Source of the DNA: an uncultured Ectothiorhodospiraceae bacterium
GTDB lineage: Bacteria > Pseudomonadota > Gammaproteobacteria > JAABTG01
Direction: 5' to 3'
Assembly (NCBI GenBank): GCA_964439835.1
Contig: CAYTPQ010000001.1
Span: forward strand, 84,120-148,119
Length of the DNA: 64,000 nucleotides
Shown here: piece by piece, positions 1 through 64,000 of the stretch
How the letters are laid out: every line of letters begins with the position of its first letter
How positions within the stretch are numbered: the stretch's first letter is position 1
The notes under the pieces: generated by a model
Told to the model about the DNA's origin: nothing
What the model saw: the letters and a program-made list of their open reading frames with translations, nothing else
The model's database searches: none
Program-made: the position numbers and the translations under genes

Positions 1-2183
1 ACCTGGCCCTGGTCGGCGACGCGGTCGACAACGTCCCGGGCGTGCCCAAGGTCGGCCCGAAGACCGCCGCCAAGTGGCTCGGCGAGTACGGCTCGCTGGA
101 GGGGGTGATCGCCCGTGCCGGCGAAGTCTCCGGCAAGGTGGGGGAGAACCTGCGGGCGAGCCTCGCGCAGCTGCCCCTGTCCCGGGACCTGGTGACGGTG
201 CGCTGCGACCTGCCGCTCGGGGTAGCGCCCGACGACCTGCGCGTGGCGGCCCCCGATCCCGCCCGTCTGCGGGAGCTCTACTCCGCGCTGGAGTTCAAGA
301 CCTGGCTCGCCGAGGTGCTGACCCCGGGCACGGACGTCCCCGCGCCCGCGGGCGACCCGCCGAAGGCCGCGGCGGACTACGAGACCGTCCTCGACCGGGA
401 GCACTTCGAGGCCTGGCTCGATCGGCTGCGGGCCGCGGAGCTGTTCGCCTTCGACACCGAGACCACCAGCCTCGACTACGTGCAAGCCGAGGTCGTCGGG
501 GTCTCGTTCGCCATCGAGCCCGGCCGGGCCGCTTACGTCCCGCTGGCCCACGACTACCCCGGGGCCCCCGTCCAAATCGACCGGGAGTGGGCCCTCGGGC
601 AGATCCGTCCCCTGCTGGAGGACCCGGGGCGGCCCAAGGTCGGGCACAACCTGAAGTACGACATGAGCGTGCTCGCCCGCCACGGCGTCGAGCTGCGGGG
701 GATCCGCTACGACACCATGCTCGAGTCCTACGTGCTCGACAGCACCGCGAGCCGCCCCGACATGGACTCGATGGCGCTCAAGTTCCTCGGCCACCGCACC
801 ATCCGCTACGAGGACGTGGCCGGCAAGGGCAGCGCCCAGCTCCGCTTCGACCGGGTCCCGATCGAGCAGGCGGGCCCCTACGCGGCCGAGGACGCCGAGG
901 TGACCCTGCGCCTGCACCGCACCCTCTGGCCTCGCCTGGAGGCCGAGCCGAAGCTCGCGCGCCTGTTCGCTGAGGTGGAGATGCCGCTGGTGCCCGTCCT
1001 GTCGCGGATGGAGCGCAACGGCGTGTGCATCGACGTGGCGGCGCTCGAGCGCCAGAGCGCAGAGCTGGCGGCCCGCGTCGCCGAGCTGGAGCAGGAGGCC
1101 TGGCGGCTCGCCGGGCAGCCCTTCAACCTGGCCTCGCCGAGCCAGATCCAGGTCGTGCTGTTCGAGAAGCTGCAGCTGCCGGTGCTCGAGCGCACGCCGA
1201 CGGGGCAGCCGTCCACCGCGGAGTCGGTGCTCCAGGAGCTGGCGGCCCTCTACCCGCTGCCGGCCGTGATCCTGGAGCACCGGGGCCTGACCAAGCTCAA
1301 GTCCACCTACACCGACGCCCTGCCCCAGCGGGTCAGCCCCGTCACCGGCCGGGTCCACACCAGCTACCACCAGGCGGTGGCGGTCACCGGGCGGCTGTCC
1401 TCCTCCGAGCCGAACCTGCAGAACATCCCGGTGCGCACGCCGGAAGGGCGACGCATCCGGCAGGCCTTCGTCGCGCCCCCCGGCCAGCGCCTGGTCTCGG
1501 CCGACTACACCCAGATCGAGCTCCGGATCATGGCCCACCTCTCCGGGGACGCGCGGCTGCTGGCCGCCTTCGAGGCCGGCGAGGACGTCCACCGGGCGAC
1601 CGCCGCCGAGGTCTTCGGGGTGCCGCTCGAAGGGGTCTCGGCGGACCAGCGGCGCGCCGCCAAGGCGATCAACTTCGGGCTGATCTACGGCATGTCGCCC
1701 TTCGGCCTGGCCCGGCAGATCGGCGTCGATCGGGCGGCGGCCCAGGACTACGTGGACCGCTACTTCGCCCGCTACCCCGGCGTGCGCCGGTTCATGGACG
1801 CGATCCGCGAGCAGGCCCGGGAGCAGGGCTACGTGGAGACGGTCTTCGGCCGCCGCCTGTACCTGCCGGAGATCCGGTCGCGCAACCGCCAGCGCCGTCA
1901 GTACGCCGAGCGCACGGCGATCAACGCGCCGATGCAGGGGACCGCGGCGGACATCATCAAGCGGGCGATGGTCGCGGTCGACCGCTGGCTCCTGGACAGC
2001 CGGTTCCCCGCCCGCATGATCATGCAGGTACACGACGAGCTGGTGCTGGAGGTGGCCGAGGGCTCAGTGGACGAGGCGGTGGAGGCGATCCGCTCGCACA
2101 TGGCCGACGCCGACGCCGGCGAGCTGCGCGTGCCCCTGGTGGTGGACGTGGGCGTCGGCGCCAACTGGGACGAGGCGCATTGA
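1..2183 (+). CDS. polA: DNA polymerase I, 5'-truncated at the window edge. Present: end of the 5'-3' exonuclease domain, the 3'-5' exonuclease domain and the polymerase domain.
   Basis: The reading frame is open from nt 3. The translation LALVGDAVDNVPGVPKVGPKTAAKWL matches the 5'-nuclease helix-hairpin-helix region. Downstream motifs are typical PolA: 3'-5' exonuclease FDTETTSLD, and polymerase RRAAKAINFGLIYGMS and QVHDELVLE. Stop codon at 2181-2183. Confidence 0.95.
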   Translation, partial: LALVGDAVDNVPGVPKVGPKTAAKWLGEYGSLEGVIARAGEVSGKVGENLRASLAQLPLSRDLVTVRCDLPLGVAPDDLRVAAPDPARLRELYSALEFKTWLAEVLTPGTDVPAPAGDPPKAAADYETVLDREHFEAWLDRLRAAELFAFDTETTSLDYVQAEVVGVSFAIEPGRAAYVPLAHDYPGAPVQIDREWALGQIRPLLEDPGRPKVGHNLKYDMSVLARHGVELRGIRYDTMLESYVLDSTASRPDMDSMALKFLGHRTIRYEDVAGKGSAQLRFDRVPIEQAGPYAAEDAEVTLRLHRTLWPRLEAEPKLARLFAEVEMPLVPVLSRMERNGVCIDVAALERQSAELAARVAELEQEAWRLAGQPFNLASPSQIQVVLFEKLQLPVLERTPTGQPSTAESVLQELAALYPLPAVILEHRGLTKLKSTYTDALPQRVSPVTGRVHTSYHQAVAVTGRLSSSEPNLQNIPVRTPEGRRIRQAFVAPPGQRLVSADYTQIELRIMAHLSGDARLLAAFEAGEDVHRATAAEVFGVPLEGVSADQRRAAKAINFGLIYGMSPFGLARQIGVDRAAAQDYVDRYFARYPGVRRFMDAIREQAREQGYVETVFGRRLYLPEIRSRNRQRRQYAERTAINAPMQGTAADIIKRAMVAVDRWLLDSRFPARMIMQVHDELVLEVAEGSVDEAVEAIRSHMADADAGELRVPLVVDVGVGANWDEAH

Positions 2184-2273
2184 ATAACCTGTATTGAAGG
2201 AACGCCTTCCGCTGACTACTGTTTCGCAGACAAGCACCTCTCCGAGGCCAACGCACGGAAAGAAGGCCGCGCC

Positions 2274-3026
2274 ATGTTGCTCATACCCGCGATCGACCTG
2301 AAGGACGGCAAGTGCGTGCGGCTGCGCCAGGGCCGCATGGACGACGAGACCGTGTTCTCCGACGACCCGGTGGCCATGGCCGCGCGCTGGGTGGACGCCG
2401 GGGCGCGCCGGCTGCACATCGTCGACCTGAACGGCGCCTTCGCCGGGCAGCCGAAGAACGCCCCGGTCGTGCACGCGATCGCCGAGGCCTTCCCCGACCT
2501 GCCGATCCAGGTCGGCGGCGGGATCCGGGACGAGGAGACCATCGAGGCCTACCTCGCCGCCGGGGTGCGCTACGTCATCATCGGCACCAAGGCGGTGACG
2601 GCGCCGCACTTCGTCTCCGACGTCTGCACCGAGTTTCCCGGCCATGTCATCGTCGGCCTGGACGCGAAGGACGGGCGGGTCGCGGTGGACGGCTGGTCGA
2701 AGCTCTCGACCCACGACGTCATCGACCTGGCCCGCCACTTCGAGCAGGACGGGGTGGAGGCCATCGTCTACACCGACATCAGCCGGGACGGGATGCTCTC
2801 GGGCGTCAATGTGGACGCCACGGTGCGGCTCGCCCGCTCCATCCACATCCCGGTCATCGCCTCCGGCGGGATCCGGACTCTGGACGACGTGCGGGCCCTC
2901 TGCCAGGTCGCGGACGAGGGCGTCACCGGCGCGATCACCGGCCGGGCAATCTACGAGGGCACGCTCGACTTCGCGGAGGGGCAGGCGCTGGCCGACTCGC
3001 TGGCCGGACAGACCGCCCGCAAGTGA
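2274..3026 (+). CDS. hisA: ProFAR isomerase (HisA).
   Basis: 250 aa. N-terminal [14 protein letters not shown], and GGGIR / ASGGI phosphate-binding motifs of the HisA/HisF (beta/alpha)8 fold. The length matches HisA. Confidence 0.9.
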
Positions 3027-3184
3027 GCAGCGCATCGCACTTGCGGTCAGCGGATCGTCTGACCGTCGCCCGCGGCCATCCGCGGCGCTCAATGCCGGCG
3101 CGGGGAAGGTCGCTATCTCTACCGCCGCCGTCCTCGGCCTCCCCGGGGCCGGCCGGCTTCCCAGGGCTCCAGGTGAGGCGCTAA

Positions 3185-5122
3185 GTGGAACTCCAGTTCG
3201 AGATCGCCGGCAACCAGATCGACGGGGCCCGTGACTACCAGGAAGACACCTTCCTCATCACCCACCTGGGCCAGGGGGACGACCCGAGCGCCGCCGCGCT
3301 CGTGATCGTCGCCGACGGCATGGGCGGCCACGCCGCGGGCAACGTCGCGAGCAACATCGCCACCTCCACGTTCCAGAAGACCTTCTCGGGCCTCTACCCC
3401 ACGGACGAGGTGGCCGGCGCGCTGAAGCAGTCGCTGCTCGCCGCGAACGACGCCATCCGCGCCGCCGTCAAGGAGACGCCGGCGCTCCAGGGGATGGGCT
3501 GCACGATGGTCGCCGCCCTGCTCTCCCGCGGCCGGCTCTGGTGGGTGAGCGTCGGCGACAGCCACCTCTACCTGCTGCGCGACCGCCAGCTGGTGAAGAA
3601 GAACGCCGACCACAGCTACGGCGGCTACATCAAGCGGATGAAGGAGATGGGGGCGGACGTGGAGCCCGACCCCAACCTGTCCCCCAACATGTTGATGAGC
3701 GCGATGATCGGCGAGGAGATCGCCGACATCGACCTGTCGGAGACGCCCCTGACGCTTCTGCCCGGTGACCGGGTGCTGCTCGCCACCGACGGCCTTGACA
3801 CCCTCGGGCAAGGGTCGGTCATCCAGCACTCGGCCTGGTCGGCGACCGCCCGGGACTGCGTCAGCGCCCTGCTGAAGGCGGTGGAGGACGCCGAGCAACC
3901 GCGCCAGGACAACACCTCGGTCGTCTGTGTCGACGCCAAGACCCGAGAGATCCGCCCCGAGAAGCGCGAGCCCGCTCCGGCACCGGCAAAGGCCGAGGCC
4001 GCGACCCCGGCTGCGGCGACCGGCGAAGGCCCGGCTGCGGACCAGATCCCGGAGCTGGAACCGGTGGACGAGGCCGAAGAGCAGTGGACACCGGCCCCGT
4101 TCCCCAAGCGCGCCTGGACCCCCGAGCCGGCCCCCACCCGCGGCCGCGGCCGCCGCGTCGCGCTCTGGTCCGTGGCCGCACTGGCGCTGGCTGGCGCTGG
4201 GGTGGGCGGCTATCTCTGGTACGCCCAAGGCAAGCCCCCCGCCGTGCCCGTGGCCTCGGTCTCCGCCCCGGCGTCGCCCGCCCCCGGGGTGCCCGCGCGC
4301 ACGGAGCCGGCCGGCCCGCCCGAGCCGGCGGCCGAGGCCACGGCTCCCGAGCCCACGCCCGCGGCAGCCCCTGCGCGTGGCGCACCCGCTCCCGCGGGGG
4401 TGTTCCGCGACGGCCTGAAGAGCGGCGGAGAGGGACCGGAGATGGTCCCGCTGCCGGGCGGTCGCTTCGAAATGGGCGGTGCGCCGACGACGCTGAACCC
4501 GGACGAGCGCCCTCGCCACCTGGTGACTGTCGCGCCCATCGCGGTGAGCCGCCACGAGGTGACCTTCGCGGAGTACGACCGGTTCGCCCGGGCGACCAAC
4601 CGCCGGCTGCCGGACAGCGGCGAGGTGGACCGGGCCGAGCACCCGGTGGTCCACGTCACCTGGGACGACGCGCACGCCTACGCCCAGTGGCTCTCCCGGG
4701 AGACCGGCAAGCGCTACCGGCTGCCGAGCGAGGCCGAGTGGGAGTACGCCGCCCGCGCGGGCACGACCACGCTGTACTGGTGGGGCAACGACGTGGGCAA
4801 GGGCAACGCCCACTGCTTTGACTGCAAGAGCGGGCTGCACCCGCGGCAGACCGCCCGCGTGGGCTACTTCTCGCCCAACCCGTTCGGCCTCTACGACACG
4901 TCAGGGAACGTGGCAGAGTGGGTGCACGACTGCTACCACCCGGACTACAACGGCGCGCCGGACAACGGCTCGGTCTGGGACGGCGGCGACTGCACGCGCC
5001 GGGTGGTCCGGGGCGGGTCGTTCAGCAGCGCCTCCTCAGCCCTGCGCAACGCCAAGCGGGACAAGCTCTCGCCGACCCAGGGGTACGATAACGTCGGGAT
5101 CCGGCTGGTCCGGGAGCCATAG
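3185..5122 (+). CDS. Membrane-anchored PP2C-family Ser/Thr phosphatase fused to a C-terminal FGE-sulfatase (SUMF1/formylglycine-generating-enzyme-like) domain.
   Basis: GTG start. N-terminal PP2C motifs (DGMGGHAAG, LATDGL). A Pro/Ala-rich linker, then one TM helix (VALWSVAALALAGAGVGGYLWYA). The C-terminal domain has FGE-type motifs: GGRFEMGG, HPVVHVTWDDAHAYAQWLS, YRLPSEAEWEYAARAG, RVVRGGSF. Confidence 0.8.
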   Translation: MELQFEIAGNQIDGARDYQEDTFLITHLGQGDDPSAAALVIVADGMGGHAAGNVASNIATSTFQKTFSGLYPTDEVAGALKQSLLAANDAIRAAVKETPALQGMGCTMVAALLSRGRLWWVSVGDSHLYLLRDRQLVKKNADHSYGGYIKRMKEMGADVEPDPNLSPNMLMSAMIGEEIADIDLSETPLTLLPGDRVLLATDGLDTLGQGSVIQHSAWSATARDCVSALLKAVEDAEQPRQDNTSVVCVDAKTREIRPEKREPAPAPAKAEAATPAAATGEGPAADQIPELEPVDEAEEQWTPAPFPKRAWTPEPAPTRGRGRRVALWSVAALALAGAGVGGYLWYAQGKPPAVPVASVSAPASPAPGVPARTEPAGPPEPAAEATAPEPTPAAAPARGAPAPAGVFRDGLKSGGEGPEMVPLPGGRFEMGGAPTTLNPDERPRHLVTVAPIAVSRHEVTFAEYDRFARATNRRLPDSGEVDRAEHPVVHVTWDDAHAYAQWLSRETGKRYRLPSEAEWEYAARAGTTTLYWWGNDVGKGNAHCFDCKSGLHPRQTARVGYFSPNPFGLYDTSGNVAEWVHDCYHPDYNGAPDNGSVWDGGDCTRRVVRGGSFSSASSALRNAKRDKLSPTQGYDNVGIRLVREP

Positions 5123-5254
5123 GATAGGCGACTGCATCTTCCGCAAGATGGCGGCCGGGAGGTCCGGCCCGACGGTACGTTTTGACGGCGGGCCAGCATG
5201 CTGTTACGTCCAGCCGCATCTTCAATCGTACTCGAATAATTATTCGACTATGTT

Positions 5255-5644
5255 ATGGAGGAGTACCGGCTGAGCTACGCCCAGTGCAGGGAGCTGCTCG
5301 CGCAGCGGCTCGCGGAGCCTGCCCCGGGACGCATCCAGCTCCTCGCCGGGCCGCGCCAGGTCGGCAAGACCACGCTCCTGCTCGAGCTGGCCGAGGCCCT
5401 CGGGGTCGACGGGGTCCTGGAGGGGAGCTGGGGCAGGTGGGCCGTCGAGGTCAAGACCGGCCGGTTCGAGGTGAGAGAGCTCGCGCCCCTCCTGGAGTTC
5501 ACCCGCCGCGACCCCGAGCTCCGCCCGCTCGTCCTCTGCGACACGGACGGCCGCGCGACCACCGAGCGCGCGGGGGTGCAAGCCCTCACCTGGCAACAGT
5601 TTCTCCTCGGGGAGCCTCCCGGAACGGCCTCCGCGGGGAGGTAA
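5255..5644 (+). pseudogene. Internally deleted fragment of an AAA/DUF4143-type P-loop ATPase.
   Basis: 129 aa. An N-terminal Walker A (LLAGPRQVGKTTLL) is joined directly to C-terminal-type sequence. Intact family members are about 400 aa. Confidence 0.5.
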
Positions 5645-5942
5645 CCGCCGGGGTAGGGTGGCGGCCGCCGCCTACGTCGAAGGCACCGCGATCTCCCGCC
5701 GCCCTCCCAGGCCACAGGACGTCCCTCGGTTCGGCCGTCGGCATTGGTCTCCGCAAAGCTCGCGCTAGACCGACGGTCGCCGGGCCGTCTCAGAGCGGCG
5801 AACGAGCCCGGCGGATCGCAGGGGTCGACGTCGATTGGGGGTCGCGCCCCGGCCTCTCTCAAACGAGGCGGCAAAATTCAGTTCGACCCCTTTTTTCGGG
5901 GCTGAGGCGGGTTTGGCGCGCAGCCGACCGTCCGGATCACCC

Positions 5943-6382
5943 ATGCCAACGCCTGCTGCCGCTCTGCCGCCCATCGACCCCTCCCGCGTCGACCAGCGCG
6001 TGCGCCTGCACGAGGTCGGCTGGCGGGAGTACGAGGCCCTGCTCGCGATGCGGGGCGAGCAGGGTGGCGTGCGGGTGACCTACCTGGAATCGGCGAGCGC
6101 GTGACGCCGCCCGAGATCCCGGACCTGGCGATCGAGGTGGTCCGGACCTCGGGGGGGATCGACAAGCTCGAGGTCTGCCGGGGTCTCGGCGTACCGGAGG
6201 TCTGGGTCTGGCAGGACGCGGCCCTGCGGGTCTTCGTCCTGGAGGGCGAGCGTTACCGCACCAGCCCCCGCAGCCGCCTGATCCCGGACCTGGATCCCGC
6301 CCTTCTCGCGCGCTTCATGACCACCGGCTCCCAGACCGAGGCCGTCCGGGCCTATCGCCAGGCGTTGCAGGAGGAATCGTAG
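5943..6382 (+). pseudogene. Uma2-family (DUF820) putative endonuclease, frameshifted and truncated.
   Basis: Two overlapping ORFs (5835-6104 and 6101-6382) carry Uma2-like segments: VRLHEVGWREYEALL... and IPDLAIEVVRTSGGIDKLEVCRGLGVPEVWVW. The frame shifts at about 6101 and the combined length is shorter than an intact Uma2. Confidence 0.5.
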
Positions 6383-6457
6383 GGCAGCGGGCTCATTCGG
6401 CCTCGTTGTCGGTCACGACCACAGCGCCCGTGAAGGCGCCGGTGCTATCATTTACCC

Positions 6458-6883
6458 ATGGTGGCCCTGGTCATCGACACCAATGTACTGGTCGGCGCAT
6501 GTCTGCGGGCGGAAGGACCCAGCCGGGCAGTGATCAAGCGGTGCCTCGCGGGCGCCTATCAGCCGCTCATCGGCACTGCCTTGTTCCTGGAGTACGAAGA
6601 CGTGATGAGTCGCGAGACGCTCTTCGCGGGCAGCCCCCTCAGCAAGACGGACCGGAACGAGGTCTTCGCCGGCTTCCTGGCGGTGTGCCGCTGGACCGAG
6701 GTGTACTTCGCCTGGCGGCCGAACCTGCCGGACGAGGCCGACAATCATCTGTTCGAGCTCGCCGTGGCCGGGGGAGCCGATGCGGTGATCACCCGCAACG
6801 TCAGAGATCTAGCCGGAGGCGAGCTCCGCTTCCCACGCATCCGCGTTCTGACCCCCGAGCAGTGTCTGGAGAGGTTCCCATGA
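6458..6883 (+). CDS. PIN-domain toxin (VapC-like, PIN_3 family).
   Basis: 141 aa. N-terminal LVIDTNVLV PIN motif with acidic residues at conserved positions. It overlaps the downstream antitoxin by 4 nt. Confidence 0.75.
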   Translation: MVALVIDTNVLVGACLRAEGPSRAVIKRCLAGAYQPLIGTALFLEYEDVMSRETLFAGSPLSKTDRNEVFAGFLAVCRWTEVYFAWRPNLPDEADNHLFELAVAGGADAVITRNVRDLAGGELRFPRIRVLTPEQCLERFP

Positions 6884-7158
6884 CCACGCTGACCATTCGC
6901 TTACCCGAAGATAAGCACGAGCGTCTGAAGGCCCTAGCGCAGGCGCGGAAGATCAGCGTCAACAAGCTGGTCGACGAGCTCGCCACCGTCGCGCTGGCTA
7001 ACCACGACGCCTTTCTCCGCTACCAGGGGTACGCCCGGCAGGGCGACCCGCAGCGTGCCCTGGCGCTCTTGGAGGGGCTCGATCGGGCGGACCAAGTATC
7101 CGATGAAGGGGAGGACACGTCCGCCCGGGAGCGTCGCGGGTCAGGCTTGGATAATTGA
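6880..7158 (+). CDS. Ribbon-helix-helix (CopG-like) antitoxin partner of the PIN toxin.
   Basis: ATG at 6880 overlaps the toxin stop. TIRLPEDKHERLKALAQARKISVNKLVDEL is a classic RHH N-terminus. The toxin-then-antitoxin order is unusual. Confidence 0.65.
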   Translation: MTTLTIRLPEDKHERLKALAQARKISVNKLVDELATVALANHDAFLRYQGYARQGDPQRALALLEGLDRADQVSDEGEDTSARERRGSGLDN

Positions 7159-7488
7159 ATTCCTGCTTTCGAGCATACAAAAGTACAGAAGGGGCTTCGG
7201 TTTTCTGGTTTCGGTGGCCGCCGCATCGCCTGCCCCGTCGGCCCCGGGGCAGGCGGACGTCGAACGGGGCGACGCAGACCTGGGGCGGTCCCGCTCGGAT
7301 CTGGGCGAAGGTCGGGATGCTCGGCGCGGACAGCATCGCCACCGCGGATCAACCGGGTCAGACACCATCGATCCCACCAGATGGCAGCGCTTGGAAGCCG
7401 CTGTGGCAACCTCCCGCTGCTCAGGCTATTGTCCGCGTAGTCGGCCGTGAGCCGACAGCCGACCGTGTTTCCAAGGAGGGAAACGAAG

Positions 7489-7626
7489 ATGACCGCCGCC
7501 GTGTTCGACACCCACGCCCACATCAAGAAGCTCACCGCCGCCGGGGTCTCCGAGCAGCAGGCCGGGGTCCATGCGGAGGTCCTGCTTGTGACAGGCCGAA
7601 TCGTCGCGGCCGTCTGGCTTCTGTGA
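7489..7626 (+). pseudogene. N-terminal fragment of a DUF1640-family coiled-coil protein.
   Basis: 45-aa ORF behind a strong RBS (AAGGAGGG). MTAAVFDTHAHIKKLTAAGVSEQQA matches the conserved DUF1640 N-terminus. It stops prematurely; family members are about 100 aa or more. Confidence 0.4.
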
Positions 7627-7643
7627 CAACTCCGGGGACACTC

Positions 7644-7988
7644 ATGGAAAACTGCCTGTTCTGCAAGATGGCCAGCGGCGAGATCCGGCCGGACGTGATC
7701 TACGAGGACGACGACGTCCTCGCCTTCAACGACATCAACCCCAAGGCGCCGACCCACTTCCTGGTCATCCCGAAGGAGCACATCGCCACGCTGAACGACC
7801 TGGACGAGGCCCACGCGGCGCTGGTCGGCAAGCTGTTCCTGGCGGCAAAGCGGATTGCGCTGGAGAAGGGCTTCGCCGGGCCGGGCTACCGGACGGTGCT
7901 CAACTGCAACGCCCAGGCGGGGCAGTCGGTGTTCCACATCCACCTGCACGTGCTGGCCGGCCGGCTGATGGGCTGGCCACCGGGCTAG
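7644..7988 (+). CDS. HIT-family (histidine triad) nucleotide hydrolase, HinT-like.
   Basis: Has LFCKMASGEI and the histidine triad HIHLHVL. 114 aa from the ATG at 7644. Confidence 0.85.
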   Translation: MENCLFCKMASGEIRPDVIYEDDDVLAFNDINPKAPTHFLVIPKEHIATLNDLDEAHAALVGKLFLAAKRIALEKGFAGPGYRTVLNCNAQAGQSVFHIHLHVLAGRLMGWPPG

Positions 7989-8121
7989 GAGGAGACTGGC
8001 CCCGTAGGAGCGGCGCCCCCGCCGCGAGGAATCGGCGCGGGGCGCGCCTCCCACGGCCATCCGCGACGTCTCCCCTGATAGGGGTCGGCGCCTCCTGCCG
8101 CGAACGGCAGCCTGCGAGTTC

Positions 8122-9996
8122 TCAGGGTCCGGCCCCGGTTCCGAGCGCCTGCCTCAGCAGCAGGACGTGCGTGGCGTTTTGCAGCGGGGACTCGGTCAGG
8201 GCCGGGTAGTCCCGGGCGGCGGCCTCCGTTGCGCGGCGGCGCAGGGCGTTGTCGCCGGTCGCCTCCGCCAGGCGCAGGCTCACCCGCAGCAGCACCGCCG
8301 ATGCCGAAGGGGTCGGCCCGTCGGCGATGAGCGCCTCCACGTCGCCGATCGGCAGCACGCCCGCATCGGCGAGCCGCCAGCCGGTCGGGGTGCGGAACCG
8401 GCGCCAGGCCTGCTCGATCAGCTTGCCCGCCGCGGTCCGGGCGGCGGCGTCGCCGGAGACCTCCCACCAGGCCAGCAGCCCCGCCGCCACGTAGGCGTAG
8501 TCCTCGATCCCGGCCTCGCCCGCCGGCCTGCCCTCCAGCAGCGCCCGGCGCAGGCGCTCGGGGGGACCGAAGCCGGTCGCGAGCGACGACGCCAGGCGTG
8601 CGGCGGCCTCCCGGTACCTGCCACTGCCGGGGCCCGCCGCGGCGCGCGCCAGGGCCTCCAGGGCGAGGCCGTTCCAGCCGGCGATGACCTTCTCGTCGCG
8701 CGGCAGCGTCCGGCCGGCGCGCGCCGCCCTCAGCTTGACGCGGGCGGCGTCGAGCCGGGCCCTCGCCTCGCCCTCGGGGATGCCGAGGCGGGCGGCGACC
8801 TCGCCCGCCCCGCGCGCCGCCATCGGCAGCAGGCCCTCGCCACCCCGCTGGGCGTCCGCGTCCCAGGCCAGGGCGACCGCCTCGCGCTCGGGCGCCGAGA
8901 GCACCGCCCGCAGGGCCTCCTCGCTCCAGAGGTAGTAGCCACCCTCCCGGCCCTGCGCGTCGAGGGCCGACAGGCTGGCGACGAAGCCGCCGCCCGGCGC
9001 GGCCATCGCCGCCAGCAGGAAGTCGAGGGTGTCCCGGGAGACCTCGCCGTAGCGGGGCTCGCCCAGGACCTCCGCCGCCCGCCGATAGACCTCGGCCAGC
9101 TGGGCGTTGTCGTAGAGCATCTTCTCGAAGTGTGGGGTGTGCCAGCCGGGGTCGACGGTGTAGCGGAAGAACCCGCCGCCCAGGGCGTCGCGCAGGCCGA
9201 GACTCGCCATCTGGTCGAGGGTGAGCCGCAGGAACGTGGCCAGCTCCGGCCGGGGCTGCAGGCGCTGGAGCTCCAGCAGGGCCAGCAGCTGCGGGCTCGC
9301 GGGGAACTTGCTCTCGTGGCCGAAGCCCCCCGCTAGCTCGTCCGCCGCAGCCAGGGCCGCGCGCGCGAGCCCGTCCGCCAGCCGCGCGGACTCACTGGGG
9401 CGCAAGGCGGCGGGCGGGGTAGTGCTGCCCGCCAGCTCGCGCGCACCGGCCTCGGCCAGCGCCGCGAGCCCCTTGGCGTCGCGGCGCCAGCGCTCCTGCA
9501 ACCGGCGCAGGAGCTCCAGGAACTCGTCCCGGCGCTGGTAGACGGTGCCGAACAGCGGGTGGCCGGAGGGGGTCAGGAGCACGTTGAGCGGCCAGCCGGC
9601 CCGCCCGCGGGTGCGGTTCAGGAACGCCAGGAGCTGGGCGTCCAGGGCGGGCAGCAGCTCCCGGTCGACCTTCACCGGGACGAAGTGCCGGTTCAGGTAC
9701 GCGGCCACCTCGGGGTCCTGGAAGCTCTCCCGCTGCATCACGTGGCACCAGTGGCAGGCGAAGTAGCCACTGGAGACGAGGATCAGCTTGCCCTCCCGCC
9801 GGGCCCGCTCCAGCACCTCCGGCCCCCAGGGCTGCCAGTCGACGGGGTCCCCGGCGTGCAGGGCCAGATAAGGCGAGGGCTGCCCGGCGAGGCGGTTGCC
9901 GGCAGCTCCGGCCACAGAGACCAGCGCGCAGAGCCCCCCCAGCACAAGGGTCGCCCAGAGGCTCGCGCGACGGCGTCGGTCGTTCACCATGCCCAT
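8122..9996 (-). CDS. Secreted thioredoxin-domain protein (DUF255/YyaL family, spermatogenesis-associated-20-like).
   Basis: Signal peptide. Thioredoxin-like CHWCHVM motif near the N-terminus, followed by an alpha-helical glycoside-hydrolase-like region typical of DUF255/YyaL. Confidence 0.8.
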   Translation of the reverse strand: MGMVNDRRRRASLWATLVLGGLCALVSVAGAAGNRLAGQPSPYLALHAGDPVDWQPWGPEVLERARREGKLILVSSGYFACHWCHVMQRESFQDPEVAAYLNRHFVPVKVDRELLPALDAQLLAFLNRTRGRAGWPLNVLLTPSGHPLFGTVYQRRDEFLELLRRLQERWRRDAKGLAALAEAGARELAGSTTPPAALRPSESARLADGLARAALAAADELAGGFGHESKFPASPQLLALLELQRLQPRPELATFLRLTLDQMASLGLRDALGGGFFRYTVDPGWHTPHFEKMLYDNAQLAEVYRRAAEVLGEPRYGEVSRDTLDFLLAAMAAPGGGFVASLSALDAQGREGGYYLWSEEALRAVLSAPEREAVALAWDADAQRGGEGLLPMAARGAGEVAARLGIPEGEARARLDAARVKLRAARAGRTLPRDEKVIAGWNGLALEALARAAAGPGSGRYREAAARLASSLATGFGPPERLRRALLEGRPAGEAGIEDYAYVAAGLLAWWEVSGDAAARTAAGKLIEQAWRRFRTPTGWRLADAGVLPIGDVEALIADGPTPSASAVLLRVSLRLAEATGDNALRRRATEAAARDYPALTESPLQNATHVLLLRQALGTGAGP

Positions 9997-10064
9997 AATT
10001 TACGGCATAAAATGCCGGGGGCGAGCGGCGCGCCAGCCCGTTGAGCGCCCGCCCGGAGGTTGGG

Positions 10065-12995
10065 ATGTCGGCCGCTTCCACACCCCCTGCGGTGCCCCGT
10101 CGCCGCCCGGCCGTGGGGCCGGGCCTGCGGCGGCTGCTGTTCCCGGTCCTCGGCCTGTTCGGCCTGCTGGCCGTCAACGGGGCCTACCTGGGCAGCGTGA
10201 CCTTCTTGGAGTGGTGGACCGGCGAGGTCCACCAGGACTTCCTGTACCAGGTGATGTTCCTGGTGCACCTGGCCCTCGGCCTGCTCCTGATCCTCCCGGC
10301 CCTGGCTTTCGGCGCCCTTCACCTGCGCAACGCCTGGCGCCGGCCCAACCGGGCGGCGGTGCGGGCCGGCCTCGCCCTCTACGTCACGGCGGTCCTGCTG
10401 CTGGCGAGCGGCGTGGTGCTGACGCGCTTCGACTTCTTCGAGGTCAAGGACCCGGAGGTGCGCGCCGTGGCCTATTGGGTCCACGTCGGCACCCCACTGG
10501 TCGCCGCCTGGCTGTTCGTGCTGCACCGCCTGGCCGGACGTGCGATCCGCTGGCGGGTGGGCGCCGCCTGGGCGGCGGTGGCCGTCGCCTTCAGCCTGGC
10601 GATGCTGCTGGTGCGGGCCCCCGACCCCGGGCACAGCGCGGACGCCGCGAGCTATGCCGGCGACGCGTTTCGCCCCTCCTTCGCCAAGACCCGCGACGGC
10701 GGGCTGATCCCCGCCCGGGTGCTGATGTCGGACGAGTACTGCAAGGCCTGCCACGCCGACGCCTTCGAGCAGTGGTCCCACAGCGCGCACCGGCTGAGCT
10801 CCTTCAACAACCCGGCCTACCGCTTCTCGGTGCGCGAGACCCGCCAGGTGACGACCGACCGGGGCAACCCCCGCGGCGCCCGCTTCTGCGCCGCCTGCCA
10901 CGATCCGGTGCCGCTGTTCTCGGGCGCCTTCGACGACCCGGCCTTCGACGACGAGCACCACCCGACCGCCAACGCCGGGATCACCTGCACCGCCTGCCAC
11001 GCCATCACCCGGGTCGACAGCCCGCGCGGCAACGGCGACTACACCATCGCGAGCCCGGTCCACTATCCCTTCGCCTACAGCGACCACCCTCTGCTGGAGT
11101 GGGTCAACCACCAGCTGGTGAAGGCCAAGCCGGCCTTCCACAAGAAGACCTTCCTCAAGCCCCTGCACCGGGAGCCCGAGTTCTGCGGGGTCTGCCACAA
11201 GGTCCACCTGCCGAAGGAGGTGAATGGCTACAAGTGGCTGCGGGGCCAGAACCACTACGACACCTACCTGCTGTCCGGCGTCTCGGGCCACGGCGCGACC
11301 AGTTTCTACTACCCCGACAAGCCCGCCGAGAGCTGCGCCGGCTGCCATATGCCCCTCACCGAGTCGATCGACTTCGGGGCCCAGCACTACGACGACTCGG
11401 GGCGCCTGAAGGTCCACGACCATCAGTTCCGGGGGGCCAACACCGCCCTGCCCCACCTGCTGGAGATGCCGGGCTGGGTGAATGAGCGGCACCGGCAGTT
11501 CCTCGAGGGCGTCGCCCGGGTGGACCTGTTCGGCCTGCGGGAGGGGGGTGCCATCACCGACCCGCTGCGGGCACCCCTGCGGCCCGAGGTCCCGGCGCTG
11601 CGCCCCGGCGGCGAATACCTGCTGGAGGTGGTGGTCCGCACCCTCGGGGTCGGCCATGTCTTCACCCAGGGGACGTCCGACTCCAACGAGGTCTGGCTCG
11701 ACGTCGCGGTCACCGACGGTGGCCGGCCGGTGGGGCGGAGCGGCGGGATGGCCGAGGACGGCGCGGTCGACCCCTGGTCCCACTTCGTCAACGCCTACGT
11801 GCTCGACCGCAACGGCGACCGCATCGACCGCCGCAACGCCCACGACATCTTCACCGCGCTCTACGACCACCAGGTCCCGCCCGGGGCGGCCGACGTCGTG
11901 CACTACCGGCTCCGTGTGCCCGAGGACGCCCGGGGGCCGCTGACGGTCGAGGTGGCGCTCGCCTACCGCAAGTTCGACACCACCTACCTGCGCCACTTCG
12001 AAGGCGAGCGCTTCGCCGGCAACGACCTGCCGATCACGGTGATCGCCCGGGATCGGGTCACCTTCCCGATCGAGCAGGACCCTGGGCGGGACAGCCCGGC
12101 CTCGACGGCGGTGCAGCCAGGGTTCCCATCGACCTCTTCCCCGTTGTCGCCCCCGACTGCCGTCGCAACGCCGTCACCGCCCCCCCGGCACGGGGATTCG
12201 CCCGCCGGCACCCGAGTCGCCGACGGAGCCGGGTCGGCGCCGGCCGCCGCGGCCACTACCGAGGTCCCACTTTGGCAGCGCTGGAACGACTTCGGGATCG
12301 GGCTGCTGCGCAAGGGTCAGCGCGGGGAGCTGCGCCAGGCCGAGGCGGCCTTCAGGGAGGTGGAGCGTCTGGGGCGGGCCGACGGGCCCGTGAACCTGGC
12401 CCGGGTGTACCTGCGGGAAGGTCGGCTCGACGAGGCCCGCGAGGCCCTGCGCCGGGCCGCGAGCCACGACCCACCCGCCTACCCCTGGGTCATCGCCTGG
12501 CTCAGCGCCCAGGTCGACCTGCAGAACGGAAACCTGGACGAGGCCATCGCCGGCCTGCGACGGGTGCTCGCCACGGACTTCGCCGAAGCCCGCCGGCGGG
12601 GTTTCGATTTCGGCCTCGATTACCGGATCCGCAACGAGCTCGGCCAGGCCCTGTTCGAGCGGGCGAAGCCACTGCGGGGCGAGGCGCACCGGGCCGAGCG
12701 CGACCGGCTGCTGGGCGAAGCGGCCGGCGAGTTCGAAGACGTGCTGCGGCGCGACCCCGAGAACCTGACCGCCCACTACAACCTGTCGCTCGTCTACGCC
12801 CTGACCGGCGAGCGGCAGCGGGCCGAGGCCCACCGGGCCCTCTACGAGCAGTACCGGCCCGACGACAACGCCCGCGAGGTGGCCGTCACCCGCCACCGCC
12901 GGGCGAACCCGCCCGCCGACCACGCGGCCGAGGCGGTGGTGATCTACGACCTGCAGCGGCCGGGGGCGCCGGGTTTGGCGGGTGATGGGACATAA
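10065..12995 (+). CDS. Multi-domain protein: N-terminal polytopic membrane segment, pentaheme cytochrome c domain, C-terminal TPR repeats.
   Basis: ATG at 10065 preceded by GGAGG; the ORF track starts at TTG 10041. About 5 TM helices carrying His residues. Five CxxCH motifs: CKACH, CAACH, CTACH, CGVCH, CAGCH. The C-terminal third is TPR-like. Confidence 0.75.
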   Translation: MSAASTPPAVPRRRPAVGPGLRRLLFPVLGLFGLLAVNGAYLGSVTFLEWWTGEVHQDFLYQVMFLVHLALGLLLILPALAFGALHLRNAWRRPNRAAVRAGLALYVTAVLLLASGVVLTRFDFFEVKDPEVRAVAYWVHVGTPLVAAWLFVLHRLAGRAIRWRVGAAWAAVAVAFSLAMLLVRAPDPGHSADAASYAGDAFRPSFAKTRDGGLIPARVLMSDEYCKACHADAFEQWSHSAHRLSSFNNPAYRFSVRETRQVTTDRGNPRGARFCAACHDPVPLFSGAFDDPAFDDEHHPTANAGITCTACHAITRVDSPRGNGDYTIASPVHYPFAYSDHPLLEWVNHQLVKAKPAFHKKTFLKPLHREPEFCGVCHKVHLPKEVNGYKWLRGQNHYDTYLLSGVSGHGATSFYYPDKPAESCAGCHMPLTESIDFGAQHYDDSGRLKVHDHQFRGANTALPHLLEMPGWVNERHRQFLEGVARVDLFGLREGGAITDPLRAPLRPEVPALRPGGEYLLEVVVRTLGVGHVFTQGTSDSNEVWLDVAVTDGGRPVGRSGGMAEDGAVDPWSHFVNAYVLDRNGDRIDRRNAHDIFTALYDHQVPPGAADVVHYRLRVPEDARGPLTVEVALAYRKFDTTYLRHFEGERFAGNDLPITVIARDRVTFPIEQDPGRDSPASTAVQPGFPSTSSPLSPPTAVATPSPPPRHGDSPAGTRVADGAGSAPAAAATTEVPLWQRWNDFGIGLLRKGQRGELRQAEAAFREVERLGRADGPVNLARVYLREGRLDEAREALRRAASHDPPAYPWVIAWLSAQVDLQNGNLDEAIAGLRRVLATDFAEARRRGFDFGLDYRIRNELGQALFERAKPLRGEAHRAERDRLLGEAAGEFEDVLRRDPENLTAHYNLSLVYALTGERQRAEAHRALYEQYRPDDNAREVAVTRHRRANPPADHAAEAVVIYDLQRPGAPGLAGDGT

Positions 12996-13833
12996 GGTCT
13001 CCGACCCCTTTGGTGGCCAGCATCTCCTTCGCCGGGGATCGATCGCCGGTGCAGCTGATATTGCGCGGGGCGTCCAGCAGGCGGATGTCGAAGCCGAGGC
13101 CTTCGTAAAGATCGAGGATCCTCGGTGTCGCCTGATTGGAGGCGACGACGGGCCCCGGGTGGCGGGCGAGCCAGTGGGCGAGCCGAACCTGGTCGTCCCA
13201 GGAGAAGCCATCCTTGGCGTAGTCGACGAACTGCACGTCGTAGGGGGGGTCGGCGTAGACGAAGTCGTCGGGCTCGAGCGCGAGGGCCTCGAAGTCCCCG
13301 TGGATGAAGGTCCAGTCCCCGAGGACCTCGCGGTAGGGCGTGAAATCGCGCACGTAGTAGATCCGGGCGTAGCGGCCGAAGGGGACGTTGAAGGCGCCCT
13401 TGCGGTTGAAGCGGCAGAGGCCGTTGTAGCCGGTGCGGTTCAGGTAGTAGAACAGCTCCGCCGCTTCCTGGCTGTCGGCCTGACCGCCCAGGATAAGGGC
13501 GTTGAAGCGTTCCCGGTGCGCGTAGTAGAGCGCCTCGTCGTTCTCCATCGGGACGTCCACGGCGAGGCCCCGCTGCAGCCAGCGGTAGAAGTTGACCGCG
13601 TGGGCGTTGGCGTCGCCAAGCAGCGCCCGTTGCGGTCGCAGGCCGAGCACCACGGCGAGCCCGCCGCAGAAGGGCTCGACCAGCCGGCGCCCCCGGTACG
13701 GTGCCCAGAGCGGATCAAGATGGGGCAGCAGCCAGCGCTTGCCGCCGGCCCACTTGAGCGGGGGCTGCAGACGGCCTTCCGCGTCCCGGAGGACGGCACT
13801 GGCGGTCAACTGGGAACGGGAACGCCGGGGCAT
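12886..13833 (-). CDS. dam: Dam-family N6-adenine DNA methyltransferase (MethyltransfD12); orphan, no cognate endonuclease seen.
   Basis: Motifs KWAGGKR (motif I) and DPPY (motif IV). RNISCTGDRSPAKEMLAT resembles the Dam C-terminus. The ORF then runs about 40 further codons and overlaps the convergent cytochrome gene by about 110 nt. Confidence 0.8.
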   Translation of the reverse strand: MPRRSRSQLTASAVLRDAEGRLQPPLKWAGGKRWLLPHLDPLWAPYRGRRLVEPFCGGLAVVLGLRPQRALLGDANAHAVNFYRWLQRGLAVDVPMENDEALYYAHRERFNALILGGQADSQEAAELFYYLNRTGYNGLCRFNRKGAFNVPFGRYARIYYVRDFTPYREVLGDWTFIHGDFEALALEPDDFVYADPPYDVQFVDYAKDGFSWDDQVRLAHWLARHPGPVVASNQATPRILDLYEGLGFDIRLLDAPRNISCTGDRSPAKEMLATKGVGDLMSHHPPNPAPPAAAGRRSPPPRPRGRRAGSPGGGG

Positions 13834-14053
13834 GGGGCGCCATTCTTACACGGCGCAGCGGGATGGTGCGCACACAGTGGGGTCGCCGAGTCGCCGTAGG
13901 GTGGGTTAGCGGCTTAGCCGCGTAACCCACCGGCCCGCGCAGAGGCCCCACGCCCCGGTGCGTTGCGCTTCGCCAACGCGACCTGCGGCTGCTGTGTGCC
14001 GACCGGACTGCGGCCTTGGGCTTCGTCTCTCCCCCTGCTAACTTCTGAGGACC

Positions 14054-16783
14054 ATGGGCTACGAAGGGAATCGTCCCGCCGCAGGCCGGGCCGGCGTCCT
14101 CGGCGCCGTGCGCGCCGGCGAGCGCCGGCTCGCGGCCTATCTGGTCCTGACCTTCTTCCTACTGAGCGCCGGCCTCGCGGTCGGTCGCGGCAGCGCCGAC
14201 GCCCTGTTCTTCAAGCGCTACGGCATCGAGTACCTACCGCTGGTGTTCCTGGCGCTGGGCGGCCTGCTCGCGGCGGCCGGGACGGTCTACGCGGCGTTCG
14301 TGGACCGCGTCCCGGCGGAGCGCTCGGGGTTGGTGATCGGCATCGTGCTGGCGGTCCTGCTCGCGGCCGGCTGGTGGGGGATGACCGCCACCCATGCCGA
14401 GGCCCTCTACCCGCTGTACTACCTGACCTACGAGGTGGCCTCCGAGCTGCTGCTCGTGCACACGCCGCTGTACCTGTCCCAGAACCTGGACACGCAGGCG
14501 GCCAAGCGGCTCTCGCCCCTGGTGTTCGCCGGCGGGCAGGTGGGCACGGTCTCCGGCGGGCTGCTGCTCGGGCTGGCCGCCGGCCACATCGAGGTTCAGG
14601 ACCTGCTGCTCGTGTGGGCGGGCTTGCTGGTCGCGGGCGTCGCGGCAACCGTGCTCTGGCACCGCCGCCAGGGCGCCTCGGCCTACTACCGGGCGCCGCG
14701 CAGGGAGGCCCGCCCGCTGCGGGCCGCGGCCGGCCAGGTCGCCGCCGGGGTGCGGCTGGCTCGGCACTCCCCGCTGGTGCGCCGGGCCTCGCTGTCCCTG
14801 TTCTTCCTCGTGATCGCCTTCTACGTCCTCGCCTATGCCGTGAACCGGGTCTACACCGAGACGTTTCCCGGCGAGGCGGAACTCGCGGCGTTCTTCGGGC
14901 TCCTGATCGCGGTCAACAGCCTGCTCGCCCTGCTGCTGCAGGTCTTCGTGACCGGCCGCCTGGTCGACCGCATCGGCCTGCGCCGGGCGAACCTGGTCTT
15001 TCCCCTCACCCTGATCGCGAGCTACGCCGCGCTGCTCGTCCACTTCGCACTGCCGTCCGCGGTCGCGGCCAGCGTCAGCAAGGACGCGGTGATGCCGGGG
15101 GTCCGCAACCCGGTACGGGCGATGTTCCTGAACGTCATGCCGCAGGGGCTGCAGGGGCGGGCGCGGGCCGTTCAAGTGCTGCTGGTGATGCCGCTCGCGC
15201 TGGCGGTGTCGGGGGCGGTGCTGTGGCTGGTCCAGGGGCTCGATGCCCCTCTCCTGTTCCTGGTGCCCGGAGCCCTTGCCGCGGCCCTCTACCTCTTCTA
15301 CAGCCACCGCATGAGCCAGGCCTACGCCGGCACCATCCTCGAACACCTGCAGGCCCGCGTCTGCCTCCCCCCCGACGACCTGGCGCAGGGCATGCAGGGG
15401 GCCGGTACCGATGCCTTCGCCGCCCTCGGGCGCGGGGTCGAGCACCCCGACGAAGAGGTAGTGGTCTCTTTCGCGCAGGTCCTGGTCGCCTCGTTCCCCG
15501 AGCGCGCGGCACCGGTCCTCCTCGCCCGCATGGGCGGCATGAGCAACGCCGGCGCCGACCGGCTGGTGCGCGTGCTCTCGACCGTGCCCGCCGGGCTGCG
15601 CCCGGTCTTGTGGGACCGCGCGCGGGCAGGCGACCCGCACCTGCGGGCGACGGTGCTGCGGGCGCTGGCGTCCCAGCCGGACGCCTTCTTCGCGGCGGAG
15701 GTCCGGCAGACGCTGGCGGCCCCAAACCCCCGGCTGGCCGCAGCCGCGGTCCACGGCGCGCTGCGGCTCGCCAACGCCTCACCGCGGCCGACCGCACTCC
15801 GGGTGTGGCAGGGCCTGTTGGAGGGCCCGACCGACGGCCGGCTGGCGGCGCTGGACCTGACTGCCAACCTGGCGCGGGTGGAGCCGGCCGAGCGGGAGCC
15901 GCTGCGCGAGGGTTACCGCGCCGCCTTCCGCTCGCTCCTCGGCCTCGACGATGAGACGGTCTCGCTGCGCGTGCTGCGGGCGCTGGCGGCCTGGGACGGG
16001 CCACCCCTGCCGGAGATCGAGCCGGCCGTGGTCGCGCTGGCCGCGGGGAGCAACCCGCTGTCAAGGGCCGCGGCGGTGTCGGCGGCACGCTGGCTTCCGG
16101 CGGTGGAGCGCCGGGAGGCGATCGCGCGGGAGGCGCTCGCGGACGGGCACCAGCGGGTGCGCGACGCCGCGACCGAGCTGCTCCTCGGCGGCGCGACCGG
16201 CGCCGCCTTCCGAGACCTGGCCCAGCGCTGGATAATCCTGGGCAGGCAGGGCTCGCCCAGGGCCCAGGCCACGCTGTTGGAGGCGCTGATGGCACAGGGC
16301 CTGCCGCACGCCGTGCTGGTGGCCGCCGCCCGGGCCCGGGCCGCAGACGCGCACTGGCTGGAGGAGGCCCTGGCCCCGGTCGAGGCGGCGGTGCGCTCCG
16401 GCCACCGGCGCTTCGCGCTGCTCGAGCAGACCCTGCGCGAGCGCGTCGCGCAGACCGTGGACGTCGCCCTCCTCGCCCTGCAGGGCAGCGGCGACGGCGA
16501 GTCCTTTGCCGCGGTGCGGGCGGCGCTGCGCAGCGGGGACGCGCGATTCCGCGCCGATGCGCGGGAGGCCCTGGCGAATCTGGGGGACCGAGAGGTCGTC
16601 GCCCTGCTGGCGGGCGTCCTTCGCGACCCGGAAGACCGGCTTCGGGCCACCGCCCCGGGCCGGTTCCGGGACGCCGACGAGGCAGCGCGCTGGTGCACGC
16701 TGCACGGGGACCCCTGGCTCAGCGCCTGCGCCCGCCACGCGGGGACGGGCGCCCCCTCCGCCGAGGCGGCCACCGTTGGTTGA
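14054..16783 (+). CDS. Polytopic MFS/nucleotide-translocase-like membrane domain fused to a C-terminal HEAT-repeat domain.
   Basis: 909 aa. About 12 predicted TM helices in the first ~430 aa. The C-terminal half is alpha-helical repeats (LRALA..., RVRDAATELL) consistent with HEAT/PBS lyase repeats. Confidence 0.7.
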   Translation: MGYEGNRPAAGRAGVLGAVRAGERRLAAYLVLTFFLLSAGLAVGRGSADALFFKRYGIEYLPLVFLALGGLLAAAGTVYAAFVDRVPAERSGLVIGIVLAVLLAAGWWGMTATHAEALYPLYYLTYEVASELLLVHTPLYLSQNLDTQAAKRLSPLVFAGGQVGTVSGGLLLGLAAGHIEVQDLLLVWAGLLVAGVAATVLWHRRQGASAYYRAPRREARPLRAAAGQVAAGVRLARHSPLVRRASLSLFFLVIAFYVLAYAVNRVYTETFPGEAELAAFFGLLIAVNSLLALLLQVFVTGRLVDRIGLRRANLVFPLTLIASYAALLVHFALPSAVAASVSKDAVMPGVRNPVRAMFLNVMPQGLQGRARAVQVLLVMPLALAVSGAVLWLVQGLDAPLLFLVPGALAAALYLFYSHRMSQAYAGTILEHLQARVCLPPDDLAQGMQGAGTDAFAALGRGVEHPDEEVVVSFAQVLVASFPERAAPVLLARMGGMSNAGADRLVRVLSTVPAGLRPVLWDRARAGDPHLRATVLRALASQPDAFFAAEVRQTLAAPNPRLAAAAVHGALRLANASPRPTALRVWQGLLEGPTDGRLAALDLTANLARVEPAEREPLREGYRAAFRSLLGLDDETVSLRVLRALAAWDGPPLPEIEPAVVALAAGSNPLSRAAAVSAARWLPAVERREAIAREALADGHQRVRDAATELLLGGATGAAFRDLAQRWIILGRQGSPRAQATLLEALMAQGLPHAVLVAAARARAADAHWLEEALAPVEAAVRSGHRRFALLEQTLRERVAQTVDVALLALQGSGDGESFAAVRAALRSGDARFRADAREALANLGDREVVALLAGVLRDPEDRLRATAPGRFRDADEAARWCTLHGDPWLSACARHAGTGAPSAEAATVG

Positions 16784-17225
16784 CTTCTTCGACCGGGTCC
16801 TGCTGCTGAAGCGCGCGCCCTTCTTTGCGGAGGTCGAAACCGACGATCTGCGCCACGTGGCCCGGGCGTTGGAGGAGCAGGTGTTCGCGGCGGGCGAGCA
16901 GGTGTTCCGGATCGACGAGCGGGGTGACCACATGTACATCGTGGTCAGCGGGCGGGTGGGGATCTCGACCGCGCGGGACGCCCGCGCGAAGGACTTCATC
17001 GCCGAGCTGGGGGAGGGGGAATGCTTCGGGGAGATGAATCTGGTGGACGAGCTGCCGCGGTCGGCCACCGCTGTCGCACTGGAGGCCACTCATCTCCTGA
17101 CCCTGGAGAAGGCGCGCCTGAGGAACCTGTTGATGAGCTACCCGGCGATTGCCGTGGGGATGCTGCGGGCCCTGTCCCTGCGCCTGCGGGAGGCCCATCG
17201 GCGGGCCCGGGGGCAGGGGCGATGA
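16775..17225 (+). CDS. Stand-alone cyclic-nucleotide-binding (cNMP/CAP-family) domain protein.
   Basis: GEGECFGEMNLVDELPRSATAVAL and RAxxA motifs of a CAP-type cNMP-binding domain. A probable TTG start overlaps the stop of the upstream MFS/HEAT gene (ttGGTTGA), suggesting translational coupling; the exact start is uncertain. Confidence 0.65.
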
Positions 17226-17326
17226 GCGGTCTTTCGGTCTCGACCGGGCGCCCGGTTGGGTCGCTCCCCGTCGGGAATCGACGCCGATGCGCCGCCACCC
17301 GGGCGCTGGAGAAGGGCAGGAGCGCC

Positions 17327-18067
17327 ATGTGTCAGCAACCTGCCAGGGCCCTCGCGATGGCCGCCGTGCTCGCGACCGGTCTGGGCGGGGCACCCGGCCC
17401 CGTGCCGGCCCAAGAGTCACTCTCGTCGGACCCCCACTACACACCGGCCGGCTTCTTTGACGTCCACGTCTGCAACTGGCCGGACCGCCCGCTCTTCTTC
17501 CTGGTGCTGTTCTCGACCGAGCGCTTCGCGGAGGTCAACGGCGTCGAGGTGACCGGGCCCGGGGGCGAGCCGGTCGCACGCCTCGACCCCGCGAAGTTCA
17601 TCCGGCTGGACCGCCCCGGCAAGCCCGAGAAGCGGGTATTCATCCAGCAGGTCGAGGTCCCCGCCGGCGCGGCCAACGGCTGGTACAAGGCGCGGGTGCG
17701 CCTGAGCGACGGCCAGGAGGTCCTCGGCCGCGACTACGTGGTGATCACGGCCCTGCCCCGGGCCGGCGGGTTGGCCCCGGCGCGGGACGCGACCGTCGGC
17801 CTGCCCGCCGTCTTCACCTGGGCGCCGGTGGCGGGTGCCGCCCGCTATCAGGTCTACCTCCGCGACCTGTGGCAGCCGGGCGATAATCCCGTCCACCAGT
17901 CGAAGCTCCTGACTGACACCCGCTACGAGGTCCCGGCGGAGGTGCTGAAGCCCGGCGGCCACTACTCCTGGAAGGTCCACGCCCGGGACGTGGACGAGCA
18001 CATCCTGCTGGGGGACTACAACCACGGCTCCCAGAGCGAGTGGACGCCCTTCGAAGTCGCGGAGTAG
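17327..18067 (+). CDS. Secreted hypothetical protein.
   Basis: ATG at 17327 behind an AGGAG RBS. Signal peptide MCQQPARALAMAAVLATGLGGAPGPVPAQE. No domain recognised by eye. Confidence 0.5.
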   Translation: MCQQPARALAMAAVLATGLGGAPGPVPAQESLSSDPHYTPAGFFDVHVCNWPDRPLFFLVLFSTERFAEVNGVEVTGPGGEPVARLDPAKFIRLDRPGKPEKRVFIQQVEVPAGAANGWYKARVRLSDGQEVLGRDYVVITALPRAGGLAPARDATVGLPAVFTWAPVAGAARYQVYLRDLWQPGDNPVHQSKLLTDTRYEVPAEVLKPGGHYSWKVHARDVDEHILLGDYNHGSQSEWTPFEVAE

Positions 18068-18078
18068 CGGGAAAGGCA

Positions 18079-18226
18079 TCGACCACAAAGTACACGAAGG
18101 ACACGAATGGGATGGAGAACGCAATTTGCACGAGGGCGATCGGATGAGTCTGCGAACCCCTGGCTCGCCCTGGTTAGTTCCGTCTATCAAGTCCTTCGTG
18201 TCCTTTGTGTCCTTCGTGGTGGAAAG
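18079..18226. repeat. Hairpin element A, built from tandem 9-bp units flanked by ACCAC/GTGGT. Family with B (20358-20460) and C (56779-56892).
   Basis: Left arm ACCACAAAGTACACGAAGGACACGAA at 18083-18108. Right arm GTCCTTCGTGTCCTTTGTGTCCTTCGTGGTGG at 18191-18222. These are imperfect inverted repeats with a loop of about 80 nt. The element is AT-richer than its surroundings. Confidence 0.6.
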
Positions 18227-18986
18227 TCCACTCACCGAGTGGCGGCGTACTGGCATCGGGGTCGGCCTGGCCGCTCTGCTCGCGCTGGCGCCACCCCCCG
18301 GTGTGGCGGATACGGCCTCGGGGTCCCTGCCTGCCGCCTGCGCGGTCGACTGCGTGAGCCGCTACGGCGAGGTACTGGGCACGGCGGACCCCGGCGTGCC
18401 CGCCCACTCCAACTGCAGCTCGGCCTGCGTCTCGTTCGAGCCGCACGTGCGGGACGGGCGTTTCCTCGGCATGAAGTGGCAGTGTGTCGAGTACGCCCGC
18501 CGCTGGCTCTACACCGCCAAGGGCGCGGTCTTCGGCGACGTCGACGTGGCGGCCGACGTCTGGCGCAGGGTCGACGCCCTGACCCGAGTCGCGGACGGCG
18601 GCCGCATCGCTCTCACCGCTCACCCCAACGGCTCCCCGTCCCCTCCACGGCCCGGCGACCTGCTGGTCTACGGCGACGAGTTCCTCGGCACCGGCCACCT
18701 GGCCGTCGTCCTGCGGGTGGACCCCGCGGCGGGCACCGTGGAGGTCGCGGAGCAGAACTACGACAACCGCCCCTGGCCGGCCGACCACGCCCGTCGGATC
18801 GACCTGGTCGAGCGTGGCGGGAGGTTCTGGCTGCTGGACGCGTACCTGATTGGCTGGAAGCGCGCCGAGGGGTTACCCGAGGTCTCCAGTGACGTCGGAG
18901 CCCCGGGGGATCCCACCCCGTACCGTGATCCGGCGGCTGGGGTACAGGTCATCGGTCCCCCTGGGTCCCGGCTTACGCCGGAATGA
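18214..18986 (+). CDS. Secreted CHAP-domain (cysteine/histidine-dependent amidohydrolase/peptidase) protein.
   Basis: GTG start inside the right arm of hairpin A. Signal peptide RRTGIGVGLAALLALA. CHAP catalytic Cys context QCVEYARRW and His context GHLAVVLRVD. Confidence 0.7.
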
Positions 18987-19104
18987 CAGCCCGCGCGTGT
19001 GCCGCGAGTCGGCGTCGCTCGCGGGCGGCACGCACGACCTCTGTATGGACAGCGGGCGTGACCCGTGGTGGAGTCTCGACCATCCGCCTTCCGGGAGGTC
19101 CATC

Positions 19105-20172
19105 ATGCTGAGCGAGGCCAGGGGGAAGTTGAACCGTCTGCGGGCCCGCTGCGCGCCCTTCACCCTGCTCAGTGGGCCGCGCGCGGCCGAGGCCATCGAG
19201 TCCCTGGCCGTGTTCGAGCTCCGCCCCGGCGAGTCGGTCACCGTGCGGCCGGGGACGCGCACGGACTACCTGTACGTGGTGGAAGGGGAGGTCGAGGTCA
19301 CCCCACCGGGTGGCCCGTCTACCCGGTACGTGCCGAGCGACACGGACGTGCGGCCGATCGAGCTCGAGGCGGGAGGCCCGCCGCTGACCATCTCGTCCGA
19401 AGGGTCCGGCCTGCTGGCGCGGGCCGACGGCGACACCCTCGACTACCTGCTCAGCTGGGAGACCCTGGGCACGGGCCTTGGCATCGAGAGCGAGGCCCTG
19501 CAGGCGCGCCTCGCCGCCGTCCGACGCTCGCTTGCCTTCCGGCGCATGCCCCTGGAGTGCGTCGAGGAGGCCTTCCGGCGCATGCGCCAGGTGCAGGTCC
19601 GCGCCGGCGAAGAGGTGGTGCGGCTCGGCGAGCCGGGAGACGCCTTCTACATCATCGAGTCGGGCCGGGCCGAGGTCTGGCGGCCGGGTCTTTACGACGA
19701 GGTGCCCCACAAGGTCGACGAGATGGGCCCGGGCGAGGCCTTCGGGGAGGAAGCGCTGCTCACAGGCGATGTACGCGGGGCGACCGTCCGCATGATCGAG
19801 GACGGTACCCTCCTGGTCATGGACAAGGCCGACTTCGAGGCCCTGATCGGCGCGCCGATGGTCGAGCACGTGGAGGCGAACATCGCCCAGGCCTGCCTCG
19901 ACTCCGGGTACATCCCGCTCGACGTCCGCTACGGCGAGGAGTTCGAGGAGGGCCACATACCCGGCGCGTTCATCATCCCGCTGCCCGAGCTGCGTCACCG
20001 CTTTCACGAGCTCGACCCGGCCGCCCGCTATCTGGTGTACTGCCGCAGCGGACGCCGCAGCGCGGTGGCCGCCCTGCTCATGAAGCAGCGAGGGCTGCAC
20101 GCCGTGAGTCTGCGCGAGGGCATCCGCGGCTGGCCCTTCGCCACGGAGGTCTCGACTGTAATCGAGCTGTAA
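19105..20172 (+). CDS. Protein with two cNMP-binding-like domains and a C-terminal rhodanese (sulfurtransferase) domain.
   Basis: ATG at 19105 behind a GGGAGG RBS. The first cNMP-like domain is degenerate. The second is clear (GEPGDAFYIIESGRAEV, GPGEAFGEEALL). The rhodanese domain has an active-site Cys (YLVYCRSGRRS). Confidence 0.8.
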   Translation: MLSEARGKLNRLRARCAPFTLLSGPRAAEAIESLAVFELRPGESVTVRPGTRTDYLYVVEGEVEVTPPGGPSTRYVPSDTDVRPIELEAGGPPLTISSEGSGLLARADGDTLDYLLSWETLGTGLGIESEALQARLAAVRRSLAFRRMPLECVEEAFRRMRQVQVRAGEEVVRLGEPGDAFYIIESGRAEVWRPGLYDEVPHKVDEMGPGEAFGEEALLTGDVRGATVRMIEDGTLLVMDKADFEALIGAPMVEHVEANIAQACLDSGYIPLDVRYGEEFEEGHIPGAFIIPLPELRHRFHELDPAARYLVYCRSGRRSAVAALLMKQRGLHAVSLREGIRGWPFATEVSTVIEL

Positions 20173-20357
20173 CAATGCCCTGCTGTACTGCGCGGCTGGC
20201 GGCACGCGCTGGCGCACCGCCCGAGCTCCTCGAGCCGGTCCTCGCGCGCTGCCCCATGCGGACGCTGGCCCCCGGCGAGACCCTGCTCTCGCCCGCTGAG
20301 CCGAACCACCACCTCTACCGGCTGCCGGACGGGCGGCCGACTGACGCGCAGCAAGCG

Positions 20358-20460
20358 AAGGAACCACAGAGAGCACAGAGAGCACAGAGAGCACAGAGTA
20401 CACAGAGTTATCGGAGCTTCTGCTCTGTGCACTCTGTGGGCTCTGTGGTTCATAAACCAC
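20358..20460. repeat. Hairpin element B, built from tandem 9-bp units (AGAGAGCAC x3-4); same family as A and C.
   Basis: Left arm ACCACAGAGAGCACAGAGAGCACAGAGAGCACAGAGTACACAGAG at 20363-20407. A 15-nt loop. Right arm CTCTGTGCACTCTGTGGGCTCTGTGGTT at 20423-20450. The element lies immediately upstream of crp. Confidence 0.6.
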
Positions 20461-20481
20461 TCCTGACACCGAGAGGCGCAG

Positions 20482-21123
20482 ATGCTCGATAGGATCCCGC
20501 TCTTCGCGGCGCTGACGCCCGAGGCCGTCGCCACGCTCGAACAGCACTCGGCGGTGCGCAGCTTCCGCAAGAACACCGTGGTCATCCAGAAGGGCGACGA
20601 GAGCTCGACCCTGTACGCGGTGGTCGAGGGGCGGCTGAAGGTCTCGATCGCGGACAACGAGGGCAAAGAGGTCATCCTGAACACCCTCGGCCCGGGCGAC
20701 CACTTCGGCGAGCTGGCGATCCTGGGGGAGGGCCCGCGCACCGCGACGGTGATCACGCTGGAGGACTCGCGGCTCCTCACCATGTCGCGCTCGGCCTTCC
20801 TCGACTGCCTCGGCAAGCACCCCGACATCGCGCTGGCGCTGATCCGCCACCTGGCCGACCGGGTGGCCCAGCTGACCGAGCAGGTGGCGAGCCTGGCCCT
20901 GCGCGACGTCTACAGCCGGGTGCGCGAGACGCTGACGGCGAACGCGGTGGAGGCGGACGGCAAGCTGGTGACCGGCCGCTTCACCCAGAGTGAGATCGCG
21001 CAGATGGTCGGCTCCAGCCGCGAGATGGTCAGCCGGATCTTCAAGGAGCTGCGCGAGGGCGGCTACATCAGCCTGGACGACAAGCGGGTCACGATCCTGA
21101 AGAAGCTGCCGACGCGCTGGTAG
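20482..21123 (+). CDS. Crp/Fnr-family transcriptional regulator (cNMP-binding domain plus C-terminal HTH).
   Basis: 213 aa. cNMP domain motifs GPGDHFGELAIL and RTATVITL. C-terminal HTH SEIAQMVGSSREMVSRIFKELRE. Confidence 0.85.
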   Translation: MLDRIPLFAALTPEAVATLEQHSAVRSFRKNTVVIQKGDESSTLYAVVEGRLKVSIADNEGKEVILNTLGPGDHFGELAILGEGPRTATVITLEDSRLLTMSRSAFLDCLGKHPDIALALIRHLADRVAQLTEQVASLALRDVYSRVRETLTANAVEADGKLVTGRFTQSEIAQMVGSSREMVSRIFKELREGGYISLDDKRVTILKKLPTRW

Positions 21124-23932
21124 CGTCCCCCGCGGCACCGTCCGCACTGCCACCCGCAGCGCCCTCGGCCTGGCACGCCAGCCGACGGCCGACGACCGCC
21201 GCCAGGTTGAGCGAGAGCTGCGAGGTGATCCCGGGGAAGAGCCTACCGAGGTGCTGGACCCGGTTCCACTCGATCGACAGCGCCCGGGTCGCACCCACGG
21301 AAACGACGTCTGCGGTCCGCGGCGATTCGCACACCAGCGCGATCTCGCCGAACATCTCGCCCGGGCGCAGCTCGCGCACATGCCTGCGGGCCCCGTCGGA
21401 CGAGCGCTGCCAGACGCCGGCGGCGCCGTCCAGGATCACGAACATCTCCGACGCCCTCTCGCCCTGGCGGACGATCGCCTCGCCGCTCGCGTACTCGCGC
21501 AGGCCGCCGAGCAGCACCAGCTTCTTGACCTGCCAGGGCCGCAGGCCCCGAAAGAGCTCGCAGGTCCGGAGCACCTCCGGCCGGATCTGCAGCGTCAGGA
21601 GGTCGTAGAGCGTCACCAGCCGGACGGTGGAGATCAGGATGGGGAGCAGCAGGAGCGTCACCAGCAGGGCGACCAGCAGCACCATGGCGCTGAGCAGCCC
21701 GAAGTGGACGACCGGCGGGAAGCTCGACACCGCGAACACTGCGAAGCCGAGCGCTAGCGCCACCGCTGTGCTGACCATCGGCAGGACTTCGTCGCGCACG
21801 GTGTCCCGCAGCGCCTGGTCCTGATCGCCGTGGGCCTTGGTGTGCTGCTGGTAGCGGGCCATGAAGTGGAGATACAGCACGTCGCAGATCCCGAGAGAGA
21901 TCGACGCCACCATCGCCGTGCTGGTGTCGAGCGGGATCCCCAGGTACCCCATCACCCCGAACAGCGCCGCGATCGGGAACAGCATCGGCACGACGGCGAT
22001 GAGACCGGCCTTGGCGTTCACGTAGAGCAGCGAGACCACCAGCCAGATGACGAAGAACATCAGGGCGAGCGAGGAGGCCTGCCCGTAGGCGATGTTGTCG
22101 GTCGCCCGCTGGGCGAGCACCGCGTCGCCGGTGACCTCCACGTGCAGACCGGGGTCGATCTCACGCTCGACGAACGCCTCCAGCCCCGCCAGCGCCTCGC
22201 GCAGCTCACCCGAAGAGGACATGCCGTGGCGCACCAGGATCCGGGCCGTGCTGAAGTCGGCAGACACGTACGGGGCCACGTCCTTGTGGTCGACGAACAG
22301 CAGGTACTCGCGGACCACGTCGTCGGTCTCGGGCAGCCGCAGCTTGCCGGAGCGGTCCTCCTCCATCACCGCGTTCACGAACGCCACGAAGTCCGCGAAC
22401 GACATCGAGACGTCGAAGCGGCCGCTGGTCGCCAGGTACTCCTGGATCCGGCGCAGCTGCTGCAGGTAGTACACCTGCTGGAAGGTGCCGCGGATGTCCG
22501 CCCGGACCACGATGGAGAAGCTCTCGGCACCGGCGAGACTTGCGCGCAGTCGATCGAGGCGCTGCACCGTGGGCGAGTCGCTCGCGAAGTAGTCCAGGGG
22601 GTCGTTGTTCACGCGGACCTGGGCGGCGCCCCACAGCCAGGCCAGCGCCACGACCCCGAGCAGCCCGAGGGTCACCCAGCGGTGGGCGACGGCCGCCCCG
22701 ACCACGCGCACCGCGACCCGCTGCAGGCGGCCGTCGGCGAAGGTCCGCTCCCGCGCCGGACCGGCGGGGTGCCGCTCCGCGAGCGCCAGGTAGGCCGGGA
22801 TCAGGGTCACGGTGACCGCGAAGTTCAGCAGCAGGGCCGTGGACGAGACCAGTCCGAAGTCCCGCAGCAACTCGATGCCGCTCGCCGCGGTGGAGAGGAA
22901 GCCGACGTAGGTGGTGCCGAAGGTGAGCAGGACGGTCAGTCCCAGGCTGTCCCCCATCCTGAGGAGCGCCTCCCGGGTACCGATCCCCTCCTCCAGCCCG
23001 CCGTAGTAGTCGGCGATCAGGTGAGTGGCCTCGGAGGAACCGACGATCACGATGAGGGCGGGGACGATCGAGGTCAGGATGCTGACCGGGATCCCCACCG
23101 CCGCCATCAGCCCGAGGGTCCAGAGGATCGTGACACCACTTGTGAGCAGCGGGACGACGGCGGCGTTCGCCCGCCGCAGGGCCAGGGCCAGGGTCAGCAC
23201 CGAGACCCCGAGGGCGAGCGGGAGCACCCGCCACTGGTCGCGGTGGATGCTCTCCGTGATCGCCGCCCGCACGTAGGGCGAGCCGATCACGAAAGACTCC
23301 GCCAGGCTGCCCGCGAGGGGCCGCAGCGCCGCCTCGACCGCGGCGACCGCCTGCTCCTCGAAGTCGGCGGCCTCCGGCTTCCGCTGCAGCGAGACCAGCG
23401 CCACCATGGCCTGGCCATCGGTGGAGAGCAGGTTGCGCGCGACCAGCGGATTCCCCAGGGCGTCCCGCAGGACCTGCGCCGCCGCCTCCTCGGAGGCGGG
23501 GATCGGGTCCAGGTAGGGGCGGCTCGTCACCTGGCCGTCGACACTCTTGACGTTCTTCGCCGTGAACAGGCTCTCGACGTGAGCGACCTGGGGCAGCTCG
23601 GCAATCCGGTCGAGCACGGCCTTGACCTGGAGGAGCTTGGGCTCGGTCAGGAGGGCGGAGTCGCGGAAGAAGAGCGTCAGCGGCTCGTCCGCGCCGAAGG
23701 TCGCCTGGGTGCGGGCCAGCAGTGCCTTCGCCGGGTCACCCTGCAGGGTCATCCCCTCGGCGGAGATATGCAGGCGGAGGGACGGGAGTTGGGAGGCCGC
23801 GAGGGCGCTAAGCAGGACCAGCGCCAGGAGGACGCGCCAGGGGCGGGTTGCCGAGTAGCCGATGACCCGGTGCACCACGGAGCGCGTCCCTCGCTGGCAC
23901 CGGCCTGCAACCGGCACGGCGGAGTATAGCAA
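21089..23932 (-). CDS. MMPL/RND-superfamily (SSD) transporter with a C-terminal cytoplasmic cNMP-binding domain.
   Basis: 947 aa. Two 6-TM MMPL repeats with large periplasmic loops. C-terminal LFRGLRPWQVKKL...GEMFGEIALV...RTADVVS is a CAP-type cNMP domain. The 3' end overlaps convergent crp by about 35 nt. Confidence 0.8.
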   Translation of the reverse strand: MLYSAVPVAGRCQRGTRSVVHRVIGYSATRPWRVLLALVLLSALAASQLPSLRLHISAEGMTLQGDPAKALLARTQATFGADEPLTLFFRDSALLTEPKLLQVKAVLDRIAELPQVAHVESLFTAKNVKSVDGQVTSRPYLDPIPASEEAAAQVLRDALGNPLVARNLLSTDGQAMVALVSLQRKPEAADFEEQAVAAVEAALRPLAGSLAESFVIGSPYVRAAITESIHRDQWRVLPLALGVSVLTLALALRRANAAVVPLLTSGVTILWTLGLMAAVGIPVSILTSIVPALIVIVGSSEATHLIADYYGGLEEGIGTREALLRMGDSLGLTVLLTFGTTYVGFLSTAASGIELLRDFGLVSSTALLLNFAVTVTLIPAYLALAERHPAGPARERTFADGRLQRVAVRVVGAAVAHRWVTLGLLGVVALAWLWGAAQVRVNNDPLDYFASDSPTVQRLDRLRASLAGAESFSIVVRADIRGTFQQVYYLQQLRRIQEYLATSGRFDVSMSFADFVAFVNAVMEEDRSGKLRLPETDDVVREYLLFVDHKDVAPYVSADFSTARILVRHGMSSSGELREALAGLEAFVEREIDPGLHVEVTGDAVLAQRATDNIAYGQASSLALMFFVIWLVVSLLYVNAKAGLIAVVPMLFPIAALFGVMGYLGIPLDTSTAMVASISLGICDVLYLHFMARYQQHTKAHGDQDQALRDTVRDEVLPMVSTAVALALGFAVFAVSSFPPVVHFGLLSAMVLLVALLVTLLLLPILISTVRLVTLYDLLTLQIRPEVLRTCELFRGLRPWQVKKLVLLGGLREYASGEAIVRQGERASEMFVILDGAAGVWQRSSDGARRHVRELRPGEMFGEIALVCESPRTADVVSVGATRALSIEWNRVQHLGRLFPGITSQLSLNLAAVVGRRLACQAEGAAGGSADGAAGDATSASAASSGS

Positions 23933-24067
23933 CCCAGGTTAAGGAACCTGGCGACCCGCCGTCGCCCGGGGTCGGCGCCCGGGTTGTGGGATCTGGTGAC
24001 CTCCGGACTCCGCCGGGATGGTGGGACCGCCGCTTCCGCGGCGGCCCCGCGCGACGTCTCCCGGGAC

Positions 24068-24790
24068 CTACCGCTTGATCGCCCCGCGGTCGTCGGCCGC
24101 GACCTCGGCCAGACCCACCTGCTCCAGAAGGGCCGCGCGCTGGGCGCGCAGGCCGGCGTCGTTCGGGTTGCGGTCGATGAGCCGGGTGAGGGCGTCGAAG
24201 GCGTCGTACCAGAGCCCGGCCTCGGCGTAGAGCGCGGGCCGGGCGCGCTCGTTGGCCGCAGCGATGCGCGAGCGGGTCGTCGCATCGGCGGCAACGCGGC
24301 GAACGGTACCGCCCGCCGTGCTGTCGAGCGAGCGCTGGGCCGGGTCGCGGACCACCGACACGAACCACTGGTACTCCACGTCGGGCTTCAGGGTGATCCC
24401 CTGGCTCGCCAGGGGCACGGCGTGCAGGCCGGCAGACCCCGGAGCAGACAGTTTGCGCTCCAGGACCGGCTTCTCGGCGCCGTCGATCATCAGCGTCACC
24501 TCCACCGGCCCGTCCACCGGGCCCGAGGTGTACCAGTAGAGCGTGGGCTGAGCCTGGGTCGTCAGGCCGGTGTGGTCCGGGGCCAGCACCTCGACCGAGA
24601 CGTTCGACGGGTCAGCGCCGCGGGTGCCCCCGCCGACCCGGCTGGCCGGGGCGCCGCGCATGGGCGGCTTGTAGACCAGGGGGGACGCGTCGGCGCCAGT
24701 GGCCGCGGGGTCCGCAGCGAGAGCCGGGGCCGAAAGCCCGAAAATGCAGGAGAGTGCGAGGACGCTCGCCGATACCTTCCAGGTGCTCAT
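24068..24790 (-). CDS. Secreted DUF928-domain protein.
   Basis: Signal peptide MSTWKVSASVLALSCIFGLSAPALA. The PPMRGAPASRVGGGTRG motif is characteristic of DUF928. GGAGG RBS. Confidence 0.75.
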   Translation of the reverse strand: MSTWKVSASVLALSCIFGLSAPALAADPAATGADASPLVYKPPMRGAPASRVGGGTRGADPSNVSVEVLAPDHTGLTTQAQPTLYWYTSGPVDGPVEVTLMIDGAEKPVLERKLSAPGSAGLHAVPLASQGITLKPDVEYQWFVSVVRDPAQRSLDSTAGGTVRRVAADATTRSRIAAANERARPALYAEAGLWYDAFDALTRLIDRNPNDAGLRAQRAALLEQVGLAEVAADDRGAIKR

Positions 24791-24913
24791 TGCTCGATAC
24801 CTCCGCCTTCTGACCAGGCCGCCGGTGGGTACCGGCGCACATTAACCTGGGTTACAGGGTCAAGCATAGGGGGCCGGCACCCCGCCGGCTGCCCCGGGGG
24901 GTCACAGACCGGG

Positions 24914-24943
24914 TGTGACGTATTCACGTGTGAATAGGTCACA
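24914..24943. promoter_or_regulatory. 30-bp near-perfect palindrome with CRP-like half sites, in the divergent DUF928 / hypothetical-gene intergenic region.
   Basis: TGTGACGTATTCACGTGTGAATAGGTCACA: outer half sites TGTGAC...GTCACA and inner half sites TTCACGTGTGAA. An extra GTCACAG lies at 24901-24907. Confidence 0.4.
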
Positions 24944-25028
24944 GCGCCGGCCGGCACTGGCGCACCTGTGTCTCTTGGCCCGCCTGCCACACTTTGCTCA
25001 AGACGTGACGAACCGGAGTGAAGGCACC

Positions 25029-25331
25029 ATGACCGCGACCATCGCAACCCTCGAGCCCGTCTCCAGCTGGTGGCAGACCCTCGGCCTGGGCAGCGTCTGG
25101 GGCTTCGGCCGCGACTCCGGGCGCTCAGTCCGCCGCCCCAGCAGCGTCAGCACAAAGGGCACCGATACCCACTACGCCGGGCGCCGGATGCGGGTCGGCA
25201 CCGGCTACTGCGGGACCGTCGAGCTGACCGGCCGCTACACGCTGAGCCCGCATACCGAGGTGCGGCTCTACGAGGACACCGAGGGCCGTCTTCACTACCT
25301 GGCCAATCTGCGGCCGGCCGCCAGCGCCTAG
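25029..25331 (+). CDS. Hypothetical protein.
   Basis: ATG within ORF 24915-25331 (MTATIATLEP...). No recognisable domain. Coding status uncertain. Confidence 0.3.
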   Translation: MTATIATLEPVSSWWQTLGLGSVWGFGRDSGRSVRRPSSVSTKGTDTHYAGRRMRVGTGYCGTVELTGRYTLSPHTEVRLYEDTEGRLHYLANLRPAASA

Positions 25332-25403
25332 GGCTCGATGGCACGCTTCTAGCTTCCCGGTACGGGCGCCTCACGCCCCATCGGCCCTGGGAGACCCCGC
25401 ACC

Positions 25404-27239
25404 GTGAAGACCGAGACCCTCCAGCATTCCCCGATCCAGCGTTACCTGGACACCCTGCACGCCGAACTGGCGGACCTGCGGGGCGGCGAGGTCGCCAGCT
25501 ACATCCCGGAACTCTCCCACGCCGACCCCGAGTGGTTCGGCATCGCGCTGGTGACCGTCGACGGCCACGTCTACCAGTCCGGGCAGAGCCGCCAGCCCTT
25601 CACCGTACAGTCGATCTCCAAGGCCCTGGTCTACGGCCTGGCGCTGGACGACCACGGGGTCGACCCGGTACTGGCCAAGGTGTGGGTGGAGCCCTCGGGC
25701 GAGGCCTTCAATTCGATCAGCCTGGAGCCCGGTACCGGCCGGCCCCGCAACCCGATGATCAACGCCGGCGCCATCGCCACTGCCGGGCTGATCAAGCGCG
25801 AGGAGAGCCTCGGGCCGATGCAGCGCATCCTCGCGGCCTTCGCCCGCTATACCGGGCACCCTGCCGAGGTCGACGAGAAGGTCTACTTGTCGGAGAAGGA
25901 GACGGGGCACCGCAACCGCGCCATCGCCCACCTCCTGCTCGGCCACGGGATCCTGGACCGGGAGCCCGAGGAGGTGCTCGACATCTACTTCCAGCAGTGC
26001 TCGATCCTGGTCACCGCTCGCGACCTGGCGCTGATGGGCGCCTGCCTCGCCAACAGCGGCGTCAACCCCATCACCGGCGTCCAGGCCCTGAAGAGCGAGC
26101 ACGTGGAGAAGGTCCTGAGCGTCATGACCTCCTGCGGCATGTACGACTACTCGGGCGCCTGGATCTACGACGTCGGCATGCCCGCGAAGAGCGGCGTCGG
26201 CGGCGGGATCCTGGCCGTGCTGCCGGGGCAGTTCGGGCTCGGCGTGTTCTCGCCGCCGCTGGATGCCAAGGGCAACAGCGTGCGCGGCATCGAGGCGTGC
26301 AAGCGGATCTCCCGGGACTTCAAGCTGCACGTCTTCAACGTCGCCCACTCCACCTCGAACACCGCCATCCGCGTGCGCTACGACGCCACCACGGTGCGCT
26401 CGCGGCGGGTGCGCCCGGCCGACGAAGTCGCGGCGCTCAACGAGCACGGCAACCGGATCCAGGTCTATGAGCTGCAGGGCGAGCTGCGCTTCGGCGCCGC
26501 CGAGTCGATCGTCCAGCAGATCCTGGAGGGCGCGGAGAGCCTCGACTACCTGGTGGTCGACCTGAAGCGCGTGTTCGAGCTCGACCACGCGACGCGGGAG
26601 ATCTTCGCCCGGCTGGCCGACGCGATGGAGGCCGCCGGCAAATCGGTGCTGTTCGCCCACACCCGCGAGCACTACCGGTTCCGCCGGCACCTGCTGCGGC
26701 ACTTCCCCGACGCCGAGATGGGCCCCCTCCTGGCGCACGACGACGTGGATCACGCACTCGAGTGGTGCGAGGAGCACCTCCTGCGCGACAAGCTGGGGCA
26801 TGCCCCGGGCGCGGCACAGGTCGGCGGGTGCGCCGACCAGTTCCTCTGCCGGGGCATGACGGCGACCGAGATCGGGTCGCTCCAGAGCAAGGCCCGCCAG
26901 GTCCGCTTTGCCAAGGGCGAGTCCGTGTTCCGCGCCGGCGACGCGGCGGACTCCTTCTTCTTCATCCTGAGCGGGGAGGTGGAGGTGTACGTCGCCACGG
27001 ACTCCCGGCGCGAGGTCCGCCTGGCCACGCTGGGCGCCGGCAACGCCTTCGGCGAGCTGTCGATGCTGGATCAGCGCCGGCGCACCGCCGACGTGCGCGC
27101 CGTGGTGGACACCGAGTGCCTGGAGGTCCACTTCGACGTCCTGGACGAGGCCGTGAAAACGCGCCTCCTGCTGAACCTGGCCGCCCAGCTCGCCCAGCGG
27201 CTCAGCCGCGACGCCAAGGAGATCCGGCAGCTCGGCTAA
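25404..27239 (+). CDS. glsA: Glutaminase (GlsA-type serine-dependent beta-lactamase fold) fused to STAS and cNMP-binding domains.
   Basis: Glutaminase motifs QSISK and NPMINAGAI. A middle STAS-like segment (LDYLVVDLKRVFELDHA). C-terminal CAP-type cNMP domain (FILSGEVEVYV, GAGNAFGELSML, RTADVRA). Confidence 0.85.
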   Translation: MKTETLQHSPIQRYLDTLHAELADLRGGEVASYIPELSHADPEWFGIALVTVDGHVYQSGQSRQPFTVQSISKALVYGLALDDHGVDPVLAKVWVEPSGEAFNSISLEPGTGRPRNPMINAGAIATAGLIKREESLGPMQRILAAFARYTGHPAEVDEKVYLSEKETGHRNRAIAHLLLGHGILDREPEEVLDIYFQQCSILVTARDLALMGACLANSGVNPITGVQALKSEHVEKVLSVMTSCGMYDYSGAWIYDVGMPAKSGVGGGILAVLPGQFGLGVFSPPLDAKGNSVRGIEACKRISRDFKLHVFNVAHSTSNTAIRVRYDATTVRSRRVRPADEVAALNEHGNRIQVYELQGELRFGAAESIVQQILEGAESLDYLVVDLKRVFELDHATREIFARLADAMEAAGKSVLFAHTREHYRFRRHLLRHFPDAEMGPLLAHDDVDHALEWCEEHLLRDKLGHAPGAAQVGGCADQFLCRGMTATEIGSLQSKARQVRFAKGESVFRAGDAADSFFFILSGEVEVYVATDSRREVRLATLGAGNAFGELSMLDQRRRTADVRAVVDTECLEVHFDVLDEAVKTRLLLNLAAQLAQRLSRDAKEIRQLG

Positions 27240-27249
27240 ACGCCCCCGA

Positions 27250-27370
27250 ACATGGTGTGCGGCGGAAGCCGCACCTACGGGTCTGCTGTAGGGCCGCCGC
27301 AGGGCCGGCTTTAGCCGGCCATTCCTCCGTAGGCCCGGCCACCCCGTGCGGCTGAAGCCGCACCTACGGG
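27250..27370. repeat. REP/BIME-like palindromic elements between convergent genes.
   Basis: Two copies of GTGCGGC(N4)GCCGCACCTACGGG (27255-27281, 27345-27369) flank GGCCGGCTTTAGCCGGCC (27307-27324). The same two motifs recur at 43534-43558 and 43584-43601. Confidence 0.5.
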
Positions 27371-29325
27371 CTTTCAACCGGGGCGGCCGCTCCCCCGCCC
27401 CCCACCTGGAGCGCGAAGACGTTCACGACCTCGGCCTTGCCCTTGAGCTGCAGGCCGCCGACCGGGCGGACCGGGAAGGCGTCGCGCAGCCGGCGGACGG
27501 TGGACTCGGCGATCATCACCCGGCAGGGGCAGGTCGGGTCGTCGCTGGCGACCTCCTTGCCGTAGCTCTCCAGCCGCGCCGCGGTGTTCACCACGTCGCC
27601 GATGGTGGTGTACTTCATGCGCCGGGCGCTGCCGATGCAGCCCGCGACCACCGGGCCGGTGGCAATGCCGAGGCGCATCCGCACCATCGGCAGGCCCTGC
27701 TCGGCCCACACCGCGTTCATGCGGCCCATCTCGCGGGCCATGGCGAGGGCGCACTCCACCGCGTTGCGGGCGTCCTGCTCGATCTCCTCGTTGGTGGTGC
27801 GCACCACCGGCACGCCGAAGTTGGCCTTGATGGCGTCGCCGTAGTAGTCGTCGACCACCCCCCCATGGGCCATGACGAGCCCGGCCATAGTCTCCATGTA
27901 CTCGTTGAGCCAGTCCATCAGCCCCTCGGGCGTCAGGCGCTCGGCCACCGGGGTGAAGTTCTCCAGGTCCGAGAACAGCACCGTGACGATGTGGGTACGC
28001 GCCTCGATGCGTCCCCCGGCCAGGAACTTCTCGCGCTCGCGCCAGAGCTCCTCGGCGACGTCGGGGCTCACCTGCTTGGCGAAGATGTCCATCAGGAAGC
28101 GCCGCTCCGAGCGCTCGAAGCCCGAGATGTACGCCACCACCAGGGTCGCCGAGGCGAACATGGCCATCGCCGCCGGGACGATCGGCAGCCACCACCCGTA
28201 GAGGAAAGCGCCGAAGGTCAGGGCCGTGAGCGCGAGCCAGGCGGGCGGGGCGACGATGGCGAACCGCCCGAGCGATCGGACCAGCAGCGCGAGGCCGGCC
28301 CCGAGCACGCTCCAGAAGAAGATCCAAGCGTACTCCAGGGGCTCGGACAGGAACCGTGGCGGCCGGTCCCCGTCCATCGCCATGCGCAGCAGCTGGCTGG
28401 TCGCGTGGGCGTGCAGGAACACCCCCGGGACGTTGGCGATGCCGCCGGCGCCCCGGCTGTAGGGCGTGAGGAAAAGGTCCTTCACGCTGTCGGCAGCAAC
28501 GCCGATCAGCACGATGCGGTCACGGAGCGCGCCCTCCGGTACCCGGCCCTCCAGCAGCTCGGTCAGGGTGTGGGACTCGAAGGGCTTGGCGCCGCCCTTG
28601 TAGTCCAGCAGGAACTGGTAGCCCGCGGCGTCCGCCCCCGAGTAGCCTCCGTCGTGGGACTCCAGCGGCACCAGAGTCACCTGGCCGAGGCGAAGGTAGG
28701 TCGGGTCCGGCTCACCGGGCTGGGGCGAGACGCCCTCCCGCGCGAGGTAGAGCAGTGCCAGGCGCAGGGAGAGGGAGTAGCCGACCCGCTCGCCGTCGTC
28801 CAGGAACAGCAACCCCCGGCGTACCGCGCCGCCCGGGTCGAGCACCAGGTCGGCGAACCCCACCTGCTCGCTGCCGACCAGCACCGAGGGCGGCGGCACG
28901 ATCGCCCCGCCCACCGCCCGGAACTTCTCGATCGCGACGATGTTCGGGCGCGCGGTCAGCAGGGCCTCGAAGCGCTCGGTCCCCGGGGCCACGGCCAGGT
29001 CCCGGTAGAGGTCGAACCCGACCGCCCGCGGCTCGCCGCGCAGGATGGCCTCCAGCACGTCCGCCAGCATGGCGTCGCTCAAGGGCCACTGACCGAGCCG
29101 GTGGATGTCCTCGTCGGTGGCCCGGATGACCGCGACCCGCCGGTCCTGCCAGCCGTGCTCGGGCCGCAGCCGCAGGTAGGCGTCGTAGGCCGCCAGCTCC
29201 ATCGCCTGCAGGTACCCGAGCGCCCGCAACCCCGCCACCACCAGGAACACGGAGAGCGCCACCCCGATGCTGACCACCCCGGGCTGGCGAAAGATCTTCG
29301 GCACGCGTTGCGATAACGGGGACAT
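27364..29325 (-). CDS. CHASE2 sensor domain fused to a class III adenylate/guanylate cyclase (membrane-anchored).
   Basis: N-terminal TM, CHASE2-like periplasmic region, 3 TM helices, then cyclase-homology-domain motifs (VTVLFSDLENFTPVAERL, GDAIKANFG, GIATGPVVAG). Confidence 0.85.
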   Translation of the reverse strand: MSPLSQRVPKIFRQPGVVSIGVALSVFLVVAGLRALGYLQAMELAAYDAYLRLRPEHGWQDRRVAVIRATDEDIHRLGQWPLSDAMLADVLEAILRGEPRAVGFDLYRDLAVAPGTERFEALLTARPNIVAIEKFRAVGGAIVPPPSVLVGSEQVGFADLVLDPGGAVRRGLLFLDDGERVGYSLSLRLALLYLAREGVSPQPGEPDPTYLRLGQVTLVPLESHDGGYSGADAAGYQFLLDYKGGAKPFESHTLTELLEGRVPEGALRDRIVLIGVAADSVKDLFLTPYSRGAGGIANVPGVFLHAHATSQLLRMAMDGDRPPRFLSEPLEYAWIFFWSVLGAGLALLVRSLGRFAIVAPPAWLALTALTFGAFLYGWWLPIVPAAMAMFASATLVVAYISGFERSERRFLMDIFAKQVSPDVAEELWREREKFLAGGRIEARTHIVTVLFSDLENFTPVAERLTPEGLMDWLNEYMETMAGLVMAHGGVVDDYYGDAIKANFGVPVVRTTNEEIEQDARNAVECALAMAREMGRMNAVWAEQGLPMVRMRLGIATGPVVAGCIGSARRMKYTTIGDVVNTAARLESYGKEVASDDPTCPCRVMIAESTVRRLRDAFPVRPVGGLQLKGKAEVVNVFALQVGGGGAAAPVESP

Positions 29326-29539
29326 TCTGGTTTTCCTGCAGACCGCCCGGGGACTGGGCTCCAGGGGGCTCGCCGAGGGCGCATTGTCTGGCCTCGGCGC
29401 GGGGAAAACCAGGCGGCCGCGGCCTGACGGGTCAACGACCAGTGGCGCGTCTGCTTCGTGTGGCGCAAGGGATCAGTTGGGACTGATCCTGGCGACGTTC
29501 CCACGGACGGAGCCTCAGGGCAGTCGCATACCCCGGATG

Positions 29540-29896
29540 TCAACCCCCCGACTGCCGCAGACGCGCGAGGTCGAACGACAGCTGCTTGTGGTGCTTGACG
29601 GCGAGGAGGTAGACCGCCCGCTGGAGGACGGCGTAGAGGATGAGGTAGTCGCCGGCGAGATACTCGCGCAGCTCGCCGGGGCCGAGTTGCTCGGCCAAGC
29701 GACGCGCGGCTTCCAGGCCCTCGGCCGAGCCCACCGCCCGGGCCAGAAAGGGGCGCCCCAAGCCGGGGTGGCGCTCGAGATTCGGGACGACGTTGTCGAC
29801 CAGCTCGTCCAGGAGGTCGGCGTAGGCGCCTGGCGCCTCGCGCTCTGCCCAGTACGCCTCCAGCGCGCCGAGATTGGCCTCGAAGTTCGCCGTCAT
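29540..29896 (-). CDS. parE: ParE/RelE-family toxin.
   Basis: C-terminal GDYLILYAV...VYLLAVKHHKQLSFD is ParE-like. The ATG (MTANFE) lies inside the longer ORF 29540-29929. Confidence 0.7.
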   Translation of the reverse strand: MTANFEANLGALEAYWAEREAPGAYADLLDELVDNVVPNLERHPGLGRPFLARAVGSAEGLEAARRLAEQLGPGELREYLAGDYLILYAVLQRAVYLLAVKHHKQLSFDLARLRQSGG

Positions 29897-29947
29897 CCGC
29901 ACCGGTGTCGGCGAGCGCTCTGCGCACACGTCCGGACGCCCCCCGGA

Positions 29948-30244
29948 TTAACGCTGTTTCCCCCGCCGTCGCTTCAGCTCGCCCAGGGCCTCCCGCGCGT
30001 CGCGCGTGCGCCCCGCGGCCACGTCGGCCAACCCCTTCGCCGCCTCCTCCAGGAGCACGAGGTGGATCCGTTCCCGCTCCAGGCGGTGGTAGTAATCGAG
30101 GCGCTCGGCGTCGATGAGCGCGACGTAGCTCTCCCCGTTCCTGGTGATGATCTTCTCGGCCCCCGCCTTCACCTCCTCGGCCAGCTCTGAGAGCCGAGCC
30201 CGAGCCTGGGTGAGCGGAACGACGTCTCTGGCAGTGATGGCCAT
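29948..30244 (-). CDS. Phd/YefM-family antitoxin.
   Basis: N-terminal ARDVVPLTQARARLSELAEEVKAGAEKIITRNGESYVALI is the Phd/YefM fold. It lies immediately upstream of the ParE-like toxin on the same strand. Confidence 0.75.
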   Translation of the reverse strand: MAITARDVVPLTQARARLSELAEEVKAGAEKIITRNGESYVALIDAERLDYYHRLERERIHLVLLEEAAKGLADVAAGRTRDAREALGELKRRRGKQR

Positions 30245-30404
30245 TGGGCGGCACTCAACCTAAGGAGTACAGAATTCAGTGCAGAATAGAGGCGCGACGT
30301 CGGCGGCGTCAATTGTGTGAGGGCCCATGGGCGCCCCCATGGATCGCGAGGGCGGGGGGTTCCGCGCATCGGAGCACATCACTAATTGTGATACACTCTC
30401 GGCT

Positions 30405-30662
30405 GTGTACCAGGTCGAGTACCTGCGGACTGCGCAGAAGGCGCTTCGGCGAATGCCCGCCGACGTGGCAAGGCGGTTCCTGGATGCGCTTGACCGGCTT
30501 GCGATCGACCTCGCGTCGCCGGGGCTGGACGTCAGGCCTCTGCGTGGACGCCCGGGGTGGCGATTGCGGATCGGCAGTTGGCGAGCCGTGTACCGGGTCG
30601 AAGAAGGGAGGCTTCTCATCCTTGTGCTGGACGTCGGGTCGCGGGGAGGCATTTATAAATGA
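30405..30662 (+). CDS. RelE/HigB-like mRNA-interferase toxin (toxin-first arrangement).
   Basis: RPLRGRPGWRLRIGSWRAVYRVEEGRLLILVLDVGSRG is the RelE/ParE superfamily C-terminus. The start is ambiguous: GTG 30405, or ATG 30327 / 30339. Confidence 0.65.
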   Translation: MYQVEYLRTAQKALRRMPADVARRFLDALDRLAIDLASPGLDVRPLRGRPGWRLRIGSWRAVYRVEEGRLLILVLDVGSRGGIYK

Positions 30663-31036
30663 GTGAGCGCGTGCAGGTCATCGAGCGCGACGGTGTCCCC
30701 GAGTGGGCGGTCGTGCCTTACGAGGAGTATCAGCGGCTGGTGGCACTGGCGGAGGAGGCCGCGGAGGTCCGGGCCTACGACGAGGCGATGGGCCGGGCGC
30801 AAGCCGGGGAGGAGCGGGTTCCCGCCCGGCTGGCTCGCCGACTCGTCGAGGGCGAGAACCCGATCCGCGCCTGGCGCGAGCACCGTGGTCTCACCCAGGC
30901 GCAGCTCGCCGAGCGGGCCGGAGTCGGCCAGTCCTACGTGGCCATGCTCGAGGCCGGAGAGCGCAAGGGGTCCGTGACGCGGCTGCGGGCCCTTGCCCGC
31001 GCCCTCGGAGTCGAGCTGGACGACCTCGCCCAGTAG
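30659..31036 (+). CDS. HigA-like antitoxin with an HTH_XRE domain.
   Basis: Overlaps the toxin stop. The C-terminal half (WREHRGLTQAQLAERAGVGQSYVAMLEAGER) is an XRE-type helix-turn-helix. Confidence 0.75.
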   Translation: MSERVQVIERDGVPEWAVVPYEEYQRLVALAEEAAEVRAYDEAMGRAQAGEERVPARLARRLVEGENPIRAWREHRGLTQAQLAERAGVGQSYVAMLEAGERKGSVTRLRALARALGVELDDLAQ

Positions 31037-31146
31037 GGATCGATGGTGTCTGACCCCATTGATCGGGGCAGGCGCAGGACCGGGTGGGCGCGGCGCGCCC
31101 GCGGCGCGATTTGCGGAGCCCCCTGGGCGGGGCTAACCTGCCAGGT

Positions 31147-31365
31147 ATGATGGACTGGTCCTCTTGCCCCGAGGTCGAGCGCGACCCGGACCGATTGGGT
31201 GGCGCGTGGGTCTTTCGCGGTACTCGTGTACCGGTTGCGGCGCTGTTCGAAAACCTCGAGGACGGCGCTCAGCTCCAGGACTTCATCGACTGGTTCCCGG
31301 GCGTGACGCTGTCCCAGGCGCGCGCGGTGCTGGAGCACGCCGCGCGCTCGCTGGACGCCGCCTGA
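31147..31365 (+). CDS. DUF433-domain protein (putative antitoxin-like partner).
   Basis: SCPEVERDPDRLGGAWVFRGTRVPVAALFENLEDGAQLQDFIDWFPGVTLSQ matches the DUF433 consensus. Confidence 0.6.
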   Translation: MMDWSSCPEVERDPDRLGGAWVFRGTRVPVAALFENLEDGAQLQDFIDWFPGVTLSQARAVLEHAARSLDAA

Positions 31366-31686
31366 GTGTTGATCCTGTTCCACCAGGGTGTCCCGGCACC
31401 CCTGCGTCGCTCGCTGGTCGGTCACGAAATCAGGACCGCTTTCGAGATGGGTTGGTCGACCCTGGCCAACGGCGACCTGCTGGCCCAGGCAGAGTCGCAC
31501 GGATTCAACGTCCTCGTGACCACCGACCGCAATCTCGGGCATCAGCAGAACCTGAGCCAGCGATGCATTGCCATCCTCGCGCTCTCCACGACCAGCTGGC
31601 CCCGCATCCAGCGCACGACGGCCGTGATCTTGGAGGCCCTCAGCGGCTTGCAGGCGGGGGCATACGTCGAAGTCGAGGTCCCGTAA
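31366..31686 (+). CDS. DUF5615 (PIN-like) protein paired with DUF433.
   Basis: GTG start overlapping the DUF433 stop (TGAGTG). 106 aa with the small PIN-like pattern seen in DUF433/DUF5615 pairs. Confidence 0.6.
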   Translation: MLILFHQGVPAPLRRSLVGHEIRTAFEMGWSTLANGDLLAQAESHGFNVLVTTDRNLGHQQNLSQRCIAILALSTTSWPRIQRTTAVILEALSGLQAGAYVEVEVP

Positions 31687-31760
31687 TTGCTCTCATGCGG
31701 ATTGGCGGCTGTCGCGCCATTTCACCGTGACTAATGGAGTCTGCCCCCCCTTGAAAGCCA

Positions 31761-31800
31761 CGGAATCCCTTCGTCGTCGCCGACCCGCTGGCGGAGTAGC
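31761..31800 (+). pseudogene. Remnant of the 3' end of a second vapC copy.
   Basis: A 40-bp near-identical duplicate of the last codons of vapC (32799-32838): GGAATCCCTTCGTCGTCGCCGACCCGCTGGCGGAGTAG. It is followed by the same 28-bp hairpin repeat. Confidence 0.5.
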
Positions 31801-32109
31801 GGTGATCGATGGTGTCTGACCCTATTGATCGTGGCCCGGGGCGAGGCGCGGTTTCAACCGGCGGGGGGATCATGCCGCGGCCTCGCCAAGGGTCAGATTG
31901 ACTGATATCTCATCCCACGGGACCAGCACCTGGCCCCGCTCGTTCCTCGCCACCAGGTCATGGGCCATCAGGCGATGGACGTCCCGGTAGACGTTGCTGG
32001 GGAAAAGGGGTCGAACTGGATTTCTAGTGTTGCGCTGCCCCCAGGTTCCTGTCTTGGGGGCAAGAAAGTCAGTTCGACCCCTTTTTCCTTCCGCCGCCTT
32101 GACGCCTCG

Positions 32110-32127
32110 ATGTAGGACATCCTACAT
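32110..32127. promoter_or_regulatory. Perfect 18-bp palindrome ATGTAGGACATCCTACAT about 30 nt upstream of vapB; a putative autoregulatory operator.
   Basis: Perfect dyad symmetry, positioned between a putative promoter and the vapB RBS (GAGAGGAGGGG). Confidence 0.4.
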
Positions 32128-32156
32128 TTCGGCGGTCGTGAGAGGAGGGGACGCTC

Positions 32157-32405
32157 ATGCAGCAGCGCATCAGCTTGAGAGAGGCCAACCAGCACCTGTC
32201 GCGGTACGTGGAGTCCGTGGAGCGAGGCGACGAGGTCGTCATCACCCGGCGCGGGGTACCGGTCGCGCGGCTCGTCCCCTACCAGCCCACCCGGGGTCTC
32301 ACCCCCCAGCAGTTCGAGGCACGAGCGCGGACCCGCGAGCGGCTGGAGCGGGGCTTCCACCTGGGCGACGAGCGTCCGAGCCGGGACGACCTCCATGAGC
32401 GATGA
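32157..32405 (+). CDS. vapB: VapB antitoxin (Phd/YefM-type fold).
   Basis: 82 aa. N-terminal SLREANQHLSRYVESVERGDEVVITRRGVPVARLVP. The stop overlaps the vapC start. Confidence 0.7.
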   Translation: MQQRISLREANQHLSRYVESVERGDEVVITRRGVPVARLVPYQPTRGLTPQQFEARARTRERLERGFHLGDERPSRDDLHER

Positions 32406-32832
32406 GCGCTTTACGCTCGACACCAACGTGCTCGTGTACGCGGTCGATGCCGACGCCGGCGAGCGCCACGCGCAGGCGCGGGAGCTGGTCGACCGCGCTG
32501 TCGAGGCGGACTGCGTGCTGACGCTGCAGGCCCTCGGCGAGTTCTTTCACGCCGTGACCCGCAAGGGACGCATGCCGGTGGCCGATGCCGCCGATCAGGT
32601 GCGCGACTGGCAGACCCTCTTTCCGGTGGTCGCGGCCCGGACGGAAGACCTCGACCGGGCCATGACGGCGGTCCTGCGCCACGGACTCGCCTTCTGGAAC
32701 GCGATGCTCTGGGCCACCGCGAAGGCGGCGGGCGTCACCGTGCTCCTGTCCGAGGACTTCCAGCACGACCGCGAGCTGGAGGGCGTCCGCTTCCGGAATC
32801 CCTTCGTCGTCGCCGACCCGCTGGCGGAGTAG
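32395..32832 (+). CDS. vapC: VapC PIN-domain ribonuclease toxin.
   Basis: N-terminal FTLDTNVLVYAVD PIN motif with conserved acidic residues. 145 aa. Confidence 0.8.
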   Translation: MSDERFTLDTNVLVYAVDADAGERHAQARELVDRAVEADCVLTLQALGEFFHAVTRKGRMPVADAADQVRDWQTLFPVVAARTEDLDRAMTAVLRHGLAFWNAMLWATAKAAGVTVLLSEDFQHDRELEGVRFRNPFVVADPLAE

Positions 32833-34029
32833 CGGTGATCGATGGTGTCTGACCATTGATCGCTAGTCGGTAGCCGAGCTCGCCGGCGTCCCGAAGGCGG
32901 TCCTCGGCGAGCGAGTCGCCTCGCTGGCCGACCGGCGGGCCGAGGTCACGGCTGCCATGGACCTGCTGCTGCTCGGGATCTGAGGGGAGCCCTTCCAGCA
33001 GGCGCCCCTATCAGGCCCGGGCGCAGGCCCGGCCCGATCAGGTTGCTGATTCGGCCGTCTGATCCATGGCGTCTGACCCCCTTGAAAGCCAGCCTCGCGC
33101 GGCGGCCGCGCACCTAAGGTCCTCGGGTCGAACGTATGCTCTACAAGGGCGACGACTTCGCGCGGACCGACATCGCGGGCGTGGAGGCGTCGGGGGGCAG
33201 GTGAGGCGTTGAGCTGCCCGCGGAGCACGCGTCTCGCAGCCAGCAGGCCCCCTGCGTGACGCTCCGGCGGCGACGACCCTGAGACACGCATCGGGTCTGC
33301 CCTACTGAGCGACTCTCCTCTCCGGTCTCCCGGCGCACCCCCATTGATCCGCACGGGGGCTGATTTTGGCGTGTCGTCATTAATCCGGAAGAAATGACGA
33401 CATGGTTTCCACCGTCTCGTACACGAGGCTGCACCACGATGGCGCAAAGGGCCGGTGGCATCGTCGATCCGGTGCGCGACTGGCGGGCCACGCCCTGCAT
33501 CTGCTTCACAGCCCCTCGGACTGGCTCGCGGCCATGTCCTGAACGAAGGCATGGCTCTGATTTCCCTACATATCCCACAGGGTCTCCTCGGCCCAGCCCA
33601 GTGACACGCCCGAGCTCCGGCGAAGCCGGCGTGTACCCGTGACCTGCGACCCGCCTCCACGGGCCCCGTCGGAACTCCTTACAACTGCAACGGCGGACTC
33701 CTGCGAGCGCGTGAGCCAACCCTATGAGCCGGCAGGGGATACAGGATGTGGCTCGATTCATGCTGGTTGACTTACATCAATTCTTAAGCTATTCCCGGTC
33801 TGTGAGTTGGGTTTTTGACAGGGGCGTGAGTTTCGAGGAAGGGCGCTGGGGAGCGGAAGGAGAGGTCGGCCGTCTCCGCTGGCCCGGGTGAGGCAGCGGC
33901 GCCCGCCTTCGGATCGAGCAGTGGGGGACCTCGTTACTGGCGTCCCAGTGCCGCCCTGAGGAATTCCACGCCTCGCGTGGGGCCCCTTCCGTCTGATTGA
34001 CCACACGGCGCGAGCGCAGAGGTGAGTGG

Positions 34030-35193
34030 ATGAGAGCAAGAACAAAGGGCACCGCCGGCGCGCTCGTTGCGGCATTGTCACTGGCGCTGACGGTGGATGC
34101 GCAGGCGCAGAGAACGGGTACCCGCACCACCACTACGACGTCGCCGACGACGTCGATTAACCCGTACTCCGATCCCTGGCTCGCGACCATCTATGGCGAG
34201 ACCACGTACAGCTTCACGTATGTTGAAGCTCCGCCCAGCAGTGGCCTAATCAACCTACTCAGCTCCAGTTGGTCCGGGGTGGGTTCTCTGTTGCCGGTCC
34301 TCCTCAATGCCAAGCTTTCGGTCACGGGCTCAGGTCTCACAAGTGATTGGACAGAAATTCCAGGACCGAACGGAGAGCCTTGTGGAGGAGAGAATGGGAA
34401 CTGTCGGACCGAGCTAAACGTGCCCGTCGACTTCCACTTCAACTACACAAATGGTTACGGTGTCACCGGAGACCTATACGACCTCCTGACCGGCAACTCC
34501 ACTTCCGACACCAGCGGTTACGTCTTCGAGTGGCGAGACGACGGATTGCTGTTCAACACAGTAGATATCCCATTAACCCTCCAGATCCCCTTCATCGGCC
34601 CAACAACACTGCTCCCTGCATCCGAGGGAAGTGGTCAGATGGTGGAGCAGGTGGGAGCGGGAACCAGCCAACCGAATCGCGAGGTCCTTGGCTTCGTGGA
34701 GGACAGCGCTTTCGTGGGAGACTGCAAGATTGGTGATCCGAAATTGTACGCCTGCATCCTCGACCTCTATGCGACTCCGGGCGAGGACGGTCTTCTGCTT
34801 CGCCTGTTCTGCCCCGACTGGCCCGACGTGACAACGTGCTTCAGCGACAACAGCCCGACGTACGGCGGCGCTTCCCTGCTGTCCACTGCGAGTGTCGCCC
34901 CCGCCTCCACCAACGGAACGATCCTCCCGGGACTCGGGCTGGGCATCTTCCGCCTGAGCCCGGAGGACTGTCTCACGGAGCACCCAAACGACGCGTCCCT
35001 GTGCGAAGAGGCGACGTTGACCGAGAACGCCATCGCGCTCGGCGAGCAGTTCGGCAACCGGGGCGGCATCGTCGTGTTCAACGCGGCCACGGAAGCGCCC
35101 GAGCCCGCGAGCCTGGCGCTGCTGGGCGTCGGTCTGGCCGGGATGGGCTTGATGCGGCAGCGCGTGCGGCGTCGCCGGCCAGCGGCGCACTGA
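34030..35193 (+). CDS. Secreted PEP-CTERM sorting-domain protein (paralog 1).
   Basis: Signal peptide. A Thr-rich stretch (TGTRTTTTTSPTTSINPYSDPW). C-terminal PEPASLALLGVGLAGMGLMRQRVRRRR is a PEP motif, then a TM helix and an Arg cluster. GC is lower than in flanking genes. Confidence 0.75.
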   Translation: MRARTKGTAGALVAALSLALTVDAQAQRTGTRTTTTTSPTTSINPYSDPWLATIYGETTYSFTYVEAPPSSGLINLLSSSWSGVGSLLPVLLNAKLSVTGSGLTSDWTEIPGPNGEPCGGENGNCRTELNVPVDFHFNYTNGYGVTGDLYDLLTGNSTSDTSGYVFEWRDDGLLFNTVDIPLTLQIPFIGPTTLLPASEGSGQMVEQVGAGTSQPNREVLGFVEDSAFVGDCKIGDPKLYACILDLYATPGEDGLLLRLFCPDWPDVTTCFSDNSPTYGGASLLSTASVAPASTNGTILPGLGLGIFRLSPEDCLTEHPNDASLCEEATLTENAIALGEQFGNRGGIVVFNAATEAPEPASLALLGVGLAGMGLMRQRVRRRRPAAH

Positions 35194-35313
35194 GGCCCGA
35201 GAGCAGGCAGACTGCTCGGCCGGTCGCAAAGACCCCCGGCGAACAGAGATGCCGGGGCGCGCGCAAGTCTGCCGGGAAGCCGGTGGGTCGGTTTTGCGCC
35301 TCTCGACCCCCCC

Positions 35314-36507
35314 TTACGCCAGCAACTCCTCGCAGCGCGACACGATGGCCTCCAGCGCGGCGCCAGGCTCGTAGTCGGCGTGCCGGGCAGCGAATTGTTG
35401 GGCCGCCGCGCGGAAGGAGGCCTCCCCGGTCAGGCGATTCAGGGCCTCGCGGATGTCTGCCTGTCCCACCGGCTCGACCAAGACGAGGCCGGCGCCTAGC
35501 CGCTGAACGTTCAGGGCCGTGATCAGCTGCTCGGCGTGCATGGGGACGGACAGGATCGGAACGCCGGCTAACAGGGCTTGGGAGACGGTCCCCAACCCCG
35601 CGTAGCCGACGAAGAGGTCCACCTGCCCAAGAGCGGCACTCAGGTCGACGGGGTCCGGGGAGAGCGTGACGTTGCGCCCCGACCATCGCTTGCGAAACCT
35701 GGGCGTAACGTCTGGCACGAACACCAGCGCCCGCAGGTCCGCCTCCTGCAAGGCGGCGAGGAGGTTCTCCAGGCCCGGCGTCTCCTTCCGCAGGTACCCG
35801 AAAACCCTGGCGCCCCCACCCCGGGGCCACGCGGGCGGTATGCCCTTCAGCCCGCCAATCAGCGGGTCCCAGTAGCGCTGGCCGGTGCGGCCGGGGTAGT
35901 GGTCGAGCTCCGGAAACGTGCAGAGAAAATCCTCCGCCACGTCGAAGAGGTCGGCGAGCCGTCCGAGCCCGGCCAGACCGATCACCGACAACGTGCGGTT
36001 CACCGTGTCGAGCGCCAGACGCTCGCTGTAGGCCAGGCGGACAATCGGTACCGGCTCCCACGTCCGGAACGCAGGGATCGGCTCGGTCCGGGAGGGCGAG
36101 AAGAAGCCGTTGCCTTGCACCACGACCGGGATCGCCAGGCTCCGCGCGGCCAGCTGTGCCGTGGGGGCGGAGTTGGCGATGAGCAGGTCGGGCCGTTGCT
36201 GCTCGAACAGGCGTCTCCAGCCCTGCACGGGACCGAGCAACGCCTCGGGGCTGTGGTAACCGGTGCGGAGCAGGATCTCCGCGAAGCTCGCGGGGGATCC
36301 CAAGCCCGCGGCGCCCGCGACGCCGAGCGGGGCCTGCAGGACGGTGAAGGACTCGCCGCGAAGGACGTTACTCGCGCGGGCCACTTCCCGTAGGGCCATG
36401 ACGACCCGGTGGCCGCGCGCGTGCAGGTCCCGGGCGAGGGGCAACATCTCCCCCACGTGTCCCAGGTTGCCACCGAGCTCCCAAGCGAAGAGTACGGTCT
36501 TCGTCAC
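35314..36507 (-). CDS. GT1-family glycosyltransferase (UDP-glycosyltransferase/MGT-like).
   Basis: 397 aa. N-terminal FAWELGGNLGHVGEMLPLARDLHARGH. C-terminal donor-binding region VGYAGLGTVSQALLAGVPILSVPMHAEQ (GT-B signature). Confidence 0.8.
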   Translation of the reverse strand: MTKTVLFAWELGGNLGHVGEMLPLARDLHARGHRVVMALREVARASNVLRGESFTVLQAPLGVAGAAGLGSPASFAEILLRTGYHSPEALLGPVQGWRRLFEQQRPDLLIANSAPTAQLAARSLAIPVVVQGNGFFSPSRTEPIPAFRTWEPVPIVRLAYSERLALDTVNRTLSVIGLAGLGRLADLFDVAEDFLCTFPELDHYPGRTGQRYWDPLIGGLKGIPPAWPRGGGARVFGYLRKETPGLENLLAALQEADLRALVFVPDVTPRFRKRWSGRNVTLSPDPVDLSAALGQVDLFVGYAGLGTVSQALLAGVPILSVPMHAEQLITALNVQRLGAGLVLVEPVGQADIREALNRLTGEASFRAAAQQFAARHADYEPGAALEAIVSRCEELLA

Positions 36508-36907
36508 GGGAGGGGCGAGAAGCCGGCAGGCACGGCGCGACGGGAAGCCTCAGGCACTGGCCTGGCCTGGCTGGACTCGGGCCGACGGGGCGAGGCGAGG
36601 CGAGGCGGAAAGACACCAGAGCTTCTTGATCGGGGCCGGAACCGAGTGGTGTGCCGAGCATACATGGAGCGGCGCCCCGGGGGCCGGAGTCTCTGCCAAC
36701 CGGAGCGTGCCGTGCCGGGGGACGCATATATCGGAAAGCTTTACAGTTGATGCAGGTTTAGGGGCGCTCTATCCACTCAACCCGCTGAAGGAAAGAGTAT
36801 TTCCTGTGTCGGCGCGAACTTTGCTTTCGGGTGGCATGGCCCTGCGCTTCGCGGAGGCCGCACGGCTCGCACGCATGTTATTCAAGTCGACTGGAGGGCC
36901 ACCCCCC

Positions 36908-38044
36908 GTGAGCGCGCATATCGGCCGTTTCGCCATCAAGCCCCTCGCCCTCGCCGTCATCGCCGTCGTCGCCGCCGCTGCGACCAGCGATGCCATGGCG
37001 CAGCGCCGGGGCAGCACCACCACGACCACCTCCACCACGCCCACGACCCAGGTGAATCCGTACTCTGACCCCTGGTTCGGGATCGTTTGGGGCGAACTGG
37101 GCTGGGAGCTCAGTAAAGCTCTCGACGATTGGGGCAATCCTCAGACGTATGTTTTTGAGCAGTCGGACTTCGAAAAGGACTGCTTCAGTGAATCCGGTGG
37201 TTGCACCCAAAACTTACTCAACCTCACCCTGAGTGGCACGAGCCTGAGCAGTTACTGGTGGGAGACGCAGGACGATGCCGGCACGAGTCTGACGGAGGAG
37301 TTCGAACCAGACGAAGTAGCGGACTCCACTCCGCCGGGGAACGCGCCGCCGCCAGAGAATGCCCAGGGGTTCCCCGTGGACTTCAGGTACAACCTCTTCA
37401 ACGGTGCCGAGATCCCTCAGGTGGTCGACGGGCAGTACGTCTTCAACAGCGCGGCCTTCCTGGCGGGCGAGGACGTCCCGCTAACGGTTGTCTTCGGGGG
37501 CCTACCGGGTCCGAACAGTAGTCCTTTCAGCTGGAAGGTCACCGAAGACGGCAGCCCGACAAATATTGATGGGAGCGCCTTCGGCGTCCTGACGGAGAAG
37601 ACGACCGAGTTCCTCTCGTTCATCGAGACACCTGATTCCAACAATTCTCTTGATTGCCCGGCGGGCGGCGTCGCGGTCAACAGCACTGACCCCGACCCGA
37701 ACTGCATCCTCGACCTGTACGGTATCAAGACTAGCGTCGGGGGTCTTCCGCTTCTGACCGCCCCCATCAGCACCTACGCGGTCCTCAGGTTCTCGAGTCC
37801 GGGGGTGATCGAGGGCCTCGCCTTCGTGACGAACACCTTTAGCATCGATGGCGGAGAGGGCGGCGCCCCTCTGCCGGATAACTGCGTCCCTTCCATGGGT
37901 CCGGCCAACTGCAATGGCGCAAGCAGCAGAATCGTTGGAGAAAACTTCCGTCTCGTCCCCGAGCCCGGCACGGTCGCATTGCTCGGCCTCGGCCTGGCGG
38001 GTCTCGGCGTCGCGCGGCGTCGGCGCACGGTCGCGGATCGCTGA
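36908..38044 (+). CDS. Secreted PEP-CTERM sorting-domain protein (paralog 2).
   Basis: Signal peptide. Shares STTTTTSTTPTTQVNPYSDPW and ILDLY motifs with paralog 1. C-terminal VPEPGTVALLGLGLAGLGVARRRR is PEP-CTERM. The start is ambiguous: GTG 36908, or ATG 36875 / 36836. Confidence 0.7.
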   Translation: MSAHIGRFAIKPLALAVIAVVAAAATSDAMAQRRGSTTTTTSTTPTTQVNPYSDPWFGIVWGELGWELSKALDDWGNPQTYVFEQSDFEKDCFSESGGCTQNLLNLTLSGTSLSSYWWETQDDAGTSLTEEFEPDEVADSTPPGNAPPPENAQGFPVDFRYNLFNGAEIPQVVDGQYVFNSAAFLAGEDVPLTVVFGGLPGPNSSPFSWKVTEDGSPTNIDGSAFGVLTEKTTEFLSFIETPDSNNSLDCPAGGVAVNSTDPDPNCILDLYGIKTSVGGLPLLTAPISTYAVLRFSSPGVIEGLAFVTNTFSIDGGEGGAPLPDNCVPSMGPANCNGASSRIVGENFRLVPEPGTVALLGLGLAGLGVARRRRTVADR

Positions 38045-38297
38045 GCTCGCGGGCGCCCTGCGCCGCAGTTGCATCTGACGGCCCTGGCCGAGTTACCCCT
38101 CGGCCGGGGCCTTTGTATTTCCGCCCCTCGCGGCTCTTCTCATCGCTCACTGATTAGTCTATGTTGAGTCCCTGACCCGGCTGTCCCGCGGAGTTTTCAG
38201 TAGCCGGGGCGCGGTTCTCCGAGACGTGCCATGGGGCCAGCGCGGTCGGGTGTCGCGACCGATGTGACGCCGGTGCAACGGCCAACGGGGAACCGCG

Positions 38298-41200
38298 GTG
38301 GGGGGAGAAAGCGTGCGGCGAGAGAGAGGCCGACCCGTTCGGGGCGGGCGAACCAGTACGGGCTGGCGGCGTTCGACCCTCGCCGGTCTGGTGTTGACCC
38401 TGGGTTCGGGGTTTCCGGGCGCAGGCCAGGCGCAGGCGCCAATCGTCCGTGACGGCACCGTCGGCCCTGCCGGGCCAGTCAACGCCGCCGGGGGCGTCTA
38501 CACCATACCCGCCAGCGACGGCACCTCGGCCGGCGCGAACCTCTTCCACAGCTTTTCCAACTTCAATGTCCCCGCCGCAACGACCGTGCAGTTCACGGAC
38601 ACGGGCGCGCCGAGCGCGGTCGCGAACGTGATCAGCCGCGTAACCGGCAGCAACCAGACCCGCATCGAGGGCACCCTCTCCAACATCCCCGGCGCCAACT
38701 TCTATCTCCTGAACCCGCGCGGGGTCTTCATCGGTGAGAACGCCTTCATCGACGTCTCGGGCTCGTTCCACGTCTCGAGCGGCGACTACATCCGCTTCGG
38801 CGACGGCGGGCGCTTCTACGCTGACCCGGCACGGGTGAGCACCTTCTCGACCGCGGAGCCGGCGGCGTTCGGCTTCCTGGGCGGAAATCCATCGGGTGGG
38901 ACGCGCGGCACGATCGAGGTGTCGGGCAGCCCCTTCGACGCCGGCTTCGGCTTCGGCATCCACGTCATCCCCGACGGCCAGGCCTGGTCCTTCGTCGGCG
39001 GCGACGTGCGCATCGGATGGGGCGACACCCAGCTCGCCTACCTGTTCAGCTGGGCAGGGCGCGTGAACCTGGTGAGCGTCGCCTCCGCGGGCGAGGTGCA
39101 GCTGACGCCGACCGGCGTCACGCTGGACGGGGTGAGCGCGCTGGGTCGCGTCGACATCGTCGAGGGCAGCTCGTTCGACGTGCGCGACATCTACATCCGG
39201 GCGGGGACGCTGAACATCGACGACTCGTACCTGGCGTCCGGGGTCTTCACCGACACCGAGGGAGTCATCGACGTGGCCGTCACGGGCGACGCCACCATCG
39301 GCGGAGCCGGCGGATTCTGGGAGGCGGGCTTCTTCTCGGCGGCCGGCGCGGAGTTCGGCGGATTCGGCCCCGGTGCGCCGATCCGGCTCGCCGTGAGCGG
39401 AACGCTTGCCGTCGACGGCATCGGCAGCGTGCAGACGCTGAACCGCAGCTTCGGCACCGAGAACGCGGGCGCCGTCGACATCGTCGCCGGCACGGTGGAG
39501 ATCCGGAACGGCGGCTTCGTCGTCAGCCGCAACGACGCAGGCTCGGGTACCGGCGGGGCGCTGCGGATCGAGTCCCAAACCCTGCGACTCTCGGGGGACG
39601 GACCGCGCTCCGCCTCCGCCCCCGACTTCTTCGCCTTCGACGCCACGCCTGGCATCGCCGCCTACACCACCAACGGAGCGGACGCCGGTAGCGTAAGCGT
39701 CACCTCCAGCTTGCTGGAAGTGCTGGGCGGCGCCGAGGTGAGCGCCCGCACGTTCGGCGCCGGCCGGGGCGGTGACCTGACCATCGACGTGACCGAGGTT
39801 CGAGTGTCCCGCGGCGGCGCGGCCGCCGGCGGCATCGCGGCCGAATCGATCGGCACCCAGCCCGGGGGAGGGGTCATCCCGACGGGGGACGCTGGCAATC
39901 TGGTCATCCGCGCCGCACGGCTCTCGCTGCTCGACGACAACGCCCAGGTCAGCGCCAGCACCAACTCGACCGGGCGCGCCGGCGCGGTCACCATCACCGC
40001 GACAGAGTCGGTCACGACTGCGGGCCGCAACAGCGGAGTCTTCAGCAGTACCCGGGGCAAAGCCGCCGAGATCGGCGCGCAGCCGGGCGACGCGGGTAAC
40101 GTCGCCATCACCACGCCACTGCTCCGGATGGACGGGCCCGGGCGCATCGAGGCGGCCACCAGCGGTGACGGCAGTGCGGGGTCCGTGCTCCTGGACGTGG
40201 GCCGCCTGGAGCTCCTGGGTGGCGCCCAGGTGCGGTCGTTCAGCGGCCAGGTGCTGCCGGGCGCGTCGGCGCCGGACGTCGGCCTCGGCAACGCCGGCAC
40301 CGTCAGCGTCAGGGCGAGCGAGTCCGCTTCCCTCTCCGGCGTCAGCGAGACCGGGGCGCCGACCTCGCTCTCCAGTCAGACCCGCGGCCCGGGCGCCGGC
40401 GGGCAGGTCGAGGTCTACACCCCGCTCCTGACGCTGGCCGACGGGGCGCTCATCGGCGCCGACACCGGCGGCGACGGCGACGCGGGGGCGGTCTACGTCG
40501 AGGTCGACCGCGCAACCCTGTCGGGCGGCGCGCGGATCAGCAGCGACAGCGGTATCACGGTGGGCGGTCTCGACCTGCTGGGGACGGGCGAGGGCGGCGG
40601 CGTCACCCTGGTCGCGCGGGAGAGCGCCAGTCTGAGCGGTAGCGGTACCCGTGTCTCGACCCGGACCCAGGGAGCCGGGTCGGGCGGAGTGGTAACCCTT
40701 CAGGCCGGCGCCATTGACCTCGCGGGCGGCGCGGTAATCGCGTCCGACACCTCCGGCACGGGAGACGCGGGCGCGGTCTTGCTCTACGGAGACACGACTC
40801 GCCTGAGCGGCAGCGGGACGCGCGTTTCGACCGAGACGCGCGGCACCGGCGCCGGCGGAGGCGTGCTGATCGCGGGACCGAGTCTGCAGTTGCAGGGCGG
40901 GGCGGTCGTCAGCGCCGAGACCTTCGGCACCGGCAACGCCGGCGCGGTGGTCTTGGAGGGCGGCAACGTTGCGCTCGCCGGCAGCGGGACGCGCGTCTCC
41001 ACCGGCACCAGCGGCCCCGGACGCGGCGGCGACGTCGAGATCTCCGGCGAGCAGCTGTCGATTACGAGCGGCGCGTCGGTATCCGCCAGCAGCACCGGCA
41101 CCGGCCTCGCGGGCAACATCACCATCCGCCTCGGGGACAGCCTGACCATGCAGGGCGGGAGCGTGACGACGCAGGCCGTCACCTCGGACGGCGGCAACAT

Positions 41201-41738
41201 CACCATCACAGCGCCGCGGCTCATCCACCTGCGGGACAGCCAGATCACCACGTCGGTCGAAAGCGGGACGGGCGGGGGCGGCAACATCTTCATCGACCCG
41301 CAGTTCGTGGTGCTCCAGAACAGCCAGATCATCGCCAACGCCTTCGGCGGGCCGGGCGGCAACATCCGGATCGTCGCCGGGCAGCTGATCGCCGACCCCT
41401 CGACCCTCATCTCGGCCTCGTCGGCCCTCGGCATCGACGGCACCGTGAACATCGACGCCCCCGACACCAACGTCAGCTCCGCCCTGGTGGCTCTGCCCGA
41501 GTCCTACCTGGACGCCTCGAGCCTGCTGCAGCCGAGCTGCGGGGCGGCGCGCGCGGGCTTGAGCAGCCTGGTCGAGGTGGGCCGCGGCGGCCTGCCGCCG
41601 GACCCGGACGGGTATCTCTGGAGCGTGGACGTGGACACGAAGACCGTCGCCCCGGCCAGCCGCCGGACCGCCGCCCGCGCCGCGGCGAACCCCTTCGAGG
41701 GCGCCCTCGCCTTCGCCGGCCAGGGGTGCCGGCGGTGA
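38298..41738 (+). CDS. TpsA exoprotein: N-terminal TPS/haemagglutination-activity domain, long right-handed beta-helix repeat region, distinct C-terminal domain.
   Basis: TPS-domain motifs NLFHSFSNFNV and NPRGVFIGENAFIDVSG. Degenerate GAG...SG(S/T)... repeats throughout. A conserved C-terminal block of about 150 aa (NIFIDPQFVVLQNSQIIANAFGGPGGNIRI...). Confidence 0.85.
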   Translation: MGGESVRRERGRPVRGGRTSTGWRRSTLAGLVLTLGSGFPGAGQAQAPIVRDGTVGPAGPVNAAGGVYTIPASDGTSAGANLFHSFSNFNVPAATTVQFTDTGAPSAVANVISRVTGSNQTRIEGTLSNIPGANFYLLNPRGVFIGENAFIDVSGSFHVSSGDYIRFGDGGRFYADPARVSTFSTAEPAAFGFLGGNPSGGTRGTIEVSGSPFDAGFGFGIHVIPDGQAWSFVGGDVRIGWGDTQLAYLFSWAGRVNLVSVASAGEVQLTPTGVTLDGVSALGRVDIVEGSSFDVRDIYIRAGTLNIDDSYLASGVFTDTEGVIDVAVTGDATIGGAGGFWEAGFFSAAGAEFGGFGPGAPIRLAVSGTLAVDGIGSVQTLNRSFGTENAGAVDIVAGTVEIRNGGFVVSRNDAGSGTGGALRIESQTLRLSGDGPRSASAPDFFAFDATPGIAAYTTNGADAGSVSVTSSLLEVLGGAEVSARTFGAGRGGDLTIDVTEVRVSRGGAAAGGIAAESIGTQPGGGVIPTGDAGNLVIRAARLSLLDDNAQVSASTNSTGRAGAVTITATESVTTAGRNSGVFSSTRGKAAEIGAQPGDAGNVAITTPLLRMDGPGRIEAATSGDGSAGSVLLDVGRLELLGGAQVRSFSGQVLPGASAPDVGLGNAGTVSVRASESASLSGVSETGAPTSLSSQTRGPGAGGQVEVYTPLLTLADGALIGADTGGDGDAGAVYVEVDRATLSGGARISSDSGITVGGLDLLGTGEGGGVTLVARESASLSGSGTRVSTRTQGAGSGGVVTLQAGAIDLAGGAVIASDTSGTGDAGAVLLYGDTTRLSGSGTRVSTETRGTGAGGGVLIAGPSLQLQGGAVVSAETFGTGNAGAVVLEGGNVALAGSGTRVSTGTSGPGRGGDVEISGEQLSITSGASVSASSTGTGLAGNITIRLGDSLTMQGGSVTTQAVTSDGGNITITAPRLIHLRDSQITTSVESGTGGGGNIFIDPQFVVLQNSQIIANAFGGPGGNIRIVAGQLIADPSTLISASSALGIDGTVNIDAPDTNVSSALVALPESYLDASSLLQPSCGAARAGLSSLVEVGRGGLPPDPDGYLWSVDVDTKTVAPASRRTAARAAANPFEGALAFAGQGCRR

Positions 41739-43510
41739 GGCCCCCCGGTCCCGGTACGCCGGCCGGGTTGAGCACGCCTGAATTCAGGGCAACCCGGCTG
41801 GCCGCGGCCCTGGCGCTGACGCTGGCATCCACCAGCACGCCGGCCCAGCAGTTCGGCGTGCCCGACGTGCCCATCGGCGCCCCGGGCGCCCGGCAGCTGG
41901 AGGACTTCGGCGAGCGGGCCCTGCCCCGCCCGGGCTTCGCCCCCGGCAAGGCGCCAAGCGTCGGCGTGCCGCGACCGGCCGCCCCGGCAGCAGGCGAGCG
42001 GGCCCCGGGTGGGCCGCGGATCCTGCTCCGCGAGGTCCGGGTCACCGGCAACACGGTGCTGCCGGAGGAAGACCTGCGGGCCGTGACCGCCCCCTACGTC
42101 GGCCGCCAAGTCAGTAGCGAGGACCTGGAGACCCTGCGCCTGGCGCTGACCCGGCTCTACGTCGACCGCGGCTACATCAACTCCGGCGCGGTGATCCCCG
42201 ACCAGAAGGTCACCGAAGGCGTGGTCGAGGTCCGGATCGTCGAGGGGCGGCTGACGGACATCCAGGTCACCGGCAACCAGCGGCTCGACAGCGACTACGT
42301 GAGCGACCGCCTGGCGCTCGGCGCCGGCCCGCCGCTCAACGTCAAGGGCGTGCAGGAGCAGCTGCAGATCCTGCTCCAGGGGCCGTTCATCCAGCGCATC
42401 AACGCCGAGCTGGAGCCGGGCGACCGGCCGGGCGAGGCGCGCCTGCGGGCGCAGGTCGAGGAGGCCCCTCCGGTGCGGCTCTCGGTCGGCACCGACACCG
42501 ACCTCTCGCCGGCCCTCGGCGAGGCGCGTGCGGTGGTGCGCGGCCAGGCCTTCAGCCCGCTCGGGCGCGGCGACGTGCTGACCGGCGAGGTCGCGGTCGC
42601 GAGCGGCCTGCAAGACTACATCCTCAACTACGCCGTCCCCCTGAACGCCCGGGACCTGACCCTGGACGTCTTCGGCGAGTGGACCTCCTCCAAGGTGGTG
42701 CGCGGCGAGTTGCAGGACCTGGACATCCGGGCCGAGAGCTCGACCCTCGCCTTCCGCCTGAGCCAGCCGGTCTACCGCACCAGCCAGGAGCAGCTCACGC
42801 TGGCCGCCGGGCTAGATCTGCGGCAGAGCACCACCTGGCTGCTGGACGAGCGCTTCGCCTTCTCGCCGGGGGTGGAGTCCGACGGCGAGAGCCACGTCAC
42901 CGTGCTGCGCTTCGTCGCCGACTGGGTGACCCGCAGCCGCAGCCAGGTGCTGGCGGCACGCTCGACGCTGAGCTGGGGCATCGACGCCTTCGGCGCCACG
43001 GACAACTCCGGCGGCCTGCCGGACGGGCAGTTCGTGGCCTGGCTCGGCCAGTTCCAGTGGGCGCGCCGGCTGGGCGAGACCGACAGCCAGCTGGTGTTCC
43101 GCTTCGACGGCCAGCTGACCTCCCACCCCCTGCTGCCGCTGGAGCAGTTCGCGGTCGGCGGGCTCACCAGCGTGCGCGGCTACCGGACCAACGAGATCGT
43201 CCGCGACCGGGGCTACATCGCCTCGCTGGAGCTGCGGGTACCGGTGCTGCGGCGCGAGGACGGCAACCCGATGCTCCAGATCGTGCCCTTCGTCGACGCC
43301 GGCGGCGCCTGGTACAAGGGCTACAGCACGCCCGACCCGAACCGCATCACCAGCGCCGGCCTCGGCCTGCGCTGGGACCCGGCCCCGCCGGTGCACGCCG
43401 AGGTCTACTACGGCCAGAACTTCCAGGGCAAGGGCATCCCCGACGACCCGAGCGGCCTGCAGAACACCGGCTGGAGCTTCTTGCTCACCGCCGACCTGCT
43501 GACTTGGTAG
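41726..43510 (+). CDS. ShlB/FhaC/HecB-family TpsB outer-membrane transporter (POTRA domains plus 16-strand barrel).
   Basis: The GTG start overlaps the tpsA stop. POTRA region ILLREVRVTGNTVLPEEDLRAVTAPYVGRQVSSEDLETLRLALTRLY. The C-terminal beta-barrel ends ...LTADLLTW (aromatic terminus). Confidence 0.85.
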   Translation: MPAVRPPGPGTPAGLSTPEFRATRLAAALALTLASTSTPAQQFGVPDVPIGAPGARQLEDFGERALPRPGFAPGKAPSVGVPRPAAPAAGERAPGGPRILLREVRVTGNTVLPEEDLRAVTAPYVGRQVSSEDLETLRLALTRLYVDRGYINSGAVIPDQKVTEGVVEVRIVEGRLTDIQVTGNQRLDSDYVSDRLALGAGPPLNVKGVQEQLQILLQGPFIQRINAELEPGDRPGEARLRAQVEEAPPVRLSVGTDTDLSPALGEARAVVRGQAFSPLGRGDVLTGEVAVASGLQDYILNYAVPLNARDLTLDVFGEWTSSKVVRGELQDLDIRAESSTLAFRLSQPVYRTSQEQLTLAAGLDLRQSTTWLLDERFAFSPGVESDGESHVTVLRFVADWVTRSRSQVLAARSTLSWGIDAFGATDNSGGLPDGQFVAWLGQFQWARRLGETDSQLVFRFDGQLTSHPLLPLEQFAVGGLTSVRGYRTNEIVRDRGYIASLELRVPVLRREDGNPMLQIVPFVDAGGAWYKGYSTPDPNRITSAGLGLRWDPAPPVHAEVYYGQNFQGKGIPDDPSGLQNTGWSFLLTADLLTW

Positions 43511-43658
43511 CCGGCTACGCTGGCCGTCGCGCCGTGTGCGGCTGAAGGCGCACCTTCGTAATCCGATAGCACCGGCTTGTGGGGCCGGATTCAGCCGGCC
43601 ATGGGTCCGCTGCACGTGTCAGGCGGGCGGAAGCCGGCCCTACCACGGCCCCCCCCCA

Positions 43659-44072
43659 TCATCGCCGCCTGCGCTTGAGCTGGAACGTGCTCATCGCGGG
43701 CACTAGGTCGGCGTAGGGCACGGCGCCGGGGTTGCGGTATCGGGCCACTGCCGCCTCGACCAGGGAGCCGACGTCCGCGACGGCGCCGGAGCCTGTCGCT
43801 CCGGGGTCGACCAGCTGCTGCAGCCCCAGCAGCCCACCCATCTGCACCTTCATCCCCACCCCGTGGGGCAGCTCGGTCAGGTCGTCCGTGTAGCCGAGAG
43901 CCGGCAAGCCAACCTCCTTGAGCCGGGCGAGCACCTCGACGCAGAGGCCATGGGTCTCGGGCGCGTGGCAGGCGATGTCGGGGCCCTCGCGCCGGGTAAC
44001 GACCTCGGCGTGCCGGCAGCCGAAGTCCCCGGGCAGAAGCGCCTGGCGAAATGGGCAACGCAGGTCTTCCAT
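43659..44072 (-). CDS. Small hypothetical Cys-containing protein, co-oriented 13 nt downstream of the CHAT gene.
   Basis: 137 aa with four Cys (CPFRQALLPGDFGC, IACHAPETHGLC). Weak RBS. No domain recognised. Likely co-transcribed with CHAT. Confidence 0.4.
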   Translation of the reverse strand: MEDLRCPFRQALLPGDFGCRHAEVVTRREGPDIACHAPETHGLCVEVLARLKEVGLPALGYTDDLTELPHGVGMKVQMGGLLGLQQLVDPGATGSGAVADVGSLVEAAVARYRNPGAVPYADLVPAMSTFQLKRRRR

Positions 44073-44084
44073 GGTTTTGCCCCG

Positions 44085-46367
44085 CTACAGCCAGTTGCCG
44101 ATCAGCAGGAACGGTCCCCAGTAGGCCGGGTGGGCGTAGCGGCGGTCGGCCATCAGGGCGAGCTGGGCCTGGCGCAGGGCCTGGCCCTTGCCGACCGAGC
44201 CTTCCTGCAGGCGGGCGTAGAAGTCCGAGATCAGCAGCGAAGAGGCCTGGTCGCTCACGTACCAGAGGGTCGCCACCGCGCTGCGGGCCCCCGCCTTCAC
44301 CGCGACGCCCGCTAGCCCCAGCGCCGCCCGGTCGTCACCGGCGGCGGTGCGGCAGGCGCTCAGGGTCAACAGCTCCACCGGCTGGTCCCGGTAGGCGGTG
44401 CCGCCGAGCTGGGCTTCCAGATCATTCAGCGTGATCCGCCCGTCGTAGGTCAGCAGGAAGGTGTCCTCCACCTCGCGCCCGAACTCCCCGTGGGAGGCCA
44501 CGTGGACGATCGAGTAGGGGCGGCGCTCCAGCTCGGAGGCGAAGGGCTCCTCGCGGAAGGCGTTGTTCTTCAACACGGTGGTGGGAAAGCGCGCGCGCAG
44601 GGCCTCGATCTCGGCGCCGACCGCGGGCAGGGCCGGGAAGCCCTGCACGGCGTCGGTGAGCCCTCCGACGAGGATCCGGGCCTCCCGGGCGGCGAGCGGC
44701 CGGGGGTCGGTCAGCGTCAGGCCGGGGGAGGTGGCCACCACATACCGGCTCACCAGGAACTCCTGGCCGTCGTGCAGGACCGTCAGCGGCACGGTGCGCA
44801 GCACGCCGTCCGGCACGTACACGAGGGTGTCTATCCCTGCCGCCGCCAGGTCTGCCTGGACCGGCCGTACCAGCCAGTCGTAGACCTGCTGGGCCGGCCG
44901 CAGGAACTCGCGGGTGGTACGCTTCTCGAGGCCGCGGCGCAGGGCGGACACCGCCGCCTCCAGGTCACGGGCCGCGACCGGGCTCTGGTACAGCCGCAGG
45001 CCGTCCGGGAACCCCACCAGGACCGCTAGCTGGTCCGGCAGGACGATGGGGTACAGGACCGCGGTCTTCGCCGCGACCGACTCGACCCCGCTCGTCTTGG
45101 AGCGCAGGGCCGCCACGCAGTCATCCTGGAAGTAGTCCTCCAGCTCCGCGTTCTTCAGGCGCTCCACCGTGTCCCGCGCCTCGCGCAGGCCGGCCTGCGC
45201 GGCGGCCGGGTCGCGCGCCGCGGCAGCCTGCACCAGCAGCAGATCGGTGAGCTCCAGGTAGACCGGCCCCGCCTGCTCCCGGAACGAGGTCGGACGGGCG
45301 TGCCGGCCCACGGTGAGATCCGGGCGGATGCCGTCGAGTGTCGCAGTGGCGAGCCGGTAGGCGGTCAGCGCCCCCTCGGGGTCGCCCAACTGGCGCAGCA
45401 GGCGCCCGGTCTGCCACTGCCAGCGGTACAGGCTCTCGGGGGCGGCGGCCTCCTGCGCGGCCCGGGCCGCCTCACGGCTCAAGGCCAGCGCCCGCTCGGG
45501 GTCCCCGTTGGCCTGGTACAGCGCGCCCTGGTAACCCAGGGCGTAGGAGAGGGTCCGATCGTCGCCGATTGCCTGCGCGGTGCGGGCGGCGTCCTCGAGC
45601 GCGGCCAGGGCCTGCCGGCGCGGCGCCTCGCCGGCCCGACCCGCGGGGGCGCCGGCCGCGTGCAGCCGGCCGATGCTCACCAGGGTGGCCGCCCGGGCGT
45701 GGGAGTCCGGAAGCGAACGGGCCAGCACGCCCGCCTCGGCCAGCGCGGCGGCAGATTCCCGGGCCTGCCCGGCGTCGCGCAGGGCGCGCGCCAGGTTGGC
45801 GGCGGCGCGGGCGGCCAGGGCCGCGTCGCCCGCCGCGCGGGCCGCGCTCAGGCTATCGCGGTACAGGGAGGCGGCCTTGCGCGCGTCGCCTTCACCCGCG
45901 GCGATGCCCGCCAGGTCGTTCGCAGCCCGGGCCGCCTGGGCGGGGTCCCCGCCCTCCCGAGCGAGCCGGAGCGCCTGGTCGAGGGCCTCCCGGCCCTGTC
46001 GCAGCTCGCCGCCGAGGACCAGGGCGTTGCCGAGGCCGGCGGTGGCGCGCGCCACCAGCGCCGCGTCCCCGGCCTCGCGCGCCAGGGCGAGCGCACGGGA
46101 CAGCCGCTCGGCCGCCAGGGAGGGGCGGCCGAGGGCGAGGTACGCGTTGCCCGCCCCGAGCTGCGCGCGCGCCTGGCCGGCGACGTCCCCGCCCTGCTCC
46201 GCCTGCCGCAGCGCCTGCTCCCAGCCCGCCAGGGCGTCTTCGAAGCGACCGGCCTGGAAGGAGGCGTCGGGCGCGTCCGCAGGAGACCCGCCCGAGTCCG
46301 CCGGCGCGAGGACCGACAGGGCCAGTAGGGCGAGCACGACGGCCGGCGTGGCGAAGGGTATCCGCAT
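44085..46367 (-). CDS. TPR-repeat plus CHAT-domain (caspase-like) protease with an N-terminal signal peptide.
   Basis: Signal peptide. About 8 TPR-like repeats (...LGNALVLGG...). The C-terminal CHAT domain has a His/Cys dyad (HVASHGEF, LLTLSACRTAAG). Confidence 0.85.
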   Translation of the reverse strand: MRIPFATPAVVLALLALSVLAPADSGGSPADAPDASFQAGRFEDALAGWEQALRQAEQGGDVAGQARAQLGAGNAYLALGRPSLAAERLSRALALAREAGDAALVARATAGLGNALVLGGELRQGREALDQALRLAREGGDPAQAARAANDLAGIAAGEGDARKAASLYRDSLSAARAAGDAALAARAAANLARALRDAGQARESAAALAEAGVLARSLPDSHARAATLVSIGRLHAAGAPAGRAGEAPRRQALAALEDAARTAQAIGDDRTLSYALGYQGALYQANGDPERALALSREAARAAQEAAAPESLYRWQWQTGRLLRQLGDPEGALTAYRLATATLDGIRPDLTVGRHARPTSFREQAGPVYLELTDLLLVQAAAARDPAAAQAGLREARDTVERLKNAELEDYFQDDCVAALRSKTSGVESVAAKTAVLYPIVLPDQLAVLVGFPDGLRLYQSPVAARDLEAAVSALRRGLEKRTTREFLRPAQQVYDWLVRPVQADLAAAGIDTLVYVPDGVLRTVPLTVLHDGQEFLVSRYVVATSPGLTLTDPRPLAAREARILVGGLTDAVQGFPALPAVGAEIEALRARFPTTVLKNNAFREEPFASELERRPYSIVHVASHGEFGREVEDTFLLTYDGRITLNDLEAQLGGTAYRDQPVELLTLSACRTAAGDDRAALGLAGVAVKAGARSAVATLWYVSDQASSLLISDFYARLQEGSVGKGQALRQAQLALMADRRYAHPAYWGPFLLIGNWL

Positions 46368-46480
46368 CCCAGTGGTCTCCCGTGCGGGGGGACACCTGCG
46401 CCGCGCCGAGTCTCCTACGGGAGACGGGGCTCGGGGCAGGCGCCCGGACAGTTAACGCACGATAACAGGGGTACAGCGCC

Positions 46481-46719
46481 CTGAAAACGGGGACATTCCG
46501 GCTCCTTGGAGCTGGGCGCGACCCCGGGGACACCCCGCACGGGTCGGCAACCCCGCGGAAAGCCGGGGCGCGGGGCCTTGGCCCCTGCCTTGCTGGATTC
46601 CGGCTTTCGCCGGAATGACGACGGGGAGGTGGTCGAGGACTCGTGTTGCTCCCGGGAGGATGCCGCAAGAGCACGACAGGACGCGGCCTGCGGGAAATGC
46701 AGAATGTCCCCGTTTTCTG
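46481..46719. mobile_element. MITE-like element (~240 bp) bounded by 17-18-bp terminal inverted repeats.
   Basis: Left TIR CTGAAAACGGGGACATTCCGG (46481-46500). The right end GCAGAATGTCCCCGTTTTCTG (46699-46719) is its reverse complement in 17 of 18 core positions. It sits in the divergent CHAT / CRTAC-like intergenic region. A third, solo copy lies at 29312-29336. Confidence 0.35.
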
Positions 46720-46811
46720 ATCCGCATCATCGGCGGACGGGCGCCGGCCGTGGATAGTGGGAGGGCACCGGCCGCACCTCCGATGTCGCCGCCTGCCGCG
46801 CGGCGAGGCCC

Positions 46812-49800
46812 GTGGATGCCAAGCCGATGAACGAGAGCGACGTTCCCGCCAGCCCCCGACCCCATCGCGGCGAGGCCGTGATCGGCCGGGCGTTCCGCTG
46901 GTCCCTGGCGATCTTCGCCGCGGCCGGCGTCGTCGTGGCCGCCGGCGTCTATCTCGCCCGCCGCGCGCCCCCTCCCCCGCCGTCCGTAGAGCAGGCCCCC
47001 GTGGCCGCCCCGCGGGAGGCGGCGGCGCCGGTCCGCGAGCCGCCGGCCCTGCCCTTCACCGACGTCACCCGCGAGGCCGGGATCGACTTCCGGCACGTGA
47101 GCGGCGCCCGCGGGGAGCGCCTGCTGCCCGAGACCATGGGCAGCGGCGCGGCCTTCTTCGACTACGACGGCGACGGCGACCCGGACCTCCTGCTGGTCAA
47201 CTCGGACGACTGGCCGGTCGAAGCGGCCGCATCGCCGGCCGGGGACGCTACCGGTGGCCCGGACCTGGCCGGAACCCCGCAACGTCTAGGGAACTCCGCC
47301 GAAGGCGATGTTGCCGCAGGAACCCCCGGAACGGCCGCGGACCGACCGGCGCCGGGGCCCACCGGGGTGTCCCAGGGCCCGGTGTCCCCGGGCGCCGTCG
47401 GCGGCAATGCACGCCACCCCACCCTCGCCCTCTACCGCAACGACACCGTTACGGGCGATAAGGGCGCGCCGGCGGTGAGCTTCACCGACGTCACCCGGGA
47501 GGCGGGGCTCGCCGTGAGCCTCTACGGCATGGGCGTCGCGACCGGCGACTACGACGGCGACGGGCACGTGGACGTCTTCGTCACCGCCGTTGGACCGAAC
47601 CGGCTGTTCCGCAACCAGGGCGACGGCACCTTCCGCGAGGTCACGGAGCAGGCGGGCGTCACCGGCGCGGCCGACGCCTGGAGCACGGGCGCCGCCTTCT
47701 TCGACTACGACGGCGACGGCGACCTGGATCTGTTCGTCGGCAACTACGTCCGCTGGTCGCGGGAGATCGACCTACAGGTCGACTTTCGTCTGACCGGGAT
47801 CGGCCGGGCCTACGGTCCCCCCTCCGCCTTCGAGGGGGCGCACCCCTACCTCTACCGCAACGAGGGCAACGGGACCTTCACCGACGTCTCCGCGGCAGCA
47901 GGGGTCCAGGTCGCCAACCCGGCGACTGGGCGACCCATGGCCAAGGCCCTCGGCGTCGCGCCGGTCGACCTGGACGGCGACGGTCGCATGGACCTCCTGG
48001 TCGCCAATGACACGGTCCAGAACTTCCTGCTCCGCAACCGCGGCGACGGCACCTTCGAGGAGATCGGCACCGCCGCGGGCGTCGCCTTCGACCGCGACGG
48101 CGCCGCCACCGGCGCGATGGGCATCGACACCGCGCGCTACCGCAACGACGAGGCCCTGGCGGTGGCGATCGGCAACTTCGCCAACGAGATGACCTCCTTC
48201 TACGTCACCCAGGGCGTGCCGGACCTGCTGGCCGACGAGGCGATCCAGGCGGGGATCGGCCCCGCCTCCCGGCAGGCCCTGACCTTCGGGCTCTTCTTCT
48301 TCGACGCGGACCTGGACGGGCAGATCGACCTGCTGCAGGCGAACGGCCACCTGGAGGCGGAGATCAATCAGGTGCAGCCGAGCCAGCACTACGCCCAGCC
48401 GGCCCAGCTGTTCTGGAACTGCGGCCCCGACTGCCCGGCGGCCTACGTACCGGTCCCCGCGCAGCAGATCGGAGACCTGGCGCGGCCGATGGTCGGGCGC
48501 GGGGCCACCTACGCGGACGTGGACGGCGACGGGGACCTGGACGTGCTGCTGACCGAGAACGGCGGCCTGCCCCGCCTGCTGCGCAACGACCAGGCGCTCG
48601 GCCACCACTGGCTGCGGGTGCGGCTCGTCGGCCGGGCCCCCAACCCGGACGCCATCGGGGCCCGGGTCGAGCTGACCGCGGGGGGCGTGACCCAGTACCG
48701 GCAGGTCGTGCCCGCGCGGAGCTACCTGTCCCAGGTGGAGCTGCCCGTCACCTTCGGCCTGGGGCAGTCGGCCGCGGTGGAGCGGCTGCGGGTGACCTGG
48801 CCCGACGGCAGCGCGGAGGACGTGCCGGTAGAGGGCATGGACCGGCTGGTCACGGTCCGGCAGACGGGGGCCGGGCCAGCGGCAACCGCCCTCCCCACCG
48901 GATCAGCCCCCGCGACGCCGACGGGGGGCAACCCCCCCACGGCGCTCGCCGCCGAGGCCCCGCCCGCGGCAGGATCTGTGGCGACACCCGGCCCGCCGGC
49001 CGCCGCCCCCGCCGCCACGCCACCGCCCACCGCCGAGGGCGGCGGGTTCGTCGAGATCGCCGAGGCGTCCGGCCTCGACTTCGTCCAGTTCAACGGCATG
49101 TCGGGGGAGTGGTACCTGGTCGAGAACCTGGGTGGGGGTGTGGCGCTCCTCGACTATGACGGGGACGGGGACCTGGACGTGTTCCTGGTCCAGGGCGAGA
49201 TGCTGGGGCCGAAGCCCCCGTCGGCCGCCCTCTTCCCGCCCCCGCCCGGCAAGCCGCCCGGCGCCCGGCTCTACCGCAATGACCTGACCGTGGCCCCGGA
49301 CGGGACACGCTCGCTGCGCTTCACCGACGTGACCGAGCAGAGCGGGATCCGCGATACCGGTTACGGCATGGGCGTCGCCGCAGCCGACTACGACAACGAC
49401 GGCGACGTCGACCTGTACCTGGCCAACCTCGGCCCCAACCAGCTCTGGCGCAACAACGGCGACGGCACCTTCACGAACGTGACCCAGCCGGCGGGCGTCG
49501 GCGAGCCGCGGCTCTCGGTCAGCGCCGCCTTCCTCGACTACGACCGCGACGGCCGGCTCGACCTCTTCGTCGGGAACTACGTGGACTTCAGCCCCGACAA
49601 CAACCGGCCCTGTTACGCGCCCTGGAGCGCCCGGGACTACTGCTCGCCGAAGGTCTACCGGGCCCTGCCCGACACCCTCTACCGCAACCGCGGCGACGGC
49701 ACCTTCGAGGACGTCAGCGTGAAGACCCGCGTCGCCCAGGAGGCGGGGACCGCGCTCGGCGTGGTGGCCGCGGACTTCAACGGCGACGGCTGGGCCGACG

Positions 49801-50708
49801 TCTACGTGGCCAACGACGGCATGGCCAACCACCTGTGGATGAACCAGAAGGACGGCACCTTCGTCAACGACGCGCTCCTCGCGGGCGCGGCCGTCAACCG
49901 GGAAGGCATGGCCGAGGCCAGCATGGGCGTCGACGCCGGCGACGTGGACGGCGACGGCGACGAGGACCTGTTCATGACCCACCTGGCGGGGGAGACCAAC
50001 ACCCTCTACCTGAACAACGGCGAGGGCTGGTTCGAGGACCGCTCGGTGCAGAGCGGCCTGGCGGGGCCGAGCAAGGCCTACACCTCGTTCGGAACGGCCT
50101 TCTTCGACTACGACAACGACGGCGACCTGGATCTGTTCGTCGCCAGCGGGGCGGTCAACATCATCCAGACCCAGGCCGAGGCCGGCGACCCCTACCCCCT
50201 GCGTCAGCCGAAGCAGCTGTACGAGAACGAGGGCGAGGGGCGCTTCCGGGACGTCTCCGCCGAGGCCGGCGCCGCCCTGCAGGTACCCGAGGTGAGCCGG
50301 GGGGTGGCCTTCGGCGACCTGGACAACGACGGCGACACCGACCTGGTGGTGGCCAACAACAACGGGCCGGTACGCCTGCTGGAGAACCGGCTCGGCACCC
50401 GGAACCACTGGCTCGGCCTGCGGCTCATCGGCCGCGAGGGCCGCGACGCCGTCGGCGCCCGGGTCGCTGTCGAGCGTGCGGGCCAACCGACCCTCTGGCG
50501 CCGCGTCCGCGCCGACGGCAGCTACGCCGCCGCCAACGACCCGCGCGTGCTGGTGGGCCTGGGCCAGGGGGGCGAGGTCGGGCAGGTCCGGGTCCACTGG
50601 CCGGACGGCACGGTCGAGTCATTCGCGGGTCTGCTCGCCGACCGCTACCACACGGTCAGGCAAGGGTCCGGGCGCCCAGCGGAGCAGGAACAACCGCAGA
50701 GACACTGA
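46812..50708 (+). CDS. CRTAC1-like protein with two tandem FG-GAP/VCBS beta-propeller plus ASPIC/UnbV modules.
   Basis: 1298 aa. Repeated FxDVTxEAG...GMGVAxGDYDGDG.DLFV and LYRNxGDGTF motifs. Two UnbV/ASPIC-like blocks: RVELTAGGVTQYRQV...VTWPDGS and RVAVERAGQPTLWRRV...VHWPDGT. Confidence 0.8.
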   Translation: MDAKPMNESDVPASPRPHRGEAVIGRAFRWSLAIFAAAGVVVAAGVYLARRAPPPPPSVEQAPVAAPREAAAPVREPPALPFTDVTREAGIDFRHVSGARGERLLPETMGSGAAFFDYDGDGDPDLLLVNSDDWPVEAAASPAGDATGGPDLAGTPQRLGNSAEGDVAAGTPGTAADRPAPGPTGVSQGPVSPGAVGGNARHPTLALYRNDTVTGDKGAPAVSFTDVTREAGLAVSLYGMGVATGDYDGDGHVDVFVTAVGPNRLFRNQGDGTFREVTEQAGVTGAADAWSTGAAFFDYDGDGDLDLFVGNYVRWSREIDLQVDFRLTGIGRAYGPPSAFEGAHPYLYRNEGNGTFTDVSAAAGVQVANPATGRPMAKALGVAPVDLDGDGRMDLLVANDTVQNFLLRNRGDGTFEEIGTAAGVAFDRDGAATGAMGIDTARYRNDEALAVAIGNFANEMTSFYVTQGVPDLLADEAIQAGIGPASRQALTFGLFFFDADLDGQIDLLQANGHLEAEINQVQPSQHYAQPAQLFWNCGPDCPAAYVPVPAQQIGDLARPMVGRGATYADVDGDGDLDVLLTENGGLPRLLRNDQALGHHWLRVRLVGRAPNPDAIGARVELTAGGVTQYRQVVPARSYLSQVELPVTFGLGQSAAVERLRVTWPDGSAEDVPVEGMDRLVTVRQTGAGPAATALPTGSAPATPTGGNPPTALAAEAPPAAGSVATPGPPAAAPAATPPPTAEGGGFVEIAEASGLDFVQFNGMSGEWYLVENLGGGVALLDYDGDGDLDVFLVQGEMLGPKPPSAALFPPPPGKPPGARLYRNDLTVAPDGTRSLRFTDVTEQSGIRDTGYGMGVAAADYDNDGDVDLYLANLGPNQLWRNNGDGTFTNVTQPAGVGEPRLSVSAAFLDYDRDGRLDLFVGNYVDFSPDNNRPCYAPWSARDYCSPKVYRALPDTLYRNRGDGTFEDVSVKTRVAQEAGTALGVVAADFNGDGWADVYVANDGMANHLWMNQKDGTFVNDALLAGAAVNREGMAEASMGVDAGDVDGDGDEDLFMTHLAGETNTLYLNNGEGWFEDRSVQSGLAGPSKAYTSFGTAFFDYDNDGDLDLFVASGAVNIIQTQAEAGDPYPLRQPKQLYENEGEGRFRDVSAEAGAALQVPEVSRGVAFGDLDNDGDTDLVVANNNGPVRLLENRLGTRNHWLGLRLIGREGRDAVGARVAVERAGQPTLWRRVRADGSYAAANDPRVLVGLGQGGEVGQVRVHWPDGTVESFAGLLADRYHTVRQGSGRPAEQEQPQRH

Positions 50709-50716
50709 GGCGCAGA

Positions 50717-52444
50717 GTGATTAACGACCATTCAACCACCTCGGCGCCTCTGCGCCTCTGCGGTAATTCCCGACCGACGCGCGGCCATCGGCTGATTGCG
50801 GCGCTCTTGGTGCTCGCGGCCCTCGCCGCGGGCGCCGCCGAGGACCCGCTGAGGGTGCCGTCGGTGTGGCGAGGGGTCGCGCTGCAGGCGATCCCCGACC
50901 CCGACCTCTCCCAGGCGGAGCCGGCCGTGCAGCAAACCCTGCGGGAGGCGCGGGAGAACCTGGTGAAGAGCTTGCAGGCACCGGACATCACCGCCGGCCA
51001 GCTGGCCGACGCCTTCGGCGCCACCTGCGGCTTCTACCTGGTCTACCGGCTGTGGGAGCCCGCCGGGCCCTGCTACGCCAACGCCGAGGCGCTCGCCCCC
51101 GGCGACTACCGCTGGCCCTACTACCTGGGGTACCGGCACGAGCAGGACGGCCACCCCGAGCAGGCCGCGGCAGCCTTCGAGCGGAGCCTGGCCCTGCGCC
51201 CGGACTACGCCCCCGCGCGCGTGCGACTCGCCCGCGCCTACCTGGAGCTGGGCCGCGCCGGCGAGGCCGAGCCCATGCTGCAAGACGCACTCGGCGACCC
51301 CGGACTGCGGGGGCCCGCCCGCTTCGCCCTCGGGCGCGCGGCCCTGGCCCGCAACGACCACGCGGCGGCGGCCCGCGAGCTGGAGGCGGTCCTGACCGAG
51401 CAGCCTGAGGCCTCGCGGGTCCGCTACCCGCTCGCCATGGCCTACCGCGGCCTCGGCCGGGTCGAGGATGCCCGGGCCCAGCTCGCCCAGCGCGGGGAGG
51501 GCGAGCCCCGCTTCGTCGACCCGCTGCTCGACGAGCTCCAGGGGCTCCTCACCGGAACGCGCACGCTCTTCTACCGGGGCATCGAAGCGGTCCGCAACGG
51601 CCACTTCGACGCGGCGGTGGCCGCCTTCGCCGAGGGGCTCGGCCGCGAGCCGGGCAACGTCAACGCCCGGGTGACGCTGGCGCGGGCGCGCTACCTGACG
51701 GGCGACCGGGACCGCGCTCGGCGCGAGCTGGACGAGGCGCTGGCGCGCCAGCCGGACCACGACCTCGGGCTGTTTCTGCGCGGCGTGCTGGCCGAAGAGG
51801 ACGGCAACCCAGAGGAGGCCGCGAGGTTCTACGAAAGGGCGCTCGCCGCCGCACCGGAGCACCCGGGGGCCAGCCAGTACCTGGGCAACGCCCGCATGCG
51901 TGCCGGCCGCTACGAGGAGGCCGCCAAACTCTACGCCACCGCCTGGCGCGACGACCTCAAGAACATGACGGCGCGCCTGTACGAAGCCCTCGCCCTGACC
52001 CTGGCGGGCCACGACCGCACCGCCCGCGAGCGGCTCGAGCGCGCCGTCGCCGACGTGCCGGACGACCCGATGCCGCGCCTGGGTCTAGCGCGGCTGCTCG
52101 CGGCGAGCCGCGACGACACCGTCCGCGACGGCGCCCGGGCCCTGCCCCTCGCTCAGGCCCTGTTCGACGGCTTCCCCAGCCTGGAGCACGCCGAGACCCT
52201 GGCCATGGCCCTGGCCGAGGTCGGCCGGCTGGAGGACGCGGCCTCCCTCCAGGAGAATGCAGTCCAGGCGGTGGTGGCCGCCGGCCGCTTCGATGCCCTG
52301 CCGCGGGTCCAGGCGGCCCTTGAGCGCTATCGACAAGGCCAGCCCGCCCGGCAACCCTGGTCCGCCTCCGAGCCGATGCTCTACCCACCGCCCGGCCAGG
52401 CGCGCGGACCGTTCCTGCAGTACCCCACCTTGTCGGCCTACTGA
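50717..52444 (+). CDS. Secreted TPR-repeat protein.
   Basis: GTG start 9 nt after the upstream stop. Hydrophobic signal-like segment LIAALLVLAALAAGAA. Multiple TPR-like helical repeats (AYLELGRAGEAEPMLQDAL...). Confidence 0.7.
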   Translation: MINDHSTTSAPLRLCGNSRPTRGHRLIAALLVLAALAAGAAEDPLRVPSVWRGVALQAIPDPDLSQAEPAVQQTLREARENLVKSLQAPDITAGQLADAFGATCGFYLVYRLWEPAGPCYANAEALAPGDYRWPYYLGYRHEQDGHPEQAAAAFERSLALRPDYAPARVRLARAYLELGRAGEAEPMLQDALGDPGLRGPARFALGRAALARNDHAAAARELEAVLTEQPEASRVRYPLAMAYRGLGRVEDARAQLAQRGEGEPRFVDPLLDELQGLLTGTRTLFYRGIEAVRNGHFDAAVAAFAEGLGREPGNVNARVTLARARYLTGDRDRARRELDEALARQPDHDLGLFLRGVLAEEDGNPEEAARFYERALAAAPEHPGASQYLGNARMRAGRYEEAAKLYATAWRDDLKNMTARLYEALALTLAGHDRTARERLERAVADVPDDPMPRLGLARLLAASRDDTVRDGARALPLAQALFDGFPSLEHAETLAMALAEVGRLEDAASLQENAVQAVVAAGRFDALPRVQAALERYRQGQPARQPWSASEPMLYPPPGQARGPFLQYPTLSAY

Positions 52445-52516
52445 GACGTTCGGGGTGCTTGGGCGGATGCCCGGGCGCCCCCCAGCCGGCAACACCCACC
52501 CACCAGGACCCCGTCG

Positions 52517-55500
52517 ATGACCCCACGACACCGCCACGCCCGCCCGCCCCTCGTCCTGCTGCTCGCAGCGCTGGCGGGGCTGACCGCAGGCCCCCCGGCC
52601 CTCGCCCGTCCCGTCGCCATGACCGACCCGGCCGGCGAGACGGTGGCGCCCCTGCCGGCCGAGGCCATCGGCGCCAACAACCGGGGCGTGGGGCTGATGG
52701 GGCGTTTCGAGTACGGCCCCGCGTGGGAGGTCTTCGCCGGTCTGGTCCAGGCACACCCCGAGTGGCTCCAGGGGCGGGTGAACCTGGCCATCGCAACCCT
52801 GAACCGCCAGCTCGACGGCGACGAGAAGGCCGCCCTGGCCCTGGTGGACGAGGTCCTGACCCGTGACCCGGCGCACCTGCGGGCCCACTACGTGGCCGGG
52901 CTGCTGCGCCTGTACCTGGCGAGTCCCGCCGAGGCGCTGCCGCACTTCCACAAGGTCGCCGAGGCCGACCCGAACGACGCCTACGCCGCCTACTACATGG
53001 GCCAGACGCTGGCCCAGCTCGGTCGCCCGGCCGAGGCCCTGCCGGCCTTCCGGCTCGCGATGCGACTCGACCCCTATCTGCGCAGCGCCTACTACGGCGC
53101 CTTCCAGGCCCTGCAGCGGTTGGGGGAGCGGGAGGAGGCGCGGCGCCTCGCGGAGGAGTACCAGCGCCTGGCGGCCAACCCGCGGGCCCGACTGGCGGAG
53201 TTCAAGTACACGCGCATGGGGCCCAAGGCTGAAGCCCTCGCCGTCGATGCCCCTCCCAAACCACCGACAGCCCCCTTGCCCCTGGGGCCGGTGTTCGCCC
53301 CGACGCAGCCCCTCGCCGCCGCCGGCCTGCCGGGCCTCGCCTTCCGCCCGGACCAGCCGGCCGGTGTCACGGCGACCGACCTGAACGGCGACGGGCGTCT
53401 CGACCTCTTCGTCGCCGGCGCCGTGGCCGGCGAGCCCGCCCGCAACCTGGTGCTGATGGCAGCCCCGGACGGGGGCTTCACCGCGGACCTCGCCCACCCG
53501 CTGGCGGCGATCACCGACGTGCGGGCGGCGGCCTGGGGCGACGTGGACAACGACGGCCGGGTGGACGTCTACCTGGCCCGCCGCGGCCCCAACCAGCTCT
53601 GGCGCCAGGACTCCCCCGGGGAGTGGCGGGACGTCACCGCCGAGAGCGGCACCGATGGCGGGGCCCGCGACAGCGCGGACGCGGCCCTGCTCGACGCCGA
53701 CCACGACGGCGACCTGGACGTCTTCGTGGTCAACGCCGACGGCGCGAACGAGCTCTTCAGCAACAACGGCAACGGCACCTTCCGCCCGATCGCCGCCGCC
53801 CAGGGGATTGCGGGCCCCGGCCGTGGCGCGCGCACGGTGGTGGCGGTGGATCTGGACCGCGACCGCGACGTGGACCTTATCGTGCTGAATCGCGAGCCGC
53901 CCCACGAGGCGTACCTGAACGACCGGCTCTGGAGCTACCGCCCGGCCCCGGGCTTCGAGGCCTTCTCCGCCACGCCGGCGCTCACCGCCCTGGCGGCGGA
54001 CATGGACGCGGACGGCTTCGCAGAGATCTACGCGGTGGACCCCGCGGGCCCGGTGCGGCGCTGGCTGCGGGCGGGCGACGGGACCTGGCGCGGGGAGGTC
54101 CTGACCCGGCTCGACGACGAGGCCCCCTGGGCCCAACTCGCCGTGCTCGACGCGGACGGGGACGGCCGGCTGGAGCTCCTGCTGGCCCGCCCGGAGGGCT
54201 GGCGGCTCATCGGGGCGAGCGGCAAGGTCCTGGCCGAGACCCTCGTCCCCGAGGAGAGCCCCCTCGCGGGCGCCCTGGTCTGGCCGGCGGAACCGGCCCG
54301 CGGGCCCTCCGTCCTCGCCCTGGGCGGGCCGGTCCCGCTCACCGTGGCGAGCCCCGGGACCGGCCGGTACCCGTTCCTGGCGCTGACCCTGTCGGGGGCC
54401 ACCGACCCCGCCAACGCCATGCGCTCGAACGCCTCCGGGATCGGGGCCCGGCTCGCCGTGCGGGTCGACAGCCGGTGGACGGTGATCCAGGGCCACCGGA
54501 GTCACTCCGGGCCGGGCCAGGGCCTGACCCCCGTCACCGTCGGCCTGGGGCCTGAGGGTCGGGCCGATTTCGTCGCCATCGAGTGGTCCGAAGGGGTGTT
54601 CCAGAGTGAGATCGATCTGGGCCCCGGCAGCGTCCACCGGATTGTCGAGACCCAGCGCCAGCTCTCCAGCTGCCCGGTGCTGTTCGGCTGGGACGGCAAG
54701 GGGTACGCCTTCGTCACCGACTTCCTCGGCGTGGGCGGCCTCGGCTACGCGGTCGGGCCGGGGGAGTACGCCGAGCCGCGGCCCTGGGAGAACCTGCTGC
54801 TACCGCCGGGGCTGCTGCAGCCACGCGAGGGCCGCTACGCCTTGAAGCTCACCGAGCCCATGGAGGAGACGGGCTACCTCGACCAGATCCGCCTGGTGGC
54901 CTACGACCTGCCGCCCGGGTGGGACCTGGTGCTCGACGAGCGCATGGGCACCGGCGGCCCGGTCCCGACCGGCCAGCCGCGGTACTACCGGCGGGAGCTG
55001 CTACCCAGCGAGGCCAGGAACGGCCGCGGCGAGGACGTCACGGCCACGGTCCGCGCCGCCGACGGGGCCGCCGCGCCCCTGGGGCCGCGGGACCGGCGCT
55101 TCGTCGGCCGCCTGGAGACCGAGGAGGTCCTGACTCTGCGCTTTGACCGGCCGCTGAACGGTGGTCCGGGCGCGCCGGTGCTGGTCGCCGACGGCTGGGT
55201 CGAGTACCCCTACTCCCAGACCTCGTTCGCCGCCTGGCAGGCGGGTGCCACGTTCGACCCCCCGACCCTGGAAGCGCGGGGTGCCGATGGCGCCTGGGTG
55301 ACCGTGGCCCGGCAGTTCGGGTACCCGGCCGGGATGCCCCGGCGGATGTCGCTGCCGCTGAACGGCCTTCCGGCTGGCACGACGCAGCTCCGCCTGCGCG
55401 GCAACCTGGAGGTGTACTGGGACCGGTTGGCGGTGGCGTTCGCGGAGGAGCCGCCGGCGGTCCGGCAGCACGCGCTGCCGCTGGTCGCGACCCGGCTGGC

Positions 55501-55891
55501 AACCACCGGCTTCCCGCTGCGCACCGACGGACCGCAGCATCGGCCGGACTACGACTACGCCCGCCGTTCGCCCTTCTGGGACGCCCGCTACCTGGAGGGC
55601 CTCTACACCCGGCCGGGTCCGGTCGACGAGCTCCTGGCGGAGCACGACGACGCGCTGGTAGTGCTGGGGTCGGGCGAAGAGGTCCACGCGGAGTTCGCGG
55701 CGCCCGCTGAGGCCCCACCCTCGGACTGGACCCGGCGCCTGGTTCTGGAGACCCGCGGCTGGACCAAGGACATGGATCTCTACACCAGGGACGGCGAGAC
55801 GGTGGGTCCACTGCCCTCCAGCGGCCAGGCGGGCGACGGCCGGGAGCGGCTGCACGCCGTCTACAACATTCGCTACCTGGGAGGCTACTGA
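52517..55891 (+). CDS. Secreted N-terminal TPR region fused to FG-GAP/VCBS repeats and an ASPIC/UnbV domain.
   Basis: Signal peptide. TPR repeats over the first ~230 aa. FG-GAP-like DLNGDGRLDLFVAG, WGDVDNDGRVDVYL, DADHDGDLDVFVVN. UnbV-like block RLAVRVDSRWTVIQGHRS. Confidence 0.8.
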   Translation: MTPRHRHARPPLVLLLAALAGLTAGPPALARPVAMTDPAGETVAPLPAEAIGANNRGVGLMGRFEYGPAWEVFAGLVQAHPEWLQGRVNLAIATLNRQLDGDEKAALALVDEVLTRDPAHLRAHYVAGLLRLYLASPAEALPHFHKVAEADPNDAYAAYYMGQTLAQLGRPAEALPAFRLAMRLDPYLRSAYYGAFQALQRLGEREEARRLAEEYQRLAANPRARLAEFKYTRMGPKAEALAVDAPPKPPTAPLPLGPVFAPTQPLAAAGLPGLAFRPDQPAGVTATDLNGDGRLDLFVAGAVAGEPARNLVLMAAPDGGFTADLAHPLAAITDVRAAAWGDVDNDGRVDVYLARRGPNQLWRQDSPGEWRDVTAESGTDGGARDSADAALLDADHDGDLDVFVVNADGANELFSNNGNGTFRPIAAAQGIAGPGRGARTVVAVDLDRDRDVDLIVLNREPPHEAYLNDRLWSYRPAPGFEAFSATPALTALAADMDADGFAEIYAVDPAGPVRRWLRAGDGTWRGEVLTRLDDEAPWAQLAVLDADGDGRLELLLARPEGWRLIGASGKVLAETLVPEESPLAGALVWPAEPARGPSVLALGGPVPLTVASPGTGRYPFLALTLSGATDPANAMRSNASGIGARLAVRVDSRWTVIQGHRSHSGPGQGLTPVTVGLGPEGRADFVAIEWSEGVFQSEIDLGPGSVHRIVETQRQLSSCPVLFGWDGKGYAFVTDFLGVGGLGYAVGPGEYAEPRPWENLLLPPGLLQPREGRYALKLTEPMEETGYLDQIRLVAYDLPPGWDLVLDERMGTGGPVPTGQPRYYRRELLPSEARNGRGEDVTATVRAADGAAAPLGPRDRRFVGRLETEEVLTLRFDRPLNGGPGAPVLVADGWVEYPYSQTSFAAWQAGATFDPPTLEARGADGAWVTVARQFGYPAGMPRRMSLPLNGLPAGTTQLRLRGNLEVYWDRLAVAFAEEPPAVRQHALPLVATRLATTGFPLRTDGPQHRPDYDYARRSPFWDARYLEGLYTRPGPVDELLAEHDDALVVLGSGEEVHAEFAAPAEAPPSDWTRRLVLETRGWTKDMDLYTRDGETVGPLPSSGQAGDGRERLHAVYNIRYLGGY

Positions 55892-55981
55892 GCCATTCCA
55901 AGGGGCGGTTGCCATCGGCATCGAGCAGGTCCCCCGAAGGGGAAAGAAAGCTGTGCAGCCCGCAAGCAAAGCCGAGGCAAC

Positions 55982-56039
55982 AAAAAAGGGGTGAGGAGAC
56001 TCACCCCTTTCATTGCCCACCCCCCCGCGCGGGGGGTGG
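55982..56039. terminator. Two tandem GC-rich hairpins: a rho-independent-type terminator for the minus-strand Gly/Tyr-rich gene, and a possible bidirectional stop for the upstream plus-strand gene.
   Basis: Hairpin 1 at 55982-56014: stem GGGGTGAG / CTCACCCC, flanked on the minus strand by a T6 run. Hairpin 2 at 56017-56039: CCACCCCCC-GCGC-GGGGGGTGG. Confidence 0.55.
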
Positions 56040-56048
56040 CGAACGTAG

Positions 56049-56357
56049 CTACTTCTTCTCGGAGGAAGACGAAGCCGCAGGCGCTACGACCACCGGCGCC
56101 GCATAGTACGGGTAGCCGCCCCAGCCGTAGCCCGGATAACCGCCCCAGCCGTAGCCCGGATAGCCGCCCCAGCCGTAGCCGGGGTACCCACCCCAGCCGT
56201 ATGGGTAACCATAGCCGCCATAGTACGGGTAGCCGCCGTACCAGGGGCCACCGCCCCACCAGGGGCCACCGCCCCAGAAGGCACTCGCCGAAGTCGCCGC
56301 CAGCCCGGTGGCTCCCACCACCAGCGCCGCCGCCAGCACACGAGACATCTTGGTCAT
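56049..56357 (-). CDS. Small secreted Gly/Tyr/Trp-rich repeat protein, sulfur-globule-protein (Sgp)-like.
   Basis: RBS GGAGAG. Signal peptide MTKMSRVLAAALVVGATGLAATSASA. The mature part is almost entirely GGYPGYGWGGYP repeats, ending in a Ser/Lys tail. Followed by a strong terminator. Confidence 0.55.
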   Translation of the reverse strand: MTKMSRVLAAALVVGATGLAATSASAFWGGGPWWGGGPWYGGYPYYGGYGYPYGWGGYPGYGWGGYPGYGWGGYPGYGWGGYPYYAAPVVVAPAASSSSEKK

Positions 56358-56504
56358 GACTGTTCTCTCCTCAAGCACGTGATGAACAAGACTCCTGAAA
56401 TACCAGGTCAGCCCCTTGGTGCCACTGCAAACCTATTATATTCAGAGTCCTGAGGAGGGAAATGATCCACATCAACGGCCACCAAGAAGTTGACGTGGAT
56501 CAAT

Positions 56505-56738
56505 TTACAACCCGACCAACTCGGCGTGCACACCCGCCGAGCGCACCTGGGCCAGGATGGTCTGGCTCGAGACCCGGTCGGGGTTGTACTCGACGACCAT
56601 CAGGTGCGGGCGTTCGTCGTGCGAAACGGCGGCCACCACCCCGTCCAGCGCCCGCAGGCCGTCACCGATCCGTTCCCGAGTGGCGTGGTCCACCGTCTCG
56701 TCGATATGAACCGTCACGTCAACCAGCTTGATGTCCAT
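56505..56738 (-). CDS. Small hypothetical cytoplasmic protein.
   Basis: 77 aa. No signal peptide, no Cys motifs, no recognised family. Confidence 0.35.
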   Translation of the reverse strand: MDIKLVDVTVHIDETVDHATRERIGDGLRALDGVVAAVSHDERPHLMVVEYNPDRVSSQTILAQVRSAGVHAELVGL

Positions 56739-56778
56739 CAGCCACCTCCGCCGTGGTTGCTCAGCGCTGCCCGGAATT

Positions 56779-56892
56779 TGACCACGAAGGACACCAAGAA
56801 CACAAAGGGAAAGGATTTGAACGCTAAGACGGTCCCCACGGCGACCCCGTTAATCCAATTGTCCTTCGTGTCCTTCGTGTTCTTGGTGGTTA
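56779..56892. repeat. Hairpin element C, built from tandem 9-bp units; same family as A and B.
   Basis: Left arm ACCACGAAGGACACCAAGAACACAAAGG at 56781-56808. Right arm GTCCTTCGTGTCCTTCGTGTTCTTGGTGGT at 56861-56890. It lies just downstream of the V-ATPase subunit D gene. Confidence 0.6.
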
Positions 56893-56900
56893 ACTCGCAT

Positions 56901-57533
56901 TCAGGCCTGCGCGCGCTGGGCTTCCTGCTCGCGCAGGACCTTGATCTGGAAGAGCGTGTTGCGCTCCTCTTCCTCCAGGGTCGAGACGATGAAGGCGATG
57001 GTGTTGCGGTAGCGCGGGATGACGTTGTACTTGAGCGCGTTCACCCGCTTCTGAGTCTTGCGCTGCTCCTCCAGCAGGCGCCAGAGGGCGGTCTCCGCCT
57101 CGCCCAGCCGGGCCAGCAGCACGGCCATCTCGGCGAAGCGGGCGCGGGTCTCGTCGAGGGTGGCGTCGGTGCCGAGCACCGCCACCGGCTGCAGCGGCAG
57201 GCGCTCGGCGGTGACCGCCGGGTACTGCACGCCCAGGTGGCTGCGCGGCAGGATGTGGACGTCGATCCCGAGCGGCAGGCCGAGTGCGACCTGGCCAAGC
57301 TTCTGCTTGCCCATGCGCATGTGCGTCACGCTGAGCCAGCGGTAGGCCTCGCGCACGGACTGCCGGGTCTGTTTGCGCAGGCTGCGGTAGTGGCCGAGCC
57401 GCTCGTAGACGAGCCGCGTCAGCAGGTCTTTCTTGCGCTCGAGCAGGGTGTGGCCCTGCTCGAGGAAGGCGACCTGCCGCTTCAGGCGCAGCAGGTTGCT
57501 CTTGGTCGGGGGGACTTTGAGTCGCTGTTCCAC
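56901..57533 (-). CDS. atpD: V/A-type ATPase subunit D.
   Basis: 210 aa. N-terminal KVPPTKSNLLRLKRQVAFLEQGHTLLERKKDLL matches V-type subunit D. Confidence 0.85.
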   Translation of the reverse strand: MEQRLKVPPTKSNLLRLKRQVAFLEQGHTLLERKKDLLTRLVYERLGHYRSLRKQTRQSVREAYRWLSVTHMRMGKQKLGQVALGLPLGIDVHILPRSHLGVQYPAVTAERLPLQPVAVLGTDATLDETRARFAEMAVLLARLGEAETALWRLLEEQRKTQKRVNALKYNVIPRYRNTIAFIVSTLEEEERNTLFQIKVLREQEAQRAQA

Positions 57534-57540
57534 GACGTGA

Positions 57541-58931
57541 TCAGACCTCGGCCGAGCCGGCTTCCCACTTGTGGTACTTGGCGATGTCCGCCTCGGTCAC
57601 GCGGGCGAGCGCGTCAGGCGGCAGGAACGACAGCAGGTCCCACGCCAGGTTGAGGGTCTCCTCGATGCTGCGGTCGTCATCCTCGCCCTGGCCGACGAAG
57701 CGCTTCTCGAAGGCGTCGGCGAACGAGAGATAGCGGCGATCCCGCTCCGAGAGCTCCTCGGCACCGATGATCGAGGCCAGGTTGCGGGCCTCGAGCGCCC
57801 GGGCGTAGGAGGCGTAGAGCTGGCTCGCCACCCGTGGGTGGTCCTCGCGGGTGAAGTCCTTGCCGATGCCGTCCTTCATCAGCCGCGACAGCGAGGGTGG
57901 GACGTTGACCGGCGGGTACACGCCCTGGTTGTGCAGCTCGCGCGACATCACGATCTGGCCTTCCGTGATGTAACCGGTGAGGTCCGGGATCGGGTGGGTG
58001 ATGTCGTCCGAGGGCATCGACAGCACGGGCACCATCGTGATCGACCCGTGGCGGTTGCGGATGCGCCCCGCGCGTTCGTAGATCTCCGCTAGGTCCGAGT
58101 ACAGATAGCCGGGGTAGCCCTTGCGCGCCGGGACGTCACCCTTGGCCGTGGCGACCTCGCGCAGGGCCTCTGCGTAGTGGGTCATGTCGGTGATGACCAC
58201 CAGCACGTGCCGGTCCTGGTCGAAGGCGAGGTACTCGGCGGCCGTCAACGCCGTGCGCGGGAGGATCAGCCGTTCCATCGGCGGGTCGTCGGCCAGGTTG
58301 ATGTACATCGACACGTTGGAGAGCACGCCGCTCGACTCGAACTCCTCTTCGAAGAAGCGCGCGTCGGTGTAGGAGACGCCCATCGCCGCGAACACGATGG
58401 CGAAGTTCGCCTCCTCGCCGGGCAGCTTGGCCTGGCGCACGATCTGGGCGGCCAGCCGGTTGTGGGGCAGCCCGGAGCCCGAGAAAATCGGGAGCTTCTG
58501 TCCGCGCACCAGCGAGTTCAGCCCGTCGATCGTCGACACCCCGGTCTGGATGAACTCGCGCGGATAGGCGCGCGAGGCGGGGTTCACCGAAGAGCCGTTC
58601 ACGTTGCGCTTGAGCGAGGAGACGATCGGCGGACGCCCGTCGCGGGGCTGGCCAACGCCGTTGAAGATCCGGCCCAGGATCGCCGGTGACAACGGCACCT
58701 CGAACGGCTCTTCCAGGAAGCGGACCCAGGTCCGCTCCAGGTCCAGCTCCTCGGTGCCCTCGAAGACCTGCACCAGCGCCACGTCGGTCGAGGTCTTGAT
58801 GACCTGGCCGTTGCGCAGGTTGCCCTTGTGGTCGCGGACCACCACGCGGTCCCCGAGGGCCACGTCGGGGACGCCCCGCATGAACAGGAGCGCACCCCGG
58901 GCGGCGGTGGCCATCCGGTATTCTTTCTCTT

Positions 58932-58935
<4 letters not shown>
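57541..58935 (-). CDS. atpB: V/A-type ATPase subunit B (non-catalytic/regulatory).
   Basis: 464 aa. Typical subunit-B sequence (LPIFSGSGLPHNRLAAQIVRQA...); no canonical P-loop. Confidence 0.9.
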
Positions 58936-60705
<1,770 letters not shown>

Positions 60706-60713
<8 letters not shown>

Positions 60714-61356
60714 GGAAGAGCGTCCCCATCTGGCCCGCGGTGGCGAACAGGCGTTCCAGAATCACCCGCTCGAGGTCCGCCTCGAGTCGCGCCACGCGAC
60801 CCTCGAAGGTGTTGTCCACGCTGATGCGCCCGTCGACGCTCTCCACCAGCACCCCACCGGAACAGGCGCAGGCCTCCGAGGAGAGCTCGATGGTCTTGCC
60901 GGGGACCGCAACGCGGAACTCCTTGGCCCACCGATCACCGACCCGGCGCTGATCGAAGTCGCTCAGGCGGGCGATCAGCTCGTCGCGCTCGATCGCCTGG
61001 GCCGCCTCGACGAGCAGGGACTTAAGGAGGGCCAACCCGGACTCGTCGTCGGCCTGAAGGGTCTTCAGGCGGCTGTTCACACCCTGCATCACCGACTGCA
61101 CGAGCCCCCAGCGCAGTCGGTCCATGTCGGCCTGCATGCGAATCTCGCTCGACTGCACCAGCCGGCGGTACTCGCGCTCGGCCCGATTCTTGGCGAGCAG
61201 CATCTCCTTCTCCTCCATCAACCGCAGCCGGTCCGCGGAGTCGGTGAGTATGCGCTCGCGCGCACGCTGCGCCTGTCGCAGGTGCTCGTCGGCGAGTATC
61301 TTGGCGCGCTCGAAGATTGCCTGTTCGAGCGACGCGACCTGGTCGTTCGGATTCAT
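60706..61356 (-). CDS. atpE: V/A-type ATPase subunit E.
   Basis: 216 aa. N-terminal charged coiled coil (EQAIFERAKILADEHLRQAQRARERI) and a C-terminal globular part. Confidence 0.75.
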
Positions 61357-61676
61357 GTCGTCCGTTCCTCAAGGGCCGAGGGCCCGAGCACCCGAGTCAC
61401 CAACGCCTCCACGGGCGGCCTGTAGCTCTCGGGCGCATCCAGGGGCGGGACCTCGCTCACGATGATGCGCCCGCCCTCCCGCCGGACCCGGTCGAGGTGG
61501 CGACCGCCGCGCGCGACCAGTCCGCTCTCGACGAACACGAGTGCCTGGTCGTGGCCACGCAAGAGGTCGGCGAGCACCCGCTCCACCTCTTCCGCGGTCG
61601 CGTCCTCGTAGGTCTCGGCGCCCAGCAGGGCAAAACCCTGCATGAGCGCGGCGCCACCCATGGCGACGACCCGCAT
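61353..61676 (-). CDS. atpF: V/A-type ATPase subunit F.
   Basis: 107 aa. MRVVAMGGAALMQGFALLG...ALVFVESGLV matches the F-subunit pattern. Confidence 0.7.
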   Translation of the reverse strand: MRVVAMGGAALMQGFALLGAETYEDATAEEVERVLADLLRGHDQALVFVESGLVARGGRHLDRVRREGGRIIVSEVPPLDAPESYRPPVEALVTRVLGPSALEERTT

Positions 61677-62125
61677 CAGATCCTACCCAGCAGCAGGATG
61701 GTGACGACCAGGCCGTAAATCGCGATGCCTTCCGCGAGGCCCAGGTACACCAGCGTGCGGCCGAAGATCTCGGGCTTCTCGGCGATGACGGCAAGCGACG
61801 CCGCACCTACCGGGCCCACCGCGAGGCCGGCGCCAACGGTCGCCAGCGCCGTCGGGATGCCGATGCCGATCAGGGCGAGGCCGAGGCCGACGGAGATCTC
61901 CTTCGCCACCTCAGCGGCAGCAGGCTCGGCGGCCATAACGTCGTGGATGCCGAGGAACAGGATCCCGATGAGTGCGCCGAAATACGTGATCAGGTTCAGG
62001 CCGACGGTACCCTTGAGCCAGCCGATGGCGGCGGGGCTTCGCGGCATCGGGCGCAGCTCGAAGTAGAAGCCGAGGGCGATGACGCCGAGGAGGCTGACGG
62101 ACATCACGGCAAGCAGCCAGTACAT
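61676..62125 (-). CDS. atpK: V/A-type ATPase proteolipid subunit K (c-ring), duplicated 4-TM type.
   Basis: 149 aa with four hydrophobic helices. A conserved acidic residue sits in the last helix (YLGLAEGIAIYGLVV). Confidence 0.85.
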   Translation of the reverse strand: MYWLLAVMSVSLLGVIALGFYFELRPMPRSPAAIGWLKGTVGLNLITYFGALIGILFLGIHDVMAAEPAAAEVAKEISVGLGLALIGIGIPTALATVGAGLAVGPVGAASLAVIAEKPEIFGRTLVYLGLAEGIAIYGLVVTILLLGRI

Positions 62126-62206
62126 GGTGTGCTCCTGTTCCGGTGTGGGTGGTTAGGATCGGACGTTGATAAGGTTCTCGCAGACCGAGGCGCGCGGTGC
62201 CTTCGC

Positions 62207-63985
62207 TCACGAGCGGATTACGCCCTCCAGGCGCAGCGGCACAAAGGCCCTGCCGTCGCCCCGGAAGAAGCGCGAGAAGCCCTCGTAGTATTCGAGACGC
62301 AGGACCTGGATCATCACGATGGCACCTTCGACGACGATGATGAAGACGTTGCCGAGGACAACCGTGATCCAGTGACCCGCCGTGTCGAGCATGCCTGCGA
62401 GCGTGAACACCGCCACCGCCAGGGCGACGTGATTCAGGCTGAAGGCTGCTACGCGCAGGAACGAGAGGGTATTCGCCAGGTAGTTCATCACCGACTCGAA
62501 GCCCTCGACGATCACAACCAGGAGCCGTTCGCCGTAGGGCCCGTGAAAGTGGTGCCACTTGAAACCCATGACTACCGCCAGCGGAACAACAACGGCCAGT
62601 GTCTCCTTGAGACCGAAGACGCCCGAGCCCATCCACCGGAAGCCGGCGTAGATCCCCCCGAGATAGAGCAGGGTTCCCGCAATCCCGCGGGTGTCGAACA
62701 GCGCCTCCTCGACGCGCCCCTCGTTGAACAGGTTGTAGAGCGTCAGGGCGTTGGCGACCAGTATGAAGCCGATACCCCAGTAGAGCGCCACCTCGAGCAT
62801 GCGCAGTGGGTCTGAGAGCGGCGCCATCCAGAGGGCGTGCAGCACGTGCTCATAGCCGAAGATGCTGCCGTACACGAACCCAAACGTCATCGACGAAAGT
62901 CCGGCAGTGATCATGATCGGCACGACATCGGGGAACCGCCTGCGGAAGTAGAGGGCCGACAGCGCGATCACCGCCCCGTGCCCGACGTCGCCGAACATCA
63001 TCCCGAACATCAGGATGAAGCTCAGGGTGAACAGTACCGTCGGGTCGATCTCCCCGTAGCGCGGGATCCCGTAGTTCGAAACCAGCGCGACGAACGGTCG
63101 CATCCAGCGCGCATGCCGCATCACGGACGGCACGCGCGCCCGCTCGTCGGGGCGCGGATTGCGCGTGGTCAGCACGTAGGGGACCGAAAGCTCCGACTTG
63201 AGCGCCTCGCCGAGGGCCGCGACGTCGTCCTTCGGGATCCAGCCCTCCACCACCGCCAGCCCGCCCATGCCACGGAGCCGCGTCGCCAGCTCGGCGTAGG
63301 GCGCCGCGATCGCGAGCGTCCGACAGGCCTCCGCGAGCTTCTCCTGGTGGCCGGCGACGACGGCGTCGATCTCCGCGGACTTCGCCCGGTACTGACGCTT
63401 CAGGTCGTCGGCCTGGGCGGCGAGCTCGTATCGGATCCGCTCGGGGTGGTCCCGGAACTCGGGCGGTATCGAGACTGGCCGGAACTCCGCGGTCTGGAGC
63501 AGCGCCGAGATGTCATGGTCGGACTCGGCCGGACCGGCGACCACCAGGTACACGACCCCTTCGGCGTCGTGGAAGGGGCGGACGAAATGGCCCGCCAGGG
63601 AAGCGGCCTGCTCCAGTCGCTTCAGGTTGGCCCGCTGCACCGTGCCAACGTGCATCGACAGGAACGTCTTCGGGCGCTGCAGCATACCGAGGTCCACGTC
63701 CAGGGCCGCGAAGCGCTCGAGACTCTCCGCCAGCTGCTTGAGCGAGGTGCCGCGCTCTTCGAGCACCCGCGCCTGTTCCTCGAGCTCGGAGAGCTCATGC
63801 CAGAGGTCCCCGAGATAGATGTTCGTGCGCTCGAGCTCGTCGAGATCCACGACCCGCGACAAGTCGGTCGCCACGTCCAGGGGGCAGTAGCCGCCGCTGC
63901 GGATCTTGAGGAGCCGGGACTTCGCGCTCAGGAAGACCTCGCGGAACCGCTCCCCCGGCGAGTCGGGCAACGCGCCCTCCGGCAC
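62207..63985 (-). CDS. atpI: V/A-type ATPase subunit I (a-subunit, stator/proton channel).
   Basis: 592 aa. Hydrophilic coiled-coil N-terminal half, then a polytopic C-terminal half containing Arg in a TM helix. The start is close to the window end and may differ. Confidence 0.8.
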   Translation of the reverse strand: MPEGALPDSPGERFREVFLSAKSRLLKIRSGGYCPLDVATDLSRVVDLDELERTNIYLGDLWHELSELEEQARVLEERGTSLKQLAESLERFAALDVDLGMLQRPKTFLSMHVGTVQRANLKRLEQAASLAGHFVRPFHDAEGVVYLVVAGPAESDHDISALLQTAEFRPVSIPPEFRDHPERIRYELAAQADDLKRQYRAKSAEIDAVVAGHQEKLAEACRTLAIAAPYAELATRLRGMGGLAVVEGWIPKDDVAALGEALKSELSVPYVLTTRNPRPDERARVPSVMRHARWMRPFVALVSNYGIPRYGEIDPTVLFTLSFILMFGMMFGDVGHGAVIALSALYFRRRFPDVVPIMITAGLSSMTFGFVYGSIFGYEHVLHALWMAPLSDPLRMLEVALYWGIGFILVANALTLYNLFNEGRVEEALFDTRGIAGTLLYLGGIYAGFRWMGSGVFGLKETLAVVVPLAVVMGFKWHHFHGPYGERLLVVIVEGFESVMNYLANTLSFLRVAAFSLNHVALAVAVFTLAGMLDTAGHWITVVLGNVFIIVVEGAIVMIQVLRLEYYEGFSRFFRGDGRAFVPLRLEGVIRS

Positions 63986-64000
63986 GTCGACGGTCTCGGG

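Follow-up and report, generated by a model that had tools for sequence, protein, structure and literature searches.

The question raised by this locus is whether a receptor cyclase and the cyclic-nucleotide-binding (CNB) domains crowded beside it belong to one signalling system or were brought together by accretion. In the initial annotation of the window (the whole 64-kb stretch of DNA that was analysed), seven consecutive genes at 14054-29325 were described as carrying six CNB domains or making the nucleotide. By Pfam profile search, five cNMP_binding domains and one CHASE2 class III cyclase were found in this region; the genes number 11, and the CNB or cyclase genes (6/11) are not consecutive, being interrupted by genes for a secreted protein, a CHAP protein and a DUF928 protein and by a 100-aa ORF. 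The five domains scored 71.6-93.6 bits (gathering threshold of PF00027, 27.5 bits), so that the concern that the CNB-like regions might fail the cNMP_binding models does not apply to them, whereas the presumed sixth is a degenerate copy, described below. When the CNB HMM was run on the six-frame translation of the whole 64 kb, all five domains fell in the interval 16.8-27.2 kb, with no match in the remaining ~49 kb of the window; the CNB domains of the entire window are thus packed into 10.4 kb beside the cyclase. The phosphate-binding cassette (FGE...R[S/T/G]A) was kept in 5/5 (FGEM..PRSA, the Gly variant FGEE..VRGA, FGEL..PRTA, FGEI..PRTA and FGEL..RRTA), and with such functional-looking cassettes the five proteins are predicted to bind nucleotide. 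The functions given below for all genes of the cluster are likewise predictions from sequence.

The first gene (14054-16783, plus strand) encodes an MFS-like membrane protein with HEAT repeats (Pfam HEAT_2, 5e-9; MFS_1, 8.5e-6, at 25.4 bits below the Pfam cut-off of 33.4), for which hydropathy indicated about 12 hydrophobic segments, the long C-terminal half with the HEAT repeats being cytoplasmic. Pfam detected no CNB domain in it; the CNB domain of the proposed MFS/HEAT transporter partner is encoded by the adjacent gene for a stand-alone CNB protein of ~149 aa (16776-17225, plus strand; Pfam cNMP_binding, 3e-22), which has a TTG start, an 8-nt overlap with the MFS/HEAT stop and the cassette FGEMNLVDELPRSA. 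The third gene of this operon (17327-18067, plus strand) encodes a secreted protein with a signal peptide, for which no Pfam family and no PDB match was found and the AF2 single-sequence model was unusable (pLDDT 44). It is followed by a gene for a CHAP-domain amidase (18144-18986, plus strand; Pfam CHAP, 3.3e-10), which matched the amidase region of NCBIfam NF007801 at 1.7e-28, far under the equivalog cut-off; the protein resembles the glutathionylspermidine amidase domain and is probably exported.

The protein of 355 aa encoded at 19105-20172 (plus strand; the same length was obtained from an independent gene call) had been read as a double-CNB rhodanese. One CNB domain (Pfam, 4.9e-20) and the rhodanese domain (2e-13; 51.1 bits, cut-off 22.2) were recovered, the latter with the catalytic-loop Cys (CRSGRRS), by which the protein is predicted to be a rhodanese sulfurtransferase. 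The N-terminal copy is homologous to CNB (hhalign against the CNB profile, 96.4%, E 1.2e-9), but it lies below the PF00027 threshold here (CNB HMM iE 0.06), gave weak Cupin_3/Cupin_2 matches only and lacks the phosphate-binding cassette in the alignment to the CNB profile; from its sequence it is a degenerate pseudo-CNB. The family is widespread (624 representatives at E<1e-30), and the N-domain still matches Pfam cNMP_binding in 6/28 of its members.

On the opposite strand (21089-23878) lies the gene for an MMPL/HAE3-type RND transporter of 929 aa with a C-terminal CNB domain (Pfam MMPL, 1e-31, 110.5 bits, cut-off 20.5; CNB, 5.5e-20), an architecture common to about 67 full-length homologues. 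By its profile scores the protein is assigned at the level of the RND superfamily, its match to TIGR00921 HAE3 (191.6 bits) lying under the cut-off of that model (351.9). Further along, the 100-aa ORF (25029-25331, plus strand), which was also predicted as a gene when independent contigs were annotated and has homologues in L089 and L093, matched no Pfam family and precedes the gene for a protein of 611 aa comprising glutaminase A, STAS and CNB domains (25404-27239, plus strand; Pfam Glutaminase, 1.7e-117; STAS, 1.9e-5; CNB, 2e-22). The glutaminase part scored 351.3 bits against NCBIfam TIGR03814 (cut-off 255.4) and contains the S-x-x-K catalytic motif (SISK), as expected of the glutaminase A family. 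Pfam thus bore out the Crp, the MMPL-CNB and glutaminase-STAS-CNB fusions and the CHASE2-class III cyclase of the initial annotation, together with its CHAP and DUF928 genes.

The cyclase gene (27364-29325, minus strand; Pfam CHASE2, 4.9e-61; Guanylate_cyc, 1.6e-24) encodes a receptor with one transmembrane segment, a periplasmic CHASE2 domain, three further transmembrane segments and the catalytic domain, according to hydropathy. Alignment to CyaB, Cya2 and CyaC located the two metal-binding Asp (FSD, YGD) and the Asn/Arg pair (VNTAARLES), the catalytic residues of a class III nucleotidyl cyclase. The substrate-specifying residues, through which a decision between cAMP and cGMP had been proposed, could be read, but they matched neither rule: Asp stands in place of the adenine-specifying Lys (VVD-D-YYGD), a departure from the Lys paired with Asp or Thr of class III adenylyl cyclases, and Thr stands at the second position. 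Guanylyl cyclases have Glu at the first and C/S/T/H/A/G at the second specificity position (PMC4215837), to which Thr conforms, while the Asp at the first shares the acidic character of Glu but has a shorter side chain; an Asp in place of the Lys agrees with neither the adenylyl nor the guanylyl cyclase rule (PMC4215837), and no characterised cyclase with Asp first and Thr second was found. The family is highly conserved (at least 53% identity over 120 homologues); the residue at the Lys position is Asp in 109, Asn in 11 and Lys in 0 of the best 120 homologues, and Asp in 68, Lys in 7 and Asn in 4 of the wider cyclase family, of which the seven members with Lys retain Lys/Thr. Because Asp replaces the adenine-specifying Lys, the predicted product is given as a 3',5'-cyclic nucleotide that may be either cAMP or cGMP.

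The Crp-family regulator (20482-21123, plus strand; Pfam CNB, 7.4e-27; HTH_Crp_2, 2.3e-12) has an R-E-x-x-x-R recognition helix, of the kind that reads TGTGA, and Leu/Thr at the positions of T127/S128 in CAP. Its score of 123.4 bits against the NCBIfam CRP model (cut-off 266) places it outside the CRP equivalog, while Crp-family membership stands; the nearest solved structures are M. tuberculosis CRP, GlxR and CAP, and the protein places in the cAMP-activated main cluster (clusters, PMC10127613). The CRP-like palindrome reported at 24914-24943, between the DUF928 gene and the 100-aa ORF and glutaminase genes, does contain TGTGA/TCACA half-sites, but it consists of two TGTGA-N5-TCAC(A/G) palindromes that adjoin each other (the perfect one at 24929-24943), whose N5 spacing is one base short of the canonical CRP spacing, and TGTGA-N6-TCACA sites were absent from the 64 kb. 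Even with 2 mismatches allowed it is the only Crp-type operator in the window, which does not bear out the coherent regulon that had been suggested. L089 also has the perfect site, and in the 712 kb of cyclase loci six perfect N5 sites and no perfect N6 sites were counted, with ~0.23 perfect N5 sites expected from base composition (a rough estimate). In L124, L127, L128 and L130, crp genes are preceded by N5 sites, several of these at short distance. The palindromes at 24914-24943 are therefore regarded as a probable operator of the local Crp, as judged from the DNA.

The region of interest does not end at 29325, since the functional unit extends to genes at 34030-46367. The invariant part of the locus consists of a PEP-CTERM protein, a TpsA-like exoprotein, TpsB, a periplasmic TPR-CHAT protease, the CHASE2 cyclase and DUF928, and this six-gene core is complete in the window, where it reaches 46367 and is broken by insertions, and also in L091, L173 and L174. 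Two PEP-CTERM paralogues are encoded in the window, at 34030-35193 (plus strand; Pfam PEP-CTERM, 3.8e-5, 24 bits, cut-off 20.7) and, directly upstream of the TPS gene, at 36875-38044 (plus strand; 2e-6); in L091, L173 and L174 a PEP-CTERM gene is placed between the TPS and cyclase genes. The TpsA-like exoprotein (38298-41738, plus strand; Pfam TPS, 3.9e-28, 99.5 bits) has a TPS domain followed by Gly-rich beta-helix repeats, and the TpsB outer-membrane transporter (41726-43510, plus strand) has POTRA_2 (1.6e-22, 79.6 bits) and ShlB (2.3e-28, 100 bits) domains; the two genes overlap at 41726-41738, as in two-partner secretion, and are linked to the cyclase in about 23 and about 24 loci, respectively. 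The TPR and CHAT (caspase-like protease) protein (44085-46367, minus strand; Pfam CHAT, 3.2e-55; TPR_12) is placed in the periplasm because of its N-terminal signal peptide, export signals being found on the CHAT, TPS, ShlB and DUF928 proteins, and its gene is immediately upstream of the cyclase in 20/39 informative loci. DUF928 (24068-24790, minus strand; Pfam DUF928, 8.2e-38), a periplasmic protein with a signal peptide, contains the invariant disordered motif YKPPxRGAPxxRVGGGTRG, a beta-sandwich and TPR-like helices. It had been listed as one of the interleaved secreted genes, which it is, but it is more than that: it lies downstream of the cyclase in 52/59 informative loci and is a near-obligate cyclase partner. 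In the window, opposite-strand genes separate the cyclase from DUF928 and a toxin-antitoxin insert separates it from the TPS genes; from this spacing by inserts the region is taken to be plastic.

To survey recurrence, 80 metagenomic loci were taken with cyclase homologues as anchors. CNB density in the cyclase flanks was 6.7 per 100 kb, about 8-fold that of MMPL-anchored control loci (~0.8, counting extra CNB domains), the control value coming from genomes other than those of the cyclase loci. No CNB was present in 60/80 cyclase loci, many of those loci being short, and none within 10 kb downstream in L173 and L174; distant genomes retain the sensory core alone. Gene order in L089 (95% identical) is the same as in the window, and L127 has nearly the whole effector set. 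The operon of MFS/HEAT, CNB and secreted-protein genes is complete in four cyclase loci and partial in four more: MFS/HEAT homologues (30-57% identical) adjoin the cyclase-DUF928 pair in L094, L098, L103, L104, L107 and L127, the stand-alone CNB gene (48-82% identical across loci) always follows the MFS/HEAT gene in another reading frame and is never fused to it, and secreted-protein homologues (42-50% identical) come directly after it in L098, L104, L105, L107 and L127, while the contig of L106 carries only the secreted-protein gene of the operon.

The glutaminase-CNB, Crp and MMPL-CNB genes recur in six, six and five cyclase loci, respectively, in varying order. Glutaminase-CNB adjoins the cyclase in L089, L090, L100, L104, L105 and L107 and is near MMPL-CNB in L014, L016 and L019, and in other lineages a cyclase gene is directly upstream of MMPL-CNB (L007, L009, L011, L025, L069 and L088); most of the genome loci anchored on MMPL-CNB (n=80) are without any other island gene. 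The CHAP gene, counted earlier as part of the ensemble, is present in the window, but in the cyclase-anchored loci neither it nor CNB-rhodanese is linked to the cyclase outside this species. The CNB partners near the cyclase family are diverse (Crp, SpoIIE, SulP-STAS, MscS, Na/H exchanger, ion channel, glutaminase and MMPL), and the closest relatives all belong to one gammaproteobacterial lineage. The synteny of the island is lineage-specific and modular. With the ~8-fold CNB excess and effector units recurring beside the cyclase, the cluster is not due to chance; the claim of a cyclase-linked cNMP cluster stands, and the genes are not merely scattered in relatives, since the MFS/HEAT operon, glutaminase-CNB, Crp and MMPL-CNB recur near the cyclase.

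The reading that we prefer, with a probability of roughly 0.62, is that the region encodes the effectors of a second-messenger system run by a receptor cyclase, in which the core module would drive the cyclase and the nucleotide would bind the five local CNB proteins; it is supported by the five intact cassettes and by a cyclase with the metal Asp pair and the Asn/Arg pair. The extracytoplasmic module (PEP-CTERM, TpsA-like exoprotein with TpsB, TPR-CHAT protease and DUF928 as adaptor) would control the CHASE2 cyclase, which would form cAMP or cGMP. The nucleotide, presumably supplied to these particular proteins and acting allosterically through their CNB domains, would control the HAE3/MMPL-type RND exporter via its fused CNB, the MFS/HEAT transporter through the stand-alone CNB partner, the glutaminase through STAS-CNB, the rhodanese sulfurtransferase, and transcription via Crp reading TGTGA-N5-TCACA. 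As the signal we would guess an event involving a surface or envelope protein, which TPS/CHAT/DUF928 would pass on; that CHAT cuts DUF928 at its invariant Arg-rich N-terminal peptide as a step of the relay is a tentative and rather doubtful suggestion. Embedded with a receptor cyclase, CHAT, DUF928 and PEP-CTERM, the TPS pair may have a sensory or relay role, replacing or alongside adhesin or toxin export. A bolder version, which we consider doubtful, is that the TPS/CHAT/DUF928 core with the Asp/Thr CHASE2 cyclase is an unrecognised, widespread envelope-surveillance pathway, in which CHASE2 would sense a secretion- or protease-coupled event, for example the cutting of the DUF928 peptide by CHAT, and the cyclase family would have moved off ATP, most plausibly to GTP. 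If so, the organism would run a dedicated cGMP (or other non-cAMP) circuit, with direct gating of export by the RND protein, of MFS transport, of the glutaminase and of sulfur transfer.

The CNB proteins might instead each respond to a cAMP pool common to the whole cell, with no special tie to this cyclase, their genes being clustered by mere accretion in a plastic region. The locus-to-locus variation of the gene sets, the isolation of most MMPL-CNB genes from other island genes, the core without CNB neighbours in L173 and L174, and the toxin-antitoxin modules and opposite-strand insertions within the core of the window all agree with accretion, and the taxa are apparently CNB-rich anyway, as judged from the extra CNB domains of the control loci. 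Such a pool does not account for the 8-fold excess in the cyclase flanks over those same controls, nor for the adjacency of cyclase and MMPL-CNB, which came about in several lineages and involves different cyclases; four effector units, moreover, are found again and again beside the cyclase in differing orders, which argues for selection and against one inherited arrangement, and we hold this explanation to be unlikely. Horizontal acquisition of a genomic island whose genes were co-transferred without shared function would explain the Dam-type methyltransferase on one flank, the toxin-antitoxin modules on the other and the lower GC (65-67%) of the 30-38 kb stretch; it is quite improbable, however, as GC (69-74%) and GC3 at 14-29 kb equal those of the housekeeping genes of the window, no tRNA or integrase is among the annotated genes, and the components are rearranged rather than co-linear in relatives, the closest of which are confined to the single lineage named above.

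A Pycsar-like anti-phage system, in which a pyrimidine cyclic nucleotide would be made on infection and the CNB effectors would kill or arrest the cell, resembles the locus in having a class III-like cyclase and CNB effectors. Against the PADLOC models, the cyclase domain gave matches to PycC (best 4.2e-24), and the CNB domains matched PycTIR in its CNB part, but these domain-level matches are confined to the shared cyclase and CNB domains, and DUF928, MFS/HEAT and CHAP gave no defence matches. The purine-specifying Lys is absent and toxin-antitoxin genes are nearby, as such a system would allow; no TIR or Pycsar membrane effector was found, however, and the effectors are of housekeeping type (transporters, glutaminase, sulfurtransferase and transcription factor), while the cyclase is a periplasm-sensing CHASE2 receptor with the high conservation noted above, whereas defence genes evolve fast. 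A defence function is thus very improbable.

The preferred reading, a receptor cyclase serving local CNB effectors, has partial precedents. CNB-regulated channels and enzymes include MloK1, bCNG/MscS-CNB channels and mycobacterial CNB-acetyltransferase. Genes for MscS-CNB and ion-channel-CNB proteins occur near the cyclase family. The earlier statement that a single Crp serves canonical bacterial cAMP signalling was overstated, and CNB-fused enzymes and channels are a known theme; the principle proposed here, direct allosteric control of a non-transcriptional effector by a fused or paired CNB, is shared with the cAMP-sensing EAL phosphodiesterase Bd1971 (PMC6717892), whereas here several effectors are clustered with a presumed cyclase. 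In the literature search, no published description was found of MMPL/HAE3-CNB, glutaminase-STAS-CNB, pseudoCNB-CNB-rhodanese or MFS/HEAT with stand-alone CNB, and to that extent the ensemble does appear undescribed. Classical cAMP-CRP (E. coli CAP, M. tuberculosis CRP, C. glutamicum GlxR) shares CNB and HTH domains, the cassette residues, the R-E-x-x-x-R helix and the half-sites with the local Crp, which differs in N5 rather than N6 spacing, Leu/Thr and the score below the NCBIfam cut-off, and which is one of five local receptors instead of the sole one.

The closest parallel in signalling architecture, Sinorhizobium meliloti CyaD1/CyaD2/CyaK-NsrA-Clr (PMC13001267, PMC7529298, PMC10127613), shares the inner-membrane CHASE2 class III cyclase and, as predicted here, output through a Crp-family regulator with a bound cyclic nucleotide. 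In S. meliloti, sensing of a protein signal by the CHASE2 cyclases depends on an outer-membrane protein, and the output runs via the Crp-like Clr (PMC13001267, PMC7529298). There, activation by an external protein passes via an outer-membrane beta-barrel, NsrA, a ~1200-aa protein unlike ShlB (PMC7529298); here the candidate outer-membrane partner is the genetically linked ShlB, with TpsA-like cargo, CHAT protease and DUF928, none of which is reported for S. meliloti, Asp is at the usual substrate-Lys position, mostly CNB-fused transporters and enzymes stand beside the cyclase in place of one regulator, and the local Crp resembles M. tuberculosis CRP and CAP more than it does Clr. A metacaspase-CHASE2 fusion is known from Trichodesmium (PMC3501461). 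The TPS-domain exoprotein followed by a POTRA_2/ShlB gene in an overlapping frame is shared with two-partner secretion of the FhaB/FhaC type, whereas the pair here sits in a module with receptor cyclase, CHAT, DUF928 and PEP-CTERM. That core, missed in the first reading of the sequence, constitutes a conserved, undescribed candidate module for envelope sensing. DUF928 itself appeared in a single paper of the literature searched; its nearest comparison, the C-terminal domain of MtxA (PDB 4z29), shares only 15% identity and belongs to a protein without established biochemical function, and DUF928 adds to it the invariant disordered Arg/Gly-rich N-terminal peptide.

The initial annotation described a cyclic-nucleotide signalling cluster at 14054-29325, and this cluster is real and non-random, its genes recurring beside the cyclase in relatives, while the interpretation attached to it was only partly right; the functional statements made here rest on sequence, models and gene linkage. 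Because the window has about 71% G+C, genes were called by third-position GC and then checked with Pfam and NCBIfam, and independent gene calls on metagenome contigs of the same species matched the resulting models of the island. Eleven genes were located within 14054-29325. Those on the forward strand encode an MFS/HEAT membrane protein (14054-16783), a stand-alone CNB (cNMP-binding, PF00027) protein (16776-17225, with a TTG start and an 8-nt overlap with the preceding stop), a secreted protein of no family (17327-18067), a CHAP amidase (18144-18986), a CNB-rhodanese protein of 355 aa (19105-20172), Crp (20482-21123), a 100-aa ORF (25029-25331) and a glutaminase-STAS-CNB protein (25404-27239). 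Those on the reverse strand encode an MMPL/RND transporter with a C-terminal CNB domain (MMPL-CNB, 21089-23878), a DUF928 protein (24068-24790) and the CHASE2 class III cyclase (27364-29325).

Five CNB domains scored 71.6-93.6 bits, far above the Pfam threshold, with the phosphate-binding cassette kept in all five. When the six-frame translation of the window was searched with the CNB HMM, exactly five matches were obtained, all at 16.8-27.2 kb, and no further CNB domain was found in the other ~49 kb. A sixth domain had been claimed in the rhodanese protein, whose N-terminal pseudo-CNB has lost the cassette. The family profile of this N-domain was aligned with the CNB profile by hhalign (96.4%, E 1.2e-9), and Pfam cNMP_binding still matched it in 6 of 28 family members; the domain is, as judged from these profiles, real as a CNB fold but degenerate, a relic. 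The pseudoCNB-CNB-rhodanese architecture is itself that of a large family, for which 624 cluster representatives were found at E<1e-30. The MFS/HEAT protein carries no CNB domain, and the count therefore becomes five functional-looking CNB domains and one relic; nor are the CNB and cyclase genes consecutive, since other genes are interleaved among them. An apparent MFS/HEAT-CNB fusion in one relative was rejected as merely an extended open frame in GC-rich DNA, the two parts being in different frames at every locus by tblastn. A PDB sequence search with the MFS/HEAT protein returned designed HEAT-like repeats only, and the same search with the secreted protein (17327-18067) returned no match; its single-sequence AF2 model was unusable (pLDDT 44).

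For synteny, MMPL-CNB was taken as the first anchor, giving 80 genome loci (GTDB) at 33-50% identity (nearest ~49%). Most of these were without any other island gene, the island not being kept at such a distance, and this anchor was set aside for the cyclase, which was far more informative. Even so, a class III cyclase gene, of differing types, lies directly upstream of MMPL-CNB in five loci, and a glutaminase-CNB gene with extra CNB genes follows it in three. The cyclase family is large and well conserved (997 matches at E<=1e-20); as the second anchor it gave 80 metagenome loci at 47-74% identity, which were annotated by locally built HMMs. Beside the cyclase-DUF928 pair in relatives, the operon of MFS/HEAT, stand-alone CNB and secreted protein was found whole in four loci and in part in four others, with the MFS/HEAT and CNB genes separate and in different frames in all of them, and glutaminase-CNB recurred in six loci, Crp in six and MMPL-CNB in five. 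Locus L089 (95% identical) has the gene order of the window, the 100-aa ORF included; of the closer metagenomic relatives reached through MMPL-CNB, L088 (63% identical) reads cyclase, DUF928, MMPL-CNB on a single strand, and L087 (78% identical) reads DUF928, MMPL-CNB. L127 combines cyclase, DUF928, secreted protein, CNB, MFS/HEAT, Crp and MMPL-CNB in an order unlike that of the window. The CHAP and CNB-rhodanese genes did not recur in the 80 cyclase-anchored loci.

The CNB effectors near this cyclase family are highly varied. Pfam assigned, among 34 CNB-bearing ORFs of the cyclase loci, Crp (6), STAS (5), SpoIIE (4), glutaminase, MMPL, SulP and MscS (2 each), and a Na/H exchanger, an ion channel and a metallo-beta-lactamase fold (1 each), together with many stand-alone CNB proteins. 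L087 and L088 continue with other CNB effectors, namely a CNB-SpoIIE phosphatase with RsbW-like kinase and RsbV-like STAS partners; this set, absent from the window, adjoins cyclase-DUF928(-MMPL-CNB) at 4088-6153 in L087, 6354-8441 in L088 and 12911-14966 in L091, where it would be a partner-switching module under cyclic-nucleotide control.

Around the cyclase a more constant unit was recognized. In 52 of the 59 loci with sufficient sequence, the cyclase is followed by DUF928 within 1.5 kb and on its own strand; on the upstream side, the end of a CHAT domain falls within 1.5 kb in 20 of 39, and a TpsA-like TPS gene with ShlB (TpsB) is near the cyclase in about 24 of 80. L091, L173 (on a 6.8-Mb replicon) and L174 (a Comamonadaceae isolate) share one layout: a ShlB-TPS-PEP-CTERM operon converges with CHAT-TPR on one side and diverges from a cyclase-DUF928 operon on the other. 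Within 10 kb downstream, no CNB genes were found in L173 and L174; the shared core is therefore the invariant unit, and the CNB effectors gathered around it are lineage-specific. The entire core is present in the window with the same topology, as two PEP-CTERM paralogues (34030-35193 and 36875-38044) with a glycosyltransferase gene between them, TPS (38298-41738), ShlB (41726-43510) and CHAT-TPR (44085-46367, reverse strand), and is broken by two insertions. One consists of the 100-aa ORF and the glutaminase gene between cyclase and DUF928; the other, a lower-GC stretch at 29540-32832, separates the first PEP-CTERM gene from the cyclase and is crowded with small regulatory and toxin-antitoxin genes (ParE, Phd/YefM, HTH_3, DUF433, PIN), and L089 has a Phd gene at the matching position. 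The proposed receptor-cyclase/CNB system is best described with boundaries at about 14054-46367.

Signal peptides are present on CHAT-TPR, TPS, ShlB and DUF928, so the parts of the core would all meet outside the cytoplasm. An AF2 model of DUF928 from 37 homologues was confident (pLDDT 83) and showed a beta-sandwich followed by TPR-like helices; conservation is highest in a disordered peptide at the N-terminus, YKPPxRGAPxxRVGGGTRG, which carries invariant Arg and Gly. The one paper found to mention DUF928 remarks on its position beside a CHASE2 gene in Nostoc punctiforme. We infer that DUF928 is a periplasmic adaptor or co-receptor for CHASE2; that the Arg-rich peptide might be a substrate of the CHAT protease or a signal is speculation. 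The link between CHAT and CHASE2 is in keeping with a metacaspase-CHASE2 fusion known from Trichodesmium (PMC3501461).

Chance co-location of these genes is contradicted by the recurrence statistics, with 6.7 CNB per 100 kb of cyclase flank against ~0.8 extra CNB per 100 kb in MMPL-anchored loci, though this control density is drawn from other genomes. Acquisition as a mobile island is not supported, since the base composition of the island is that of the surrounding housekeeping genes, no tRNA genes or Rfam families (riboswitches included) were found in the window, no integrase is among its annotated genes, and co-linearity does not back it either. A Pycsar anti-phage system could be suspected from PADLOC matches; these are limited to shared domains and the effector content is contrary, and this reading is excluded. 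Exact island proteins were found solely on metagenome-derived contigs, and the MMPL-CNB homologues are named as Gammaproteobacteria of sulfur-oxidising lineages (tubeworm and lucinid symbionts, Thiodiazotropha, Sedimenticola, Thiolapillus, Chromatiales), with some from Desulfobacterota.

The catalytic domain of the cyclase could be aligned with P. aeruginosa CyaB, Synechocystis Cya2 and Spirulina CyaC, with both metal-binding Asp residues and the Asn/Arg pair in place. By the published rule, Lys with Asp/Thr specifies ATP and Glu with C/S/T/H/A/G specifies GTP (PMC4215837). The window cyclase has Asp at the first position, against Lys in CyaB and CyaC and Glu in the guanylyl cyclase Cya2, and Thr at the second. 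The first position is Asp in 109, Asn in 11 and Lys in none of the best 120 of 997 homologues, and the cyclase loci gave Asp in 68, Lys/Thr in 7 and Asn/Thr in 4. The pairing of Thr with an acidic first residue is closer to the guanylyl cyclase pattern, though without characterised precedent; Asn/Asp variants such as Rv1900c stay adenylyl cyclases. Crp of the window is closest to the main cluster of cAMP-activated regulators (M. tuberculosis CRP, GlxR, CAP), with Clr, which has dual specificity, more distant (comparison based on PMC10127613), and it has Leu/Thr at the base-contacting positions of CAP T127/S128. T127L was considered as a cGMP switch and dropped: PMC11445507 backs altered CAP allostery only, so the Leu was given little weight. 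The product is estimated to be cAMP at roughly 45%, cGMP at 35% and both or another at 20%. The family, with about a thousand homologues in the search, is annotated by sources as 'adenylate cyclase' despite Asp in place of the adenine-specifying Lys, so a large group of cyclases may carry the wrong specificity assignment. In two tubeworm symbiont loci (L009 and L011, about 5200-10000), another non-canonical cyclase, with Arg/Asp as specificity residues (EKIRTIGD ... HYDVWGD), is directly upstream of MMPL-CNB, with rhodanese-like domains a few kb upstream.

The CRP-like palindrome at 24914-24943 consists of TGTGACGTATTCACG and TGTGAATAGGTCACA, abutting. A search of the 64-kb window at up to one mismatch gave no other match and no canonical N6 site. 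The perfect site of this pair is kept in L089, and 712 kb of cyclase-anchored loci held 6 perfect N5 and 0 perfect N6 sites, with ~0.23 of each expected by an estimate from base composition. Just upstream of a crp-like gene adjoining the cyclase, TGTGAATATTTCACA was found in three loci and as a one-mismatch copy in a fourth. Crp of the window carries the R-E-x-x-x-R helix, the reader of TGTGA. With the N5 excess, the crp-upstream copies and this helix, 24914-24943 is very likely a true operator, of a Crp subfamily with an unusual 15-bp geometry, and it is predicted to serve the divergent promoters of DUF928 and of the 100-aa ORF/glutaminase; the N5 spacing is a small, clear departure from the textbook site. 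The island-wide regulon proposed with it was abandoned, as the site stands at a single location and a two-mismatch search added none inside the island.

The crp ATG (20482) is preceded, at a distance of 35 nt, by an element at 20365-20448 in which CACAGAGAG, a 9-nt unit repeated in tandem x4.8, comes before its inverted complement, GCTCTGTGG x3. The hairpin predicted from the two is very stable (-55.9 kcal/mol, z -5.45) and might act on crp expression as a terminator, attenuator or REP-like element. A hairpin of like design, CACGAAGGA x2.7 and GTCCTTCGT x3.1 (18084-18107 and 18191-18218), flanks the CHAP start codon, its second arm coding for an SFVSFVSFV stretch, and its 9-nt unit occurs alone at 56860-56888 by the ATPase operon, a distribution that points to a small family of dispersed repeats.

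Among characterised systems, the closest is that of S. meliloti, whose CHASE2 cyclases CyaD1, CyaD2 and CyaK sense a protein signal via NsrA, an outer-membrane protein, with the Crp-like regulator Clr as their output (PMC13001267, PMC7529298). NsrA was considered as a TpsB homologue; it is described in PMC7529298 as a ~1200-aa protein with a C-terminal barrel, and TpsB membership is therefore not claimed. That CNB domains can directly control effectors other than transcription factors is an established principle (e.g. PMC6717892). Three features are new: the conserved envelope module of six genes that includes DUF928, the cyclase clade with Asp for Lys, and the particular effector set beside the cyclase. 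CHASE2 is among the commonest bacterial extracytoplasmic sensor domains, and to our knowledge its ligands are essentially unknown; DUF928, as a near-obligate periplasmic partner, and the CHAT/TPS/ShlB/PEP-CTERM neighbourhood offer a testable lead on its sensing. The RND exporter, the glutaminase, the MFS/HEAT transporter (via a separate CNB subunit) and the sulfurtransferase are candidate new direct targets of cyclic nucleotides, and their genes, lying beside that of the presumed cyclase, make a compact system for reconstitution.

Several neighbours were also recorded. A PP2C-type phosphatase fused to a C-terminal FGE-sulfatase (formylglycine-generating-enzyme-like) domain is encoded at 3185-5122, and FGE-sulfatase domains are fused to caspase-like domains in prokaryotic metacaspases (PMC3501461). 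Just upstream of the island lie genes for a DUF255 thioredoxin-like protein (8122-9996) and a 984-aa multihaem cytochrome c/TPR protein (10041-12995), the end of the latter being overlapped by an ORF for a Dam-type D12 adenine methyltransferase (12886-13833). Two very large proteins with FG-GAP/ASPIC(UnbV) repeats are encoded downstream of the CHAT gene, at 46812-50708 and 52517-55891, and a V/A-type ATPase operon, with subunit D and an A/B-family catalytic subunit by Pfam, occupies 56901-63985 on the reverse strand in what is apparently a gammaproteobacterial host.

Follow-up and report, generated by a model that had tools for sequence, protein, structure and literature searches.

A widespread intergenic hairpin repeat with arms of short tandem units in an uncultured Ectothiorhodospiraceae bacterium and other prokaryotes

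Hairpins with tandem-unit arms in the window

What are the hairpins of comparatively low GC content that lie between genes in this 64,000 nt stretch of an uncultured Ectothiorhodospiraceae genome (henceforth the window), and how do such sequences spread? An earlier note, made from the sequence alone, had described three of them as a novel family built from tandem 9 bp units, and suggested that they could be protein-binding arrays, small RNA genes or non-autonomous mobile elements. The sequence at all three sites agrees with the architecture proposed there, ACCAC-(9-mer)n-loop-(9-mer')n-GTGGT, and a fourth copy composed of 8 nt units, absent from that note, lies at 50687-50770. The features of the four copies, none of which is assigned to a strand, are as follows.

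Copy 1, 18079-18226: ACCAC at 18082-18086; left arm 18082-18107 (ACCAC AAAGTACAC GAAGGACAC GAA); loop 18108-18190 (83 nt); right arm 18191-18220 (GTCCTTCGT GTCCTTTGT GTCCTTCGT GGT), with the end GTGGT.
Copy 2, 20358-20460: ACCAC at 20363-20367; left arm 20362-20407 (AACCAC, three copies of AGAGAGCAC, AGAGTACAC, AGAG); loop 20408-20422 (about 14 nt); right arm 20423-20449 (CTCTGTG CACTCTGTG GGCTCTGTG GT).
Copy 3, 56779-56892: ACCAC at 56781-56785; left arm 56781-56803 (ACCAC GAAGGACAC CAAGAACAC); loop 56804-56860 (57 nt); right arm 56861-56890.
Copy 4, 50687-50770, of 8 nt units: left arm 50692-50717 (AACCGC AGAGACAC TGAGGCGC AGAG); loop 50718-50739; right arm 50740-50764 (CTCGGCGC CTCTGCGC CTCTGCGGT); outer stem GGAAC/ATTCC.

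Copies 1 to 3 share the plan (A)CCAC-(RRRRRR-CAC)n-loop-(GTG-YYYYYY)n-GTGG(T), in which each 9 nt unit comprises six mostly purine bases followed by CAC, mirrored in the right arm by GTG-pyrimidine units, and the loop varies from 14 to 83 nt; the 8 nt units of copy 4 end in CGC or CAC. The window copies are 84-148 nt long, with inverted arms of 23-31 nt that are 81-90% complementary. These arms are strand-symmetric, as the reverse complement of a purine arm followed by a pyrimidine arm has the same order, and only the loop distinguishes the strands; no homology was detected between the loops of copies 1 and 3.

The window contains eight occurrences of the motif CCAC-N6-CAC-N6-CAC, where shuffled sequence would give 0.15, and six of the eight are the six arms of copies 1 to 3. 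Likewise, GTGTCCTTCGTG is found at up to two mismatches 20 times, against 5.7 expected. Tandem Repeats Finder called a period of 9 in every arm of copies 1 to 3, and the arm pairs rank among the longest in the window identified by an inverted-repeat finder. The long imperfect stems previously described are borne out by folding, with z-scores of -3.7 to -6.2 for copies 1 to 3 on both strands relative to shuffled controls, and of -5.8 and -8.0 for copy 4. The reported drop in GC content is also evident, at approximately 0.55 in the elements against approximately 0.72 in the flanks and the genome. The hairpin repeat with tandem-unit arms is real.

Other small repeats are present in the window. 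Three REP-like palindromes (GTGCGGCTGAAGCCGCAC then CTACG) at 27236-27368 and 43515-43558 are of the GTAG type and unrelated to the 9-mer elements, in keeping with the distinction drawn in the earlier note. A hairpin at 32000-32088, in an intergenic gap, has 26 nt arms (GGGAAAAGGGGTCGAACTGGATTTCT / AGAAAGTCAGTTCGACCCCTTTTTCC) that are 88% complementary, surrounding a 37 nt loop, and is not composed of tandem units.

All four copies lie between co-directional genes. Copy 1 begins 14 nt past the TAG stop codon (18065-18067) of an upstream gene of 348 aa and abuts a CHAP gene, which gene callers start from an ATG at 18144 within the copy 1 loop, such that the right arm is read as SFVSFVSFV, which qualifies the earlier view that all three sites are intergenic. 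The right-arm GTG codons of copy 1 (18107-18221 region) are all in frame with CHAP, and a start at GTG 18216 or 18219, directly before the signal peptide, is more likely than one at ATG 18144. Copy 2 ends 30 nt upstream of the start codon, at 20482, of a crp-family gene. Copy 3 sits in the gap between two minus-strand genes, past the stop of that for V-type ATPase subunit D (56901-57533) and ahead of the start of a gene of 77 aa (56505-56738). Also beside copy 3, at 56049-56378 on the minus strand, is a gene for a small secreted Gly/Tyr/Trp/Pro-rich protein with GWGGYPGY repeats, containing a 24 bp tandem repeat (3.9 copies) and an 18 bp repeat. The stop codon of an FG-GAP/ASPIC gene (50706-50708) lies within the left arm of copy 4, which is followed by a TPR gene; a GTG at 50717, in the same arm, is in frame with the latter and 6 nt past a GAGG, so that translation may run through the loop and right arm and lengthen the TPR protein at its N-terminus.

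The elements themselves encode nothing and lie in 3'-proximal intergenic DNA. None of the four window copies overlaps a consensus for a sigma-70-like promoter or an intrinsic terminator, and a T-rich tail (at least five T in the next 10 nt) follows only 11 of 63 hairpins family-wide (approximately 17%), symmetrically. The window elements are not canonical terminators or promoters.

Distribution across genomes and viral contigs

The search of other genomes that the earlier note had called for found the family to extend well beyond three loosely similar sites. The 19-mer GTCCTTCGTGTCCTTYGTG is present in at least 120 stretches from at least 11 phyla in GTDB, sampled as one genome per species, where by our own arithmetic approximately 9 would be expected by chance in 596 Gb, and a scan of viral contigs with the same sequence found 27 further stretches. 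Most of the matches listed share the hairpin architecture as well as the arm sequence. The host phyla among them include Acidobacteriota, Planctomycetota, Verrucomicrobiota, Chlamydiota, Gemmatimonadota, Chloroflexota, Spirochaetota and Bacteroidota, further hosts being alpha-, beta-, gamma- and delta-proteobacteria, Acidimicrobiia and the archaeon Methanocella. Some pattern matches are ordinary coding or low-complexity sequence, for instance in Streptomyces, Pseudarthrobacter and giant-virus MAGs.

At 57 of the 129 sites among the matches listed, a strong complementary arm is found upstream, across loops of 5-342 nt. Most of these paired sites end in GTGG(T), with flanks that prolong the stem, as in TTGAACCAC...GTGGTTCAA, TTAACCAC...GTGGTTAA and TCACCAC...GTGGTGA. 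In the viral contigs L139, L142, L145/L157 and L148 (GC content 0.64-0.68), full hairpins follow phage structural genes such as the portal gene and are flanked by an A-run and a T-run, as a bidirectional terminator would be, an arrangement that the window copies do not have.

Part of the evidence for sharing between phyla comes from MAGs, in which mis-binning can occur. However, elements are also carried by the complete genome of Methanocella sp. MCL-LM, the isolate Dokdonella fugitiva, Calothrix and Herpetosiphon, as well as by long-read contigs of up to 3.7 Mb, and hence the observed range is not only a binning artefact.

Amongst curated plasmids there was a single match, of 32 nt, on an Anabaena plasmid, and a curated phage collection contained no match to the family. 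Neither the window nor 12 further loci matched any Rfam covariance model at gathering thresholds, and a relaxed E-value applied to 18000-20600 returned only spurious matches to miRNA hairpins. Searching open-access papers for ten arm sequences found only unrelated primers, and searching the literature by concept (foldback, MITE, tandem, heptamer) found only analogues. The novelty claimed for the family is hence plausible, as neither an Rfam entry nor an open-access paper containing these sequences was found, and the repeat is apparently undescribed so far, its mostly uncultured hosts being the reason that it was overlooked.

Sister forms, polarity and the unit of copying

The collected loci contain other 9-mer arm units (CACGGAGGA, CACAGAGGA, CGCAGAGAA, CGCAGATTA, ACAGGATTA and CACGAAGTA), an 8-mer (CACGAAAA), two 10-mers (CACCGATGAA and CGCCGATGAA) and several heptamers, among them TGATAAC, which is a circular permutation of the TAACTGA repeat. 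These sister forms, with unit lengths of 7-10 nt, co-occur and are often nested in each other's loops (L108, L118, L125 and L110). Other phyla also carry the unit types of copy 2 (CACAGAG) and copy 4 (CGCAGAG), as at L041, L094, L119 and L022. In a Pyrinomonadaceae (Acidobacteriota) MAG, TGATAAC heptamers (four copies) form the two arms of a hairpin (L021, 5657-5761).

Of neighbouring arms within 300 nt of one another, 69 pairs are ordered purine then pyrimidine and 6 pyrimidine then purine, implying a fixed polarity of the element in which CCAC and GTGG are outermost. The arms of one element mirror each other's irregularities: a pattern of 8, 9 and 10 nt units, repeated in both arms, is common to MAGs of Gemmatimonadales, Planctomycetota and Gammaproteobacteria (L066, L114, L107, L049, L118 and L125). 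Loops match only within a genome, and between genomes the arms alone are shared. In a Methylovulum MAG, two full-length inverted copies flank one gene and have both the loop and an outer inverted repeat in common. The outermost bases vary (TTGAACCAC, TTAACCAC, TCACCAC, GACCAC, AACAC), whilst the internal units are conserved, which is the reverse of what is usually seen at ends cut by a transposase.

Turnover at the sites of the window copies

Comparison with related assemblies indicates that these loci change quickly. In a strain 99.6% identical to the window (L001), the left arm of copy 2 is one 9 nt unit shorter, a difference that is provisional, coming from a short-read assembly; it is within copy 2 that short-read contigs of this species break. 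In two further relatives, in which Crp is 98% identical (L160 and L161), the position of copy 2 is occupied by no more than a right arm of two CTTCGTG-type units, and the end GTGGTTCAT is common to this arm and to the CTCTGTG-type hairpin of the window. Orthologues of crp at 65% and 80% identity have no element upstream, and in those at 73-75% identity crp directly follows another gene, after a gap of approximately 25-30 nt. The region upstream of crp also differs in gene content. Relatives, whether close or more distant, have a partner-switching module of three genes (for STAS, HATPase_c_2 kinase and a cNMP-binding SpoIIE phosphatase) between a cNMP-rhodanese gene and crp (L160, 1156-3310; L161, 2190-4344), whereas in the window this module is missing from 20173-20343, where apparently only the 3' end of the SpoIIE gene is left.

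Copy 1 is also present in a second assembly (L162), in which CHAP is 85% identical. The element is 95% identical between the two, against 90-96% in its flanks, such that no selective constraint on copy 1 is seen in this comparison, and one arm change is uncompensated. In L161, positions 1-360, aligned to 18065-18290 of the window, reveal an in-frame deletion of 225 nt. With it go the stop codon, the whole of copy 1 and the CHAP signal peptide's N-terminal half, and the upstream 348 aa gene and CHAP become one fused gene. This fusion is the derived state, because standalone CHAP proteins of around 204-238 aa are the rule among homologues. The losses at copies 1 and 2 are imprecise, with neither precise excision nor a precise empty site observed. 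A scan of metagenomes for an empty site of copy 3 gave 0 matches, which is weak evidence as the occupied locus is perhaps itself missing from the collection.

A proposed foldback-type selfish repeat

The explanation that we prefer, with moderate confidence, is that the elements are a non-autonomous selfish repeat of foldback type, the arms of which change length through slippage. In such a repeat, short units (CAC or CGC plus five or six purines) would be arrayed in two inverted arms, with (A)CCAC and GTGG(T) as the outer bounds and a variable loop between them. It may spread as DNA, either through an enzyme supplied in trans or by template switching during replication, in which the growing end of a purine array snaps back; snap-back at the 3' end of the purine array would explain the mirrored irregularities of the arms, the stems that run on into the flanks and the purine-first order. 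Elements would be carried between lineages and copied as a whole within genomes. Slipped-strand mispairing would then alter the length of the arms, imprecise deletion associated with the hairpin would remove elements, and selection would tolerate them mainly just downstream of stop codons. If transcribed, an element could form a stem of 25-40 bp from either strand, which might act as an incidental barrier, processing site or stabiliser.

Of the suggestions made in the earlier note, a small non-autonomous mobile element is the one that best fits the data, given the absence of elements from orthologous sites, the whole copies shared within a genome, the nesting and the breaks in assemblies. No target-site duplication was found at the four window copies or the Methylovulum copies, the flanks often continuing the inverted repeat instead, and no autonomous insertion sequence with matching ends was found in approximately 1.2 Mb of loci, where arm pairs 1.3-4.8 kb apart bracket ordinary genes (encoding a peptidase, a decarboxylase and a phage portal protein). 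Across approximately 150 loci, no recurrent protein family and no linked transposase was detected beside the elements; all-against-all clustering of 933 neighbouring proteins returned generic families only, such as ABC ATPases, histidine kinases and permeases. The lack of target-site duplication, the variable outermost bases and the lack of an autonomous partner or linked enzyme in these loci argue against classical cut-and-paste transposition.

Position relative to genes and alternative explanations

The position of the elements raises a different possibility: that they are RNA-level modules of the 3' intergenic region, in which the purine array acts in the mRNA just past the stop codon. The array could retain ribosomes or load them anew, or serve as the site of an RNA-binding protein, and the hairpin could either conceal it or shield or process the message upstream; we regard this as possible, if on balance rather unlikely. 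A purine array contains only A, C and G, so it is unstructured on its own, and its AAGGA, GGAG or GAGG cores resemble Shine-Dalgarno sequences, as exemplified by the GAGG preceding the in-frame GTG in copy 4.

One line of evidence comes from arrays that have no complementary partner within 600 nt. According to a crude ORF-based gene call, on which all gene-position figures are based, the purine strand of these single arms is the sense strand in 34 cases and the antisense strand in 13 within co-directional gaps (p = 0.003; counted per locus, 26 against 10, p = 0.011), and half of them begin no more than 23 nt past a stop codon. By the same gene call, 31 of the hairpin-containing gaps are co-directional, 12 convergent and 5 divergent, the excess of convergent over divergent contexts also being consistent with an RNA-level role. 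The hairpins lie a median of 33 nt from the upstream stop codon (lower quartile 13) and 58 nt from the next start, with 22 of 31 nearer the stop and 9 nearer the start (p = 0.03); single arms and hairpins alike cluster 10-30 nt past stop codons.

In the phage-like IMG/VR contigs L133, L136 and L151 (JGI sample 3300037461), most of the gene gaps read contain purine-rich arrays on the sense strand, starting approximately 10 nt past the stop codon and preceding the next ribosome-binding site, often with a common AAGAGCNTTTA leader ahead of them. Several unit types occur side by side in these gaps (CACGAAGGA, CACGAAAGG, CACAGATGGA, GGACGAAT and TNATCAG heptamers). Finally, in the comparison with L162, an A-to-G change in the stem of the copy 1 loop preserves pairing only in the sense RNA.

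Set against this, the hairpins show no asymmetry between sense and antisense strands: the difference in folding energy (sense minus antisense, -1.6 kcal/mol, p = 0.19) and the excess of G-U over A-C mismatches (42 against 32, p = 0.30) are both non-significant. Units with no Shine-Dalgarno-like core are common (GAAGTA, GAAAA, CCAAGA, AGATTA and CGATGAA), elements are missing from orthologous sites and quickly replaced, the T-rich tails are infrequent and symmetric, with no terminator consensus at the window copies, and the sense bias itself could reflect selection against C/U-rich, Rho-loading RNA inside operons. The suggestion that the elements are small RNA genes fares poorly on similar grounds, given that they have no promoter or terminator consensus, no conserved loops and no strand asymmetry in folding. 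Some RNA-level effect is nevertheless possible. The sense bias of the single arms and the proximity to stop codons are the main facts that the selfish-repeat explanation does not predict, and they point to constraint or function at the level of the transcript.

An array of binding sites in the DNA, with one site per 9 bp unit forming a symmetric platform for an iteron-like, nucleoid or transposition protein, seems improbable, and is the weakest of the three original suggestions. The regularity of the units, the invariant CAC/GTG core, the identity of the element on both strands and the conservation across taxa of arms rather than loops would all be in keeping with protein binding. However, units are 7, 8, 9 or 10 bp long in the sister forms and irregularly 8-9-10 within single arms, hence there is no helical phasing, which makes a DNA-binding array unlikely. 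The strand symmetry of the sequence also tells against an iteron-like array. Furthermore, the number of units differs between near-identical strains, no replication, partition or transposase gene is linked, and the presence of the same unit in bacteria, an archaeon and viruses would need a common binding protein.

Chance simple-sequence repeats or assembly artefacts of no common origin, as the coding and low-complexity matches mentioned above might suggest, are effectively refuted by the breadth of the distribution, the recurrence of one architecture with the same ends and polarity, the count of motifs in the window, the presence of elements in complete genomes and long-read assemblies, and the inheritance of copy 1 in L162.

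A broader proposal, which we put forward as speculative and unlikely to hold in full, posits one pan-prokaryotic class of intergenic modules with tandem units of 7-10 nt, including the STRR/TAACTGA repeats, that spread with no transposase of their own (through slippage and snap-back, or an enzyme in trans) and act in the mRNA past the stop codon, through ribosome retention or protein binding, with the hairpin as a masked or stabilising form.

Implications

Being shared by many phyla of soil and water bacteria, an archaeon and viral contigs, the elements would count amongst the known small non-coding repeats with the widest distribution. They have practical consequences, in that they break short-read assemblies and mislead gene callers into placing starts within the element. 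They also mark rapid local rearrangement, as seen in the gene fusion by deletion and the replaced region upstream of the crp-family regulator, and they connect a larger class with the still unexplained heptamer arrays of Beggiatoaceae and cyanobacteria. Should the sense bias and stop proximity reflect function, they would represent a new kind of 3' intergenic signal; if not, the elements offer a clean system in which to study how foldback repeats originate and spread with no obvious transposase.

Comparison with known systems

Several classes of sequence can be set aside. Integron attC sites have the form RYYYAAC...GTTRRRY, but the ends in the window read GTGGTTAAC, GTGGTTCAT, GTGGTGGAA and GCGGTAATT, and only occasional copies elsewhere fit GTTRRRY. 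Iterons are direct repeats of 17-22 bp beside a replication initiator or origin, whereas the units here are 8-9 bp, the arms are inverted and the neighbouring genes encode CHAP, Crp, V-ATPase D, FG-GAP and TPR proteins. The GGA sites bound by CsrA are absent from the AGAGAGCAC and CGCAGAG units, and, judged from sequence, Hfq ARN repeats, the DnaA box, Chi, mimicry of the tRNA T-arm and similarity to 16S rRNA do not fit consistently. The triplex-repeat motif of PMC4666352 is a different, G/C-rich motif.

REP and REPIN elements are mobilised by RAYT transposases; no such gene was found beside the present elements in approximately 150 loci. The two groups resemble each other in being short, non-coding, hairpin-forming, high-copy and intergenic with a bias towards the 3' ends of genes, and a REPIN is likewise an inverted doublet with a loop. 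However, REPs are single palindromes of 20-40 bp tagged by GTAG or CGTC (PMC3733652, PMC3116915), whilst the arms described here open with (A)CCAC, are built from tandem units of 8-10 nt in which purines follow a CAC core, have no GTAG or CGTC head and span a far wider taxonomic range. Bacterial MITEs such as Correia, ERIC and Nezha are similar in their small size, terminal inverted repeats, lack of coding capacity, nesting and amplification of whole copies within a genome. The terminal inverted repeats and small non-coding size expected of MITEs are indeed present; the differences are that no target-site duplication or matching autonomous insertion sequence was found, the outermost bases are variable, the arms are composed of tandem sub-repeats and only these arms are shared across genomes.

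The modules of BOX elements are 45-59 nt long. Like the present elements, BOX elements of Streptococcus pneumoniae are modular intergenic repeats that fold and contain varying numbers of internal tandem modules (PMC3184786), but their sequence is unrelated and they are restricted to streptococci. The closest behaviour is that of the heptamer repeats, the cyanobacterial STRR and the TAACTGA type, which also form intergenic, gene-oriented arrays of short units with a patchy cross-phylum range and no known mechanism, and arrays of this heptamer type adjoin CACGAAGGA arrays in L151. TAACTGA repeats, found in Beggiatoaceae, Cyanobacteria and Bacteroidetes, are direct repeats just upstream of start codons (PMC4679880); these are 7 nt units near starts, whereas the present units are 9 nt, mostly in inverted arms and near the upstream stop codon.

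The closest architecture is that of the eukaryotic Foldback (FB) transposons. These have long inverted arms of short tandem repeats around a heterogeneous middle, and their arm length varies in steps of one unit. Galileo-type elements provide the comparison for this architecture (PMC3573991). The likeness, in inverted tandem-repeat arms and a variable middle, is an analogy only, as the Foldback and Galileo elements are eukaryotic and on the scale of kilobases, some copies have a transposase and nothing points to common descent. Amongst bacterial classes, REP/REPIN elements and MITEs come nearest; of their defining features, the GTAG or CGTC head and the target-site duplication are lacking here, and no autonomous partner came to light in the loci covered. 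The elements are an unusually widespread variant of the small palindromic and foldback repeats.

Follow-up and report, generated by a model that had tools for sequence, protein, structure and literature searches.

An RND Membrane Protein Fused to a Predicted cNMP-Binding Domain and Encoded beside Class III Cyclases: A Candidate Second-Messenger-Gated Exporter

Introduction

RND transporters build and defend bacterial envelopes, with cargo that includes mycolates, hopanoids, siderophores, and drugs. The described systems closest to the protein that is the subject of this work are the mycobacterial HAE2 lipid and siderophore exporters MmpL3, MmpL4, and MmpL5, together with the hopanoid transporter HpnN, all of which share the same RND fold of 12 transmembrane (TM) helices and two periplasmic domains of ~180 amino acids, and, like our protein, have no membrane-fusion or outer-membrane partner genes nearby. 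The best-scoring curated model, in turn, is that of the HAE3 proteins (TC 2.A.6.7; TIGR00921), whose members export hydrophobes and amphiphiles. In contrast to the protein presented here, neither the MmpL and HpnN proteins nor the HAE3 proteins carry a ligand-binding CNB (cNMP-binding) domain. We note that the HAE3 protein AmeD of Castellaniella defragrans is described as belonging to a monoterpene efflux system made up of several genes (PMC6394551), whereas our gene has no efflux partner genes nearby.

Where RND pumps are regulated post-translationally, the regulators described in a 2023 review are the small proteins AcrZ, YajC, and WatS1 (PMC10710835), and mycobacterial AcpM is bound to MmpL5 in solved structures that were recovered among our Foldseek matches. 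Regulatory domains figure in the same review as "plug and play" modules, with MFS-CNBD fusions among those named, for which it reports no functional study (PMC10710835); these likewise place a CNB domain on a bacterial exporter, but one of a different transporter superfamily.

The channels MloK1, SthK, and HCN/CNG, as well as the Na+/H+ exchanger SLC9C1, carry a C-terminal cytoplasmic CNB domain that a conserved linker connects to the last TM helix, as does our fusion protein, and SLC9C1 illustrates that gating by such a domain is not confined to channels but extends to a secondary transporter (PMC6052114). These proteins, however, have a 6-TM or NhaP fold, with a helical C-linker in the channels, whereas here an RND module is followed by a linker of ~10 residues. 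A bacterial exporter with a regulatory domain of CNB fold is also found in HetC of Nostoc, a peptidase-containing ABC exporter in which the N-terminal CNB domain is needed in vivo and bound ppGpp, not cAMP, in vitro (PMC10986499). HetC nevertheless belongs to another superfamily and is ATP-driven, and its ppGpp-binding domain is N-terminal, while that of the RND-CNB protein is C-terminal with a cassette that is canonical for cNMP.

Finally, in Sinorhizobium meliloti, the CHASE2 cyclases CyaD1, CyaD2, and CyaK sense an extracellular protein-type signal and feed cAMP to the CRP-like regulator Clr (PMC13001267). Our locus resembles this system in combining a CHASE2 cyclase with an adjacent Crp. 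However, the S. meliloti cyclases pair with NsrA and the one here with a DUF928 protein, and the known S. meliloti receptor is transcriptional only, whereas CNB domains at our locus are also present on a transporter, a glutaminase, and a rhodanese protein.

Results and Discussion

The Fusion Gene and Its Recurrence

The gene lies on the minus strand of the window (that is, the whole 64,000-nucleotide stretch of DNA analyzed), where the ORF 21089..23932 is one frame of 947 codons with no stop or frameshift and a GC3 of 0.93, typical for real genes of this 70% GC window. The alignments of an identical annotated protein (P0001, 929 aa) and of every homologue begin at the GTG at 23878, and we therefore place the start there, such that translation probably begins 18 codons (54 nt) downstream of the TTG at 23932. 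The first-pass annotation had given the boundaries as 21089–23932, of which the intact single ORF stands but the start probably does not, leaving an RND(MMPL/HAE3-like)-CNB gene at 21089..23878 (−; 929 aa plus stop), as delineated by Pfam, NCBIfam, and homologue alignment. In the encoded protein, a membrane domain of the RND/MMPL type is joined by a short conserved linker to a canonical CNB domain, which is followed by a disordered Ala/Gly/Ser tail of ~24 residues (pLDDT <50 in the AF2 model).

A profile search covered 1.84 billion entries, and the best 150 cluster representatives (50% identity) were examined. Their scores are 791–1186 bits, and almost every one of them aligns with the profile over positions ~1 to ~900 in a single stretch. 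The fusion recurs, being common to 21 protein clusters, down to 27% identity, and to ~49 genome or metagenome loci, with the membrane and CNB domains contiguous in ~44 GTDB species genomes. RND-CNB is a large metagenomic family and not a rare one, to which databases attach merely the label "MMPL family transporter". Our literature search found no paper describing an MMPL/RND-CNB architecture, in agreement with the earlier remark that it was not recognized as characterized. The ~44 species genomes are mostly of sulfur-oxidizing Gammaproteobacteria, with others among the Rokubacteria, Latescibacterota, Binatia, Brocadiia, Deltaproteobacteria, and Verrucomicrobia, and the gene has spread vertically over related sulfur-oxidizer genomes, with housekeeping neighbors such as isc genes, a hydrogenase, and a tRNA synthetase.

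It was also considered that the fusion could be an artefact of a frameshift, a mis-assembly, or read-through of two genes, the first of which would make the C-terminal region a separate gene, as the first-pass annotation had allowed for. We found nothing in favor of such an origin, the sole irregularity being the start codon uncertainty, whereas the frame is continuous, GC3 is uniform, and different assemblies supply hundreds of independent sequences in which one gene has the same architecture with a conserved junction. An artefact is therefore refuted by the recurrence across clusters, genomes, and the best 150 representatives, and we assign it a practically negligible probability.

Fold and Class of the Membrane Domain

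Residues 1–752 (21623..23878, −) constitute the RND membrane domain, as identified by hydropathy, AF2, and Foldseek. Its 12 TM helices and its pair of periplasmic domains, each of ~180 aa, follow the RND pattern of TM1, a ~180-aa loop, TM2–6, TM7, a second ~180-aa loop, and TM8–12. Hydropathy and charge distribution give a 1+5/1+5 layout with both termini cytoplasmic, with which the AF2 helices agree; the N-terminus is positively charged, and the C-terminal CNB domain is therefore placed in the cytoplasm. Pfam MMPL (PF03176) matches both halves in two stretches (1e-31, 110.5 bits vs a cutoff of 20.5), and two more models exceed their cutoffs, Sterol-sensing with 42.1 vs 22.3 bits and Patched with 26.8 vs 23, while ACR_tran, at 20.5 bits, remains under its cutoff of 28. 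The AF2 model is confident (pLDDT 84.4, pTM 0.76) and bears the greatest resemblance to lipid-transporting RND proteins, with MmpL4/5/3, NPC1L1, HpnN, and Patched as its top Foldseek matches (E 5e-25 to 1e-19), of which those to MmpL4/5/3 span ~790 columns. Considering only MmpL3/4/5 and HpnN, the E values are 5e-25 to 3e-20 and the TM-scores ~0.6–0.8 on the target, at 14–17% sequence identity.

Assignment to a subfamily is less straightforward. The best NCBIfam match is the HAE3 model TIGR00921 (191.6 bits, E 1.8e-56), which falls short of the 351.9 bits that NCBIfam sets for HAE3 membership, and the protein likewise falls short for actII (TIGR00833, MMPL/HAE2; 126 vs 874.7) and for the HpnN models TIGR03480 (81.9 vs 751.85) and NF052374 (28.6 vs 1100). 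Since every curated subfamily cutoff failed, the name MMPL is valid solely at the Pfam-superfamily level. The earlier description of a full 12-TM MMPL protein thus holds for the RND topology and the Pfam family, but not for a closer assignment, the best NCBIfam score being HAE3-like.

No membrane-fusion or outer-membrane-factor genes were found near the fusion gene in the window, which fits a stand-alone exporter of the MmpL/HpnN type. A tripartite RND efflux pump (HAE1/HME) was considered and rejected on account of the missing partner genes, the sub-cutoff ACR_tran score, and loops of merely ~180 aa.

Relay Residues in TM4 and TM10

The MmpL3 relay consists of Asp-Tyr pairs. In our alignment of 171 sequences, by contrast, the family relay motifs are G-x-x-E-D-x-H in TM4 (as in GSTEDIH) and G-I-x-V-D-D-T-x-H in TM10, with 65–96% occupancy (TM4: E283 in 120, D284 in 112, and H286 in 160 of the 171; TM10: D667 in 163, D668 in 137, and H671 in 165). 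In the window protein, the TM4 motif IVGSSEATHLIADYY (23003..23047, −) retains G280, E283, and H286, with Ala in place of the family D284, and the TM10 motif SLGICDVLYLHFMARY (21851..21898, −), for which the family consensus is LGIxVDDTxH, reads D-V-L-Y, a variant found only in this protein and its three closest relatives (4/171). The Asp-Asp pair of TM10 is lost in this clade, and its one TM10 Asp is displaced by one position relative to the family pair, such that each helix has one acidic residue (E283 and D666), with both His residues kept. As the Asp-Asp pair is missing, the pumping competence of the window clade is less certain than that of the family, and its proton coupling may, judging from these residues, be altered or lost.

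These substitutions bear on whether, at least in the window clade, the RND-like domain is not a proton-driven pump but, like the SSD of SCAP and Patched, senses the membrane or lipids or acts as a passive facilitator, with the CNB domain combining this signal with cNMP. The loss of both the TM10 pair and TM4 Asp284, which is unique to the window clade, is in line with such a role, as are the Pfam matches to both Sterol-sensing and the Patched SSD, the presence of Patched and NPC1L1 among the top structural neighbors, and the further signaling-type domain (a degenerate GGDEF) on some relatives. However, the GGDEF variants are catalytically degenerate receptors and not enzymes, and the fusion protein itself lacks an output domain. 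In addition, the acidic and His residues of TM4 and TM10 are near-invariant family-wide, as in active RND transporters, and E283, D666, and both His residues persist in the window clade. Functional RND relatives, among them Patched and NPC1, operate with a comparable arrangement, which we count against such a role. We consider that role unlikely, albeit worth weighing, and retain an exporter as the preferred assignment.

Linker and CNB Domain

Directly after TM12 follows the linker RLVTLYDLLTL (21590..21622, −), with the family motif [VI]T[LV][WY]D[LIVM]L. This linker is fusion-specific, in that [VI]T[LV][WY]D is present in 21 of 21 CNB-fused forms and in 0 of 26 CNB-less relatives, with W/Y conserved in 155 and D/E in 157 of the 171 aligned sequences.

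The cytoplasmic CNB domain (residues 765–908; 21155..21586, −) was identified from Pfam PF00027, PDB sequence matches, and AF2. Pfam cNMP_binding covers residues 812–894 (5.5e-20, 71.6 bits vs a cutoff of 27.5), and the AF2 model shows N-terminal helices, an 8-stranded β-barrel, and a long C-helix, at pLDDT 80–89. The PDB sequence matches are PKA-R, PKG, Crp, and SthK (E 3e-15 to 3e-6), of which the CNB domains of PKA-R and PKG align at E ~1e-15 and that of SthK at 3.5e-6. The phosphate-binding cassette GEMFGEIALVCESPRTADVVS (21299..21361, −; from the alignment, coordinates checked) carries the G-E, R-T, and A contacts; the Gly-Glu pair for the ribose 2'-OH and the Arg-[Thr/Ser]-Ala triplet for the phosphate are located in FGEIALVCESPRTADV, residues 843–858. 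Across the 171 sequences, G844 is conserved in 162, E845 in 140, R854 in 146, T/S855 in 123, and A856 in 139, and G-E…R-[ST]-A is retained in ~80% of family members, with degenerate cassettes in about 15–20% (e.g., P0012–P0015). On the strength of these contacts, the domain is predicted to be of the canonical cNMP-binding type. The well-formed CAP-type C-terminal domain of the first-pass annotation is thus borne out by the Pfam score and the intact cassette, and the structural model that it called for predicts a folded barrel, on the cytoplasmic side by hydropathy and charge.

Cyclases and the cNMP Island

A likely source of the ligand is a CHASE2 class III nucleotide cyclase (27364..29472, −; identified by domain matches and a residue check), which sits 3.4 kb upstream of the fusion gene in an island of four CNB proteins. 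Besides the fusion protein, these are a Crp/Fnr-type regulator (CNB and HTH; 20482..21123, +), the convergent gene of which overlaps the 3' region encoding the disordered tail by 35 bp, a Glutaminase-STAS-CNB protein (25404..27239, +) between the cyclase and DUF928 genes, and a cupin-CNB-rhodanese protein (18850..20172, +; an ORF within which the true start probably lies), as the second, third, and fourth cNMP receptors, respectively. Homologues of the latter two recur near RND-CNB genes elsewhere: a 78% identical Glutaminase-STAS-CNB protein lies beside the gene in L016, and cupin-CNB-rhodanese proteins are found near it in L011, L013, and L057. The secreted DUF928 protein (24068..24790, −), although encoded directly upstream of the fusion gene on the same strand, has its partner in the CHASE2 cyclase and not in the transporter.

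Of the 49 CNB-type loci, at least 11 have a cyclase gene no more than 300 bp from the fusion, and 13 have one within 4 kb, compared to 1 of 38 CNB-less loci (Fisher p = 0.01), where the sole CNB-less case (L070) is a contig-truncated close relative. The abutting class III cyclases are of four architectures, namely CHASE2-, HAMP-, and cyclase-AAA_16-TPR proteins and a short type IIIa-like form that overlaps the RND start codon. That these are unrelated points to their common product, and not a common sensor, as the functional link. An abutting cyclase is present in only about a quarter of the loci, and among the family loci no conserved neighbor hinting at transporter cargo was found. The second-messenger gating suggested in the first-pass annotation is supported by cyclases abutting the fusion in many lineages and by the conserved fusion-specific linker; the gating as such we infer.

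The identity of the ligand deserves separate consideration. The window cyclase has its metal-binding and transition-state residues, but its base-specifying residues are an atypical Asp/Thr (vs Lys/Asp or Glu/Cys), and thus allow no clear call of the nucleotide; those of the L011 cyclase are Arg/Asp. This atypical pair, together with the degenerate cassettes in some family members and the diversity of ligands among CNB folds, with ppGpp and not cAMP bound in HetC (PMC10986499), would suit a CNB fold that binds another ligand (ppGpp, a pyrimidine cNMP, or a metabolite) or only dimerizes or localizes the protein, with the cyclase adjacency being coincidental. Every canonical cNMP contact is nevertheless present in the window protein and in ~80% of the family, cyclases of four architectures adjoin the gene, and 9 kb of sequence hold a cyclase together with three more canonical CNB proteins, making this alternative unlikely in our estimation.

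A cyclase paired with a CNB-transmembrane protein also recalls the two-gene logic of Pycsar, in which the cyclase would respond to infection by producing a cyclic nucleotide, and death or arrest of the cell would then be brought about by the CNB membrane protein. The PADLOC models PycC (83 bits, cyclase domain) and PycTIR (37 bits, CNB domain) match, and the window also holds toxin-antitoxin genes and a DNA methyltransferase. These PADLOC matches are, however, generic domain-level ones (30–83 bits), not above the Pfam cyclase and CNB scores. Moreover, the putative effector would be a full 12-TM RND protein in which the relay residues are conserved and the periplasmic domains folded, the cyclases bear environmental sensors (CHASE2, HAMP), and the gene has spread vertically in related sulfur-oxidizers among housekeeping genes. 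An anti-phage function is thus very improbable.

Proposed Mechanism and Family Variants

Taking these observations together, we slightly favor a model in which the cNMP made by a neighboring cyclase allosterically gates a stand-alone inner-membrane RND exporter of lipids or hydrophobes (MmpL/HpnN/HAE3-like branch). The class III cyclase would produce cAMP or cGMP on an external or envelope signal, which in the window would come through the CHASE2 sensor cyclase with DUF928 as its periplasmic partner. The cNMP would then occupy the canonical phosphate-binding cassette, and the resulting rearrangement of the CNB helices would travel along the ~10-residue linker into TM12 and from there reach the relay bundle of TM10/TM4; it could also take effect by way of CNB-mediated oligomerization. 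Export, presumably of a lipid or amphiphile, would thereby be switched on or off post-translationally, in parallel to Crp (transcriptional) and the other cNMP receptors of the island. The model lends itself to direct testing, since it comes with defined domain boundaries, defined ligand-contact residues, and a defined candidate cyclase.

If this is correct, a cAMP/cGMP receptor hard-wired onto a lipid-type exporter would represent a new regulatory principle for the superfamily, the case for which rests on conservation in hundreds of lineages and on the pairing with dedicated cyclases. Bacterial cNMP signaling would likewise gain a direct, non-transcriptional output at the cell envelope.

PelD-type degenerate-GGDEF receptors of c-di-GMP control secretion. 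A comparable feature, missing from the window protein, is found in a sub-branch of ~1060-aa proteins (P0007, P0010, and P0013; 21 of the best 150 representatives exceed 1000 aa), which end in an additional degenerate GGDEF domain. The catalytic motif of this domain is lost, while a putative I-site, RxxD, is retained exactly five residues upstream, which at the sequence level is a c-di-GMP receptor signature. Nucleotide-binding regulatory modules have thus been stacked repeatedly on this transporter. As a tentative and broader proposal, RND-CNB and its cognate cyclase could form a "sense-and-export" module of wide occurrence, with a proton-driven lipid exporter gated directly by a second messenger, which would make it the first known case of such direct control of an RND transporter, with envelope remodeling as the output of CHASE2-cyclase/DUF928/two-partner-secretion/CHAT extracellular sensing in the window, and with the sister branch also reading c-di-GMP via the GGDEF I-site. 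Many of the carriers are uncultured sulfur-oxidizing symbionts of tubeworms and lucinid clams, in which envelope remodeling on host signals is plausible.

Domain Architecture and Predicted Fold of RND-CNB

The gene under study encodes an uncharacterised new combination of two well-known modules, a 12-TM RND/MMPL-type transporter and a C-terminal cyclic-nucleotide-binding (CNB) domain (residue numbers refer to the 929-aa frame starting at GTG 23878). The fusion proposed in the first-pass annotation is confirmed by Pfam, where MMPL matches both halves of the membrane region (110.5 bits) and cNMP_binding matches residues 812–894 (71.6 bits; gathering score 27.5), with additional matches to the Sterol-sensing (42.1 bits) and Patched SSD (26.8 bits) models. 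The CNB peptide quoted in that annotation, GEMFGEIALVCESPRTADVVS, is encoded at 21299..21361(-). We found no paper combining MMPL with a cyclic-nucleotide-binding domain in the searchable literature, and a 2007 census of CNB domains contains no RND class (PMC2246266).

The hydropathy profile comprises TM1 (16–34), a 181-aa loop, TM2–6, TM7 (~392–419), a 182-aa loop, TM8–12, and a 164-residue tail, which is predicted to be cytoplasmic because the N-terminus is positively charged and there are 12 helices. In a confident AlphaFold2 model built from a 21-sequence alignment (mean pLDDT 84.4, pTM 0.76), the CNB domain has its customary fold, with helices at its N-terminal end, a barrel of eight strands and a long C-helix. 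The nearest solved structures to the full model are MmpL4, MmpL5, MmpL3, NPC1L1, HpnN, Patched and NCR1 (E 5e-25 to 1e-19), and the modeled fold is that of the lipid/sterol-moving RND branch rather than of AcrB-type drug pumps; membrane-fusion and outer-membrane-factor genes are absent near RND-CNB in the window. The best curated subfamily model, HAE3 (TIGR00921), scores 191.6 bits, far under its cutoff, as do the MMPL/actII and HpnN models, and the family is an unnamed branch of the RND superfamily.

The CNB domain aligns with those of PKA regulatory subunits and PKG (E~1e-15), and its phosphate-binding cassette retains the contact residues for both the ribose 2'-OH and the cyclic phosphate. 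Across the 171 members of the family alignment, these are conserved in 162 (G844), 140 (E845), 146 (R854), 123 (T/S855) and 139 (A856) sequences. A minority carries degenerate cassettes (for example, database proteins P0012–P0015). We consider it rather unlikely that the CNB domain binds a ligand other than a cAMP/cGMP-type nucleotide (cNMP), or that its role is purely structural. Immediately C-terminal to TM12 lies the junction RLVTLYDLLTL, corresponding to a linker motif, [VI]T[LV][WY]D[LIVM]L, found in 21/21 fused proteins and 0/26 CNB-less relatives, with the aromatic position W/Y in 155 and the acidic position D/E in 157 of the 171 members. The strength of this conservation argues for mechanical coupling between the two domains, rather than a floppy tether.

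Gene Model and Upstream Region

The span 21089..23932(-) is one open frame of 947 codons, with a third-position GC of 0.93, in line with that of other real genes in this ~70% GC window. The annotated span is thus a single intact frame, although its TTG start at 23932 is probably too far upstream: since the identical database protein, P0001, has 929 aa, and the alignments of all homologues begin at the GTG at 23878, the real gene is most likely 21089..23878(-). The final ~24 residues form a low-complexity Ala/Gly/Ser tail (pLDDT<50), where the gene shares 35 bp with the convergent Crp gene.

A perfect 7-bp inverted repeat, CCAGGTT-cctt-AACCTGG, lies at 23934–23951(-), overlapping the TTG, and is followed by a -10-like TATACT ~45 nt upstream of GTG 23878. 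This arrangement fits a promoter or operator for RND-CNB and speaks for the shorter of the two gene models. The repeat is not conserved in locus L001, where the gap to the upstream DUF928 gene is only 34 bp. Promoter and terminator scans of 20–30.5 kb of the window gave nothing informative, and no Crp box (TGTGA-N6-TCACA) lies upstream of RND-CNB, with the one match in the whole window being far off and below chance expectation.

Size and Distribution of the Family

Searching 5.8 billion proteins yielded 21 clusters, with identities as low as 27%, that share the MMPL plus cNMP_binding architecture, with CNB-less RND proteins ranking below them. When GTDB was scanned at one genome per species, ~44 species were seen to have the membrane and CNB domains contiguous in one frame. 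Taken with the continuous 947-codon frame, this recurrence answers the concern that a frameshift might have joined two separate genes, and we regard an artefactual fusion as scarcely credible. When 1.84 billion representatives at 50% identity were searched with a profile, the list of the best 150 was saturated: these hits score 791–1186 bits, almost all of them covering profile positions ~1 to ~900 in one stretch, and the family therefore comprises well over 100 deep clusters. Its database labels are only "MMPL family transporter" or [quoted passage not shown].

RND-CNB is common in environmental and symbiotic bacteria. The carriers are mostly uncultured sulfur-oxidising Gammaproteobacteria (Sedimenticola, Candidatus Thiodiazotropha, tubeworm endosymbionts, Chromatiales, Ectothiorhodospiraceae and Thiotrichales), with others in Rokubacteria, Latescibacterota, Binatia, Brocadiia, Deltaproteobacteria and Verrucomicrobia. 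The closest named relative of the window protein is 86% identical and annotated "Gammaproteobacteria bacterium"; the GTDB species scan gave no match above 49% identity.

We note also a sister branch of ~1020–1075 aa (P0007, P0010 and P0013; loci L003, L004 and L012), accounting for 21 of the best 150 representatives, in which RND-CNB is extended by a C-terminal GGDEF-fold domain. Its GG[DE]EF motif is degenerate (GGSTF, EDGTF, QERVF), and an RxxD is kept exactly 5 residues upstream, as is characteristic of c-di-GMP receptors of the I-site type. A transporter of this build may read two second messengers.

Remodeling of TM4 and TM10

In TM10 (21851–21898(-)), the window protein and its three closest relatives (78–100% identical) carry LGIC-DVLY-LH in place of LGIx-VDDT-xH, whose VDDT is near-invariant in the family, making them the only 4/171 members with DVLY; Asp667 is found in 163/171 and Asp668 in 137/171. 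In TM4 (23003–23047(-)), the same clade has Ala at the position of Asp284 (E-A for E-D), an Asp in 112 members. A compensated frameshift was considered as the source of the unusual TM10 motif and rejected, as comparison of the DNA with loci L001 and L002 shows no simple indel pair.

Because independent assemblies share the change and the gene is otherwise intact, we read it as a selected remodeling and not decay. Having neither the TM10 Asp-Asp pair nor Asp284, this clade may couple to protons differently, although one acidic residue per helix (E283, D666) and both His are retained. That the clade acts as a sensor or facilitator we judge to be unlikely.

Association with Cyclases

Within ~10 kb (18850–29472), the window holds one CHASE2 class III cyclase and four CNB proteins, forming a cyclic-nucleotide signaling island: the CHASE2-cyclase (27364..29472(-)), glutaminase-STAS-CNB (25404..27239(+)), DUF928 (24068..24790(-)), RND-CNB (21089..23878(-)), a Crp/Fnr regulator (20482..21123(+)) and cupin-CNB-rhodanese (18850..20172(+)). 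All four CNB domains have canonical cassettes. A glutaminase-STAS-CNB homologue (78% identity) also stands beside an RND-CNB gene in locus L016.

In L002, the locus of a 63%-identical relative, CHASE2-cyclase, DUF928 and RND-CNB follow in uninterrupted order on one strand, and in L001, DUF928 lies 34 bp upstream of the transporter gene. In subclades further removed, the neighbor is a cyclase again, though built differently: a short type IIIa-like cyclase overlaps the RND start codon (L010, L011, L013, L020, L057), a HAMP-cyclase lies 168 bp away (L022), cyclase-AAA_16-TPR proteins of 1146–1209 aa lie within 48–109 bp (L030, L033, L037, L041), and an SCO4226-like cyclase lies 30 bp away (L003). 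By cyclase HMM, a cyclase is found within 300 bp in 11/49 CNB-type loci and within 4 kb in 13/49, compared with 1/38 loci scored CNB-less (L070, a contig-truncated close relative; Fisher p=0.01, with taxonomy a possible confounder). The genomic evidence for putative wiring of RND-CNB to dedicated cyclases is specific: the best explanation for four unrelated cyclase architectures adjoining one kind of transporter is that its function depends on what the cyclase makes.

In the window cyclase, both metal-binding Asp are intact, as is the Asn/Arg transition-state pair. Its base-specifying positions, which are Lys/Asp(Thr) in adenylate cyclases and Glu/Cys(Gly) in guanylate cyclases, are Asp/Thr. 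Those of the L011 cyclase are adenylate-like (Arg/Asp), and the nucleotide is thus probably cAMP in some lineages. Clustering of conserved neighbors across 50 loci for a cargo pathway gave, beyond cyclases, only lineage-local neighbors (an ABC exporter, a glutamate-synthase-like oxidoreductase, homogentisate dioxygenase and others).

A Conserved CHASE2-Cyclase/DUF928 Pair

DUF928 is essentially unstudied, with one passing mention in the searchable literature. We rejected it as an MmpS-like periplasmic accessory of the transporter, as it is far commoner and more conserved than RND-CNB (>1300 clusters of homologues, the best 120 of which are 50–63% identical), adjoins CHASE2-cyclase in five transporter-less loci, and lacks a lipid-carrier fold. 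The AlphaFold2 model (pLDDT 82) shows an Ig-like sandwich followed by TPR-like helical hairpins, with the MtxA C-terminal domain as nearest solved structure. In the disordered region past the signal peptide is an invariant Y-x-x-P-x-R-G-A-P-x-x-R-x-G-G-x-x-R, which may be a docking or processing site.

In the five loci without RND-CNB (L091–L095, two near-identical), DUF928 is immediately downstream of CHASE2-cyclase, and across these and L002 it lies directly 3' of the cyclase in every locus with the upstream gene on the contig (L001 is cut at the contig end upstream of DUF928). In the window, the two are separated by an insertion of the glutaminase-STAS-CNB gene. DUF928 thereby appears to belong to the sensor and not to the pump. 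The genes downstream of DUF928 in L091–L095 are variable, including a CNB-SpoIIE phosphatase with RsbW/RsbV-like partners, a SulP-STAS-CNB transporter and LpxC. Because these genes vary while the CHASE2-cyclase/DUF928 pair stays, RND-CNB is plausibly one of several interchangeable cNMP effectors downstream of a conserved sensor pair.

The CNB-SpoIIE (PP2C) phosphatase adjoins the pair in L001 (4088–6153), L002 (6354–8441) and L093 (7769–9824), together with an RsbW-like kinase (HATPase_c_2) and an RsbV-like STAS protein, apparently a cNMP-controlled partner-switching module. SulP-STAS-CNB, found in L093 and L094, is another CNB-fused transporter. In L091, L092, L093 and L095, the CHASE2-cyclase/DUF928 pair is accompanied by a PEP-CTERM protein and a TPS-domain exoprotein, and in three of them by a ShlB/POTRA transporter too; L094 breaks off at a contig end.

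Proposed Mechanism

Taking the conserved cassette, the conserved linker and the adjacent cyclases into account, the observation and interpretation of the first-pass annotation, namely second-messenger gating of an exporter, hold up, with the gating itself being inferential. In the proposed scheme, the neighboring cyclase would raise cNMP, which would bind the RND-CNB cassette and shift the CNB helices. Such helix movement upon ligand binding is known from PKA-R, Epac and CNG/HCN proteins. The movement could then pass through the conserved linker to TM12, biasing the TM10/TM4 relay or the oligomeric state, and thus switch export of a hydrophobic or amphiphilic envelope component on or off. PADLOC matches are at the domain level only, and a role for RND-CNB as a Pycsar-like defence effector is very improbable.

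Control of a non-channel transporter by a CNB domain has a precedent in SLC9C1 (PMC6052114), and in HetC with a different ligand (PMC10986499). In a 2023 review, MFS-CNBD fusions are the only ones listed, without functional study, and the known post-translational regulators of RND proteins are small proteins (PMC10710835).

Other Genes in the Window

A TPS-domain exoprotein (38268..41738(+)), a ShlB/POTRA two-partner-secretion transporter (ending at 43510(+)) and a CHAT-TPR protease-like protein (44085..46451(-)) occupy 38268–46451, 9–17 kb from the CHASE2-cyclase. CHASE2-cyclase/DUF928 pairs have TPS and ShlB genes beside them in further genomes as well; the other loci examined showed no CHAT gene. 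Scattered ParE/Phd toxin-antitoxin genes, two PIN-domain proteins and a D12-class adenine methyltransferase (29540–30259(-), 6434–6883(+), 32179–32832(+) and 12886–13845(-)) indicate mobile or accessory insertions between the conserved signaling genes. Finally, a 913-aa ORF at 14042–16783(+) joins an MFS-like membrane region (MFS_1 25 bits, under the gathering score of 33.4) to C-terminal HEAT repeats, and a 994-aa ORF at 10011–12995(+) joins TPR repeats to weak, mostly sub-threshold multihaem-cytochrome-like (c554/MtrC-type) matches, both being unusual architectures.
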